Positions 1 to 32,000 of a stretch of 32,000 nt of DNA are shown here, piece after piece. Each line of letters opens with the position of its first letter. Within the stretch, counting starts at the first letter, position 1. The notes under the pieces are model-generated. The model was not told the origin of the DNA. It did not search any database and saw only the letters and a program-made list of their open reading frames with translations. This DNA comes from Mycolicibacterium smegmatis (GTDB taxonomy: Bacteria > Actinomycetota > Actinomycetes > Mycobacteriales > Mycobacteriaceae), in the NCBI RefSeq assembly GCF_001457595.1, contig NZ_LN831039.1, positions 2,370,001 through 2,402,000 of the forward strand, read 5' to 3'. Both the position numbers and the translations under genes were made by a program.

Positions 1-380
1 ACCCGCGAGATCTGCCCCACGTAGTCGTGACTGCGGAACGACCTCGCCGACAACATGATCGAGACGTCGCTGTCGAGTAACTGGACCCGCAACTCCGCTT
101 CGGTGAGGAACGTCGAGAACGGCACCACCACTGCGCCGACGCGGGCCACGGCCAACATGGCGACGACGAAATCAGCGCCGTTGGGGTACAGGACCCCGAC
201 GTGGGTGCCTTTGCCCGCGCCCAGCGCGATCAACGCGTCGGCGAGCCGCGCGGACCGATGTTCGGCGTCTGCGTAGGTGAGTCGCTCGTCGTCGCACACC
301 AGCAGTGTGTGGTCTCCGCGGTCGCGAAGACCCTCGAGGAGTTCGACCAGGGTCTCAGCCACCGGATTCGAGATGGTCAC
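1..380 (-). CDS. Acyl-CoA synthetase / AMP-dependent ligase, N-terminal part only (gene runs off the left edge)
   Basis: Absent from the ORF track because it has no stop in the window. Manual minus-strand translation from GTG 380 (alternative GTG 362) gives (M)TISNPVAETLVELLEGLRDRGDHTLLVCDDERLTYADAEHRSARLADALIALGAGKGTHVGVLYPNGADFVVAMLAVARVGAVVVPFSTF... This is the typical N-terminal region of FadD-type adenylating enzymes. The start overlaps the TGA (357..355) of the upstream ligase gene. Confidence 0.7.
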   Translation of the reverse strand, partial: MTISNPVAETLVELLEGLRDRGDHTLLVCDDERLTYADAEHRSARLADALIALGAGKGTHVGVLYPNGADFVVAMLAVARVGAVVVPFSTFLTEAELRVQLLDSDVSIMLSARSFRSHDYVGQISR

Positions 381-1806
381 GGACCGCGCGCAGGTCGGCC
401 TTGCCGGAGGGGGTGCGGGGGATCGCGTCGACGATCGTGATCCGGGTGGGGATCTCGTAGCGCGCCAGCCGGCCCTGCAGATACCCGGCAAGTTCGTCCG
501 GGGTGGCCGGTCCGCGCAATTCCACCATGGCCACCGGTGTTTCGCCCAGACGCTCGTCGGCCACGCCGATCACCGACGCGCCGAGGACGGCCGGATGACT
601 CTCCAGCGCCGCGCGGACGTCGTCCGGCATGACCTTGAACCCGCCACGGATGATCGCCTGATCGGCGCGCCCCAGGACCCAGAGGAACCCGTCGGCATCG
701 ATCCGCGCGAGGTCGGTGGTGCGCATCCATGGTGATCCCGGACCCATCTGCGCGGGAATCACCTCCAGCAGGCCCGGTTCGTCCGGACCGAGTGGTGCGC
801 CGTTCTCGTCGACCACCCGCAGTTGCGCACCGGGGTTGGCCCGTCCGACACTGCCGCGCTTGTCCTTCCAGTACTTCCCGTGGTCGGGCAGGGTCCAGCC
901 GGCGACACCGCCGCCGAATTCGGTGGCCGCATACGACGTCAGCACCGGGATGCCGAACTTCTCGGTGAACGCGTCGGCGTCGTCGGCCGACAACGGCGCG
1001 GTTCCCGAGGTCACGACCCGCACACCGGCGAGATCCTCACGGGTGAGGTCGGAATGCAGCACCGTGCGCAGGGCCGCGGGCACCAGGGACACCGCGCGCG
1101 GTCGGTGCTCGCGCACGGCTGCCGCCCACCGCTGCAGCTCGAACTTGGGCAGCAGGACGAAGGGTCTGGCCTCGGCGATGCACAGCAGCACCCGGAAGAC
1201 CCCGCCCACGTGCACCAGCGGTGAGTTCACGATCGCGACGCCGCGGCGCAACTCGGTTGGTGCGGGGCACTTCTCGGGCTCGCGGCCCATGACGCTGCGG
1301 GCCAGCATGTCGTAGGTGAGGTCGACCCGCTTGGGCGGGCCGGTGGTGCCGCTGGTGAGCATCCACACCGCCACCCCCGGCCCGCCCGCGTCCGTCGCTG
1401 GGGACTCGGCGGCCGTCACCACGGGTTCGGTGTCGAGACCGGCGATGGCGACCCGCGTGGTCCGGGGGCTGTGCGCAGGCATCAGATGGGCGAGGTCCTC
1501 GGCCAAGCCCACCACGACCGGCAACGCCAGCGCCTCGAGGTCGGCGCGGGTCCGGTCGTCCCCGCGTGCGGGGTTGATGACGACGACGGTGCCGCCCGCG
1601 GCCAGCACCCCCAGCAGCGCCGCGACGTGAACCGGGTGGTTGCGCAGCATGATGCCGACTCGCGCCGGTCCGGTGATCTTCTCGATGTGCCCGGCCAGTG
1701 CCGCGATCTGGCCCCAGCACGACCACTGGCCGTCGAACTGGATCGCGCCGGCGTCCGGATCGAGATCGAGCACATCGGCGATGCGCTGTGAAAGCGGGTG
1801 GGCCAT
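355..1806 (-). CDS. Acyl-CoA synthetase (AMP-dependent synthetase/ligase, FadD-like), 483 aa
   Basis: ORF 355..2016 trimmed to ATG 1806 (MAHPLSQRIADV...). This ATG forms an ATGA overlap with the stop of the upstream crotonase gene. Motifs: LTSGTTGPPKRV, GDLARIDADGFLWVLGRADQAIIRGGFKV, PRTPSGKADLRAV. Confidence 0.9.
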   Translation of the reverse strand: MAHPLSQRIADVLDLDPDAGAIQFDGQWSCWGQIAALAGHIEKITGPARVGIMLRNHPVHVAALLGVLAAGGTVVVINPARGDDRTRADLEALALPVVVGLAEDLAHLMPAHSPRTTRVAIAGLDTEPVVTAAESPATDAGGPGVAVWMLTSGTTGPPKRVDLTYDMLARSVMGREPEKCPAPTELRRGVAIVNSPLVHVGGVFRVLLCIAEARPFVLLPKFELQRWAAAVREHRPRAVSLVPAALRTVLHSDLTREDLAGVRVVTSGTAPLSADDADAFTEKFGIPVLTSYAATEFGGGVAGWTLPDHGKYWKDKRGSVGRANPGAQLRVVDENGAPLGPDEPGLLEVIPAQMGPGSPWMRTTDLARIDADGFLWVLGRADQAIIRGGFKVMPDDVRAALESHPAVLGASVIGVADERLGETPVAMVELRGPATPDELAGYLQGRLARYEIPTRITIVDAIPRTPSGKADLRAVRDHLESGG

Positions 1807-2588
1807 CACCTGATCCGCGGAGGTGTCTTGGGGACGGGACGGTCGGCCAGTTCGGCCTTCGCGATCGGGTTGCCCAGGCGCGTGTAGATCAGGCCCTGGT
1901 CCATCGCGGCCCGGTAGGGCCGGTCCAGCGATTCCCAGATCGCCCTCACCGTGCCCTGTGTGGCGGTCGGGGGTTTGGTCGCGATGGTCGACGCGATCTG
2001 GTGCGCACGCGCCCACAATTGTTCGCGGGGCACCACCTCGGTCACCAGACCGATACGCAGCGCCGTGTCCGCGCTCACGCGTTCGTCGTTGCCCATCAAC
2101 GCCATTCGCAACGTGTCACCGAGGCCGACGCGCCGCATCAACCCGACCGGCTCGAGCGCGGACACCAGTCCCGCGCTGACATGGGAGTCGAAGAACGTGG
2201 CGTCCGACGAGCAGATCACGACGTCGGACTCGTTGACGAAGTACAGCGCGCCCGCCGTGCACATGCCGTGCACCGCACACACCACGGGCTTCCACATCTT
2301 CTGCCATTTGGGGCTGAGCAGCTCACCGGGATCCTCGTGGTTCCACACGATCTCGGGCTGACCGTACCTGGACTTGACGTCGAGGCCCGCGCTGAACGCA
2401 CGGTCGCCCGCGGCGCGCAGCACCACCGCGTTGATCTGCTCGTCCCCCTTGATCACGTGCCAGATCTGCCGCATCTCCTCGCACATGGTGCGGTTGAACG
2501 AGTTCAGGCTCTCGGGCCGGTTCAGCGTCACGGTGGCGACCCGGACCTCGTGGTCCAGGTCGAGCAGCACCGTCTCGTATTCGGTCAT
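1806..2588 (-). CDS. Crotonase-fold protein (enoyl-CoA hydratase/isomerase family), non-canonical active site
   Basis: ORF 1806..2594 starts at a GTG. The in-frame ATG at 2588 overlaps the TGA of the upstream gene (ATGA). Sequence MTEYETVLLDLDHEVRVATVTLNRPESLNSF...AFSAGLDVK shows the crotonase fingerprint. The catalytic positions read TAGALY and FFDSHVSAGL. Confidence 0.9.
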   Translation of the reverse strand: MTEYETVLLDLDHEVRVATVTLNRPESLNSFNRTMCEEMRQIWHVIKGDEQINAVVLRAAGDRAFSAGLDVKSRYGQPEIVWNHEDPGELLSPKWQKMWKPVVCAVHGMCTAGALYFVNESDVVICSSDATFFDSHVSAGLVSALEPVGLMRRVGLGDTLRMALMGNDERVSADTALRIGLVTEVVPREQLWARAHQIASTIATKPPTATQGTVRAIWESLDRPYRAAMDQGLIYTRLGNPIAKAELADRPVPKTPPRIR

Positions 2589-3391
2589 CTGCACTTCCAG
2601 ACGGGCTTACGCTTCTCCACGAACGCCAACGGCCCTTCGAGGGCATCCTCGGTGCGCACCACACGCTCGCGGAACGTCTCGGCGAGGATCTCGCCGTCGT
2701 GCAGCGGCAGATCCAGGGTCTTGTGGATGGCCAACCGGGTTCCCCGGACCGCCAGCGGCGCATTGGAGTTCACGATGTCGGCGATCTCGTGGGCGCGTTG
2801 CAGCAGGTTGTCGTGTTCGACGATCTCGGTGATCAGTCCGAGTTCGTAGGCACGCTCGACGGTCATGCGTTCGTGCTTACCCATCAACGCCATCCGCAGC
2901 GCCACCGAGCGCGGCAGCGCCCTGGCCAACCGCACCATCTCGCGCGCGGCGACCAGGCCGATGCTCACATGCGGATCGAAGAACGTCGCCTTGTCCGAGG
3001 CGATGACGATGTCGCCCGTGGTGACCCAGTCCAGTCCCGCGCCGCAGCAGATCCCGTTGATCGCCACGATGACCGGTTTGGCCATGGTGCGGAACGGGGG
3101 AGTGCCCTCCTGCGGGGCCTCCCACTGATCATAGGTGGACAGGTACGGCCGCTCGTAGATGACCTTGCCGTCCTCGGGGATCTCCTTGACGTCGGCGCCT
3201 GTGCAGAACGCGCGGCCCGTGCCGGTCACGACCGTCAGCCAGATGTCGTCATCGCTCTCGGCCTCGGCATACGCGGCGCGCAGTTCGCCGATCATGTGCG
3301 GCGACAGCGCGTTGAGAGCCTCGGGCCGGTTCAGCGTGATCGTCGCCGTGTGCCCGTTGACCTCGTACTTGATGGTGTCGTAGGTCGTCAT
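2585..3391 (-). CDS. Crotonase-fold protein (enoyl-CoA hydratase/isomerase family), non-canonical active site
   Basis: ATG at 3391. MTTYDTIKYEVNGHTATITLNRPEALNAL...GRAFCTGADVKE. The catalytic positions read GAGLDW and FFDPHVSIGL. The stop overlaps the start of the next gene. Confidence 0.9.
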   Translation of the reverse strand: MTTYDTIKYEVNGHTATITLNRPEALNALSPHMIGELRAAYAEAESDDDIWLTVVTGTGRAFCTGADVKEIPEDGKVIYERPYLSTYDQWEAPQEGTPPFRTMAKPVIVAINGICCGAGLDWVTTGDIVIASDKATFFDPHVSIGLVAAREMVRLARALPRSVALRMALMGKHERMTVERAYELGLITEIVEHDNLLQRAHEIADIVNSNAPLAVRGTRLAIHKTLDLPLHDGEILAETFRERVVRTEDALEGPLAFVEKRKPVWKCR

Positions 3392-3411
3392 GATGGAAGG
3401 GAGGTTCCTTT

Positions 3412-4233
3412 CTAACGGCCCTGGAAGTCCGGATCACGCCGCTCGCGGAACGCCGCCAGGCCCTCCTTGAAATCGTGGGTGCGGCAGGACAGTTCGAGGT
3501 TGGACAGCTCCTGGTTCATGGACTGGATCAACGTGGCGTGCTGCCCGAACGCGATGGCCTGCTTGGCCAGCCCGATCGCGACCGTCGGACCCGACGCCAA
3601 CCGGTCGATGAGATCCTCGGCCGCGGTCTCGAGCTCGGCCGCGGGTACCGCGCCGTGGATCAGACCCCAGTCGGCGGCCTCGGTTCCGCTCACCTTCTCA
3701 CCGAGCAGCAGCATCTGCTTGGCCCGGGTCAGTCCGGCGAGGCGGGGGAGCAACCACGTCGCCCCGGAGTCCGGGCTGAACCCGCGGCTCAGGAACGGTT
3801 CCCAGAACGTGGCGTCGGCGTCGGCGACCGTGAAATCGGCCGCCAGGGCGAGGTTGCAACCGAGACCGACGGCCCAGCCGCGCACCGTGCACACGACCGG
3901 CAGTTGGATCGTCGCGACGAGTTCGACGATGCGGTGCGCGGCATGCGGGACGCGCCGAACCAGATCGCCCGTGCGGGGCCGATGGCCCGAACTGTTGGTG
4001 GCCACCCAGTCCGAGCCGGTGCAGAAGTGCTCGCCCGCGCCGCTGAGCGACACGGCCCGCAGCGAGTCGTCGCTCGCCGCCGCGGTCAGGGTTGTCACGA
4101 GTTCGCTGACCATGGTGTGGTCCAACGAGTTCCGCCGTGAGGGTCGATCCAGCACGATGCGCAGCACGGCGCCATCGCGGGTTACGGTCACCGAACCGTC
4201 GCTCACCAGCAGACCAGGCCTTTCCAGAGCCAT
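3412..4233 (-). CDS. Crotonase-fold protein, isomerase-like (PaaG-like PD.G segment)
   Basis: ORF 3412..4386 trimmed to ATG 4233 (MALERPGLLVSDGSVTVTRDGAVLRIVLDRPSRRNSL...). The upstream extension is AT-rich at third codon positions and contains the operator-like motif. An alternative ATG lies at 4245. Motifs: GLGCNLALAAD, FWEPFLSRGFSPDSGATW. Confidence 0.85.
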   Translation of the reverse strand: MALERPGLLVSDGSVTVTRDGAVLRIVLDRPSRRNSLDHTMVSELVTTLTAAASDDSLRAVSLSGAGEHFCTGSDWVATNSSGHRPRTGDLVRRVPHAAHRIVELVATIQLPVVCTVRGWAVGLGCNLALAADFTVADADATFWEPFLSRGFSPDSGATWLLPRLAGLTRAKQMLLLGEKVSGTEAADWGLIHGAVPAAELETAAEDLIDRLASGPTVAIGLAKQAIAFGQHATLIQSMNQELSNLELSCRTHDFKEGLAAFRERRDPDFQGR

Positions 4234-4251
4234 ACAGTTGCTCATACAGTA
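4233..4251. promoter_or_regulatory. Candidate TetR operator (weakest copy of the 19-bp palindrome)
   Basis: TACAGTTG-CTC-ATACAGTA, 12/16 to TACYGTAA-N3-TTACRGTA. It abuts or overlaps the start codon of 3412..4233, in the divergent region with 4504..5388. Confidence 0.45.
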
Positions 4252-4503
4252 GGCGATGCGGTTACTATCCTGTACAAGATAGCCAAAAAAGACCTCCGGC
4301 GGAACAGCGCCCGGAAGCGGGGTGCAGATGTCGCGTATCTGCGCCGGCATGTGCGCCGCACGTGGCGACCGGGCCGCCGAGGCCATGCCCTATCAGCAGG
4401 CCGAGATCGACCGGCAGAAGCACGGTTCGACGATGCCGCGCAGTACGTACCCAACGCGCCGGCGGTGGGAATCGACAAATCATTGAAGCGAGGTTGATGT
4501 CGA

Positions 4504-5388
4504 ATGACTGATGACAGGGTGCTGTTCGAGGTCGACGACGACCACCGCATAGCCACCATCACGCTCAACAATCCGAAGCAACGCAACTCGTATGACGCCG
4601 CGATGCGGGATCAACTGGCACGCTACCTCGACATCGTCGCCGAGGACGACGATCTGACCGTGGTGCTGCTGCGCGGGGCCGAAGGCGTGTTCAGTACCGG
4701 GGCGGACATGAACAACGCCTACGGGTGGTATGGCTCGAAGGCTGAGAACGGCAAAGCCGAACAAGAACAACCTAAGTCGCGGCCCAGTCAGCGCCGCAGG
4801 CTCACCGTCGACCGCAAGACGTTCGGCTTCTACCACAACTTCATGGGCTTCCCGAAGGTCACCGTGGGGGAGATCAGCGGTTTCGCGCTGGGCGGCGGTT
4901 TCGAGATGGCGCTGATGACCGACATCTCGGTGATCGCGCGCGACACCCGCATCGGCATGCCCGCCACACGCTTCCTGGGGCCTGCGCTGGGCAGTCTGCA
5001 CATGTTCTTCCACCGATTGGGGCCTGTGCTGGCGCGCCGGCTGCTGCTCACCGGCGACGTCATCGAGGCAGGCGCGATCGAGCACCTCGGCATCTTCACC
5101 GAGACGTGCGACGGTTCGCAGGTCGCCGCCCGTGCGCGGTACTGGGCGCAGAAGGCGGCAAAGATGCCCGCTGACGGTGTCGTGATCGCCAAGGAGGCGT
5201 TCCGACTGGTTGAGCAGAGTCAGGCGTATCAGGGCGAAGAGGTCGCCAGCTACCTGTTCCACGCGTACGGCACCAACCTGCAGTTCGCGCCGGGCGAGTT
5301 CAACTTCGTCAAAACCCGCGCCCAGCACGGCACCAAGGAGGCGTTTCGACTGCGTGACCAGCATTTTCATGTGCCGGAACCACAGTGA
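4504..5388 (+). CDS. Crotonase-fold protein (enoyl-CoA hydratase/isomerase family) with a charged insertion after the oxyanion loop
   Basis: ATG 4504 with GAGG upstream. MTDDRVLFEVDDDHRIATITLNNPKQRNSYD...GVFSTGADMNNAYGWYGSKAENGKAEQEQPKSRPSQRRRL...GFALGGGFEMALMTD. It has the first catalytic Glu only (IGMPATRFLG at the second position). Confidence 0.9.
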   Translation: MTDDRVLFEVDDDHRIATITLNNPKQRNSYDAAMRDQLARYLDIVAEDDDLTVVLLRGAEGVFSTGADMNNAYGWYGSKAENGKAEQEQPKSRPSQRRRLTVDRKTFGFYHNFMGFPKVTVGEISGFALGGGFEMALMTDISVIARDTRIGMPATRFLGPALGSLHMFFHRLGPVLARRLLLTGDVIEAGAIEHLGIFTETCDGSQVAARARYWAQKAAKMPADGVVIAKEAFRLVEQSQAYQGEEVASYLFHAYGTNLQFAPGEFNFVKTRAQHGTKEAFRLRDQHFHVPEPQ

Positions 5389-5441
5389 GCCCGTGAGCTG
5401 CTAACGTTACATCAGTACTCGATATCGTAAAGGTGAAAATC

Positions 5442-6617
5442 ATGCCCAAACCCGTCATCGTCGGTGCCGCCCGCACGGCCATCGGGCGGTCCTTCAAAGG
5501 AACTCTGGTCAACACCCCGCCGGAGACGCTGATCACCACGGTGCTGCCGGAGATCGTGCGGCGCTCAGGCGTCGACCCGGCCGACATCGATGACATCATC
5601 TTCGCCGAGTCCCATTACGGCGGAGGCGATCTCGCCCGCTATGCGGCCGACGCGACGGGTCTGCAGCACGTGCCGGGACAGTCGGTCAACCGGCACTGCG
5701 CGGGCAGCCTCACCGCGATCGGCAACGCCGCCGCGCAGATCGGGTCGGGTATGGAACGTGTGCTCATCGCCGGCGGCGTGCAGTCGTTGTCGATGACCCC
5801 GCTGGTGAACTGGCGCATTCCCGGGCCAGAGCTGAAGTTCGAAGAGCGCTGGATGCCGCCGACGCACGTCGAGACACCGGACGCGCCGACCAAGGACATG
5901 TCGATCACGGTCGGCTGGAACACCGCGCAGGCCGCAGGCATCAGCCGTGAGGAGATGGACGCGTGGGCGGCCCGGTCGCATCAGCGCGCGATCGCGGCGA
6001 TCGACGCGGGCAAGTTCCTCGACGAAATCGTGCCGCTCAAGGTCACCCAGTTCGACGGTTCGGTGATCGACTTCAGCGTCGACGAGCACCCCCGCCGCGA
6101 CACGACCGTCGAGAAGCTCGCGGGCCTGAAGGTTCTGCATCCCGAAATCGAGGGCTTCTCGATCACGGCGGGCAACAGCAGCGGTACCAACGACGCCGCG
6201 GCGGGCGTCGCGGTGGTCGACAGCGAGTATGCCGCCGCCAACGGCCTGAACGTCATGGCCACCGTGAGGGCATGGGGCGCCGTCGGTGTCCCGCCGCGCG
6301 ACACCGGTCTGGGCGGCGTCAGGGTGATCGGCAAGGTGCTGGACCGCGCGGGGCTCAAGCCGTCGGACGTCGCGCTGTGGGAGATCAACGAGGCGTTCGC
6401 ATCCGTGCCGATCGCGGCGTGCAAGGAGTACGGCCTCGACGAGGAACTGGTGAACTTCAACGGCAGCGGCTGCAGCCTGGGGCATCCGATCGCGGCGTCG
6501 GGCGCGCGCATGGTCACGACCCTGGTCTACGAACTGCAGCGCCGCGGCGGCGGCATCGGCGTCGCCGCGATGTGTGCCGGCGGCGGGCAGGGCGGCGCGG
6601 TCGTCATCGAGGTCTAA
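5442..6617 (+). CDS. Acetyl-CoA C-acyltransferase (classical thiolase)
   Basis: ORF 5433..6617 starts at a GTG. ATG 5442 has the AAAGGTG Shine-Dalgarno 6 nt upstream. MPKPVIVGAARTAIGRSFKG..., NRHCAGSLTAIG (nucleophile Cys), NEAFASV, GCSLGHPIAASGARM, CAGGGQG. Confidence 0.93.
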   Translation: MPKPVIVGAARTAIGRSFKGTLVNTPPETLITTVLPEIVRRSGVDPADIDDIIFAESHYGGGDLARYAADATGLQHVPGQSVNRHCAGSLTAIGNAAAQIGSGMERVLIAGGVQSLSMTPLVNWRIPGPELKFEERWMPPTHVETPDAPTKDMSITVGWNTAQAAGISREEMDAWAARSHQRAIAAIDAGKFLDEIVPLKVTQFDGSVIDFSVDEHPRRDTTVEKLAGLKVLHPEIEGFSITAGNSSGTNDAAAGVAVVDSEYAAANGLNVMATVRAWGAVGVPPRDTGLGGVRVIGKVLDRAGLKPSDVALWEINEAFASVPIAACKEYGLDEELVNFNGSGCSLGHPIAASGARMVTTLVYELQRRGGGIGVAAMCAGGGQGGAVVIEV

Positions 6618-6627
6618 CGGACATGGC

Positions 6628-6670
6628 TCTGTGTTCCCGGCAGCATGTCGCCCGCGACCGGGGACACAGA
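6628..6670. terminator. Stem-loop between convergent genes (possible bidirectional terminator)
   Basis: TCTGTGTTCCCGG (6628..6640) pairs with CCGGGGACACAGA (6658..6670), 12/13 plus one G-T, with a 17-nt loop. It lies in the 64-bp gap between the thiolase stop (6617) and the TetR-1 stop (6682). There is no clear U-tract. Confidence 0.4.
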
Positions 6671-6681
6671 TCCGCAGATCG

Positions 6682-7434
6682 TCAGCCCGCGGTGACTTTC
6701 CGGCGCGTCTTCTTGGCCGGCTTCTCCTCGATCAGCCGCGCGGCATGGTCGAGGATGCACTTCAGCCCGTACTCGAAGTTCTGCTCGTCGGCCGCACCGA
6801 TGCGATGTCCCTCGCTGGTGACCTGCGCCAGCAGCGGCGTGGTCTCCGGGTCGATCACCATGGCCTCTTCGAAGTCCCCGGGCGCGTTGTCGTTGGCGCG
6901 GTTTTTCTCGTAGAGCCGGTGCAGGACAACCGATCCGCGGACGTGGACCGACACGGCCGAGTAGGTGTCGAACGCGTCCTCGACCGACAGCCCCGCCTCT
7001 ACCAGTCCGGCGATCGCGGACTCGACCTCCTGTACGCCGACGCGCGCGGCGCGCGGGCTCAGCGCCGAGCGGATCAGGATGAGGTCACACAGGATGGGGT
7101 TGCCCATGAAGGCTTTCCGCATGGTGCGCGCGTGGTTGGCCAGCGATTCGCGCCAGTCCTTGGCCTCCACGTAGGGGGTGGCGACGACGAATTCGCGCAG
7201 CGCGCGATCGGTCATCGCGTTGAGCAGATCATCCTTTTTGCGGAAGTACCAGTAGATGCTTGTGACGCCGACGCCGAGATGCTTGCCCAGCAGGGGCATG
7301 CTCAGATTGTCGATCGAAACCTTTTCGGCCAGTTCGAAAGCGCCCTTGATGATGTCTTCGGGATTGATGGAACCGCGTTCGCGCCGTTGGCGTTTCTCAG
7401 CGGCCGGTTGCTTTGCCACAGCGGGCACCTCCAT
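6682..7434 (-). CDS. TetR-family transcriptional regulator (TetR-1)
   Basis: The first codon of ORF 6682..7437 is TTG and the next is ATG 7434. The N-terminal HTH is GAFELAEKVSIDNLSMPLLGKHLGVGVTSIYWYFRKKDDLL. It is a clear paralogue of 22751..23491. Confidence 0.9.
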   Translation of the reverse strand: MEVPAVAKQPAAEKRQRRERGSINPEDIIKGAFELAEKVSIDNLSMPLLGKHLGVGVTSIYWYFRKKDDLLNAMTDRALREFVVATPYVEAKDWRESLANHARTMRKAFMGNPILCDLILIRSALSPRAARVGVQEVESAIAGLVEAGLSVEDAFDTYSAVSVHVRGSVVLHRLYEKNRANDNAPGDFEEAMVIDPETTPLLAQVTSEGHRIGAADEQNFEYGLKCILDHAARLIEEKPAKKTRRKVTAG

Positions 7435-7633
7435 CAAAATCCATACCGCTCATGTCGTCGGCGCGCGGCCGGTCGATGGCGCCGAGTATGCCGTCGGCCG
7501 ACGCCTGAACTGCGCCGATGCATGCGCGTCGTCGGGTAACAACACCGTCAACCTTACCGGTAGGCATCCTGTGATCCGCTCTCCACCGGCGTCCGGCCTG
7601 TCGTTCACAGCGGTCGGCGCCGAATCACCGGAT

Positions 7634-7652
7634 TACCGTAATCCCTATAGTA
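7634..7652. promoter_or_regulatory. Candidate TetR operator
   Basis: TACCGTAA-TCC-CTATAGTA (14/16), embedded in the palindrome GGATTACCGTAATCC. It lies between TetR-1 (start 7434) and the hydratase operon (start 7705). Confidence 0.6.
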
Positions 7653-7704
7653 GGCTTTTCCGGGTCAATGTCGGTGAGCTCGCCCACGAGCTGAAGGGGC
7701 AAGG

Positions 7705-8469
7705 GTGTCAGAAGAAGTAGTCCTGAGGGAGCGTCGTGATCGGACGCTCATCATCACGATCAACCGGCCGGAAGCGCGCAATGCGTTCAATCTCGCGGTG
7801 GCCAAGGGGCTTGCCGAGGCGGTCGACGAACTCGACGACACCCAAGAGCTTTCCGTGGGCATCATCACCGGTGCGGGTGGCACCTTCTGTGCCGGTATGG
7901 ATCTCAAGGGTTTCGCCTCCGGTGAGCTGCCGCACGTGCCGGGCCGCGGAATCGGCTTCACCGAGAAGCCGCCCCGCAAACCGCTCATCGCCGCGGTGGA
8001 AGGCTACGCGCTGGCGGGAGGCACCGAGATCGTGCTGGCCACCGACCTCGTCGTGGCGAGCAGGACCGCGAAGTTCGGCATCCCCGAGGTGAAGCGCGGA
8101 CTGGTCGCCGCGGGCGGCGGTCTGCTGCGGCTGCCCAAGCGCATCCCGTACCAGAAGGCGCTCGAGCTCGCGCTGACCGGTGACAACTTCACCGCCGAGG
8201 AGGCTGCCGCCTGGGGCTTCGTCAACAAGCTGACCGAGCCAGGAGAGGCGCTGGCCGGTGCCCTCGAGCTCGCCGAGCGCATCACCGCCAACGGCCCACT
8301 GGCCGTCGCGGTCACCAAGGAGGTGATCGTCAAGTCGGCCGAGTGGTCGGAGGCCGAGATGTGGAAGAAACAGGGTGAGTTGATCGGGCCGGTCTTCTCG
8401 TCGAAGGACGCGATCGAAGGCGCCACTGCGTTCGCCGAGAAACGCAAACCCAACTGGACAGGTTCCTGA
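7705..8469 (+). CDS. Enoyl-CoA hydratase (the only crotonase here with both canonical catalytic Glu)
   Basis: GTG 7705 preceded by GAAGGGG. MSEEVVLRERRDRTLIITINRPEARNAF...GGTFCAGMDLK, KPLIAAVEGYALAGGTEIVLATD, FGIPEVKRGL. Confidence 0.9.
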   Translation: MSEEVVLRERRDRTLIITINRPEARNAFNLAVAKGLAEAVDELDDTQELSVGIITGAGGTFCAGMDLKGFASGELPHVPGRGIGFTEKPPRKPLIAAVEGYALAGGTEIVLATDLVVASRTAKFGIPEVKRGLVAAGGGLLRLPKRIPYQKALELALTGDNFTAEEAAAWGFVNKLTEPGEALAGALELAERITANGPLAVAVTKEVIVKSAEWSEAEMWKKQGELIGPVFSSKDAIEGATAFAEKRKPNWTGS

Positions 8470-8478
8470 CCCACCGCG

Positions 8479-9276
8479 ATGGATCTCGGGTTCGGAGGCG
8501 CGGCCGCCGCAGTCGTCGGTGGTGGCCGCGGTATGGGATTCGCGACGGCGCAATGCCTGGCCGATGACGGTGCCCGCGTCGCCGTCATCGGGCGGTCGAA
8601 AGACGTCCTGGAGACCGCGGCATCGGATCTCGCGCGCCGCGGCAGCCCTGACGCCATCGCGATCGTCGCCGACACCGGTGATGCCGAGCAAGTCGAGCGC
8701 GCGTTCGCCGAGATCGGTGAACGGTGGGACGGCGAGCTCAACGTCCTGATCAACACCGTCGGCCCCGGCGCCGCAGGCGATTTCGAGGAGCTCACCGACG
8801 GGCAGTGGCAGGAGGCGTTCGACGCGGGCGTGATGGGCATGGTGCGGTGCGTCCGGGCCGCACTGCCGCTGCTGCGCAAGGCCGAGTGGGCGCGCATCGT
8901 CAACTTCTCAGCGCACTCCACGCAGCGGCAGAGCACCAGACTGCCCGCCTACACGGCCGCCAAGGCCGCGGTGAACAGCGTCTCGAAGAACCTGTCCCTG
9001 CTGCTGGCCAAGGACGAGATCATGGTGAACGTCGTCTCGCCGGGCAGCATCTCGTCGGAGGCGTTGGTGGGCTGGGCGGAATCGGTCGGCGTGGACGGCA
9101 GCGATCCGTACCAGTTGATGGCGGCCATCGACGAGCACTTCGGGCATCCCGCGCATCTGCCGCGTGCCGGTCTCCCGAGTGAGATCGGGCCGGTGGCAGC
9201 GTTTCTGGCGTCCAGGCGCAACTCGTACATGACCGGTGCGAACATCAACGTCGACGGCGGCAGTGACTTCACCTGA
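8479..9276 (+). CDS. Short-chain dehydrogenase/reductase (SDR)
   Basis: ATG 8479. Glycine-rich cofactor loop VVGGGRGMGFATAQCLADDGARVAVIGR. Catalytic YTAAKAAV (YxxxK). It starts 9 nt after the preceding hydratase. Confidence 0.88.
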   Translation: MDLGFGGAAAAVVGGGRGMGFATAQCLADDGARVAVIGRSKDVLETAASDLARRGSPDAIAIVADTGDAEQVERAFAEIGERWDGELNVLINTVGPGAAGDFEELTDGQWQEAFDAGVMGMVRCVRAALPLLRKAEWARIVNFSAHSTQRQSTRLPAYTAAKAAVNSVSKNLSLLLAKDEIMVNVVSPGSISSEALVGWAESVGVDGSDPYQLMAAIDEHFGHPAHLPRAGLPSEIGPVAAFLASRRNSYMTGANINVDGGSDFT

Positions 9277-9349
9277 AGAGCACGTCGTAGCAGGTCAAGG
9301 CCAGTTCACGGCCCCGTGTCGACATGGTCCGGAGGCTTGCGGAATGCTC

Positions 9350-9368
9350 TACCGATAGGTATACAGTA
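9350..9368. promoter_or_regulatory. Candidate TetR operator / internal promoter
   Basis: TACCGATA-GGT-ATACAGTA (13/16). It lies in the 136-bp gap between the SDR (stop 9276) and the crotonase at 9413. Confidence 0.55.
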
Positions 9369-9412
9369 TCTATGCCCGAACGGCCTTCGCAGCGTCAGGG
9401 GGTACCCGCACG

Positions 9413-10234
9413 GTGAGCGTCGCAGAAACCGGCACGAGCGATGCCGTGCGCTACGAGGTCAACGATGCCGGCGTCGCGGTGATCACGCTCAACCGCCCCG
9501 AGCGGCTCAACTCCTGGGGCGCCGACATCTCCGCCGGTGTCTACGCGAGCTTCGACCGCGCCGAGGCCGATCCGGCCGTGCGGGCGATCGTGCTGACCGG
9601 CACGGGGCGGGGGTTCTGCGCCGGCGCCTACATGGGTGAAATGGCCTCGCTCGGCGAATCGATCAGCGGCGACACCGATGTCAGCAAGATCGTCGGCGAG
9701 CGTCACCCGCATTTCCTCACCACGCTGCGCAAGCCGGTGATCGCCGCGATCAACGGCGCCTGCGTCGGCATCGGTCTGACCCACGCGTTGATGTGCGACA
9801 TCCGATTCGCCGCGGCAGGAGCCAAGTTCGCCACCGCATTCCCGCGCCGCGGGCTCATCGGGGAGTACGGCATCACCTGGATCCTGCCGCGCCTGGCGGG
9901 CTGGGGCGCCGCGGCGGACCTGCTGCTGTCAGGCCGGACGTTCCTCGCCGAGGAGGCCTTGCAGCTCGGTCTGGTCAAAGAAGTCGTCGAACCCGAGAAC
10001 CTGCTGACTCGCGCCCTGGAGTACGCCGAAGACCTCGCGCGCAACTGCTCACCGGCGTCGATGGCCGTCATCAAGCGTCAGCTCTACGGCGACGCGACCG
10101 ATGTGGTCACCGACGTCAGTGACCGCGCCGTGACGCTCATGCACGAATCGATGGTGCGTCCCGACCTCATCGAGGGCATCACCGCGTTCTTCGAGAAACG
10201 CCCACCGAACTTCCCGCCGCTCGCCGCCGAGTAA
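9413..10234 (+). CDS. Crotonase-fold protein (enoyl-CoA hydratase/isomerase family), both canonical Glu absent
   Basis: GTG 9413. VRYEVNDAGVAVITLNRPERLNSW...GRGFCAGAYMGE, KPVIAAINGACVGIGLTHALMCD, FATAFPRRGLIGEYG. Confidence 0.88.
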   Translation: MSVAETGTSDAVRYEVNDAGVAVITLNRPERLNSWGADISAGVYASFDRAEADPAVRAIVLTGTGRGFCAGAYMGEMASLGESISGDTDVSKIVGERHPHFLTTLRKPVIAAINGACVGIGLTHALMCDIRFAAAGAKFATAFPRRGLIGEYGITWILPRLAGWGAAADLLLSGRTFLAEEALQLGLVKEVVEPENLLTRALEYAEDLARNCSPASMAVIKRQLYGDATDVVTDVSDRAVTLMHESMVRPDLIEGITAFFEKRPPNFPPLAAE

Positions 10235-10248
10235 ACCAAAGGACCGCC

Positions 10249-11499
10249 ATGACCACCGACCCGGAACGGTTGCCCTACCTGGCCGTCGACGTCGACAACC
10301 ACTACTACGAACCACTGGATGCGTTCACACGACACCTGCCCAAGGAGTTCCGCAGCCGCGGAGTGCAGATGCTGACCGACGGCAAGCGCACGTACGCGGT
10401 GTTCGGCGGCGTGGTCAACCACTTCATCCCGAACCCGTCGTTCGACCCCATCATCGAACCGGGCTGCCTGGATCTGCTGTTCCGCGGCGAGGTTCCCGAA
10501 GGCGTCGATCCGGCGTCGCTGATGAAGGTCGACCGCCTGACCGACCATCCCGAGTACCAGAACCGCGATGCCCGGGTGGCGGTGCTGGACCGCCAGCGCC
10601 TGGAGACGGTGTTCATGCTGCCGACCTTCGCGTGCGGTGTCGAGGAGGGCCTCAAGCACGACATCGGCGCCACCATGGCATCGATCCACGCCTTCAACCT
10701 GTGGCTCGACGAGGACTGGGGCTTCGACCGTCCCGACGGCCGTATCATCGCCGCGCCGATCATCTCGCTGGCCGATCCCGAAAAGGCCGTCGGGGAAGTG
10801 GAATTCGTGCTCGGCCGCGGCGCCAAGCTTGTCTGCGTGCGGCCCGCACCGGTGCCGGGACTCGTGCGCCCGCGCTCACTGGGCGACCCCGTGCACGACC
10901 CGGTGTGGGCGCGCCTGGCCGAGGCCGGCGTGCCCGTGGTGTTCCACCTTTCCGACTCCGGGTACATGGCGATCCCCGCACTGTGGGGAGGTAGCGGGGT
11001 GTTCAAGGGCTTCGGCAAGCGCGACCCGCTGGACATGGTGATCATGGACGACCGCGCCATCCACGACACCATCGCCTCGATGATCGTGCACCAGGTGTTC
11101 ACGCGGCATCCGAAACTCAAAGTCGTCAGCATCGAGAACGGGTCGTACTTCGTCTACCGACTCATCAAGCGGCTCAAGAAATCCGCCAACAACGCGCCGT
11201 ACCACTACAAGGAAGATCCGGTCGAGCAGCTCAAGAACCACGTGTGGATCGCGCCGTACTACGAGGACGACGTCAAGCTGCTCGCCGACACCATCGGCGT
11301 GGACAAGATACTGTTCGGCTCGGACTGGCCGCACGGGGAAGGCCTGGCGGATCCGACCTCTTTCACCGCCGACATCCCACAGTTCCCCGAATTCAGCCAC
11401 GAGGACACCCGTAGGGTCATGCGGCACAACGCACTGGAACTGCTCGGCGACCCCGACCGCACCGCGCCGGGCGCGCGTCACCTGGCCGCCTCGGTGTAG
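10249..11499 (+). CDS. Amidohydrolase_2 (PF04909-type metal-dependent hydrolase/decarboxylase fold), long form
   Basis: ATG 10249 with AAAGGA upstream. The N-terminal metal motif region is AVDVDNHYYEP and the C-terminal region is LFGSDWPHGEGLADP. It is a paralogue of 16274..17509. Confidence 0.85.
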   Translation: MTTDPERLPYLAVDVDNHYYEPLDAFTRHLPKEFRSRGVQMLTDGKRTYAVFGGVVNHFIPNPSFDPIIEPGCLDLLFRGEVPEGVDPASLMKVDRLTDHPEYQNRDARVAVLDRQRLETVFMLPTFACGVEEGLKHDIGATMASIHAFNLWLDEDWGFDRPDGRIIAAPIISLADPEKAVGEVEFVLGRGAKLVCVRPAPVPGLVRPRSLGDPVHDPVWARLAEAGVPVVFHLSDSGYMAIPALWGGSGVFKGFGKRDPLDMVIMDDRAIHDTIASMIVHQVFTRHPKLKVVSIENGSYFVYRLIKRLKKSANNAPYHYKEDPVEQLKNHVWIAPYYEDDVKLLADTIGVDKILFGSDWPHGEGLADPTSFTADIPQFPEFSHEDTRRVMRHNALELLGDPDRTAPGARHLAASV

Positions 11500-11502
11500 C
11501 CG

Positions 11503-13131
11503 ATGCCCGAGTGGACGATAGGCGGTGTCGTCGACGCCATCGCCGAGGCCGTTCCGGACCGCGAGATGACGGTGTGCGGCGCGCGCCGCACAACGTTCGC
11601 GCAGGGCGCCGACCGCACACGCCGGATCGCCAATTTCCTTGCCGGCCAAGGACTGGGCGCGCACCGCGAACGCCGCGAGCTCAACCGGTGGGAGTGCGGC
11701 CAGGACCGTGTCGCGCTCATCATGCACAACGACCAGTACCCGGACCTGGTGATCGGATGCCTCAAGGCGCGCACCGTGCCGGTCAATGTCAACTACTACT
11801 ACTCGCCGCGCGAGGTCGCCGAACTGCTGGATCATCTGCGGCCCAGCGCCGTGGTGTACCACCGTTCCCTCGGAGCGAAATTCGCCGACGTGCTGCCGCC
11901 GCGGAGCGCGCGCCTGCTGATCTGCGTCGACGACGGACCCGGACCCGACCTACCGGGTGCGATCCCGCTCGACGACGCACTGGCACAAAGTGGTTCGGAC
12001 TGTGTGGCGCCCGCATCCCCCGACGATTTGCTGATGATCTGCACGGGTGGCACCACCGGCAGGCCCAAGGCGGTCATGTGGCGCCAGGGCGACATCTACG
12101 TGTCATCGATGAACGGCGCCGACCACGACGACGCATCCGAGATCCACGCCAAGGTCGCCAACGCGGGTCCACCGTGGTTCGCGGTGTCGCCGCTCATGCA
12201 CGCCGCCGGCCTGTGGACGGCGTTCTCGGGTCTGCTCTCCGGGCAGACCGTCGTACTTCACGACACCAAGCCGAGATTCGATCCACGCGCGGTGCTCGAG
12301 ACCGCCGAGCGCGAGAAGGTCGGACTGATGACCATGGTGGGCGACGCGTACGCGGCGCCGATCGTCGAGGAACTTCGCCGCCGCACCTACGATCTGTCGT
12401 CGCTGTTCGCGATCGGCACCGGCGGCGCGGCCACCAACCTCAAACATCAGCAGGCGCTGTTGGACCACATCCCGCAGATCACGCTGATCAACGGCTTCGG
12501 ATCGTCGGAGACCGGCAACATGGGCTTCGGCCACAGTCAGCGGGGAAACCACGCCGAGACGTTCCAGTTGCGGGCCGGCGGGTTGGTGCTGGCCGAGGAC
12601 CACTCGCGGTTTCTGACGCCGGGGGAGCAGGGTGTGGGCTGGGTCGCGCGCAACGGCCGGATCCCGTTGGGCTACTTCGACGATGAGGCCGCCACCGCCA
12701 ACACCTTCCCCGAGGTCGAGGGGCAACGGGTCGTCGTCTCCGGCGACCGCGCTGCGTTGGAGGCCGACGGCACCCTGCGCCTGTACGGCCGTGACTCGCT
12801 CGTGGTCAACACCGGCGGCGAGAAGGTGTTCGTCGAAGAGGTCGAAGAAGTGCTGCGGGCCCACGCCGCGGTTGCCGACGCGCTGGTGGTCGGCAGACCC
12901 AGTGAACGCTGGGGTGAGGAGATCGTGGCGATCGTGGCGTTGCGGGACAACCACGGTTCGGACCATGACGTGACGGGCGAGGCACTGCGCGAGCACTGCT
13001 CGACGCGGCTGGCACGGTTCAAGACGCCCAAGGACGTGATGTTCGTCGAACAGGTCCGCAGGCTGGGGAACGGGAAGGCCGACTACCGGTGGGCGAAAGC
13101 CCATGCCGCGCAACGGGTGGAGATGGCATGA
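11503..13131 (+). CDS. Acyl-CoA synthetase (AMP-dependent ligase, FadD-like)
   Basis: ATG 11503, 3 nt after the stop of the preceding gene. LLMICTGGTTGRPKAVMWRQGDIY, GSSETG, GDRAALEADGTLRLYGRDSLVVNTGGEKV, LGNGKADYRWA. It is a paralogue of 26393..28045. Confidence 0.92.
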   Translation: MPEWTIGGVVDAIAEAVPDREMTVCGARRTTFAQGADRTRRIANFLAGQGLGAHRERRELNRWECGQDRVALIMHNDQYPDLVIGCLKARTVPVNVNYYYSPREVAELLDHLRPSAVVYHRSLGAKFADVLPPRSARLLICVDDGPGPDLPGAIPLDDALAQSGSDCVAPASPDDLLMICTGGTTGRPKAVMWRQGDIYVSSMNGADHDDASEIHAKVANAGPPWFAVSPLMHAAGLWTAFSGLLSGQTVVLHDTKPRFDPRAVLETAEREKVGLMTMVGDAYAAPIVEELRRRTYDLSSLFAIGTGGAATNLKHQQALLDHIPQITLINGFGSSETGNMGFGHSQRGNHAETFQLRAGGLVLAEDHSRFLTPGEQGVGWVARNGRIPLGYFDDEAATANTFPEVEGQRVVVSGDRAALEADGTLRLYGRDSLVVNTGGEKVFVEEVEEVLRAHAAVADALVVGRPSERWGEEIVAIVALRDNHGSDHDVTGEALREHCSTRLARFKTPKDVMFVEQVRRLGNGKADYRWAKAHAAQRVEMA

Positions 13132-13982
13132 CGGAATCACCGGCGGGGCGGGCCATCGACTGCCTGGCCAACGTGCACTTCGGTGAGACGCAGAATCAGC
13201 CTGCGTTCATGACCAAGGTCCGCGACGACTACTTCAAGGGCCCGAAGTCGATGTACGACCCGATCGACCTCGGCGCACTGCTCGAGGAGATGGACGCCAA
13301 CGGCGTCGAACGCGCGATCCTCATGGACAACCTCACCAAGCCGTCGGTCACGGCACGCAAGTTCGTGGAGGCCCACCCCGAACGGTTCGCCCTCGCGATG
13401 GGCGGGGTGAATCTGCTGCGCCCCATCCCGTCGCTGCGCGAGTTGGCCGCCGCGGTCCGCGACCTGCCTGTCGCGTACGCGGTTGTGGGGCCGAGCTTCT
13501 GGGGCGACGGCCAGTATCCGCCCAGCGACGCCGTGTACTACCCGCTGTACACCAAGTGCGCCGAACTGGACCTGCCGCTGTGCGTCAACACCGGCCTGCC
13601 CGGGCCGCCGATTCCCGGTGAGGTGCAGAACCCCATCCACCTGGACCGGGTGTGCGTGCGGTTCCCCGAACTGAGGCTGTGCATGATCCACGGCGCCGAT
13701 CCATGGTGGGACATAGCCATCCGCATGCTGATCAAGTACAAGAACCTGCGGCTGATGACCTCCGCGTGGTCACCGAAACGGCTGCCGGAGAGCCTGTTGC
13801 ACTACATGCGCACGCGCGGCCCGGACAAGATCATCTTCGCCTCCGATTTCCCGGTGCTGCGGATGAACCGCGTGGTCCCCGAGGCGCGCGCGCTGGATCT
13901 GCCGCCCGACGTACTCGACAACTACCTCTACCACAACGCCGCGGAGTTCTTCTTCGGCGGTCGCCAACCACAGGAGTTCTGA
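13128..13982 (+). CDS. Amidohydrolase_2 (PF04909-type), short form
   Basis: ORF 13089..13982 trimmed to ATG 13128, which overlaps the ligase stop as ATGA. MTESPAGRAIDCLANVHFGE..., GVERAILMDN, IIFASDFPVL. Confidence 0.82.
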   Translation: MTESPAGRAIDCLANVHFGETQNQPAFMTKVRDDYFKGPKSMYDPIDLGALLEEMDANGVERAILMDNLTKPSVTARKFVEAHPERFALAMGGVNLLRPIPSLRELAAAVRDLPVAYAVVGPSFWGDGQYPPSDAVYYPLYTKCAELDLPLCVNTGLPGPPIPGEVQNPIHLDRVCVRFPELRLCMIHGADPWWDIAIRMLIKYKNLRLMTSAWSPKRLPESLLHYMRTRGPDKIIFASDFPVLRMNRVVPEARALDLPPDVLDNYLYHNAAEFFFGGRQPQEF

Positions 13983-13986
13983 GGCC

Positions 13987-15036
13987 ATGGATCGTTACGA
14001 ACTGCGCAGGCTCGACTACAGCCTGTCCGAGGATCACATCGACCTGCAGAACGCATACCGGCAGTTCTTCAAGACCCACTGCTCGATAGAGGCCGTACGC
14101 GCTGCCGAGGCAACAGGATTCGACAAGAGCCTGTGGGAACGGCTGTGCGCGATGGGGGCCACCACGATGGCGCTGCCGGAGTCCGTCGGCGGTGACGGCG
14201 CGACCCTGGTCGACCTGACGCTGGTCGCCGAGGAGATCGGGCGGGCGCTGGCGCCCGTGCCGTGGATCGACCACGTCGTCGCCGCCCGGCTGCTGGATCG
14301 GCTCGGCGCACTGCCTCCGAGGTCGGAGATCCTCGACGGCACACACTTGGTCGGATTCGACGCACAGCAGGTGCCGCCCACCGGTTCCCGGCTGATCGGG
14401 TCCGCGTCGATCGCCGACCACATCGTCATCCGCGACGGCGACGACGTGGTGCAGCTGAGCTTCTCGACGCGTCCAACCAAGGTGGACAACATCGGAAAGC
14501 TGCCGATGGCGTGGGTCGACCCGGCCGCCGCCGACCACCGCGTCGTCCTGGGCAGCGGGCCCCAAGCGCTCGCGCACCATCAGCGTGCCCTCGACGAGTG
14601 GCGGCTGCTGACCGCAGCGGCGTTGGTGGGGCTGGTCGAGGAGACCATGACCATCGCGGCCGAGTTCGCGAAAACCCGTTACACACTGGGTGTCCCGATA
14701 TCCACGCTGCAGGCCATCTCGCACCCCCTGGCCAACATGGCGATCACGGTCCGCAGCGGTCGCGGCCTGTCGCACCGGGCCGCGTGGTTCCTGGACAACG
14801 AGCCCGACGAACGCCCCGAGCTCGCGCCGTCGGCCTTCGTTTTCATGGCCGAGGAGGCCGCGAAGGCCGCGACCATGGCCGTGCACATCCAGGGTGGGCT
14901 GGGGGTGTCGGCCGAGGCCGCCGCGACGGCCTACCTGGTGCGGGCGCGGGGCTGGCCGCTGGCCGGCGGCGATCCGGGGGCGACGGCAGTGCACATCGCC
15001 GACATCGTCGCCACGCGCGAAGCCGCTCAGGTCTAG
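13987..15036 (+). CDS. Acyl-CoA dehydrogenase-fold protein, probable non-catalytic partner subunit
   Basis: ATG 13987. LSEDHIDLQNAYRQFFKTHC..., LPESVGGDGATLVDLTLVAEEIGRA. It is short (349 aa). I see no TEPxxGSD FAD-contact motif. The helix-G position reads LDEWRL, with Trp where IVD/LCAD-type enzymes have Glu. Confidence 0.8.
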   Translation: MDRYELRRLDYSLSEDHIDLQNAYRQFFKTHCSIEAVRAAEATGFDKSLWERLCAMGATTMALPESVGGDGATLVDLTLVAEEIGRALAPVPWIDHVVAARLLDRLGALPPRSEILDGTHLVGFDAQQVPPTGSRLIGSASIADHIVIRDGDDVVQLSFSTRPTKVDNIGKLPMAWVDPAAADHRVVLGSGPQALAHHQRALDEWRLLTAAALVGLVEETMTIAAEFAKTRYTLGVPISTLQAISHPLANMAITVRSGRGLSHRAAWFLDNEPDERPELAPSAFVFMAEEAAKAATMAVHIQGGLGVSAEAAATAYLVRARGWPLAGGDPGATAVHIADIVATREAAQV

Positions 15037-15061
15037 GACGCAGGTCGAACAGGAAGCCCAC

Positions 15062-16252
15062 ATGGACTTTTCACACGTTGAGCTCTCATCCGAGGACGCG
15101 GCGTTCCGCGAGGAACTGCGCGCGTTCCTGGCGCAGATCGTCACCGAGGACGTCATCCGGCGCGACCGTGAAACCGGTGACAACTTCGATGAGGGCGTGC
15201 ACCTGGCGCTCGGGCAGGCCGGATACCTGGAGCGCGAATTCAAATCCGAGCAGGACGGCGGGTTCACCCGCGTTCAGCGGCGCATTTGGGCGCTGGAGCG
15301 GCGCCGCGCCGAGGTGCCGTGGGTGACATGGGGCACCACCATCATGATCGCCCGGTCGGTCGCCAACTTCGCCTCACCCGAGATCCGCGACGACGTGCTG
15401 CGCGGGGTGTGCGACGGCACCGTGCGGATGTGTCTGGGTTACACCGAACCCGAGGGCGGCTCGGACGTTGCGACGTGCAAGACCCGCGCGGTGCGGGACG
15501 GCGACCAGTGGGTGATAAACGGCTCCAAGATGTTCACCACAGGTGCCCACAACTGCCAGTACGTCTTCCTGATCACCAACACCGACCCGGACGCCCCGAA
15601 ACACAAGAGCCTCACCATGTTCCTGGTGCCGCTGGACACCCCGGGCATCGAGATCCAGGGCATCCGCACCGTCGACGGTGACCGCACCAACATCGTCTAC
15701 TACTCCGACGTGCGTGTCGACGACAAGTACCGCCTCGGTGAGGTCAACGGCGGTTGGTCGGTGGTGCGTGAACCGCTCGACGCCGAGCACGGCGCGGTGG
15801 CCGCGGCCCACGACGGCCTCGACGACGTGGCGATCATGACGCACCAGGCGACATTCATGGCCCACGCCGCCGACAACGTCGCCGCGCTGGTCGGCACGCG
15901 TGACGCCGCCGGCCGCTCACCCGTCGATGACGGCTCGGTCGCATATCGGCTGGGGCGCAGCTTCGCCCGGCTCGAGGCATCGCTGTCCACCCCCAGCATC
16001 TTCGGCCGCGTCGCGATGGCACAGACCATGCGCGACATCTCGCCGGATCTCATGGACATCGCCGGATCGGTGTCCGCGCTGCCGATGGGGGCAGACGGGG
16101 GAGCCGACGACCGCAGCGAGTACATCTACCGCTTCGCGCCACTCGTCGGCATCTACGGCGGCACGCTCGAGGTGTTCCGCAACATGATCGCCCAGCACGT
16201 GCTGCGTCTCGGCAAGCCCAACTACTCGCCGCCCAAAGCCAGGGCCTCCTAG
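15062..16252 (+). CDS. Acyl-CoA dehydrogenase, probable catalytic/FAD-binding subunit
   Basis: ORF 14690..16252 trimmed to ATG 15062 (AGGAAG Shine-Dalgarno). The extension overlaps the previous gene and is Pro/Arg-rich nonsense. GYTEPEGGSDVA, WVINGSKMFTTGA, LDAEHG (Glu at the IVD/LCAD-type position), IYGGTLEVFRNMIA (Gly where MCAD has the catalytic Glu). Confidence 0.9.
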   Translation: MDFSHVELSSEDAAFREELRAFLAQIVTEDVIRRDRETGDNFDEGVHLALGQAGYLEREFKSEQDGGFTRVQRRIWALERRRAEVPWVTWGTTIMIARSVANFASPEIRDDVLRGVCDGTVRMCLGYTEPEGGSDVATCKTRAVRDGDQWVINGSKMFTTGAHNCQYVFLITNTDPDAPKHKSLTMFLVPLDTPGIEIQGIRTVDGDRTNIVYYSDVRVDDKYRLGEVNGGWSVVREPLDAEHGAVAAAHDGLDDVAIMTHQATFMAHAADNVAALVGTRDAAGRSPVDDGSVAYRLGRSFARLEASLSTPSIFGRVAMAQTMRDISPDLMDIAGSVSALPMGADGGADDRSEYIYRFAPLVGIYGGTLEVFRNMIAQHVLRLGKPNYSPPKARAS

Positions 16253-16273
16253 AGCCCTGCTCGGCAGAGAACT

Positions 16274-17509
16274 CTACGAAGACGCCGTGAGTGCCGGCGG
16301 TTTGACCGCGTCGGGATCGGGGCTGGCGATCGGCAGACCCATGAACCGTCGCGCGTTGTCACCCATGAAATCGTAGGTGCGGCGGATGTCCATGCCCTCG
16401 GCGTACTTCCAGTAGCCCTTCGGCTCCGCCAGACCTTCGGGATGCGGGTAATCCGAACCGAACAACACCTTGTCCCATCCGACCGTCTCGACGACGTCGG
16501 CGACACAGCCCTCCCAGAACGGGCTGGCCCAGATGTTGCGCCGGAACACGTCGTGCGGGTGTTCTGGGAAGTTTTGCGGCATCTTCTTGTACAGGTCGGC
16601 GAAATCGCGGAACAGCGGGAAGATCCAGCTGCTGCCGTTCTCGACGCTGGCGATGCGCAGCCTGGGGAACCTGGTGAGCGTGCCGTGGCAGATCAGCGCG
16701 GTGAGCATGTCCGCGATCTCGCGGTGTCCCAGCACCATCCAACGGAAGGCACTCTGCGTCATGAAGTTCTGCGTGTGAGCGGGTTCCCACTTGTTGATGT
16801 AGTCGTCGAGCGGCGGGAAACTTGCGTGCAGCACGATCGGCAGCCCGGCCGCCTCGACGTCACGCCAGAACGGGTCGAACTCGGGCAGCGCGGGTGAGCG
16901 CCAGCCGTGCAGACCGTTGACCGGCCCGGGTTTGATCAGCGCGGCCTTGGCGCCGTGCTCCAGGATCCAGGCCAGTTCCCGTTGTGCAGCCTCGACTTCC
17001 GACAGGTTGATGATCGGCGTGGTGAACAGCCGGTCGGCGTGATTGAACGTCCAGTGCTCCAGGATCCACTCGTTGAGCGCGTGGATGATCGCCAGGGTCA
17101 GCTGCGGATCATCGGCGCTGGAATGCTCGACCAGACTGCCCAGCGTCGGGTAGATGAGGGCCTCGACGACGCCTTGGCGGTCGAGTTCTGCGATGCGGTC
17201 CTCGGGGTTTCGCGTCGCCGCGGGTGCCTCGATCGGCTTGCCCTGCATCTCGCGCAGCGTCAACCCCTCGGTGTTCTCACCGGCGAAGAACTTCTCGTGG
17301 GCACCCGGCGCGGCGACCCGCTCGAACGTGGGGTTGGGGATGAAGTCCGTGACCCGGTTGTTGATCACCACACGAGTCTGACGGCCGATCTGCGCGTACT
17401 GCACGGCCCGCCGGTACCTCTCGGGGAGGAACTTGGTGAGTGCCTCGGCCGTCTCGTACATGTGCTGATCGGCATCGAAGATCGGTGCGTCCGTGAACTG
17501 CTCGGTCAT
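16274..17509 (-). CDS. Amidohydrolase_2 (PF04909-type), long form
   Basis: ORF 16274..17596 trimmed to ATG 17509 (AAGGAA Shine-Dalgarno about 10 nt upstream). The extension would run through the REP-like element. MTEQFTDAPIFDADQHMYE..., LFGSDYPHPEGLAEP. It is a paralogue of 10249..11499. Confidence 0.85.
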   Translation of the reverse strand: MTEQFTDAPIFDADQHMYETAEALTKFLPERYRRAVQYAQIGRQTRVVINNRVTDFIPNPTFERVAAPGAHEKFFAGENTEGLTLREMQGKPIEAPAATRNPEDRIAELDRQGVVEALIYPTLGSLVEHSSADDPQLTLAIIHALNEWILEHWTFNHADRLFTTPIINLSEVEAAQRELAWILEHGAKAALIKPGPVNGLHGWRSPALPEFDPFWRDVEAAGLPIVLHASFPPLDDYINKWEPAHTQNFMTQSAFRWMVLGHREIADMLTALICHGTLTRFPRLRIASVENGSSWIFPLFRDFADLYKKMPQNFPEHPHDVFRRNIWASPFWEGCVADVVETVGWDKVLFGSDYPHPEGLAEPKGYWKYAEGMDIRRTYDFMGDNARRFMGLPIASPDPDAVKPPALTASS

Positions 17510-17533
17510 GTCGGTCGGTTCCTTTTTTCTTGC

Positions 17534-17594
17534 GCGAGCAGACGCGAAACTGCGCATTTTTCTTTCGAAAGAGGGCAGGTTTGCGTCTGCTGGC
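17534..17594. repeat. REP-like palindromic intergenic element, copy 1
   Basis: The arms are GCGAGCAGACGCGAAAC (17534..17550) and GGTTTGCGTCTGCTGGC (17578..17594), 14/17 complementary plus a G-T wobble. It lies inside the operon between the Ltp-like gene stop (17603) and the amidohydrolase start (17509). It shares CGCGAGCAGACRCRAARCTG with copies 2 and 3. Confidence 0.75.
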
Positions 17595-17602
17595 ATGGAA
17601 GT

Positions 17603-18751
17603 TCAGCGAGTGAGAATCGTGGCGCCCGCGGTGCCTGGCGCGCCGTAGAGCTGGGCGAATCCGACCTTCGGTTCGCCGGGCACCTGGCGGTCACCGGCCT
17701 CGCCGCGCAATTGGCGCACCAGTTCGTGGATCTGGCGCAGACCGGACGCGCCGATCGGCTCGCCGTTGGCGATCAGCCCGCCGTCGGTGTTGACCGGCAG
17801 CGACCCGCCGATCTCGGTGGCGCCGTCGGCGAGCAGCTTCTCCTGGTCGCCGTGCGCGCAGAACCCGCACTCGGCCATGTGGATGATCTCGGCGCCCGCA
17901 TCGGTGTCCTGCAGCTGGATCACGTCGACGTCTTCCGGCGCCACCCCGGCCTTTTCGAACGCCGCGCGAGCCGCATAGACCGTCGGCGCGACATCCTCCT
18001 CGACCGGTGCGCACGTCGTGTTCACCTCGTAGGCGCCGTAGCGGCGGGTCCGCACCTCGACGGCCTTGAGGTACACGGGTTTGTCGGTGTAGCGGTGGGC
18101 GATGTCGGCCCGGCACATCACCACCGCGGCCGCACCTTCGTCCGGTGCGCAGAACATGTACTGCGTGAGCGGATAGTTCAGCATGGTCGAGTTGAGGATG
18201 TCGTCCTCGCTGATCGGTTTGCGCCGGAAGGCATTCGGATTGAGTGCGCCGTTGCGGAAGTTCTTGGCCGCGACCCTGGCCAGGGTGCGCCGGGAGATGT
18301 TGTGGTCGTGCAGATACCGGTTGGCCTTCATGCCGAAGAACTGCGTGGTGAGGTACTGACCGTTCTCGGCGTACCACTTGGGCATGCCGACGAGCGCGGG
18401 ATCCTCGGTGAACGCCCCGCGGGGATGCTTGTCCAGGCCGACGGCGATGCCGATGTCGTAGTCGCCGAGGCGGATGCCGTCGGCGCACACCTTGGTGGCG
18501 CTCGCGGCCGTCGCGCACGCGTTGAACACGTTGGTGAACGGGATGCCCGAGAGCTCTACCATGCCGACGATCGCGTCCGGGTTGGCGACGGTCCAGCTGC
18601 CGCCGGTGGCGGCGCCGATGTCCTTCCAGTCAACCCCGGCATCGGCGACCGCCGCGAAGATCGCGTCGACGCCCATCTGCATCGCGGTCTTGCCCTCGAA
18701 CCGGCCGAACGGGTGAATGCCGACCCCGATGATCGCTACGTCGTGGGACAC
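17603..18751 (-). CDS. Thiolase-fold protein, SCP-x / lipid-transfer-protein (Ltp)-like, with altered catalytic motifs
   Basis: GTG 18751 with GGGAAGGGG Shine-Dalgarno. MSHDVAIIGVGIHPFGRFEG..., NVFNACATAAS, NTDGGLIANGEPIGASGLRQIHELVRQLRGEAG. The overall layout matches SCP2-type thiolases. Confidence 0.85.
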   Translation of the reverse strand: MSHDVAIIGVGIHPFGRFEGKTAMQMGVDAIFAAVADAGVDWKDIGAATGGSWTVANPDAIVGMVELSGIPFTNVFNACATAASATKVCADGIRLGDYDIGIAVGLDKHPRGAFTEDPALVGMPKWYAENGQYLTTQFFGMKANRYLHDHNISRRTLARVAAKNFRNGALNPNAFRRKPISEDDILNSTMLNYPLTQYMFCAPDEGAAAVVMCRADIAHRYTDKPVYLKAVEVRTRRYGAYEVNTTCAPVEEDVAPTVYAARAAFEKAGVAPEDVDVIQLQDTDAGAEIIHMAECGFCAHGDQEKLLADGATEIGGSLPVNTDGGLIANGEPIGASGLRQIHELVRQLRGEAGDRQVPGEPKVGFAQLYGAPGTAGATILTR

Positions 18752-18885
18752 GTTTCAGCCCCTTCCCGATGTGCAAGTGAAGGTGATTTCGTCGGTCCGG
18801 CCCAATGGCACTGTGCCGTCCTGCATGGCGCCGTCCTTCCGCGAAAAGTCTCGTCACACGAGCCGTCGAACCAAAAGGGTATAGC

Positions 18886-18904
18886 AACTGTAACTCTTAC
18901 AGTA
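18886..18904. promoter_or_regulatory. Candidate TetR operator
   Basis: AACTGTAA-CTC-TTACAGTA (15/16), with a perfect inverted repeat ACTGTAA/TTACAGT. It lies directly upstream of the MopB start candidates, in the divergent region with the Ltp-like gene. Confidence 0.65.
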
Positions 18905-18906
18905 AT

Positions 18907-21195
18907 GTGGTTGTGGTGATCGAGAGCGGAGCCGGCCACAAGCCTGAGCACAAGGTGACGTTCTGCCGGATCTGCGAACCGCTGTGCGGAATGATCGCCA
19001 CGGTCGAGGACGGCAGGCTCACCGCGCTGCGACCCGACAGGGACCATCCGCTGTCGGCCGGCTTCGCGTGCCAGAAAGGCATCGCGTTCGCCGAGGTGGT
19101 CAATGACCCGGACCGCATCACCACACCGCTGCGCCGGCGCGCCGACGCGAAACGGCCGGGCAACCGAACCGATGTTCTCGACGGCTTCGAACCGGTCGGC
19201 TGGGACGAGGCACTCGACGACATCGCGCACCGGCTCAGCGGTATTCACCGCAGGCACGGCTCCGGCGCGGTGGCCTGGTACATGGGCAACCCCGCGGCCT
19301 TCAGCTACTCACACCTGTTCGCGGCGATGGCATTCGCCAAGGGCATCGGAGGTGACAGCCACTTCTTCAGCTCGTCGACACAGGACACCAGCAGCCGGTT
19401 GCTCGCCAATCAGTTCCTCTACGGTGCGCCGTTCCCGGTGCCGATCCCGGATGTGATGCGTACCGATCTGCTCGTGATGATCGGCGCCAATCCCGTGGTC
19501 TCGCATGGGAGTTTCCTGACCGCGCCGCGCCTCAAGGACCGCATGCACGACATCGTCAAGCGTGGTGGGCGCGTCGTGGTCGTCGACCCCCGCCGCAGCG
19601 AGACGGCCGCGCAGTTCGAGTGGCTCGGCATCGTCCCCGACACCGACGCGTACTTCCTGCTGTCGCTGCTGCAGGTGATGTTCGACGAGAACCTCGTTGC
19701 TCCGCGCGCTGCGACCCAGGCCGACGGACTGGACTGGCTGCGGCGACAGAGTGCGCCGTTCACACCGGAGTCCACCCGCGCGCACACGGGTGTGGAGCCG
19801 GAAACCCTTCGGGCGCTGGCCCGCGACCTGGCCGGCACTGCCCGCGCGGCGGTCTACGGCAGGCTCGGCACGTGCGTCGGGCGCCACGGCACCCTGACCA
19901 CCTACCTCATCGACGCGGTCAACATCGTCGCGGGCAATCTCGACGTGCCCGGCGGAAGTGTGTTCAGCACACTGGGGATGCCCGGTCAGCGGTGGGGCTC
20001 GATGGCGATGGGCGCTTCGCTGCGCCGCAGCTACCGCACCAGGCGCACACGTGTAGGCGGGTTCAAGTCGGTGATCGGGGCTGAACCCGCGGCGCTGATG
20101 GCCAAGGAGATCACCACGCCCGGTCGCCGTCAGGTCAAGGCGATGTTCATCGGCGCGGGCAACCCGGTGCTCTCGGTGCCCAACGGGCCCGAGTTGGCCG
20201 AGGCGCTCGACGCCGCGGAGTTGACCGTCGGGCTGGACCTCTACGTCAACGAGACCACGGCACACTGTGACTATGTCCTGCCCGTGACCACGATGTACGA
20301 GCGCGACGACTTCGCCGTCACCTTCCAGATGTTCCAGGCCACCCCGTTCCGACAGGCAACCGAGGCCATGGTGGCGCCCAGAGGGCAGGCGCGCACCGAG
20401 TGGGACATCGTCGTGGACCTGATCGGCCGGATGTCGGTGCGCACACCGGTGTTCGCAATGCTGCGGTGTGCGCAGAAGCTTGCCGGGCGACGAGGCAGAC
20501 GGCTGAACCCGCGGCCGCTGATCGACGGCATGATCCGCATGGCCGACGGTGGCGACCGGTTCGGCCTGCGCCGCGACGGACTGACGTTCCGCAAGCTCGC
20601 CGAGGAGCACCCGCACGGTGTGATCGTGGCACCGCACGTGCGCACCGGTGTCCTCGGCGAGGTCGTGGTGTACCCGAAGGGCCGGGTACGCCTCGAGCAC
20701 GCCGACATCGCCACCGAGATCACCGCGCTGACGCGACGCCGCAACCCGGATGGCTTCGGCCTGCGGATGATCGGTATGCGCGAACCGCGTTCGGAGAACT
20801 CGTGGATGCACAACGCGCCGCTGCTCATGCGTGGCCAGCGCATCCAGCGGGCGTTCCTGCACGCCGACGATGCCACGGCGCGCGGGGTGCGTGACGGTGA
20901 CGTGGTGCGTGTGCGGTCACCCTTTGGACAGATCGACATCGCCGTATCGCTCACCACCGACCTCGTCCGCGGAACGGTCGCGATACCACACGGCTGGGGC
21001 CACAACGGAAGTGGTGGTTGGCGGATCGCGAACCGTGCGGGCGGGGCGAACGTCAACGAACTGATGTCCAGCGACCCGCGCGACGTGGAAGCCCTGGCGG
21101 GCATGTCGTGGCTCACCGGGGTGCCGGTGGAAGTCGAAACCTGTCACCTCCACTGCGAGAGTGTCGGCGTCGCGGCGGGTGGGAGTTCTGGGTGA
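18907..21195 (+). CDS. Molybdopterin oxidoreductase (MopB / DMSO-reductase superfamily), single-subunit, cytoplasmic type
   Basis: ORF 18805..21195. The start is uncertain: GTG 18907, 18913 or 18916, all just after the operator. The earlier part is AT-rich and non-coding. The N-terminal FeS motif is FCRICEPLCG...AGFACQKG (CxxCxxxC...C). I see no twin-arginine signal. The C-terminal MGD-binding barrel is DDATARGVRDGDVVRVRSPFGQIDIAVSL...VAIPHGWGH. Confidence 0.85.
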   Translation: MVVVIESGAGHKPEHKVTFCRICEPLCGMIATVEDGRLTALRPDRDHPLSAGFACQKGIAFAEVVNDPDRITTPLRRRADAKRPGNRTDVLDGFEPVGWDEALDDIAHRLSGIHRRHGSGAVAWYMGNPAAFSYSHLFAAMAFAKGIGGDSHFFSSSTQDTSSRLLANQFLYGAPFPVPIPDVMRTDLLVMIGANPVVSHGSFLTAPRLKDRMHDIVKRGGRVVVVDPRRSETAAQFEWLGIVPDTDAYFLLSLLQVMFDENLVAPRAATQADGLDWLRRQSAPFTPESTRAHTGVEPETLRALARDLAGTARAAVYGRLGTCVGRHGTLTTYLIDAVNIVAGNLDVPGGSVFSTLGMPGQRWGSMAMGASLRRSYRTRRTRVGGFKSVIGAEPAALMAKEITTPGRRQVKAMFIGAGNPVLSVPNGPELAEALDAAELTVGLDLYVNETTAHCDYVLPVTTMYERDDFAVTFQMFQATPFRQATEAMVAPRGQARTEWDIVVDLIGRMSVRTPVFAMLRCAQKLAGRRGRRLNPRPLIDGMIRMADGGDRFGLRRDGLTFRKLAEEHPHGVIVAPHVRTGVLGEVVVYPKGRVRLEHADIATEITALTRRRNPDGFGLRMIGMREPRSENSWMHNAPLLMRGQRIQRAFLHADDATARGVRDGDVVRVRSPFGQIDIAVSLTTDLVRGTVAIPHGWGHNGSGGWRIANRAGGANVNELMSSDPRDVEALAGMSWLTGVPVEVETCHLHCESVGVAAGGSSG

Positions 21196-22718
21196 GTGAC
21201 GTCGTGGCCGCTGCCGACAGCGTCGAGATCGGCCGTCGTGCGGCCGCACGGGCCGAGAAGAGGATGCTTATCGACGGTGAACTCGTCGCTGCTGCAGTAG
21301 ATTTCGAGAACATCAGCCCGGCAACGGGATCGGTGCTCGGCACCACATCGGCCGCATCGGCGGGTGACATGGACGCGGCGATCGGCGCGGCGCGGTGCGC
21401 GTTCGACGAGACCGACTGGTCGACCGACCGCGTGCGGCGCCAGAAGGTGCTGCTGCAGCTGCAGGATGCTCTCGAAGCCGAGAAAGAGGATCTGCGTGAG
21501 GAATTGATCGCCGAGGTCGGCTGCCCGGCGATGACGACCCAGAACGCCCAGTTGGACTGGCCGCTGGCCGAGGCGCTGCGCTACCCGGCGCGGCTGATCG
21601 ACGAATTCGAATGGGAACGCGAACTCGACGGCGGTGGACTTTTCGGTGAACGCAACGCGCGCACGGTGGTCAAGGAGCCCGTTGGTGTGGTCGCGGCGAT
21701 CACGCCGTCGAACTTCCCGATCGAGGTCATCCTCAACAAGCTCGGACCCGCATTGGCCGCGGGGAACACCGTTGTGCTCAAACCGGACCCGAACACGCCG
21801 TGGAACGCCACACGGCTCGGCCGGCTGATCGTAGAGCGCACCGACATGCCGCCCGGCGTCGTCAACGTCGTACCTACCCCGTCCAACGGGGTGGCGGCGC
21901 TGCTGGGTACCGACCCGCGGGTGGACATGGTGTCGTTCACCGGATCGACCGCCGTGGGCAAGCACCTCATGCGGGTGGGTGCGGACACCATGAAGCGCAC
22001 GTTTCTCGAACTCGGCGGCAAGTCGGCGATGATCGTGCTCGACGACGCCAAACCGGCACACATCATCCCCGGAGCAATCGGTGCCTGTGTGCACGCCGGG
22101 CAGGCGTGCGCGGCCAACACGCGGATGCTGGTGCACCGCAGCCTGTTCGACGAGGCCGTCGCCAATGTGGCGATGGCGTTCGCGGGCATACCCGTGGGTG
22201 ACCCGGCCCTGCCGACCACGCTCGTGGGCCCCGTCATCAGTGCGGCCGCCAAGCAGCGCGTGCTCGATGCGTGTGAGCGTGCCCGCCGCGACGGCGCCGA
22301 GACCGTCGTCGGGGGAGGGGAAGCCGAAGGCCTGCCCGAGCACCTGGCCGGTGGTCACTACGTGGCCCCGACGGTGATCGTCGGCGCCGATCCGCGTTCG
22401 GCGATCGCGCAGGAAGAGGTGTTCGGTCCGGTGCTGGTGATGGTCCCGTTCGACGATGACGACGAGGCTGTACGACTCGCCAACGACACGGCCTTCGGCC
22501 TTGCCGGTGCGGTGCTCTCGGCGTCGCCGGAACGTGCGATGGGGATCGCGCGGCGAATCCGCACCGGCGCGATCGGGGTCAACGGCGGCATGTACTACGG
22601 GGCCGACGCGCCATTCGGTGGTTACAAGAACAGCGGTGTCGGGCGGCAGTGCGGTATCGAGGGGTTCGCACAGTACACCGAGACCAAGACCATCGGATGG
22701 CGCCGGCCCCGGACGTGA
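21192..22718 (+). CDS. Aldehyde dehydrogenase (NAD(P)-dependent)
   Basis: ORF 21018..22718 trimmed to GTG 21192, which overlaps the MopB stop as GTGA. FTGSTAVGKH, ELGGKSAMIVLDDA, HAGQACAANTR (catalytic Cys), EEVFGPV. Confidence 0.9.
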   Translation: MSDVVAAADSVEIGRRAAARAEKRMLIDGELVAAAVDFENISPATGSVLGTTSAASAGDMDAAIGAARCAFDETDWSTDRVRRQKVLLQLQDALEAEKEDLREELIAEVGCPAMTTQNAQLDWPLAEALRYPARLIDEFEWERELDGGGLFGERNARTVVKEPVGVVAAITPSNFPIEVILNKLGPALAAGNTVVLKPDPNTPWNATRLGRLIVERTDMPPGVVNVVPTPSNGVAALLGTDPRVDMVSFTGSTAVGKHLMRVGADTMKRTFLELGGKSAMIVLDDAKPAHIIPGAIGACVHAGQACAANTRMLVHRSLFDEAVANVAMAFAGIPVGDPALPTTLVGPVISAAAKQRVLDACERARRDGAETVVGGGEAEGLPEHLAGGHYVAPTVIVGADPRSAIAQEEVFGPVLVMVPFDDDDEAVRLANDTAFGLAGAVLSASPERAMGIARRIRTGAIGVNGGMYYGADAPFGGYKNSGVGRQCGIEGFAQYTETKTIGWRRPRT

Positions 22719-22723
22719 GTTTT

Positions 22724-22786
22724 CCGCGAGCAGACACAAAACTGCTCTTTTCAGTGATTTTCGCGCAAGATTGTGTCTGCTCGCGG
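22724..22786. repeat. REP-like palindromic intergenic element, copy 2 (probable bidirectional terminator)
   Basis: It has a perfect 16-bp inverted repeat, CCGCGAGCAGACACAA (22724..22739) and TTGTGTCTGCTCGCGG (22771..22786), with a 31-nt T-rich loop. It lies between convergent ALDH (stop 22718) and TetR-2, whose last codons and stop (22751..22786) are inside it. Confidence 0.8.
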
Positions 22787-23491
22787 GGACGAATCTCGCG
22801 GCGACGCGGTGAGGTGCTCCGCACGTTCGAGGATGCTGTCGAGGATGTGGTCGAAGTTGGCGGTATCGGCCGCGCCGATCCGGTAGCCGTCGCCGGTGAG
22901 CGACGAGATCAGCGGCATGGTCTGGGGATCGATCACCTGTTGCCAATGGTCACGGGGCAGGGGCACGGTCGACGCGCGGTTCTGCAAGCGGTGCAGCACC
23001 GCGCTGCTGCGGACCAGCACCTGGATCGCCGAATAGGTCTGGACGGCCTGCTGCGGGCTCAGGCCGGCCTGCACCAGGGCCGCGACCGGTTGCTCGATCT
23101 TCTCCAGGGCGTGGCGGGCTGCAGGTGTGCCGCCCGTACCCCGGATGAGGATCAGGTCGCACAGGATGGGGTTCTGCTGAATGGTGTCGCGCATCCGGTG
23201 GGCATGGGCGCGCAGTGATTCGCGCCAGGAACCGGCGTCGATCGACGACACCCCGAAGTCGTACTCGCGCAGCGCGAGTTCGGTCATCGCGTCGAGCAGA
23301 TCGTCCTTGCGGCGGAAGTACCAGTAGATGCTGGTGACGCCCACGTCGAGATGTTTGGCCAGTTGCGGCATGCTGAGGTTGTCGACGGACACCTCACGGG
23401 CGACCTCGAAGGCGCCGCTGAGGATCTCGTCGACGGTGATCGACCCGCGTTCGCGGCGCGGACGTCCGCCGCCCGTCGCGGGGGAGGCCAT
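22751..23491 (-). CDS. TetR-family transcriptional regulator (TetR-2), paralogue of 6682..7434
   Basis: ORF 22751..23659 trimmed to ATG 23491, 2 nt after the P450 stop. MASPATGGGRPRRERGSITVDEILSGAFEVAREVSVDNLSMPQLAKHLDVGVTSIYWYFRRKDDLL. The last ~10 codons and the stop lie inside the REP-like element 22724..22786. Confidence 0.9.
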   Translation of the reverse strand: MASPATGGGRPRRERGSITVDEILSGAFEVAREVSVDNLSMPQLAKHLDVGVTSIYWYFRRKDDLLDAMTELALREYDFGVSSIDAGSWRESLRAHAHRMRDTIQQNPILCDLILIRGTGGTPAARHALEKIEQPVAALVQAGLSPQQAVQTYSAIQVLVRSSAVLHRLQNRASTVPLPRDHWQQVIDPQTMPLISSLTGDGYRIGAADTANFDHILDSILERAEHLTASPRDSSPRADTILRENH

Positions 23492-23493
23492 GC

Positions 23494-24702
23494 TCAGCCC
23501 GCCGGGCGGAAGGTCACCGGGATCGCGGTCGGCGATCGGAATGGCTGGCCGAAGATGTGCGGATCGTCGTCGGCGATCAGGCGAAGATCGGTGACACGGT
23601 TGAGCAGGGTCTCCATCGCCACACGAGTTTCCATGCGCGCCAGGTGCAAACCCATGCACGTGTGCTCACCCGCGGCGAACGTGATGTGCGGTATGCGTTT
23701 ACGGAAGATGTCGAACTCCTCGGGACGTTCCCACCGGTTCTCGTCGCGGTTGGCCGATCCGATGCACACGTCGATCACCGCGCCCGCCGGAATCTGTACA
23801 CCTTCGAGTTCGGTGTCCTTGGTGGCTGAGCGCTGCACCGTGGTCAGCGGTGTCTCGTAACGCAGGCCTTCCTCGATGGCGGCCCCGATGAGGTCGTGGT
23901 CGTTCTGCACCGCCGCGAACTGATCGGGGTGGGTGAGAAGCAGATACAGGAGATTTCCCGACGACCGGTAGGTGGTCTCCAATCCCGCGGGCAGCAGCAG
24001 CCGAAGGAACGAGTAGATGGCCTCGTCGGTGAGTTTCTCACCATCGATCTCGGCGGTAACCAGGTCGCCGATGATGTCCTCGGTGGGCCTCGAGCGGCGC
24101 CGCTCGATCTGGTCGAGAAAGTAGTCCTTGAGGGCCGCCGACGCCTCGAAGGCGCGTTTGTACTTCACGCTGTAGGAGATGAGTTCGACGGCACGCCGAC
24201 GGAACCACGGCAGGTCCTCCTCGGGTAGTCCGAGGAGCTTCGAGATCACCCGGGTGGGGAACTCGAAGGTGTAGTCGCGGACCAGATCAGCGCTGCCCGT
24301 GTCGACGAACTCGTCGACGAGGGCCTCACAGATGGGACGCGCGATCTCGGGTTCCCAGCGCGCCAACGACTTCGACTTGAACGCCGCCGACACCAGGTTG
24401 CGGTGATCGCGGTGTGTCTTGCCTTCCATCGCCAGGATGCTCGGACCGATGAACAAGCCGATGGTGCTGTCGTAGATCTTCGAGTTGAACGTCTTGCCGT
24501 CCCGGAAGACCGTGTTGACCGCATCGAACGACATCGCCGCGTACTGATGTTCCGGCATGAGCTCTTTCGGCGTCTTCGACCAGTCCATGACCGACCCCCG
24601 GAACACGCCTGCCTGGGCGCGGTACCGCGCGAAGATCGGGTACGGGTCACGTAGCAGAGCGGCCGTGTCGACCGCTGGGTCGTCCCGTATCCGACTGTCC
24701 AC
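23494..24702 (-). CDS. Cytochrome P450 monooxygenase
   Basis: GTG 24702 with GGGAAGGGG Shine-Dalgarno. I-helix LLLPAGLETT, EEGLRYETP (ExxR), heme loop FAAGEHTCMGLHLAR (FxxGxHxCxG). Confidence 0.93.
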   Translation of the reverse strand: MDSRIRDDPAVDTAALLRDPYPIFARYRAQAGVFRGSVMDWSKTPKELMPEHQYAAMSFDAVNTVFRDGKTFNSKIYDSTIGLFIGPSILAMEGKTHRDHRNLVSAAFKSKSLARWEPEIARPICEALVDEFVDTGSADLVRDYTFEFPTRVISKLLGLPEEDLPWFRRRAVELISYSVKYKRAFEASAALKDYFLDQIERRRSRPTEDIIGDLVTAEIDGEKLTDEAIYSFLRLLLPAGLETTYRSSGNLLYLLLTHPDQFAAVQNDHDLIGAAIEEGLRYETPLTTVQRSATKDTELEGVQIPAGAVIDVCIGSANRDENRWERPEEFDIFRKRIPHITFAAGEHTCMGLHLARMETRVAMETLLNRVTDLRLIADDDPHIFGQPFRSPTAIPVTFRPAG

Positions 24703-24730
24703 CGCGTACCCCTTCCCGTTCAGGGCATAT

Positions 24731-24749
24731 TACCGTAAAGGTTACAGTA
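24731..24749. promoter_or_regulatory. Candidate TetR operator (best copy)
   Basis: TACCGTAA-AGG-TTACAGTA (16/16). It lies 29 nt upstream of the GTG of the P450-TetR-2 operon, in the divergent region with ALDH 24922. Confidence 0.7.
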
Positions 24750-24921
24750 TATGTATTGGGATAGCCCGATTTCTCGGAGTGCACCGGAGGTCGGCCTCCT
24801 CACCGGAGTTACGACAGCGGGGGTGAGTGTAAACAACTCTGTTACCGTTGGCCTCACCGGAGGAGTACGGGCCGGTCTGCGCGGTGGCCGGCGCGTCACA
24901 CGCCGAGAGGGAGGCGAATCG

Positions 24922-26409
24922 ATGAGCACGATCGACCAACGCGCGGAAAAGCATTCCCGGCAGGGCGGAGCGGCCGACGTGCTGACGGCGCAGCGCCGCT
25001 CCTTTCTCGACGACGGGCCGCCCGATATCGCGCTGCGGCGCAACCGCATCGACCGCCTGCTCGCGATGGTGCTCGACAACGCGGAGGATTTCGTCACGGC
25101 GACCGCGTCCGACTACGGGACACGGTCACGGTCGGCGGCGTTCTTCGCCGAGATCCTCGGCATGATCTCGGTGATCGAGCACACCAGATCGAACCTGCCG
25201 CGGTGGATGCGCTCGACCCGGCTCATGCGCGCGGCGCGTCTGGCCGGGTTACGCGCCGAGGTGGTGCCCTCACCGGTCGGCGTGGTCGGCGTCATCGGTC
25301 CGTGGAATTTCCCGGTCCAGTTGACGGTGCTGCCCGCAGCCGCCGCGTTCGCGGCGGGCAACCGCGTGATGATCAAGATGTCGGAGGTCACCCCACGCAC
25401 GGCGGAGGCGATGGCCGATCTCGCACCGCGCTACTTCGACCAACGCGAACTCGCTGTCATCACCGGTGGCCCTGAGCTAGCCGCCGAGTTCTCCGCTCTG
25501 CCGTTCGATCACCTGTTCTTCACCGGATCACCCGCGATCGGCGCTGTGGTGGGCCGGGCGGCCGCCGCGAACCTCGTGCCGGTGACGCTCGAACTCGGCG
25601 GCAAGAACCCGGTGGTCGTCGCGCCGGGGGCCGATATCACCCGGGCCGCGACACGAATAGCCCAGGCGCGCATGGTCAACGGCGGGCAGGTGTGCGTCTG
25701 CCCCGACTACGTGTTCGTCCCGGACCGCCATGTCGACGAATTCGTCGAGGTGGCCCGCGGCACGCTGCGCCGGATGTTTCCCACCATCACCGACAATCCC
25801 GACTACTGCTCGTCGGTCAACCGGTCCAACTTCGACCGCGTCGTCGGGCTCATCGCAGACGCACGAGCTCGCGGCGCCCGGGTCGAGTCGATCGTGCCGG
25901 TCGGCGAGGTCCTTCCCGACCCGGTGACCCGCAAGATCCCGCCGACCATCATCCGCGATGTCGACGACCGGATGCGCATCAACGACGAGGAGGTCTTCGG
26001 CCCGGTGCTCGCGGTGCGCGGTTATTCGTCGCTCGCGTCCACGATCGACTACATCAACTCACGACCGTCACCCCTGGTGGCCTACTGGTTCGGTCCCGAT
26101 GACGCCGACTTCCGGCATTTCGTCGACCACACGCGCAGCGGTGGCGTGGCGCGCAATGACTTTGCCGCCCACATGATCCCGTCGTCCGCGCCGTTCGGGG
26201 GAGTGGGGCGCAGCGGCATGGGCGCCTATCACGGCAAGGCCGGGTTCGACGCGTTCAGCCACCACCGCACCGTAGTCGGAACCGATCTGCCGTTCAGCAT
26301 CACCGGGCGCGCGGCCCTGCCGTTCACCGGATCGATGCGGGTGAGCGCCGACCTGGCGCTGTGGCGCGCCCGCAGCCGAACCAAAAACCGGCTCAGGAAG
26401 TTTCGCTGA
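24922..26409 (+). CDS. Aldehyde dehydrogenase, class-3 / coniferyl-aldehyde-dehydrogenase-like
   Basis: ORF 24751..26409 trimmed to ATG 24922 (GGGAGG Shine-Dalgarno 8 nt upstream). The 57-codon extension has A/T-rich third positions. GPWNFPVQL, FFTGSPAIG, LELGGKNPVVVAP, NGGQVCVCPDYVFV. Confidence 0.9.
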   Translation: MSTIDQRAEKHSRQGGAADVLTAQRRSFLDDGPPDIALRRNRIDRLLAMVLDNAEDFVTATASDYGTRSRSAAFFAEILGMISVIEHTRSNLPRWMRSTRLMRAARLAGLRAEVVPSPVGVVGVIGPWNFPVQLTVLPAAAAFAAGNRVMIKMSEVTPRTAEAMADLAPRYFDQRELAVITGGPELAAEFSALPFDHLFFTGSPAIGAVVGRAAAANLVPVTLELGGKNPVVVAPGADITRAATRIAQARMVNGGQVCVCPDYVFVPDRHVDEFVEVARGTLRRMFPTITDNPDYCSSVNRSNFDRVVGLIADARARGARVESIVPVGEVLPDPVTRKIPPTIIRDVDDRMRINDEEVFGPVLAVRGYSSLASTIDYINSRPSPLVAYWFGPDDADFRHFVDHTRSGGVARNDFAAHMIPSSAPFGGVGRSGMGAYHGKAGFDAFSHHRTVVGTDLPFSITGRAALPFTGSMRVSADLALWRARSRTKNRLRKFR

Positions 26410-28045
26410 GCGCCTGCTCGCGGGCCCACCGATAGTCGGCCTTGCCCGCCGGGCTGCGTTCGATGGCAGGTCGGAACACGACGGCCTTCGGCAGCTTGTA
26501 CCGTGCGATGGAACCGTCGGCGTGGCGGATCAACTCGTCGGCGTCGACCTGCGCGCCGTCGTCGACGGCGACCACGGCCACGACCTCCTGACCCCAGCGC
26601 TCGCTGGGCCTGCCCGCGACCACCACGTCACGCACCGCGGGATGCGACGCGATGGCCGCCTCGACCTCTTCGGCGAAGACCTTCTCGCCGCCGGAGTTGA
26701 TGGTCACCGAGTCGCGGCCGAGCAGTTCGATCATGCCGCCGTCGAGTTGGCGGGCACGGTCGCCGGGGATGGCGTAACGCACGCCGTCGATGACCGGGAA
26801 CGTGGCAGCGGTCTTGGCCGCGTCGCCCTTGTAGCCGAGCGGGACATACCCGCGCTGTGCGAGCCATCCGAGTCCGTCGTGTGCCTCGGGCAGCACACAG
26901 CTGAAATCCTCGGCCACCACGCAGGTGTCGGGACCGGCCTTGAACGTCCCGGTGGAGACCGCGCCGGGCGCGGACATGTGGCTCATCTGCGCACCGGTCT
27001 CCGACGAGCCGACGCCGTCGACCACGATCAGGTTGGGCTTGGAATCGATCAGCTGCTGTTTGACATGCGGGGTCAACTGCGCGCCGCCGTTGGCGATGAC
27101 GGAAAGTGAAGACACATCGACGGTGCCGTTCTGGATGCCGCTGCGGATCGCGTCGAGCAGCGGGCGGGCCATCGTGTCACCCACCACGGTGGCCACCAGC
27201 ACCTGCTCGCGTTCGATCGTGCGCACGACGTCCTCGGCGTCGAACCGGTCGGTCACATCGGGGAAGACCAGCGTCTGCCCGGTGGTCACCGCGGTCATCG
27301 CCGCCCACTGCGCGGCGCCGTGGATCAGGGGCGGCAGGATCATGAGCCTGGTGCCGGGGTTCTCGACGGCCCTGTCGACAATCTCGTCGACCGACGTCGC
27401 TGCCTCACCGGTCATCATGTTGCGTCCGCCGAATGCGGTCATGAAGATGTCGTGCTGGCGCCACAACACACCCTTGGGCATACCCGTGGTGCCGCCGGTG
27501 TACAGCACGTAGAGGTCATCGGGGCACGGCTGCACCGGCGGGGCGGCCGTCTCGAGATTCACGATCTGCTCGTAATCGACAGCGCCGTCGAGAAGTTCGT
27601 TGCCCGAACCGTCGGCGATCTGGATGAGCACCCGCAGCGTGGGAAGCTCGTCGCGGATCTCGGCGATGCGGGGCGCGAACGTCGCGTGGTACACCAGTGC
27701 GGTCGCCCCGGCGTCGGTCAGCAGGTAGTGCAGTTCGTTCTTGACGTAGCGGTAGTTGACGTTGAACGGTGCGACTCGCGCGCGGAACGATCCGAGCATC
27801 GACTCGACGTATTCGGGGCCGTTGTGGGCGTAGATGCCCAGCAGGTCCTGGCCCACCTCGTGGCCGGCCAGCCCGTCGCGCTCTGTGTGCACACCGAGAC
27901 CCTGCGAATGCAGATACGACGCAAGCCGATTCGACCGGTCCATGACCTGGCGGTAGGTGTGACGACGTTCGCCCTGGACGATCAACGGGCGGTCGGGAAT
28001 GGCGGCGGCGACGGCCTCGGCCACAGCGGGGACGGTGAACAGCAC
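26393..28045 (-). CDS. Acyl-CoA synthetase (AMP-dependent ligase, FadD-like)
   Basis: ORF 26393..28165 trimmed to GTG 28045 (GAGGAG Shine-Dalgarno 5 nt upstream). This start aligns with the N-terminus of paralogue 11503..13131. YVLYTGGTTGMPKGVLWRQHDIF, GSSETG, SPAGKADYRWA. Confidence 0.9.
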   Translation of the reverse strand: MLFTVPAVAEAVAAAIPDRPLIVQGERRHTYRQVMDRSNRLASYLHSQGLGVHTERDGLAGHEVGQDLLGIYAHNGPEYVESMLGSFRARVAPFNVNYRYVKNELHYLLTDAGATALVYHATFAPRIAEIRDELPTLRVLIQIADGSGNELLDGAVDYEQIVNLETAAPPVQPCPDDLYVLYTGGTTGMPKGVLWRQHDIFMTAFGGRNMMTGEAATSVDEIVDRAVENPGTRLMILPPLIHGAAQWAAMTAVTTGQTLVFPDVTDRFDAEDVVRTIEREQVLVATVVGDTMARPLLDAIRSGIQNGTVDVSSLSVIANGGAQLTPHVKQQLIDSKPNLIVVDGVGSSETGAQMSHMSAPGAVSTGTFKAGPDTCVVAEDFSCVLPEAHDGLGWLAQRGYVPLGYKGDAAKTAATFPVIDGVRYAIPGDRARQLDGGMIELLGRDSVTINSGGEKVFAEEVEAAIASHPAVRDVVVAGRPSERWGQEVVAVVAVDDGAQVDADELIRHADGSIARYKLPKAVVFRPAIERSPAGKADYRWAREQALSETS

Positions 28046-28064
28046 AGGGACTCCTCGGCGTCGG

Positions 28065-28682
28065 TCAAGGCTGCCAGATCTGCAGCAGTTGGTCGGTGGA
28101 GGTGACGGTGGCCAACAGCGACAGGGTGTTGTCGATGACGGCGTCGGCATAGTCGGTCGGCACACCCGCGACCGCGTCGCGCGGCAGCACCACGTGATAG
28201 CCCGCGTTGACCGCGTCCATCACCAGGTTGGTGATCGCCACGTTGACCGAGACCCCGACCGCGACGATCGTGGTCACGCCGAGGTTGCGCAAGACTGCGT
28301 CGAGGTCGGTACCGCCCATCGGTCCCAGGCCGTGCCATCGCGTGAGCACGAGATCCCCTGCCTCGGGCCCCAGTTCGGGCAGCAGCGCGGCACCGGGGGT
28401 GCCAGGTGCGATCGCGACGTCGTTGCGGCCGATTGCGAAGATCTTCGCGTTGCGGTTGGAGCCCAGGCCGTCCGGCCTGCGCTGGACCAGGCAGTGCACC
28501 ACGTGCACAGAGGCCGCGCGGGCGGCGGGCAACAGCCGCTTGATGTTCGGTAGGGCGACACGCTGCGCCTCGTCGGCGAGTGCCCGCAGACCGGCGTCGG
28601 GACCGATGACCGCACCCTGGCACTCCTGGGTGACCACCGCGGTGCGGCCGGGTGTCACCAACTCGCGCACATCGATCCTCAT
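28065..28682 (-). CDS. Isochorismatase-fold (cysteine-hydrolase superfamily) protein lacking the nucleophile Cys
   Basis: ORF 28065..28913 trimmed to ATG 28682, which overlaps the Rieske stop as ATGA. MRIDVRELVTPGRTAVVTQECQGAVIG..., GVTTIVAVGVSVNVAITNLVMDAVNAGYHVVLPRDAV. Confidence 0.8.
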   Translation of the reverse strand: MRIDVRELVTPGRTAVVTQECQGAVIGPDAGLRALADEAQRVALPNIKRLLPAARAASVHVVHCLVQRRPDGLGSNRNAKIFAIGRNDVAIAPGTPGAALLPELGPEAGDLVLTRWHGLGPMGGTDLDAVLRNLGVTTIVAVGVSVNVAITNLVMDAVNAGYHVVLPRDAVAGVPTDYADAVIDNTLSLLATVTSTDQLLQIWQP

Positions 28683-29695
28683 CCGCGGGGCAGCGCCGTC
28701 TCGACGGGAGGTACCTCGTAGAACTGCGTGGCCCATTTGCGCATGGCCATATAGGGTTTGGCGTCGATCTTGGCGAGCGCCGGATGCTCGACGTACTTCT
28801 GGTAGCGCCAGATGTCGCAGTCCTCCCACACGGTTTTGAGGAACTGCTTCTCGACCTTGGCCCGGACGTGTTCGGGCGGGATGTCGGAGGCACCACCGGG
28901 TTCTTTGGGCCACCAGATCGAATAGAACATGTCCGACACCTCATCGTCGACGGGGGTGCACGCGAAGATCAGGCGGTGGTTGGAGGAGCCCTCGAACGCG
29001 CTCATGGAGAAACCCAACCCGGAGAAGTGGCTGTGGATGCGCAGGGCCATCTTGTTCGGGTCGTCGCTGCGGGCGTCGGGCCACCCGGTCAGGAAGCGCC
29101 ACTCCTCGTCCACGTGTTCCCAGTGCAGGCACACCGGGGTGACCGTCGCGCCGTGCACGTAGCGGAAATGCGAGCTGTCCGGCCCGTTCTCGGCCACGAT
29201 CTGCGGATGCACCGGGATGGCGTCGGCCCGGCTGGAGAACTCCGGGTAGGGCCGGTAGTAGGCGTTCGGGTCGGTGTTGAACTGCGGGAACTTGTGAAAG
29301 ATGTCGGGCAGTTCCCACTGCGGCTCTTTGCCGTGCGGCTGGTACCACATGAAGATGCAGCCGTACTGCTCCTGAACGGGGTATGACCGCAAGCGCAGGC
29401 CCCGGTTCGGCTTGTCCGGCTGATAGGGGATGTAGGTGTTGGTGCCCTCGGGGCCCCACCGCCAGCCGTGGAACGGGCACTCGATGCACTCACCGACGAC
29501 CTTGCCTCCGTGACCGATGTGCGCGCCCAGGTGCTTGCAGTGCGCCTCCAGCACGTGCAGATGCCCGGACTCGTCGCGGTAGGCCGCGAGATCCTCGCCG
29601 AAGTACTTGAGTGCCTTGACCTCACCGACCGGGTATTCCGCCGACCACCCGATCATGAACCATCCGGTGACCTTCCAGGTGAACGGCACCTTCAT
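28679..29695 (-). CDS. Rieske [2Fe-2S] non-heme-iron oxygenase, KshA-like (3-ketosteroid 9-alpha-hydroxylase oxygenase family)
   Basis: ORF 28679..29794 trimmed to ATG 29695 (AGGAGG Shine-Dalgarno). The Rieske motif is CKHLGAHIGHGG...CPFHGWRWGPEG. The mononuclear iron motif is ENGPDSSHFRYVH (E-x3-D-x2-H-x4-H). The C-terminal DCDIWRYQKY...MRKWATQFY resembles the KshA tail. Confidence 0.88.
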   Translation of the reverse strand: MKVPFTWKVTGWFMIGWSAEYPVGEVKALKYFGEDLAAYRDESGHLHVLEAHCKHLGAHIGHGGKVVGECIECPFHGWRWGPEGTNTYIPYQPDKPNRGLRLRSYPVQEQYGCIFMWYQPHGKEPQWELPDIFHKFPQFNTDPNAYYRPYPEFSSRADAIPVHPQIVAENGPDSSHFRYVHGATVTPVCLHWEHVDEEWRFLTGWPDARSDDPNKMALRIHSHFSGLGFSMSAFEGSSNHRLIFACTPVDDEVSDMFYSIWWPKEPGGASDIPPEHVRAKVEKQFLKTVWEDCDIWRYQKYVEHPALAKIDAKPYMAMRKWATQFYEVPPVETALPRG

Positions 29696-29724
29696 GATCA
29701 CTGCCTCCTGCGACTCCCGGCACT

Positions 29725-29743
29725 TACGGAAGAAGTTACAGTA
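29725..29743. promoter_or_regulatory. Candidate TetR operator upstream of the Rieske operon
   Basis: TACGGAAG-AAG-TTACAGTA (13/16). It is also part of three direct TTACNG hexamers at 29724, 29736 and 29748 (12-bp spacing), 30 nt upstream of ATG 29695. Confidence 0.5.
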
Positions 29744-29776
29744 GCGATTACCGCACCGGGAAGGGTTGTGCCTTTT

Positions 29777-29843
29777 CACCGCGAGCAGACGCAAAGCTGT
29801 CGGTTTCTGGGCGCGAACCCGCAGGTATGCGGTCTGCTCGGTG
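29777..29843. repeat. REP-like palindromic intergenic element, copy 3
   Basis: The arms are CACCGCGAGCAGACGCA (29777..29793) and TGCGGTCTGCTCGGTG (29828..29843), imperfect with one-base indels. It sits between the two operator-like sites of the Rieske/SnoaL divergent region. Confidence 0.7.
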
Positions 29844-29891
29844 AGGAAAGTTAGGGGTGGCGATGTTCCGTACGCGAGGAGAAGCGGGCCG

Positions 29892-29910
29892 TACGGTATA
29901 CATTTCGGTA
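29892..29910. promoter_or_regulatory. Candidate TetR operator upstream of the SnoaL-like gene
   Basis: TACGGTAT-ACA-TTTCGGTA (13/16 to the reverse-complement form TACYGTAA-N3-TTACRGTA). It lies 17 nt upstream of ATG 29927 and abuts its Shine-Dalgarno. Confidence 0.5.
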
Positions 29911-29926
29911 ACCGGAAGAGGAGACC

Positions 29927-30373
29927 ATGTCTGACGATCTCGAGGCCATCAAACGGCTCAAGGCACGGTACTGCCGACTGTTGGACACCAAGGACATCGA
30001 GGCGTGGCGCACATTGTTCGCCGACGACGTCGTCGTCACCCTGGACATGGCGGTGTCGACAGGAGGCGCCGATCCCCAGACCGCACCGCCCCTACATGGG
30101 TTCGACGAATTCCTCCCGGTGGTGTGGGGTGGCGTCGAGCATGCGGCGACGGTGCACCACTGCCACACCCCGGAGATCGACCTCACCTCCGGTACGACGG
30201 CATCGGGCATCTGGGCGATGGAGGACATGCTGTTCTTCCCCGACGGCAGCGAGTTACACGGCGCGGGCCACTACCACGAGACCTACGAAAAACGTGACAG
30301 CACATGGGTGATCACCAGCCTGCACCTGACCCGGACGCTCCTGAAGTTCAAAGCTGCCCAGCGCGACACCTGA
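29927..30373 (+). CDS. SnoaL-like / NTF2-fold protein
   Basis: ATG 29927 with GGAAGAGGAG Shine-Dalgarno. MSDDLEAIKRLKARYCRLLDTKDIEAWRTLFADDVV... and ...GHYHETYEKRDSTWVITSLHL are typical of SnoaL_4-type small alpha+beta barrel proteins. Confidence 0.75.
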   Translation: MSDDLEAIKRLKARYCRLLDTKDIEAWRTLFADDVVVTLDMAVSTGGADPQTAPPLHGFDEFLPVVWGGVEHAATVHHCHTPEIDLTSGTTASGIWAMEDMLFFPDGSELHGAGHYHETYEKRDSTWVITSLHLTRTLLKFKAAQRDT

Positions 30374-30375
30374 AA

Positions 30376-31038
30376 TCAGCTGAGAAATACCGGAACCCGC
30401 GCATCACTCGTGACAAGGTCCGCCTCTTCCGCAGGTGTCGGCGGCCGGCGTCCGGTGCCGACCAGAAGCGCGTCGGCATCAGGCCACGAGGCGGGAAGTG
30501 GTGAGCCCGCTATCGATTCCAACAGCTTTCGGGAGAAGGCCAGCCCTTCGGCCGGCGGCGGCGCCGTGTCGGGAAGGTGCGCGATCAGGTCGAGATGGTG
30601 CAGCGTCCACTCGAGCACGTAGGCGCCGAGATAGTCGCGGACCGTCAGCACCTGACCTCGAGTGCCGACCCGCGCCTCGGGGTCGGCGAGTGCGGCGGCC
30701 CGTCCGGCTGCCGAGCCGACGTCGTCGAGATGGAACTTCAGCAACGACGGGTCACCGTAGGCCGCCGCGAGCCGCACGGTCAGCGCGCTGAGTGGGTCCA
30801 CCGGGTCGTCGGGGGGCAGTGCCTCGGCGACCTCCCAATAGGTCACGGCATTCCGCGTGGGCGGCGAGTCGTCGGGCGTGGCGAGGGTGATGAGGACGTC
30901 CTGAGCGTCGATGATCAGGTGGCACACCAGGTCACGGATCAGCCAGCCTGCACAGCCGGACGGCCTGTCGAACTGTTGATCGTCGAGGCCGGCGACAGCC
31001 GCACGCAGCGCCGCCCAACAACCGCCGAACCGATCCAC
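30376..31038 (-). CDS. DinB-like / mycothiol-dependent maleylpyruvate isomerase N-terminal domain family protein
   Basis: GTG 31038. WAALRAAVAGLDDQQFDRPSGCAGWLIRDLVCHL is the usual N-terminal signature of actinobacterial MDMPI_N/DinB proteins. It is convergent with 29927..30373 (2-nt gap). Confidence 0.7.
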   Translation of the reverse strand: MDRFGGCWAALRAAVAGLDDQQFDRPSGCAGWLIRDLVCHLIIDAQDVLITLATPDDSPPTRNAVTYWEVAEALPPDDPVDPLSALTVRLAAAYGDPSLLKFHLDDVGSAAGRAAALADPEARVGTRGQVLTVRDYLGAYVLEWTLHHLDLIAHLPDTAPPPAEGLAFSRKLLESIAGSPLPASWPDADALLVGTGRRPPTPAEEADLVTSDARVPVFLS

Positions 31039-31130
31039 ACTCCGAACGTAGCAGCGGGTCCATGGTGTACTCCATCGTCACGCTGCCCACGCGTGCCCGG
31101 AACCGATGTTTTCACCGATTCAGCCAGTCG

Positions 31131-31149
31131 TACTGTAAACGCTACCGTA
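31131..31149. promoter_or_regulatory. Candidate TetR operator
   Basis: TACTGTAA-ACG-CTACCGTA (14/16). It lies in the divergent region between the DinB-like gene (start 31038) and the epimerase gene (start 31188). Confidence 0.55.
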
Positions 31150-31187
31150 GCATCCGTTGCTGACCGGCCCGAGCGGATGGAGCAGCA

Positions 31188-32000
31188 ATGGATCGTCGTC
31201 GCAAGGTGCTCGTGATGGGTGCGAGCGGCAACGTCGGCGCCTGCGTCACCCGGCAACTCGTCGAACGCGGCGACGACGTGCGTGTGCTGCTGCGCCGCAA
31301 CAGCTCGACCAAGGGCATCGACGGGCTCGACGTCGAGCGCCACTACGGCGACATCTTCGACACCGGCGCGGTGGCCGCGGCGGTGGCCGACCGCGACGTG
31401 GTGTTCTACTGCGTCGTCGACACCCGCGCGCATCTTGCCGCCCCCGCGCCGTTGTTCAGGACCAACGTCGAGGGACTGCGCAACGTCCTCGAGGTCGCCG
31501 ACCATGTCGACCTCCACCGCTTCGTCTTCCTCAGCACCATCGGGACCATCGCGGTGGGACGCAACGGTGAAGCCGTCGACGAGGACACCCCGTTCAACTG
31601 GGCAGGCATCGGCGGGCCCTACATCGAATCACGCCGCAAGGCAGAGGAACTGGTGTTGTCCTACGCCGCGGAACGCGGGTTCCCGGCGGTGGTGATGAAC
31701 GTGTCCAACCCCTACGGGCCGCCGGACTGGCAGCCACGGCAGGGTGCGCTGGTCGCGATGGCGGCCTTCGGGAAGTTGCCCGTGTACATCCGTGGTGTCG
31801 GAGCCGAGGTGGTCGGGATCGATGACGCGGCCCGCGCGCTGATCCTCGCGGCCGAACACGGCCGGATCGGCGAACGCTACATCGTCTCGGAACGCTACAT
31901 GTCCCAGCAGGAGATGCTCACGGTCGCGGCCGAGGCGGTCGGCGCGCGGCCACCCAGAATCGGAATCCCGATGGCCGCGGTGTATGCGTTCGGATCTTTG
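31188..32000 (+). CDS. NAD-dependent epimerase/dehydratase-family (extended SDR) protein, C-terminus outside the window
   Basis: Absent from the ORF track because it has no stop in the window. Manual translation from ATG 31188 (GGAG 5 nt upstream) gives MDRRRKVLVMGASGNVGACVTRQLVERGDDVRVLLRRNSS...FVFLSTIGTI...GGPYIESRRKAEE...AVVMNVSNPYGPPD. The frame stays open to position 32000. Confidence 0.8.
   Translation, partial: MDRRRKVLVMGASGNVGACVTRQLVERGDDVRVLLRRNSSTKGIDGLDVERHYGDIFDTGAVAAAVADRDVVFYCVVDTRAHLAAPAPLFRTNVEGLRNVLEVADHVDLHRFVFLSTIGTIAVGRNGEAVDEDTPFNWAGIGGPYIESRRKAEELVLSYAAERGFPAVVMNVSNPYGPPDWQPRQGALVAMAAFGKLPVYIRGVGAEVVGIDDAARALILAAEHGRIGERYIVSERYMSQQEMLTVAAEAVGARPPRIGIPMAAVYAFGSL

Follow-up and report, generated by a model that had tools for sequence, protein, structure and literature searches.

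What controls the catabolic genes that surround two TetR-type regulators in Mycolicibacterium smegmatis, and are the AT-rich palindromes of 19 bp found before these genes the operators of the two proteins? M. smegmatis encodes well over a hundred TetR-family regulators, and for most of them no operator, regulon or ligand is known. We examined the locus within a stretch of 32,000 nucleotides (the window; mc2 155 coordinates are obtained by adding 2,297,612 to the window position).

The element follows the consensus TAC-N-GTA-A-N3-T-TAC-N-GTA. All eight copies listed in the first-pass annotation were found at the coordinates and with the match counts given there: seven carry at most three mismatches to its pattern, compared with 0.02 expected from 100 shuffles, and the eighth, at 4233, carries four. 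The motif is thus far above chance and confined to intergenic DNA, as that annotation had supposed. All 10 exact TACNGTA heptamers of the window lie inside the 19-mers, within the 5% of the DNA that is non-coding. Motif discovery by enumeration of inverted dyads agreed with this picture, ranking TAC-N1-GTA first (10 of 10 intergenic, p 1e-13), with TAC-N13-GTA (7/7 intergenic) and GTA-N5-TAC (5/5) as runners-up. A position weight matrix (PWM) built from the eight window sites scores them at 22-30 bits; the next-best match in the 32 kb, at 17 bits, is an overlap of the site at 29725 shifted by 12 bp.

Table 1. Candidate operators, regulator genes and predicted target operons, in window positions (PWM scores in bits)
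Feature	Position	Strand	Sequence	PWM	Location, gene content and basis
Predicted target operon	355..4206	-			Three crotonase-family genes and an acyl-CoA synthetase (Pfam); site C upstream
Candidate operator, site C	4233..4251		TACAGTTGCTCATACAGTA	22.0	About 27 nt upstream of GTG 4206, minus-strand ech-ech-ech-FadD operon
TetR1 (MSMEG_2225, 245 aa), candidate repressor	6682..7419	-			Pfam TetR_N and TetR_C_1
Candidate operator, site A	7634..7652		TACCGTAATCCCTATAGTA	23.9	Divergent region between TetR1 and ech (MSMEG_2227)
Predicted target operons MSMEG_2227-2228 and MSMEG_2229-2234	7705..16252	+			ech, SDR; then ech, amidohydrolase_2, FadD, amidohydrolase_2, ACAD, ACAD (Pfam); sites A and B upstream
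Candidate operator, site B	9350..9368		TACCGATAGGTATACAGTA	23.6	44 nt upstream of ech MSMEG_2229
Predicted divergent target operons	16274..22718	- and +			amidohydrolase_2 and SCPx-type thiolase (-); Mo-oxidoreductase MSMEG_2237 and ALDH (+) (Pfam)
Candidate operator	18886..18904		AACTGTAACTCTTACAGTA	27.4	Between the SCPx-type thiolase operon (-) and the MSMEG_2237/ALDH operon (+)
TetR2 (ABK74346.1, 246 aa), candidate repressor	22751..23491	-			Second gene of the P450 operon (Pfam)
Candidate operator	24731..24749		TACCGTAAAGGTTACAGTA	30.2	Perfect match to the pattern first proposed
Further predicted target units	24922..32000				ALDH MSMEG_2242; FadD-isochorismatase-Rieske (-); SnoaL-like; MDMPI-like; epimerase/3-beta-HSD-like (Pfam)
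Candidate operator with third heptamer TACCGCA 12 bp on	29725..29755		TACGGAAGAAGTTACAGTA	25.9; shifted register 17.1	Upstream of the minus-strand Rieske (KshA-like)-isochorismatase-FadD operon
Candidate operator	29892..29910		TACGGTATACATTTCGGTA	24.0	17 nt upstream of SnoaL-like gene MSMEG_2245
Candidate operator	31131..31149		TACTGTAAACGCTACCGTA	27.7	Between MDMPI/DinB-like MSMEG_2246 (-) and MSMEG_2247 (+)

The sites cover 12 transcription units of the window (Table 1), in keeping with the original claim that nearly all of its operons carry one, and mostly lie 8-52 nt upstream of start codons. Several gene starts had to be revised. An ATG overlapping the site at 4233 had been taken for an enoyl-CoA hydratase start, which was wrong, the conserved start being the GTG at 4206; TetR1, drawn as 6682-7434, was shortened to 6682-7419 with a GTG start; and the ALDH start placed at 24751, downstream of the site at 24731, was moved to 24922. 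MSMEG_2247 (epimerase/3-beta-HSD-like, plus strand) starts at 31188. With these starts, site A precedes the ech start codon by about 52 nt and the TetR1 start by about 215 nt, and the site at 24731 precedes the minus-strand P450-TetR2 operon by 29 nt and the plus-strand ALDH gene MSMEG_2242 by 173 nt.

The prediction that the sites would be conserved in orthologous loci held for seven of the eight, which recur at orthologous positions among 86 related loci; the exception is 29892. A scan of 83 related loci (1.6 Mb) gave 251 PWM matches of at least 18 bits, compared with 0-1 in Markov simulations. The motif is present at orthologous positions in 78 of 80 TetR1 loci of the Mycobacteriaceae, the site upstream of the TetR1 gene being absent from the other two, and in five TetR2 loci. 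The three sites around TetR1 leave a sharp conserved footprint of about 1.9 bits per base within the 19-mer versus about 0.3 in the flanks; for site A, kept in the same 78 loci, the figures are about 2 and about 0.3, and for site B, near-invariant (TACTGTATACCTATCGGTA) among 73 distinct orthologous sequences, the mean information content is 1.89 versus 0.3-0.4. In most of the 80 loci the orthologue of site C, TACTGTATGGGCAACTGTA, stands downstream of TetR1, about 3-9 kb away.

Gene order around TetR2 is kept in five related loci (L081-L083, L085 and L086), and equivalents of the sites at 18886, 24731 and 29725 accompany TetR2 in each of the five species, even where protein identity falls to 60%. 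At the place of 18886 the sequence is identical in L081-L083, with close variants in L085 and L086, and a strong site scoring 29.5-32.1 stands upstream of P450-TetR2 in each of the five. The site at 29725 is likewise conserved in all of them, its 12-bp-shifted third heptamer also scoring in L082 and L083, and the orthologue of 31131 adjoins the epimerase gene in L081 and L083. Since no equivalent of 29892 was found in these five loci, that site may be specific to M. smegmatis, as far as the compared sequences indicate. In some orthologous loci a pair of genes for a DUF35 protein and an SCPx-type thiolase lies beside a site.

A third clade of the TetR subfamily, found in M. heckeshornense, has different neighbouring genes. 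Its locus has TACNRTA heptamers arrayed in threes with a 12-bp phase, immediately before the clade's own TetR gene and before the divergent thiolase gene. The same heptamer arrays thus accompany this clade among new neighbours, which ties the motif to the TetR subfamily.

TetR1 and TetR2, the latter probably MSMEG_2239, are indeed paralogues, as first described: they are 54% identical overall, and their helix-turn-helix segments fit the near-identical pattern reported. TetR1 orthologues are 77-94% identical across the Mycobacteriaceae. Both proteins match the TetR_N domain (PF00440; 48.7 bits for TetR1 and 42.3 bits for TetR2, cut-off 24) and exceed the cut-off for TetR_C_1 (PF02909). The AF2 model of TetR1 (pLDDT 79.6, 11 helices) has TetR(D)/(B) as its best structural match (TM 0.6-0.7, 21-25% identity), and the 50 best PDB matches of the model comprise tetracycline repressors, engineered derivatives and one uncharacterised Streptomyces TetR-family regulator; TetR is also the best NCBIfam and PDB sequence match. 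Assignment to the tetracycline-resistance TetR proper (NCBIfam NF010319) was rejected, at 76.7 and 66.1 bits against an equivalog cut-off of 265. Judged by their sequences, the two proteins are related to tetracycline repressors, yet are not such repressors themselves. The recognition helix VGVTSIYWYFR and an N-terminal arginine arm, R-x-R-R-E-R-G-S-I, are invariant in 34 aligned members from all clades. In silico, these members of the TetR family have a palindromic element near their own or a divergent gene in all three settings (TetR1-ech, P450-TetR2 and the third clade). A literature search found no mention of these genes.

Given their place before nearly every operon of the cluster and their conservation across the genus, the eight palindromes are very probably the binding sites of the two encoded TetR-type repressors. 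We consider it likely that the 19-bp element is the operator of a small TetR subfamily, TetR1 and TetR2, that would silence the catabolic cluster. The 8+3+8 geometry fits one TetR dimer, as had been proposed, with half-site centres 11 bp apart, so that one dimer per operator would insert a helix-turn-helix motif into each of two successive major grooves. The mycobacterial -10 consensus is TANNNT, which TACNGT fits, and each TACNGTA heptamer could be read as a -10 element on both strands. Given the short distances from site to start codon, a bound repressor would cover the -10 element or start of one or two divergent promoters, and in this way about 12 transcription units of a catabolic cluster of about 30 kb would be kept silent. 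Release of the repressor would then follow when a hydrophobic substrate or pathway intermediate binds to the TetR_C_1 domain.

The statement that copies of the motif lie in the promoter regions of both TetR genes survives in part. It stands for 24731, upstream of P450-TetR2; site A at 7634 is instead anchored to the divergent ech promoter, its distance to the TetR1 start ranging over 33-408 nt in other species. As TetR1 also has conserved -10-like elements of its own, its autoregulation is uncertain.

It is also possible, though we hold this tentatively, that the paralogues split the sites between them and form two adjacent regulons rather than one, with TetR1 taking the asymmetric sites 4233, 7634 and 9350 (type TACTGTAT-N3-YWWCNGTA) and TetR2 the near-perfect palindromes from 18886 to 31149 (TACNGTAA-N3-TTACNGTA). 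Position 8 is T in the conserved sites of the TetR1 zone and A in those of the TetR2 zone, and helix alpha-2 is not the same in the two proteins (L/Q, G/A, G/D). Only some of the fast growers have TetR2. In species outside the fast-growing clade, among which no orthologue of TetR2 was seen, the TetR1 loci mostly carry sites of the first type. However, the recognition helix and arginine arm are identical in both proteins, and a single PWM captures both sets of sites with overlapping scores. In every site of the TetR1 zone one half is degenerate in a conserved way, so the preferences of TetR1 and TetR2 may be partly different, and not one shared code.

An operator for a different regulator encoded elsewhere, for example of the GntR, MarR or IclR type, with the TetR genes merely members of its regulon, appears improbable. 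GntR-type operators have GT-Nx-AC cores, which the inner GTAA-N3-TTAC loosely resembles, and the anchoring of site A at the ech promoter and not at TetR1 would also suit such a regulator. Against this, the motif follows the TetR subfamily into three genomic contexts, including the third clade with its unrelated neighbours, and the invariance of the recognition helix matches that of the TAC/GTA positions. Apart from the TetR genes, these loci have no conserved regulator gene, and Pfam finds no further regulator in the window.

We find it similarly hard to credit that the element is a promoter without a repressor, made of paired -10-like boxes or recognized by an alternative sigma factor. The fit of TACNGT to TANNNT points that way, as does the deviant half-site of site A, TATAGT, which is a better -10 box and is conserved across 78 loci. 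Yet the 12-bp start-to-start spacing of the boxes is incompatible with a -35/-10 pair, each of the 16 specified positions of the dyad is conserved, among them A8/T12 and the outer A19/T1, which lie outside any hexamer, and ordinary promoters of the same loci have no such footprint; the cluster is, moreover, silent in culture despite apparently good -10 boxes. Chance clustering of AT-rich words in the intergenic DNA of a GC-rich genome, which is relatively AT-rich, is refuted by the shuffle statistics, the dyad enumeration, the related-loci scan and the conservation of orthologous positions, but not of flanks, in more than 80 genomes.

The operator reading has a close precedent in SimR of Streptomyces antibioticus, whose operators OX and OR have the form TTCGTAC-GGT-GTATGAA (7+3+7) and whose arginine-rich N-terminal arm binds the minor groove, extending the footprint to about 21 bp (PMC3241653). 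Like TetR1 and TetR2, to which it is related in sequence (E 1.6e-9), SimR is a TetR_C_1-type repressor, and its operator shares the odd length, 3-bp spacer and GTA core of the present one. The invariant RRERGSI of TetR1 and TetR2 resembles the SimR arm and, by this analogy, would probably add minor-groove contacts. Identity to SimR is low, however, the half-sites differ in sequence and are 8 bp long here, and the two operators of SimR serve a single efflux pump, in contrast to at least 8 predicted operators in a catabolic cluster of about 30 kb. TetR and tetO likewise pair one dimer with a palindromic operator overlapping divergent promoters, as predicted here, but the 15-bp core of tetO differs in sequence and the M. 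smegmatis cluster has no efflux pump.

KstR and KstR2 have a similar design: they are TetR-family repressors with many palindromic operators over a large lipid or steroid catabolic cluster, whose genes stay silent as long as no pathway intermediate is present, in an arrangement conserved across the genus. They belong to another subfamily (TetR1 and TetR2 being TetR_C_1 proteins) and control other genes. The motif had been described as distinct from both boxes, and the window agrees, with no match to the KstR operator TnnAACnnGTTnnA and none at up to one mismatch to the KstR2 operator AnCAAGnnCTTGnT. The motif also differs from the footprinted box of HpoR (Rv0767c, MSMEG_5860), GGACANNTGTCC (PMC5909442): one match with one mismatch lies in the window, inside a coding region, versus 1.39 expected by chance. 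For HpoR, or 'motif X' of Mycobacterium sp. VKM Ac-1817D, a third steroid-related regulon was proposed, in which a palindrome precedes 14 operons (PMC5909442, PMC6593523). HpoR is a TetR repressor beside P450, ALDH and SDR genes as here, but its sites are depleted in TAA/TTA, unlike the present motif. KstR3 of Mycolicibacterium neoaurum, a third TetR repressor of sterol-related genes, is encoded in the operon atf1-chsH4-chsE6-kstR3, for which PMC10398937 gives no operator. That operon, compared by description alone, differs from the TetR1 and TetR2 loci; its thiolase-like aldolase and DUF35 protein recall the DUF35 and SCPx-type thiolase pair of some orthologous loci.

The cluster encodes oxidative enzymes (a P450, a KshA-like Rieske oxygenase, aldehyde and alcohol dehydrogenases and a molybdoenzyme) together with four acyl-CoA synthetases, six crotonases, paired ACAD, two thiolases and three amidohydrolase_2 enzymes. 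Loci of relatives also encode a Baeyer-Villiger-type monooxygenase. A published RNA-seq table shows good expression of TetR1 (logCPM 6.5), whereas the cluster genes stand at 1-3 or are absent, the MSMEG_2227-2234 operons having very low read counts. MSMEG_2237 had the lowest expression among the genes tested in PMC7816997. The only transcription start site recovered for these genes from the accessible part of the PMC6448022 supplement is an unrelated antisense start.

A broader reading, which we regard as speculative, is that the sites form a genus-wide undescribed regulon for the breakdown of alicyclic, sterol-like or terpenoid-like compounds. Two or three paralogous repressors would share one operator code, and the self-palindromic TACNGTA would act as a bidirectional -10, so that one dimer could shut two divergent promoters. 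The enzymes of such a pathway would form an unusual set: the molybdoenzyme, the KshA-like oxygenase, the P450 and three lactonase/decarboxylase-type amidohydrolases, with the Baeyer-Villiger-type enzyme in relatives.

The motif and regulon are previously undescribed and represent a real gene switch of an ordinary kind; the regulatory design is very common, and this new instance of it leaves the concept of TetR regulation unchanged. One conserved TetR subfamily gains an explicit candidate operator, about 12 predicted target operons and more than 80 species with conserved sites. A silent 30-kb catabolic cluster (MSMEG_2215/2219-2247), including the orphan molybdoenzyme MSMEG_2237, is marked out, and deletion of the repressors should turn it on, offering a direct route to its substrate. 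The operator-repressor pair could also act as an orthogonal switch in mycobacterial genetics.

With up to three mismatches allowed, the palindrome TACYGTAANNNTTACRGTA matched seven times in the 32-kb window, where dinucleotide-preserving shuffles of the window gave an expectation of 0.02. The seven matches lay at exactly the positions proposed in the first-pass annotation, and the eighth proposed copy, at 4233, was present with four mismatches (sites are named here by the window coordinate at which the 19-mer starts). A symmetrised weight matrix (PWM) built from all eight sites scored them at 22-30 bits, and the next best window position, at 17.1 bits, was site 29725 read in a register shifted by 12 bp. 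Every one of the ten exact TACNGTA heptamers of the window fell inside the eight sites. As a motif-free check, we listed every inverted dyad with arms of 3-5 bases and a spacer of 0-15 bases and tested each for enrichment in the intergenic 5% of the window. The three top dyads, TAC-N1-GTA (10/10 occurrences intergenic, p 1e-13), TAC-N13-GTA (7/7) and GTA-N5-TAC (5/5), are all pieces of the motif first noted by eye, which unbiased discovery thus recovered. An Rfam search at the sites matched no RNA element. Runs of three heptamers in exact 12-bp phase occur at 29725-29755 and 4233-4263, and also in a related locus (L084, 7932-7962 and 9912-9942). Such runs yield two overlapping 19-bp registers with the middle heptamer in common; TACNGTA reads the same in reverse complement, so that inverted and direct orders of the heptamers are indistinguishable.

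The only regulator genes in the window are two paralogous TetR genes, TetR1 (MSMEG_2225) and TetR2, the latter in the P450 operon and probably MSMEG_2239. Both proteins match M. smegmatis proteins with complete or near-complete identity. Locus tags were assigned by adding 2,297,612 to the window coordinate, which gives the mc2 155 (NC_008596) coordinate of the published gene table; on that scale the eight sites span 2,301,845 to 2,328,761. By Pfam, the catabolic cluster encodes six crotonases, four acyl-CoA synthetases, three Amidohydro_2 proteins, two thiolases (one SCPx-type), an adjacent pair of acyl-CoA dehydrogenases, a P450, an SDR, a SnoaL-like protein, two aldehyde dehydrogenases, a molybdoenzyme, a KshA-like Rieske oxygenase whose gene is followed by an isochorismatase-family gene, and a 3-beta-HSD/epimerase-like protein. 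In several species, though not in M. smegmatis, the SCPx-type thiolase is preceded by a DUF35 (ChsH2-like) gene. A Baeyer-Villiger-type flavin monooxygenase gene follows the epimerase gene in M. wolinskyi (L081, 1-1344) and M. fortuitum (L083, 1-299); together with the three Amidohydro_2 genes (lactonase/decarboxylase-type), it hints at ring cleavage through a lactone. The sRNA Ms_AS-1 (RF02463) has a full-length Rfam match (120 bits) at 10342-10439 on the minus strand, antisense to the amidohydrolase gene MSMEG_2230 within one putative target operon.

Candidate operator sites and genes of the cluster (window coordinates; distances run from the site edge to the start codon)
Feature	Position	Strand	Description
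Site 4233 (C)	4233		27 nt to GTG 4206
Site 7634 (A)	7634		52 nt to nearest start codon
Site 9350 (B)	9350		44 nt to nearest start codon
Site 18886	18886		8 nt to annotated start 18913
Site 24731	24731		29 nt to nearest start codon
Site 29725	29725		29-36 nt to nearest start codon
Site 29892	29892		17 nt to nearest start codon
Site 31131	31131		39 nt to nearest start codon
MSMEG_2224	5433-6617		thiolase
MSMEG_2225	6682-7419	minus	TetR1
MSMEG_2227-2230	from 7705		enoyl-CoA hydratase (ech), SDR, ech, amidohydrolase
MSMEG_2235	from 16274	minus	amidohydrolase
MSMEG_2237	from about 18913		molybdopterin oxidoreductase
TetR2	22751-23491		ABK74346.1
MSMEG_2242	24922-26409		ALDH
MSMEG_2244-2247	28679 onwards		Rieske, SnoaL-like, MDMPI-like, epimerase

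Conservation was examined in 80 Mycobacteriaceae loci that carry a TetR1 orthologue (77-94% identity), where the PWM found equivalents of sites A, B and C at orthologous positions in almost all loci. Site A is present in 78 of the 80, the other two having no site upstream of TetR1, and its information content (IC) is close to 2 bits at TAC, GTA and TTAC, compared with about 0.3 in the flanks. Mean IC is 1.89 for site B (73 distinct sequences; flanks 0.3-0.4) and 1.65 for site C (60 distinct sequences; flanks 0.5-0.7). In some fast growers (L003, L007, L012, L014, L016 and L017, among others) site C lies ~9 kb instead of 3.7 kb downstream of TetR1, implying that ~5 kb of extra genes are inserted in the cluster. 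The TetR2 set comprised five loci, from M. wolinskyi, Mycobacterium sp. 48b, M. fortuitum, M. frederiksbergense and M. adipatum, with TetR2 orthologues ranging from 80% down to 60% identity. All five carry strong sites upstream of P450-TetR2, beside the Rieske gene facing a divergent SnoaL-like or SDR gene, and between the thiolase operon and an ALDH or Mo-enzyme operon. An equivalent of 31131, adjoining the epimerase gene, occurs in M. wolinskyi and M. fortuitum, the region not being comparable in the other three. Conservation at orthologous loci, the check suggested at first sight of the motif, thus holds for seven sites and fails only for 29892, for which the five TetR2 loci gave no counterpart. 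Matches of at least 18 bits numbered 251 in 83 loci (1.6 Mb), compared with 0-1 in first-order Markov simulations.

The sites differ in form between the two contexts. Each of the three near TetR1 has one conserved degenerate half-site (TACTATAG, TACCGATA, TACAGTTG), whereas those near TetR2 are near-perfect palindromes, so that each paralogue may have its own share of the sites. In principle, a regulator encoded elsewhere in the genome could use the motif instead, but in each of the two conserved contexts the sites accompany TetR genes, heptamer arrays also occur in a third clade of the subfamily that has different neighbouring genes, and the recognition helix and N-terminal basic arm are invariant, in parallel with the invariant TAC/GTA positions in the DNA. 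The third clade is represented by the M. heckeshornense protein P0188, which shares about 60% identity with each paralogue and whose neighbours (ACAD, thiolase, TPP enzyme, FadD) form an insertion in the purD-ggtA region. Immediately upstream of the P0188 gene stand three TACNRTA heptamers spaced in 12-bp phase, and the divergent thiolase gene is preceded by three more. Across 34 aligned members from all three clades, the recognition helix is invariant, as are R9, R11, R12, R14, G15, S16 and I17 of the basic arm (34/34). These three observations support, at the level of sequence, the reading of the motif as the operator of this TetR subfamily, and with the conservation of the sites they favour the original interpretation of a TetR-controlled regulon.

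TetR1 and TetR2 are 54% identical and both have TetR_N and TetR_C_1 domains (Pfam). Their alignment contains the common segment LSMPxLxKHLxVGVTSIYWYFRxKDDLL, bearing out the near-identity of the HTH segments. Among proteins of solved structure, those nearest in sequence are TetR class A (E 2e-15), engineered TetR derivatives, SimR and ActR, and an AlphaFold2 model of TetR1 (pLDDT 79.6) best matched tetracycline repressors (TM 0.6-0.7, identity 21-25%). Against the NCBIfam equivalog for the tetracycline repressor the score was 77 bits, far under the cut-off of 265, indicating relatives of TetR and not tetracycline repressors proper.

The predicted 8+3+8 bp operator, with half-site centres 11 bp apart, would suit one dimer, as had been proposed from its geometry. 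The mycobacterial -10 consensus is TANNNT; on either strand each TACNGTA heptamer presents TACNGT, which matches this consensus. The site-to-start distances would fit an operator placed over the -10/start region with a short leader behind, and where genes diverge a single operator could act on both promoters. Site B has a conserved TTGCGG 19 nt upstream of its TACAGT box. A leaderless transcript at site 4233 was rejected, since orthologues have the ATG out of frame or followed by a stop; at site 18886 a leaderless transcript may apply. The portion of a published TSS data set that was covered gave no start site for these genes, only an unrelated antisense TSS. The SimR operator is 7+3+7 (TTCGTAC-GGT-GTATGAA), and the arginine-rich N-terminal arm of SimR makes minor-groove contacts that extend the footprint to about 21 bp (PMC3241653). 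The subfamily studied here has an invariant RRERGSI arm, which suggests by analogy that this arm may add minor-groove contacts as in SimR.

The position of site A is tied to the ech promoter, its distance from the TetR1 start varying over 33-408 nt, and conserved -10-like boxes and a conserved leader of its own precede TetR1, which makes TetR1 autoregulation uncertain in M. smegmatis. Upstream of TetR1 (~7481-7564, minus-strand sense), most of the 80 loci share three conserved non-coding blocks: CTACCGGTAAGGTTGAC, with a -10-like TAAGGT and resembling the motif with one extra base; the leader GCGACACGC..GCAGTTCAG; and the -10-like CCGGTA(G/A)ATTC. Site A itself takes the place of the first block in several uncultured (MAG) lineages. 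MSMEG_2226, a 171-nt ORF annotated in mc2 155 (7397-7567, minus strand), overlaps the TetR1 start and leader; this ORF lies within the conserved non-coding stretch and probably does not represent a real gene.

Further elements lie beside the sites. A degenerate motif copy at 24843-24861 (reverse complement TCCGGTGAGGCCAACGGTA, PWM 8.5), about 60 nt upstream of MSMEG_2242, is possibly a low-affinity operator; the same element, there TCCGGTAAGGCTAACGGTA (PWM 13.6-17), is conserved in this place upstream of the ALDH gene in four of the TetR2 loci (L081-L083, L086). The long untranslated stretch from site 24731 to the ALDH start also holds a short GC-rich hairpin-like repeat, CACCGGAGGTCGGCCTCCTCACCGG, at 24783-24806. 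Adjoining site C is a conserved block at 4252-4290 (CTTTCCTTGCTAACTTGTACAAGATAGTAACCGCATCGCC in orthologues) with TGTACA and, on the opposite strand, a TACTAT box; the 70-nt flank that includes it has a mean IC of 0.72, above other flanks. This block may serve as promoter for the divergent ech-thiolase operon (4504-6617), an operon that lacks a site.

Neither the KstR and KstR2 boxes nor the HpoR box was found in the window, in agreement with the initial view that the motif is distinct from the first two. A 'motif X' has been proposed for the Rv0767c (HpoR) orthologue in a phytosterol-induced regulon and resembles the Rv0767c motif, footprinted as GGACANNTGTCC; we rejected it as a counterpart, since that box differs and its sites are depleted in TAA/TTA. 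KstR3 of M. neoaurum (Mn_4965), considered as a further counterpart, belongs to a different operon, and its operator is unpublished. A 2015 survey of mycobacterial TetR regulators gives motifs only for those with M. tuberculosis orthologues, none of which corresponds to the present regulator by gene context. Searches of the open-access literature found nothing relevant for TACTGTA with a mycobacterial TetR, no main text naming MSMEG_2225, 2226 or 2239, and incidental mentions of MSMEG_2228, 2234, 2237 and 2242. A sigF paper labels MSMEG_2243-2247 "carotenoid genes", which is at odds with these genes and probably a misprint.

In a published RNA-seq table, TetR1 has a logCPM of 6.5 and the cluster genes are at 1-3 or missing from the filtered list, and MSMEG_2237 had the lowest expression among the genes assayed in another study (PMC7816997). 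Both observations are compatible with a cluster that is repressed in culture. Published RNA-seq also shows that a planar polycyclic G-quadruplex ligand raises MSMEG_2242 (log2FC 1.8) and MSMEG_2247 (1.4), the former, according to the paper, with both BRACO-19 and TMPyP4; the responding gene regions are 24922-26409 and 31188-32000. By analogy with that paper's LfrR example, the response could reflect promiscuous TetR induction.

We conclude that the candidate operator and its regulon are undescribed within the open-access literature searched. Control of a catabolic cluster by a TetR repressor acting at several palindromic operators is a thoroughly familiar design; the main value of the motif is as a handle on an orphan catabolic cluster, genus-wide.

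Follow-up and report, generated by a model that had tools for sequence, protein, structure and literature searches.

A putative Asp-ligated, stand-alone molybdo- or tungsto-enzyme paired with an aldehyde dehydrogenase in a mycobacterial CoA-dependent catabolic island

Genes and control elements at the locus

The window (the whole 32,000-nt stretch of Mycolicibacterium smegmatis DNA that was analysed) carries a gene island containing six crotonases, two thiolases, four acyl-CoA synthetase-type (AMP-binding) genes, an ACAD pair, three amidohydrolase_2 genes, a P450, a KshA-like Rieske oxygenase and two TetR genes, and within it a MopB gene is followed by a gene for an aldehyde dehydrogenase (ALDH; Table 1). 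The open frame of MopB spans 18805 to 21195 and is read here from GTG 18907, although GTG 18913 or 18916 would serve as well, because annotated orthologues begin 8–14 residues ahead of the first cysteine (MIESKAESKVTFCRIC...). Translation revealed no in-frame stop in this ORF, therefore no TGA and no selenocysteine, as the first-pass annotation had proposed. The N-terminus contains no RR motif and is too short for a Tat signal. At the other end, orthologues terminate at ...VPVQVExx and a stop, such that the 18-codon tail (TCHLHCESVGVAAGGSSG) appears to be read-through, and pLDDT falls below 50 at residues 756–762 of the AF2 model.

Table 1. Positions of genes and sequence features around MopB, counted from the first nucleotide of the window
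Feature	Position	Strand	Remarks
Ltp/SCP-x-like thiolase gene	17603..18751	-	Opens operon divergent from MopB; Pfam Thiolase_C_1/Thiolase_N
Operator-like perfect 7-3-7 palindrome, ACTGTAA-N3-TTACAGT	18887..18903	.	Ends 4 nt before GTG 18907
MopB (Mo/W-bis-MGD) enzyme gene, putative	18907..21195	+	762 aa, predicted cytoplasmic, stand-alone; start alternatively GTG 18913 or 18916
[4Fe-4S] motif C20-x2-C23-E24-x2-C27...C55-x-K57	18964..19071	+	Cysteine codons 18964, 18973, 18985, 19069; Glu24 18976-18978
Asp160 codon, candidate Mo/W ligand (within STQDTSS)	19384..19386	+	Invariant across 82 representatives
C-terminal read-through tail of MopB, 18 codons	21139..21192	+	Absent from most orthologues
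GTGA overlap, MopB stop/ALDH start	21192..21195	+	...GGG TGA, GTG 21192-21194
NAD(P)-dependent aldehyde dehydrogenase gene	21192..22718	+	508 aa, Rv0768-like branch; Pfam Aldedh 437 bits
Terminator-like hairpin then TTTT	22728..22747	+	10 nt past ALDH stop
TetR-2, TetR-family regulator gene	22751..23491	-	Co-transcribed with P450 gene; Pfam TetR_N/TetR_C_1; syntenic in orthologous loci
Cytochrome P450 gene	23494..24702	-	In putative TetR regulon; Pfam p450
Second operator copy, 1 mismatch	24732..24748	.	Between P450 gene and divergent second ALDH gene

The two genes had been described as translationally coupled through a GTGA overlap. The overlap itself is real, and position 21192 is the true ALDH start because the N-terminus of that protein (VS[DE]VV...IGRRAA.RAEKRMLIDGELV) is kept across nine orthologous loci. 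In relatives, however, MopB and ALDH are separated by a spacer of ~30–130 nt (~400 nt in locus L091) that holds a copy of the operator, and the overlap is a recent by-product of the loss of this spacer rather than a conserved coupling device. The ALDH translation contains the ELGGKS and GQAC motifs, and its top-scoring model is the hypothetical-equivalog TIGR04284 (Rv0768-type) at 599 bits, under the cut-off of 775; together with the Aldedh score this places the enzyme in a branch neighbouring the Rv0768 type.

What had been noted as a near-perfect operator ahead of MopB is in fact a perfect palindrome (ACTGTAActcTTACAGT), and with up to three mismatches allowed it has five matches in the window where 0.08 would be expected. 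Its right arm, TACAGT, fits the TANNNT pattern and may be the -10 box of a leaderless start. In most orthologous loci the palindrome lies 12–37 nt upstream of the MopB alignment start, and the conservation elsewhere that the first-pass annotation had proposed to check is found in related mycobacteria at the MopB/Ltp, ALDH and P450 promoters, the copy upstream of the P450 gene included. The palindrome thus appears to define a TetR regulon comprising the Ltp-thiolase operon, MopB, ALDH and the P450-TetR operon, with TetR-2 as the likely repressor. The block Ltp-MopB-(CoA-transferase)-ALDH-TetR-P450 is kept with its operators across species at 66–88% MopB identity. Specifically, of 21 island-type loci with the thiolase gene divergently upstream of MopB, 20 have ALDH downstream in the orientation of MopB, in line with the linkage first seen in this one CoA-dependent catabolic island; beyond the island-type mycobacterial clade, the wider family lacks the ALDH linkage.

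Fold, candidate metal ligand and clade

Three Pfam domains (Molybdop_Fe4S4, Molybdopterin and Molydop_binding, at 38, 123 and 72 bits, all over their cut-offs) make up the protein, and its AF2 model (pLDDT 92.7, pTM 0.94) matches NapA, formate dehydrogenases (FDHs), Psr, Arr, acetylene hydratase (AH) and DMSO reductase with a Foldseek probability of 1.00 and TM scores of 0.66–0.75, none of them standing out. By domain architecture and four-domain fold the protein is a member of the MopB/DMSO-reductase superfamily, and the original description of a cytoplasmic single-subunit enzyme with a Cys4 motif agrees with these domains, with the four cysteines and with the lack of a Tat signal. In 82 cluster representatives with 29–52% identity to MopB, C20, C23, C27 and C55 are invariant, and E24 and K57 occur in at least 90%, with a few sequences carrying Asp at the Glu24 position. 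A carboxylate following the second cluster cysteine is otherwise a hallmark of the non-redox AH, an observation that sits against the explanation we prefer below.

The segment in which the first-pass annotation sought the metal ligand (HFFSSSTQDTSS, residues 152–163) is Cys-free, as stated there, but the serines it emphasized are poor candidates: at position 158 Ser is carried by at least 90% of the 14 closest sequences and Thr by MopB itself, and the residue varies family-wide. The candidate ligand is instead the invariant Asp160 of the QDT motif, which pairs with the Cys/Sec ligand in all five profile–PDB alignments shown (7qv7, 2vpw Cys173, 9t1s Sec, 9wxb and 7bkb) and would replace the usual Cys, Sec or Ser. 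The cofactor is probably bis-MGD with Mo or W, and an MGD cofactor for the clade is supported by a relative (P0383) in which MopB is fused to the MGD-synthesis enzyme MobA.

These features recur in a very large uncharacterized clade (1406 clusters at 50% identity, E<1e-30) with members in Actinomycetota, Myxococcota, Gamma- and Betaproteobacteria, Binatota and others. It has two hallmarks: the residue at the metal-ligand position is always Asp, and the one right behind the second cluster Cys is nearly always Glu. By sequence comparison the clade is distinct from FDH, Nas, Nar, BisC and AH. No NCBIfam model reaches its cut-off for MopB: the best is Fdh-alpha (TIGR01591, 180 versus 666.25 bits), and others include TIGR00509 (135 versus 1017.55), TIGR03479 (120 versus 985), NF047855 (NasC; 106 versus 1100) and NF041323 (81 versus 1000). 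Paralogues in the same genome score 924 (FdhF-type, TIGR01591) and 1037 (BisC, TIGR00509). In a quick tree with outgroups solely from the same genome, the FdhF-, Nas- and YdeP-type paralogues are separated from the MopB clade with 97% SH-aLRT support. The first-pass annotation would have been undermined by an FDH or assimilatory nitrate reductase placement with a Cys ligand and by loss of the ALDH linkage; the Asp, this split and the conserved linkage point the other way.

The wider family has no conserved neighbour: 86 immediate neighbours of members outside mycobacteria comprise 128 Pfam families, each recurring in four cases at most, and neither a beta (4-cluster FeS) subunit nor a Tat/NarJ-type maturation gene lies beside 86 distant members. 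Several paralogues occur per genome, one clade of them is wedged between rplJL-mkl and rpoBC, and TetR, LacI, NUDIX or GST-type contexts and fusions are found among clade members. In four distant lineages, members again have acyl-CoA genes next to them. One member (40% identity), from a Hydrogenophilaceae MAG, is adjoined by ACAD, DUF35+Ltp thiolase and CoA ligase genes, and in another, at 64% identity, the start is overlapped by an ACAD gene. Given that no neighbour is conserved across distant members, the ALDH/CoA context may be one recruitment among many.

Electron supply and proposed role

The first-pass annotation reported no adjacent electron-transfer or chaperone subunit and, likewise, none of the main ORFs in the window was assigned by Pfam to a ferredoxin, a reductase or a NarJ/TorD/FdhD-type protein (two small ORFs had no family match and one was left out). 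The source of electrons may instead be read from rare relatives. One (P0381) is a MopB-flavodoxin-FAD-NAD fusion with a CPR-type diflavin reductase and two (P0200/P0379) are Fer4+Pyr_redox_2-MopB fusions; all keep the Asp, and they are 3 of the best 150 cluster representatives, falling by motif in sister subclade B, while MopB falls in subclade A. Further, a relative with 50% identity has a Pyr_redox_2 gene 26 nt downstream. CPR-type diflavin modules pass electrons from NADPH on to an acceptor, rather than accepting them, and the presence of such modules suggests that the clade enzyme is a redox enzyme supplied from NAD(P)H.

We lean, by a modest margin over even, towards a stand-alone, Asp-type bis-MGD redox enzyme that is paired with an ALDH, controlled by TetR and active on a CoA-dependent catabolic intermediate. 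MopB would be a cytoplasmic molybdo- or tungsto-enzyme with one [4Fe-4S] cluster, would take (or give) electrons via soluble flavoprotein or ferredoxin systems linked to NAD(P)H without a dedicated partner gene, as must the P450 and the Rieske oxygenase of the island. Its gene comes first after the promoter in a two-gene unit shared with ALDH. A TetR-type operator would control the MopB-ALDH unit together with the divergent Ltp-thiolase/amidohydrolase operon and the P450-TetR operon, and such shared control suggests that the substrate of MopB is an intermediate of a CoA-dependent lipid or side-chain pathway. No analysis pointed to a particular substrate, and we infer both the substrate class and the direction of the reaction. 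The chemistry is most likely a two-electron oxygen-atom transfer at an Asp-ligated Mo; that this takes the form of reductive removal of an oxygen function is tentative, and we would put it just short of an even chance, with water-dependent hydroxylation or dehydrogenation next at a clearly lower one.

Alternative reactions and comparison with known systems

Distinctly less probable, but the best of the alternatives, is a water-dependent hydroxylase or dehydrogenase, in which an Asp-ligated Mo=O would oxidize a substrate C-H or alcohol with oxygen from water, hand an alcohol or aldehyde to ALDH, and pass electrons out via the [4Fe-4S] cluster to a soluble acceptor. Precedents for such chemistry are steroid C25 dehydrogenase, ethylbenzene dehydrogenase and phenylacetyl-CoA oxidoreductase, and Asp is the metal ligand in the type II hydroxylases, which act on hydrocarbon or steroid side chains. 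The candidate Asp ligand of MopB, placed by alignment, would resemble that of type II enzymes at large (NarG, ethylbenzene dehydrogenase, steroid C25 dehydrogenase, perchlorate reductase), and the conserved order MopB-ALDH (20/21 loci) and the acyl-CoA and side-chain genes near distant members would also fit. However, type II enzymes are heterotrimers that include FeS and haem subunits, are mostly Tat-exported to the periplasm (NarG faces the cytoplasm) and have a different FS0 motif, whereas MopB has a CxxCxxxC cluster motif, lacks beta/gamma subunits and a Tat signal, and has low sequence similarity to them (the TIGR03479 score is far below cut-off). Moreover, a P450 and a Rieske oxygenase already serve hydroxylation in this aerobe's island, and the diflavin fusion implies delivery of electrons from NADPH. 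The steroid C25-hydroxylase analogy of the first-pass annotation gains one point from the candidate Asp ligand, but the fusions, by suggesting electron input from NAD(P)H, favour a reductase at least equally.

It is rather unlikely that MopB is a general cytoplasmic detoxifying or repair reductase (for an S-oxide, N-oxide, oxyanion or similar) which is merely co-regulated with the island and shares no intermediate with ALDH. The wider family would suit such a role, with its lack of conserved neighbours, its multiple paralogues including the clade next to rpoBC, its TetR, LacI, NUDIX or GST-type contexts and its reductase-module fusions, but the cross-species conservation of the island block with its operators and the acyl-CoA genes beside members in four distant lineages argue against it.

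Still less probable is a non-redox hydratase, in which a reduced metal and Glu24 would hydrate an alkyne, allene or enol-type bond to an aldehyde for ALDH. Here the model is AH (Pelobacter/Syntrophotalea acetylenica, 2E7Z), which, as predicted for MopB, is a single-subunit cytoplasmic bis-MGD protein of ~730 aa whose N-terminus carries one Cys4 [4Fe-4S] cluster, and whose product is an aldehyde that is next oxidized by an ALDH, such that the gene order would parallel the route from acetylene via acetaldehyde to acetate. The fold matches include the AH structure (TM 0.74), and Glu24 falls at the very position held in AH by Asp13, which has been described as particular to the AH subfamily and which Glu can functionally replace (D13E is tolerated; PMC12096430). 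In contrast, the strictly conserved ligand Cys141 of AH corresponds to Asp160 in MopB, an equivalence drawn via the FDH and Psr alignments, and AH ranks 11th among the best PDB profile matches (1.6e-78, against 2.8e-100 for FdhF and 3.6e-96 for Psr). The NAD(P)H-dependent reductase fusions on relatives of MopB argue for catalytic electron flow, and the clade is far too big, and its contexts too diverse, for a rare substrate class.

A divergent FDH or assimilatory nitrate reductase, as many orthologue annotations imply (some source databases name formate dehydrogenase), is highly improbable: FdhF, FdhH and NapA are among the top sequence and fold matches, and cytoplasmic FDHs (FdhF of HDCR 7qv7, E. 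coli FdhH 1aa6) share the domain order, Cys4 cluster, Lys after the fourth Cys and location of MopB, yet MopB lacks their Cys/Sec ligand and adjoining His (Asp160-Thr161 lies opposite Cys-His, and the His is not conserved), the RGQNNVQG arginine motif is an insertion missing from the family (with Leu opposite the catalytic Arg in pairwise alignment), the TIGR01591 and NasC scores are well under cut-off, and the corresponding paralogues lie across the SH-aLRT split. An S-/N-oxide reductase of the BisC/DorA/TorA type was rejected, as MopB has a Cys4 cluster and Asp rather than Ser without FeS, and a TIGR00509 score far under cut-off.

Within mycobacteria, M. tuberculosis Rv0197 is annotated as an 'uncharacterized oxidoreductase' with a molybdopterin site (PMC2936551) and resembles MopB in annotation and length class, with Tyr749 near its C-terminus; p-hydroxybenzaldehyde induces Rv0196-Rv0197 (PMC10470581). 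A slow-grower homologue from M. paraense (WP_085101037.1, 38% identity) has both clade hallmarks. Rv0197, if a clade member, would fall in sister subclade B, where the gene context differs. Finally, the NasN-type monomeric diflavin nitrate reductase of mycobacteria is comparable in architecture only: its MopB-flavodoxin-FAD-NAD layout is identical to that of the relative P0381, whereas NasN-type enzymes are Cys-ligated members of the Nas clade (the same-genome copy, L064, lies across the 97%-supported split), and MopB itself is unfused. The layout of P0381 shows how the MopB clade can draw on NADPH.

Metal ligand and placement of the MopB clade

We conclude that the MopB enzyme is an orphan cytoplasmic bis-MGD oxidoreductase of Asp type, carrying a [4Fe-4S] cluster, and that a TetR-controlled regulon for CoA-dependent catabolism has recruited it. 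The classification of bis-MGD Mo/W enzymes rests largely on the metal ligand. A sequence search of 1.84 billion cluster representatives gave 14907 matches, and 1406 of these passed E<1e-30. Mostly full-length (700-760 aa), the best 150 have 31-54% identity; residue conservation was read from two alignments drawn from these 150, one with 107 sequences and one with 82. In both alignments the cluster cysteines C20, C23, C27 and C55 and the aspartate of the STQDTSS segment (Asp160) are invariant, while the conservation of Glu24 and Lys57 reaches 90% or more. The first-pass annotation had described this ligand segment as Ser-rich and devoid of Cys; the absence of Cys stands, but the flanking serines vary in both alignments, which speaks for the aspartate rather than a serine. 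When the 82-sequence profile was aligned with PDB sequences, each of the five alignments shown put Asp160 opposite the metal ligand, its counterparts being the Cys of HDCR FdhF (7qv7), Cys173 of polysulfide reductase (2vpw), the Sec of F420-FDH (9t1s) and the Cys of two more formate dehydrogenases (FDHs).

Family models and structure place MopB close to no single known enzyme: its NCBIfam matches all fall under cut-off (Fdh-alpha 180 against 666, PhsA 157 against 694, bisC 135 against 1018, type II 120 against 985, NasC 106 against 1100), the ESM Atlas returned generic names only, and the confident AF2 model (pLDDT 92.7, pTM 0.94) is about equally close (TM 0.66-0.75) to NapA, FDHs, MtsZ, Psr, Arr, acetylene hydratase (AH) and DMSO reductase. 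The MopB domain was matched at eleven further places in the genome; ten of these paralogues, scanned against NCBIfam, comprise an FdhF-type FDH, a Sec-type FDH, two Nas-type enzymes, NarG, BisC, a DmsA-like protein, YdeP, one with a below-cut-off Fdh-alpha match only and one without a match. Outside the window, the genome's formate dehydrogenase of actinobacterial type, which scores 1479 bits against NF041513, contains within its MopB domain an in-frame TGA that is likely a selenocysteine codon. Because Pfam searches of control genomes gave no reference loci, only the M. smegmatis paralogues served as outgroups in a quick ML tree. There the FdhF, Nas and YdeP paralogues split from all other sequences (SH-aLRT 97%); together with Asp160, this runs against the nesting among Nas or FDH enzymes with a Cys ligand that the first-pass annotation had named as its contrary outcome. 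The clade itself falls into two subclades, both starred: A, which includes the MopB of the window, and B. They form a polytomy with NarG and the BisC/DmsA-like paralogues, in which A and B do not resolve as a single group. Frames of 1180-1310 aa round Rhodococcus-type homologues, apparently N-terminal fusions, were rejected as high-GC read-through because they lack a Pfam domain there and NCBI annotates 711-747 aa; a search covering only proteins above 1334 aa found no relatives.

Gene structure, operator and junction with the aldehyde dehydrogenase

From the GTG at 18907 the MopB frame, open well upstream, encodes three MopB Pfam domains. In annotated orthologues the first cluster cysteine lies only 8-14 residues after the start, so that the true start is GTG 18907, 18913 or 18916, and the enzyme is cytoplasmic, since too few N-terminal residues remain for a Tat signal. 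Longer ORF calls were rejected, their extra N-terminus being the operator translated as SNCNSYSN. In these respects the first-pass annotation was borne out: it had noted the missing Tat signal, an upstream operator it called near-perfect (a perfect palindrome, as it turns out) and a MopB stop overlapping the GTG of the aldehyde dehydrogenase (ALDH), which was read directly.

Coordinates of features in the window and in related loci
Feature	Position	Strand	Remarks
MopB open frame	18805-21195	+
MopB gene	18907-21195	+	762 aa
MopB stop (TGA)	21193-21195	+
ALDH gene	21192-22718	+	GTG start at 21192
TetR-2, putative repressor	22751-23491	-
Operator	18887-18903		ACTGTAActcTTACAGT, perfect palindrome
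Operator copy	24732-24748		1 mismatch; between P450 gene and second ALDH gene
Degenerate operator copy	7635-7651		2-3 mismatches; beside TetR-1/crotonase
Degenerate operator copy	29726-29742		2-3 mismatches; upstream of Rieske-oxygenase operon
Degenerate operator copy	31132-31148		2-3 mismatches; ahead of SDR/epimerase gene
MopB locus of rplJ-rplL/rpoB-rpoC type	L085:4749-16162		also L087, L088, L090, L104, L041
Interposed regulator gene	L039:3667-6891		1074 aa
Tandem MopB paralogues	L055:7247-12800		genome G116
Collapsed MopB-ALDH junction	L079:9100-9250		another Mycolicibacterium
Hydrogenophilaceae MAG locus	L115:433-10961
Formate dehydrogenase outside the window	G000:C1:1995511-1997088		L073/L074

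That GTG 21192 is the true ALDH start follows from the N-terminus VS[DE]VV...IGRRAA.RAEKRMLIDGELV, which nine orthologous loci share. The ALDH has a complete Aldedh domain (437 bits), its top model being TIGR04284 (Rv0768 branch) at 599 bits, under the 775 cut-off. In the junction alignment the MopB of relatives terminates in ...VPVQVExx and the stop codon, and the ALDH GTG follows after a spacer that carries an operator copy and is about 30-130 nt long (in one locus, L091, it reaches about 400 nt); in the window spacer and operator are absent, and 18 extra, poorly modelled codons read through into the ALDH start. Since relatives keep this operator-bearing spacer, the GTGA coupling is a recent compaction, possibly a recurrent one. 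In L079, from another Mycolicibacterium, an orthologue of 75% identity has a similarly collapsed stop and start with the operator gone, which suggests that the spacer may have been lost more than once.

With up to three mismatches the palindrome, ACTGTAA-N3-TTACAGT, occurs five times in the window against 0.08 expected, and in island-type loci, as defined in the next section, it recurs ahead of MopB, ALDH and P450. Given where the degenerate copies lie in the window, the regulon may span the entire island. We infer from sequence a -10 box of a leaderless MopB transcript; an E. coli-type promoter scan gave no match. A terminator-like hairpin lies 3' of the ALDH stop.

The catabolic island and its conservation

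The window (GC 63-72%) belongs to a 6.98-Mb, single-contig genome, and the closest relatives of its proteins are from Mycolicibacterium and Mycobacterium. Pfam searches of its main ORFs outline a CoA-dependent catabolic island: they identified six crotonases, a classical and an Ltp/SCP-x-like thiolase, four AMP-binding (acyl-CoA synthetase-type) genes, an adjoining ACAD pair, three amidohydrolase_2 genes, one SDR, two genes each for ALDH and TetR proteins, a P450 and a KshA-like Rieske oxygenase, the last accompanied by an isochorismatase-like gene. The same searches revealed no ferredoxin, reductase, FeS-subunit or NarJ/TorD/FdhD-type gene, in keeping with the first-pass view that MopB lacks electron-transfer or chaperone neighbours. 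The P450 and the Rieske oxygenase likewise have no redox partners in the window, and it is therefore plausible that all draw on a common soluble ferredoxin system.

Within the GTDB family, 80 of 201 genomes have a match at E<1e-100; flanks were fetched for many of these 80 and for 80 named loci, the related-locus search using a 14-sequence alignment. Twenty-one loci, the window included, are of island type, with an Ltp-like thiolase divergent upstream of MopB; MopB identity among them is 60-100%, the 60% coming from a single partial alignment and the remaining relatives lying at 66-88%. An ALDH orthologue (70-88% identity) follows on the same strand in 20 of the 21, directly adjoining MopB in nine, while in 11 the two are separated by a gene on the opposite strand that Pfam assigns to CoA-transferase family III. 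A downstream P450 is present in all but two fetched island-type stretches, and a TetR gene in about half at the identity thresholds chosen. In one locus (L039) an adenylate-cyclase/AAA ATPase regulator gene stands between MopB and the CoA-transferase and ALDH. The MopB-ALDH pair is thus conserved among island-type loci but not family-wide, where other contexts differ. For example, a paralogous clade of 64-66% identity occupies a housekeeping position in several mycobacteria, in the order rplJ, rplL, Mkl-like ABC ATPase, MopB, a protein of roughly 650 aa that carries no annotation, rpoB and rpoC, and further relatives adjoin TetR, LacI, NUDIX, binding-protein or Pyr_redox_2 genes. Among 86 immediate neighbours of non-mycobacterial members there are 128 Pfam families, none seen more than four times, and no conserved electron-transfer subunit or chaperone. 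In genome G116 two MopB paralogues, 51% and 33% identical to the query, follow each other in tandem on the same strand, and the open frame called for the first of them is 1081 aa long.

Possible reactions and known systems

Several metagenomic relatives are fused to other domains with the Asp kept: P0381 joins MopB to flavodoxin, FAD_binding_1 and NAD_binding_1 (a CPR/CysJ-type diflavin reductase), and P0200 and P0379 carry an N-terminal Fer4 and Pyr_redox_2 module. Further Asp-type fusions are to MobA (P0383) and to a GST N-terminal domain (P0238). These fusions argue that clade members are true redox enzymes that use MGD and take in electrons from NAD(P)H. By motif the fused relatives belong to subclade B, and carrying the argument over to subclade A is our extrapolation.

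Acyl-CoA genes recur beside clade members in unrelated lineages. In a Hydrogenophilaceae MAG (40% identity) a GMC oxidoreductase is followed by MopB, a DUF35/OB-fold protein, an Ltp-like thiolase and an ACAD, facing a second DUF35-Ltp pair with an NDP-forming acyl-CoA synthetase (CoA ligase); in an actinobacterial MAG an ACAD overlaps the start of a 64%-identity MopB. Clade members elsewhere adjoin luciferase-like oxidoreductases, ACADs and SDRs (Litorivivens), amidohydrolase_2, a luciferase-like oxidoreductase and an Ltp-like thiolase (an uncultured actinobacterium), or an SDR, a CoA-transferase and an ACAD (a Binatia MAG).

A reductive removal of oxygen driven by NAD(P)H or ferredoxin would be our tentative choice, with a likelihood a little short of even; the gut-bacterial catechol dehydroxylases (PMC7028382) were weighed as functional analogues, by description only. 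It is possible, if somewhat doubtful, that the clade forms a new catalytic class of cytoplasmic Mo/W-bisMGD enzymes, in which a Cys4 [4Fe-4S] cluster is combined with an Asp-ligated metal and an AH-like second-sphere Glu. Such enzymes would act in aerobes on intermediates of the acyl-CoA or lipid type by a reaction new to the superfamily; a reductive dehydroxylation or deoxygenation driven by NAD(P)H, or an oxygen-independent hydroxylation, would be examples. With electrons argued to enter from NAD(P)H in the fused relatives, we regard a water-dependent hydroxylation or dehydrogenation by MopB as unlikely. AH-like hydration seems very improbable: Glu24, after the second cluster Cys, occupies the position of AH Asp13, which follows Cys12, is described as specific to the AH subfamily and tolerates D13E (PMC12096430), but the AH ligand Cys141, strictly conserved according to the same 2025 review, is not found in the MopB clade. 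That MopB is an FDH or nitrate reductase is scarcely credible, the His after the FDH ligand not being conserved in the clade and the RGQNNVQG arginine motif of FDHs being an insertion relative to it.

No characterised clade member was found in the literature. Orphan M. tuberculosis Rv0197, which may belong to the proposed class, has no description beyond that of an uncharacterised molybdopterin oxidoreductase (PMC2936551) and is induced together with Rv0196 by p-hydroxybenzaldehyde (PMC10470581); a slow-grower homologue from M. paraense (38% identity) has both hallmarks. Were Rv0197 a member, the finding would bear on an orphan Moco enzyme repeatedly flagged by GWAS studies. The clade is very large and mostly aerobic, and thousands of annotations as 'formate dehydrogenase' or 'anaerobic selenocysteine-containing dehydrogenase' would, if our reading is true, be corrected. 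As a way into the clade the mycobacterial island is tractable: it has a defined TetR operator and a two-gene unit with ALDH, and the neighbouring P450 and CoA genes narrow the search for inducer and substrate.

Asp ligation has so far been known only in the multi-subunit NarG/ethylbenzene-dehydrogenase group. In a 2023 survey that covers the superfamily comprehensively, Asp-coordinated enzymes are confined to the type II group and haloarchaeal DmsA; a stand-alone cytoplasmic enzyme that unites Asp with a standard Cys4 cluster and an AH-type carboxylate would, if true, add the missing combination.

Follow-up and report, generated by a model that had tools for sequence, protein, structure and literature searches.

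KshA-type oxygenases draw on a reductase that is encoded elsewhere. We know of no kshA gene with a coupled isochorismatase-fold gene, and a full-text literature search did not find one. The isochorismatases PhzD and EntB keep a catalytic Asp and Lys, and their genes are found alongside the gene for isochorismate synthase and genes of siderophore or phenazine pathways. Here we describe a 32-kb stretch of the Mycolicibacterium smegmatis chromosome (contig NZ_LN831039.1, positions 2,370,001–2,402,000; the window), in which a Rieske oxygenase (Rieske), an isochorismatase-fold protein (ISO), and an acyl-CoA ligase are encoded in one operon. A reading made from the sequence alone had put this triad forward as undescribed, and our search of the full-text literature found no earlier report of the combination. 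We propose that this is probably a conserved Mycobacterium catabolic operon within a local TetR-type regulon, used for the CoA-dependent breakdown of a hydrophobic lipid. Family-level likeness of the proteins suggests that this lipid is possibly steroid- or terpenoid-like.

Organization of the Operon and the Surrounding Catabolic Island

The operon lies on the minus strand in the order Rieske, ISO, ligase (Table 1); translational coupling joins all three genes, and their synteny extends across the genus. The tight coupling noted in the sequence-only reading was found at both junctions: an ATGA (28679–28682) holds both the stop codon of Rieske and the start codon of ISO, and 19 nt that include GAGGAG separate the ISO stop from the ligase, which begins with GTG at 28045.

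Table 1. Features of the Rieske operon and its neighborhood, in coordinates of the window.
Feature	Position	Strand	Basis	Remarks
KshA-family Rieske non-haem iron monooxygenase, oxygenase component only, 338 aa	28679..29695	-	Pfam, metal motifs	Rieske
Isochorismatase-fold protein, E-R-[A/G] subfamily, 205 aa	28065..28682	-	PF00857, AlphaFold2 model, triad mapping	ISO
Acyl-CoA synthetase, PRK07798 subfamily, 550 aa	26393..28045	-	NCBIfam PRK07798, Pfam AMP-binding + AMP-binding_C	Ligase
Two overlapping degenerate copies of operator TACnGTAAnnnTTACnGTA	29725..29755	.	Pattern scan	Upstream of Rieske operon
Operator copy	29892..29910	.	Pattern scan	In front of divergent SnoaL-like gene
Operator copy, sole perfect one in genome	24731..24749	.	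Pattern scan	Between P450 and divergent aldehyde dehydrogenase
SnoaL_4 (NTF2-fold) gene	29927..30373	+	Pfam SnoaL_4 2.9e-25	Divergent; adjoins Rieske gene in 49/80 loci
Cytochrome P450	23494..24702	-	Pfam p450 7.1e-34	Orthologue of at least 74% identity beyond ligase in 44/80 loci
TetR-family regulator	22751..23659	-	TetR_N + TetR_C_1	Downstream of P450; in 21 related loci; longest ORF, true start probably near 23491
Aldehyde dehydrogenase	24751..26409	+	Pfam Aldedh 9.6e-78	Convergent with ligase; orthologues of 69–82% identity in 27/80 loci; longest ORF, start may be 24922

A palindromic operator is common to the Rieske operon, the P450-TetR unit, an aldehyde dehydrogenase gene, a molybdoenzyme gene, and beta-oxidation genes. 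A genome-wide pattern scan with up to two mismatches yielded 11 sites (about 2 expected by chance), 7 of which lie inside the window, where they precede five transcription units. This common operator suggests that the genes form a single TetR-type regulon directed at a lipid. The TetR protein encoded next to the P450 is a candidate repressor, and we infer that either TetR may bind the operator. An inducer of the operator-controlled genes, if found, would point to the substrate.

The island contains genes for a P450, two aldehyde dehydrogenases, seven ECH proteins, thiolases, an Ltp-like protein, and ACADs, together with three ligases, SnoaL, and a 3beta-HSD/epimerase-family gene. Hsa-type ring-cleavage genes were not found in the window. 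The solved relatives of the P450 were mixed, and a structure-database comparison gave no clear CYP125/142 assignment. We counted this, along with the 27% identity of the Rieske protein to the strongest KshA_C matches of the genome, against the proposed role.

The ligase scores 735 bits against NCBIfam PRK07798 (cut-off 543), which together with the Pfam domains places it in this subfamily. Three paralogues are present in the genome, one of which lies 10 kb from a KshA gene. Since the ligase is only 40% identical to this paralogue, it belongs to a distinct group.

The Rieske Oxygenase and Its Reductase

The metal motifs that the sequence-only reading had reported, CKH...CPFH and E-x3-D-x2-H-x4-H (ENGPDSSHFRYVH), can both be read in the Rieske ORF, and the KshA-like C-terminus described there corresponds to a Pfam KshA_C match (4.6e-28) behind the Rieske domain (1.9e-16). 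The protein thus combines the three features of KshA, namely CxH...CxxH, the mononuclear iron motif, and the KshA_C domain. Its nearest solved structures are KshA5 (4qdc, 3.8e-29) and KshA (2zyl), and the KshA matches in the PDB reach 1e-24 to 1e-29 at most. Because it is only about 27% identical to the two strongest KshA_C matches of the genome (a third paralogue reaches 41%), the Rieske gene represents a separate orthologous group. We rejected it as an orthologue of characterised KshA on the basis of this identity and of its KshA_C score, 100 bits versus 304 and 302 bits for the two strongest matches.

No ferredoxin or reductase is encoded in the window, as had been claimed: each sizeable ORF was assigned a Pfam family and none was of these kinds, and a genome-wide profile search placed no Fer2, NAD_binding_1, Fer4_15, or Pyr_redox_2 match inside it. 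The sequence-only reading had listed this among the traits of the operon. We find the absence of an adjacent reductase ordinary, since the reductases of KshA-type enzymes lie elsewhere and the genome holds about nine KshB-like candidates outside the window (NAD_binding_1+Fer2 fusions with KshB-like domain order). In the genome-wide pattern scan, none of these reductase genes carried the local operator.

Active Site of the Isochorismatase-Fold Protein

ISO matches PF00857 with 126 bits (1.8e-36, cut-off 27), and its AlphaFold2 model (pLDDT 96.4) shows the three-layer alpha/beta/alpha fold of this superfamily, with 3kl2 as the top Foldseek match (TM 0.88). Alignment to PF00857 members, which had been suggested as a check, placed no Cys at the nucleophile position. 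Where cysteine hydrolases have G-x-x-T-[ND]-x-C-V, ISO reads GVSVNVAIT, with Ala149 at the position that the nucleophile Cys occupies in 3kl2, 3irv, and the biuret/triuret hydrolases. The N-terminal acidic residue is the Glu of VVTQECQ, as had been supposed; it corresponds to Glu20 and replaces the catalytic Asp that closes strand 1 in this superfamily. A third exchange, absent from the earlier reading, is Arg115 at the position of the catalytic Lys, which in this superfamily closes the third strand. This residue terminates the strand 111–115 in the model and aligns to the Lys of 3irv, BiuH, TrtA, 3txy, and YecD, while the alignment to 3kl2 is off by one residue. Hence, the ISO triad consists of Glu20, Arg115, and Ala149 instead of the usual Asp, Lys, and Cys, with none of the three canonical residues present.

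Glu and Ala are kept in 80/80 ISO orthologues. Nearly invariant positions of the subfamily are E20, Q22, R55, D110, R115, S145, N147, and D169; among 66 representatives with identities down to 33%, conservation of E20, Q22, R55, R115, S145, and N147 reaches 90% or more. The nucleophile position is occupied by Ala or Gly in nearly all representatives. A Cys occurs there in 0/80 orthologues and in 1/78 aligned representatives, where the surrounding sequence departs from the subfamily motif. The near-invariance of E-R-[A/G] among the 66 distant representatives marks ISO as part of a separate, uncharacterised subfamily rather than a degenerate copy; judging by these alignments, its pocket is conserved, not decayed.

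The subfamily comprises 93 clusters at 50% identity (E below 1e-30) and is present in about 70% of the sampled Mycobacterium species. It also occurs in 8/10 sampled genomes of a genus from this class that has large genomes, and in families from further classes of Actinomycetota. Source names of its members are "cysteine hydrolase," "biuret amidohydrolase," and "nicotinamidase-related amidase," and the top NCBIfam match of ISO is BiuH. These names would make ISO an ordinary cysteine hydrolase or amidase, such as a nicotinamidase or biuret hydrolase. We consider this highly improbable, as the BiuH match of 52 bits falls far under the 370-bit cut-off and the alignments, in which Asp and Lys are replaced in addition to Cys, contradict it. 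With all three usual catalytic residues swapped, the database name "cysteine hydrolase" is, by residue comparison, wrong for ISO.

Conservation of the Operon in Mycobacterium

We analyzed synteny in 80 related Mycobacterium loci and co-occurrence in 121 species of the genus. The Rieske gene adjoins the ISO gene in 73/80 loci, and the ligase gene comes next in most. In about 45/80 loci a hotdog thioesterase gene is inserted ahead of the ligase, the commonest form of the operon being that with a thioesterase-family gene between ISO and ligase. In about 30/80 loci the Rieske stop lies 3 nt beyond the start of ISO. In the 121-species sample, where most species have the operon, all 73 genomes with a Rieske orthologue carry an ISO-subfamily gene (73/73), and none of the 38 ISO-negative genomes contains a Rieske orthologue. 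The Rieske-ISO arrangement is far beyond chance. These counts answer the call of the sequence-only reading for a survey of the triad across genomes. By its own terms, that reading would have been refuted by a lack of synteny elsewhere or by a Cys at the nucleophile position; neither was the case, because the unit is conserved across genomes and ISO is truly Cys-less.

At least four sampled genomes lack ISO in the operon, which then takes the form Rieske-ligase or Rieske-hotdog-ligase, and a few genomes that lost the operon ISO hold an ISO paralogue elsewhere. Because such variants exist, the middle step cannot depend on an ISO encoded in the operon; ISO may therefore act in another step of the pathway or be replaceable. 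This bears on the reaction order suggested earlier, in which the Rieske protein hydroxylates, ISO cleaves a vinyl ether or ester like PhzD/EntB, and the acid set free is finally activated by the ligase. The gene order follows this sequence of reactions, and the ISO site is like that of isochorismatases in lacking Cys and in placing an acidic residue where the general acid is expected. The analogy with PhzD/EntB holds for the missing Cys but breaks down at their Asp and Lys, both of which are replaced in ISO. In addition, no isochorismate synthase, DHB, or phenazine pathway family was found among the annotated ORFs of the window, and we rejected ISO as a genuine isochorismatase. The thioesterase-family gene between ISO and ligase fits CoA esters before the ISO/thioesterase step, not only after it, and KshA prefers CoA-esterified substrates. 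Together with the operon variants, these points make the hydroxylation-cleavage-activation order quite unlikely.

ISO might instead be a non-catalytic partner of the Rieske protein that is kept for binding, for example to help in assembly, to deliver substrate or bind product as a subunit, or to act as a regulator. The loss of all three canonical residues, the ATGA coupling to the oxygenase that recurs in close relatives, and the presence of an ISO-subfamily gene in each sampled Rieske-positive genome agree with such a function. The Cys-less relative YecD, which has Gly145, was also reported as inactive in one assay in its wild-type form (PMC12553813). However, the replacements in ISO conserve charge and are nearly invariant together with Gln22 and Ser145/Asn147, a pattern typical of a working active site. 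Furthermore, most distant subfamily members have no Rieske neighbor (of the 20 distant loci, a KshA-like oxygenase adjoins the gene in one and a different kind of Rieske-domain ORF in two), and four genomes have a Rieske-ligase operon with no adjoining ISO. We regard a non-catalytic role as unlikely.

Proposed Function of the Operon

In the lipid-breakdown pathway that we favor, the P450 and the aldehyde dehydrogenases would convert a terminal methyl group to a carboxylate, the ligase would form the CoA thioester, and the hydratases, acyl-CoA dehydrogenases, and thiolases of the island would shorten the chain. The Rieske protein may hydroxylate an unactivated carbon with electrons from a KshB-like reductase encoded elsewhere. 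ISO would serve as an accessory, thiol-independent enzyme, with Glu20 as a putative general acid/base, Arg115 and Arg55 holding an anionic group (a carboxylate or CoA phosphate), and backbone amides near Ser145 and Ala149 possibly forming an oxyanion hole. Its predicted substrate is an activated ester, thioester, lactone, or enol ether and not an amide.

A bolder possibility, to which we give a low probability, is that the isochorismatase fold has gained a new type of chemistry in the E-R-[A/G] subfamily, whose members would hydrate or hydrolyse acyl-CoA-type intermediates without using a thiol. Here, the Glu/Arg pair would work with the retained oxyanion hole to polarise either a thioester or an enoyl group for a hydratase- or thioesterase-like step. 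Distant subfamily members are also found in acyl-CoA operons, and some stand at the end of ACAD-Ltp-thiolase-SDR operons without a hydratase gene. The new chemistry would explain this position, the constant association of the subfamily with the Rieske gene in Mycobacterium, and the coming and going of ISO and hotdog genes in the operon.

The subfamily is automatically annotated as Cys hydrolase or amidase although it lacks the catalytic Cys, Asp, and Lys. Defining the ISO reaction would mend these annotations, add a mechanistic class to a well-studied fold, and give a function to a conserved oxygenase-ligase module. This module sits in islands for lipid, steroid, and terpenoid catabolism that are poorly mapped in environmental and opportunistic mycobacteria.

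Comparison With Known Systems

Among its relatives, ISO shares with the EntB/PhzD isochorismatases (EC 3.3.2.1; PDB profile matches 1nf9 and 2fq1) the fold and the lack of a nucleophile Cys, but it has Glu and Arg in its active site and an oxygenase and a fatty-acyl-type ligase as neighbors. The closest solved Cys-less relatives are YecD of Escherichia coli (1j2r, 9e-27) and BTH_II2229 (3txy, 1.2e-29), both D-K-G. They have a small residue (Gly) at the Cys position within a G-x-S-x-N-x-G motif that resembles the ISO segment and retain Asp and Lys, whereas ISO has Ala149 with Glu and Arg; we therefore rejected ISO as a YecD-like protein. To our knowledge, neither has been linked to Rieske oxygenases. 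The putative isochorismatase 3kl2 from Streptomyces avermitilis, top match to ISO in sequence (1.7e-37) as well as in fold, has Glu at the Asp position like ISO but keeps Lys and the nucleophile Cys.

The island resembles the KstR/KstR2 cholesterol regulons in having a candidate TetR-type repressor and a palindromic operator repeated before several lipid-catabolic operons. It differs from them by its molybdoenzyme, Amidohydro_2, and ISO genes, and the operator sequence is presumably unlike the KstR motif. The ligase passes the cut-off of PRK07798, the group of the FadD19/FadD17-type steroid acyl-CoA synthetases, but is set apart by its 40% identity to the KshA-near paralogue. Finally, the operon Rieske protein matches KshA/KshB, the 3-ketosteroid 9alpha-hydroxylase of Mycobacterium and Rhodococcus, in its Rieske and KshA_C architecture, its metal motifs, and the position of its gene, which lies amid CoA-dependent lipid catabolic genes with no adjoining reductase. 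Unlike any kshA gene known to us, this oxygenase gene is coupled to an isochorismatase-fold gene.

Organization of the operon

The M. smegmatis genome is a single contig of 6.98 Mb with 67% G+C, of which the window represents bases 2,370,001-2,402,000. It contains three tightly coupled genes encoding a KshA-family Rieske oxygenase, an isochorismatase-fold protein (ISO), and an acyl-CoA ligase. The stop codon of the Rieske gene overlaps the ISO start in the sequence ATGA, and 19 nt that include GAGGAG separate the ISO stop from the GTG of the ligase. The Rieske protein carries the motifs CKH...CPFH and E-x3-D-x2-H-x4-H. The statements of an earlier sequence-only reading about ORFs, overlap, gap, and metal motifs were all correct. 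Using NCBIfam, the ligase was assigned to PRK07798 (735 bits vs a cut-off of 543), and the Rieske protein and ISO gave sub-threshold matches only. No solved structure matched the ligase at E below 1e-30, and the Rieske protein shows 27% identity to the two strongest KshA_C matches of the genome. On its other side, the ligase coding region is convergent with that of an ALDH gene and overlaps it by 17 bp (26393-26409), leaving no space for a terminator.

Operon genes and operator copies, in window coordinates
Feature	Position	Strand	Description
Rieske ORF	28679-29695	-	338 aa counted from ATG at 29695; Pfam Rieske + KshA_C
ISO ORF	28065-28682	-	205 aa; Pfam Isochorismatase
Ligase ORF	26393-28045	-	550 aa, GTG start; Pfam AMP-binding + AMP-binding_C
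Operator copies	7634, 18886, 24731, 29725, 29737, 29892, 31131		genome-wide scan

ISO belongs to a subfamily with its own conserved pocket

Alignment to the solved cysteine hydrolases 3irv, BiuH, and TrtA as well as to 3kl2, 3txy, and YecD places ISO Ala149 at the position of the nucleophilic Cys and Glu20 at that of the catalytic Asp. Arg115 occupies the position of the catalytic Lys; against 3kl2 alone, the alignment is shifted by one residue. The sequence-only reading had recognized the missing Cys and the Glu at the N-terminal acidic position but overlooked the Lys-to-Arg change. The AlphaFold2 model of ISO is very confident (pLDDT 96.4) and has Arg115 as the last residue of strand 111-115, the Lys site of the isochorismatase fold; Foldseek bears out the fold (3kl2, TM 0.88).

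HMMER, run exhaustively against 1.84 billion cluster representatives, yielded 93 clusters at E below 1e-30. When 78 full-length representatives were aligned, 60 had E-R-A or E-R-G at positions 20/115/149, and both Glu and Ala are kept in all 80 close orthologues. After cleaning, the alignment comprised 67 rows with 33-66% identity to ISO, and conservation reaches at least 90% at E20, Q22, R55, D110, R115, S145, N147, and D169. ISO is therefore not a cysteine hydrolase in decay but part of a coherent subfamily that has a conserved pocket of its own. Apart from ISO, one isochorismatase-family gene was found in the source genome at E below 1e-10, and in it both Asp and Cys are retained. Publicly, members of the ISO subfamily are named 'cysteine hydrolase', 'biuret amidohydrolase', or 'nicotinamidase-related amidase', and ESM Atlas matches were generic 'putative cysteine hydrolase' clusters only, with equally generic names among the cluster members. 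The alignments contradict the reading of ISO as an amidase, and these public names are misnomers.

Conservation and variants in Mycobacterium

When prokaryotes were scanned at one genome per species, 317 stretches with relatives were returned, the best 80 of which are almost all from Mycobacterium. Among these 80, the Rieske and ISO genes adjoin and are co-oriented in 73, with the ligase next in most; the synteny in other genomes on which the earlier reading depended is thus found. Full-text literature searches returned no description of the triad or of a Rieske-isochorismatase combination. The operon represents a genuine module that is conserved widely and has apparently not been described before.

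About 45 of the 80 loci contain a gene for a 209-aa 4HBT thioesterase-family protein (hotdog gene) between ISO and the ligase, and 26 to 28 have the three-gene form of the window. In the example L013:6633-7262 and in many other loci, the hotdog start overlaps the ISO stop. The hotdog gene is absent from the lineage of the window; the source genome has paralogues at 883,738 (48%) and 3,053,853 (41%).

In a sample of 121 Mycobacterium species, 83 carry ISO and 73 carry the Rieske orthologue; every one of these 73 also has ISO. As the species are related, this figure is descriptive and not meant as statistical testing. Rieske-ligase or Rieske-hotdog-ligase arrangements without ISO in between occur in four of the sampled genomes (G633, G651, G636, and G256; loci L101-L104), where a gap of ~180 bp takes its place. 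All four keep an ISO paralogue at 62-66% elsewhere, three of which were seen in loci L081, L105, and L106. In L081 (8004-10375), the one paralogue locus that we annotated, Amidohydro_2 and MaoC-hydratase genes come after the paralogue, and ACADs, a ligase, and a family III CoA-transferase lie on its flanks; this locus is another CoA-ester island. Oxygenase and ligase are thus the core of the module, to which ISO and hotdog are frequent but movable accessories. The source genome also has a 41% Rieske paralogue (859,607-860,572), with the 48% hotdog paralogue (883,738-884,529) and a Fer4_15 ferredoxin at a distance of ~24 kb; the module may be present here a second time, rearranged and lacking ISO.

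Distribution beyond Mycobacterium

The ISO orthologue is patchy in the family (20 of 200 sampled genomes, mostly Mycobacterium) and occurs in 49 of 400 other genomes across the phylum, a tally that takes in one unpublished genome (G082), on which none of the conclusions depends. Among the carriers in the phylum are a large-genome genus from the same class and, from other classes, several families with small genomes. Under a less likely rival reading, ISO would assist the oxygenase, its regular neighbour in Mycobacterium, without catalysis of its own; among 20 loci from outside this genus, a KshA-like gene lies beside ISO in one (L096), and a Rieske-domain ORF of another kind adjoins it in two. 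In the latter (L093:6542-7984 and L095:7368-7952, both from the large-genome genus), ISO converges with an ORF in which Pfam recognizes only a Rieske [2Fe-2S] domain at the C-terminus, the catalytic domain of an oxygenase being absent. Luciferase-like monooxygenases or P450s are found near ISO in several of the 20 loci. A recurrent operon reads ACAD-ACAD-DinB-Ltp-ACAD-thiolase-SDR-ISO without a hydratase gene, with a TetR gene next in some loci; in L088:13-8609, from another Actinomycetota class, the ISO homologue is the last gene of this series and an enoyl-CoA hydratase gene is likewise absent. The general company of the ISO subfamily is acyl-CoA catabolism and oxygenases.

Electron supply, operator, and island

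No ferredoxin or reductase gene was found in the window, where every sizeable ORF is otherwise assigned, and all genome-wide matches to Fer2, NAD_binding_1, Fer4_15, and Pyr_redox_2 lie outside it. The lack of a reductase partner, which the sequence-only reading had singled out, holds for the window but is ordinary: about nine ORFs elsewhere in the genome combine NAD_binding_1 with a C-terminal Fer2 domain, as in KshB, alongside four KshA_C genes in total. A missing adjacent reductase is normal for KshA-type enzymes, and kshA and kshB of M. tuberculosis are far apart. The idea that a KshB-like reductase might carry the operator found no support, as there is no operator-like site within 3 kb of any KshB-like gene.

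This operator, the palindrome TACnGTAAnnnTTACnGTA, has 11 copies in the genome at up to two mismatches (~2 expected), seven of them in the window. Here they precede the ECH-SDR-... operon, a molybdoenzyme-ALDH pair, the P450-TetR and ALDH pair, the Rieske operon and a SnoaL gene, and an MDMPI and epimerase pair. Two outlying sites (2,410,525 and 4,924,805 of the source genome) precede P450 genes, with a Fer4_15 ferredoxin after one of them; the genes may belong to the regulon and contribute electron transfer, or the sites may match by chance. Control by KstR was rejected because the operator differs from the KstR motif. Candidates for binding the palindrome, among others its copy at 24731-24749, are two TetR proteins encoded in the window (22751-23659 and 6682-7437).

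The island encodes a P450, two ALDH, three ligases, seven ECH, thiolases, an Ltp-like protein, ACADs, three Amidohydro_2 proteins, a SnoaL/NTF2 protein, and a 3beta-HSD/epimerase-family protein.

Proposed pathway and comparison with known systems

We propose that the P450 and ALDH would produce a carboxylate, which the ligase would convert to a CoA ester to be shortened by the beta-oxidation enzymes of the island. The Rieske enzyme would hydroxylate an unactivated carbon, with its reductase provided in trans. The sequence-only reading had instead suggested a sequential scheme in which CoA activation comes last. In our scheme, ISO would be a thiol-independent accessory enzyme whose substrate would be an activated ester, thioester, lactone, or enol ether, with Glu20 as the putative general acid/base and Arg55 and Arg115 as candidate binders of an anionic group.

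The content of the island resembles a paralogue of the cholesterol pathway at the family level only; PDB matches single out neither CYP125 nor CYP142, and the P450 has no clear affinity to either. A combination of ligase, isochorismatase, and hotdog protein also recalls the EntE/EntB/EntH aryl-acid module, a reading that we rejected because the ligase is of the fatty-acyl/PRK07798 type and both a carrier domain and an isochorismate synthase are absent. The nearest Cys-less solved relatives of ISO are YecD and 3txy, which keep Asp and Lys and have no assigned function. A 2025 study confirmed Gly145 in YecD and found that the wildtype lacks gamma-lactamase activity, some of which is gained by the G145C variant; in the docked model of this variant, backbone amides form an oxyanion hole (PMC12553813). 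The equivalent amides at Ser145 and Ala149 may do the same in ISO. Oxygenase, ligase, missing reductase, and regulon architecture are all of the usual kind for catabolic islands of actinobacteria, and the unusual element of the module is an uncharacterised, mis-annotated isochorismatase-fold subfamily.
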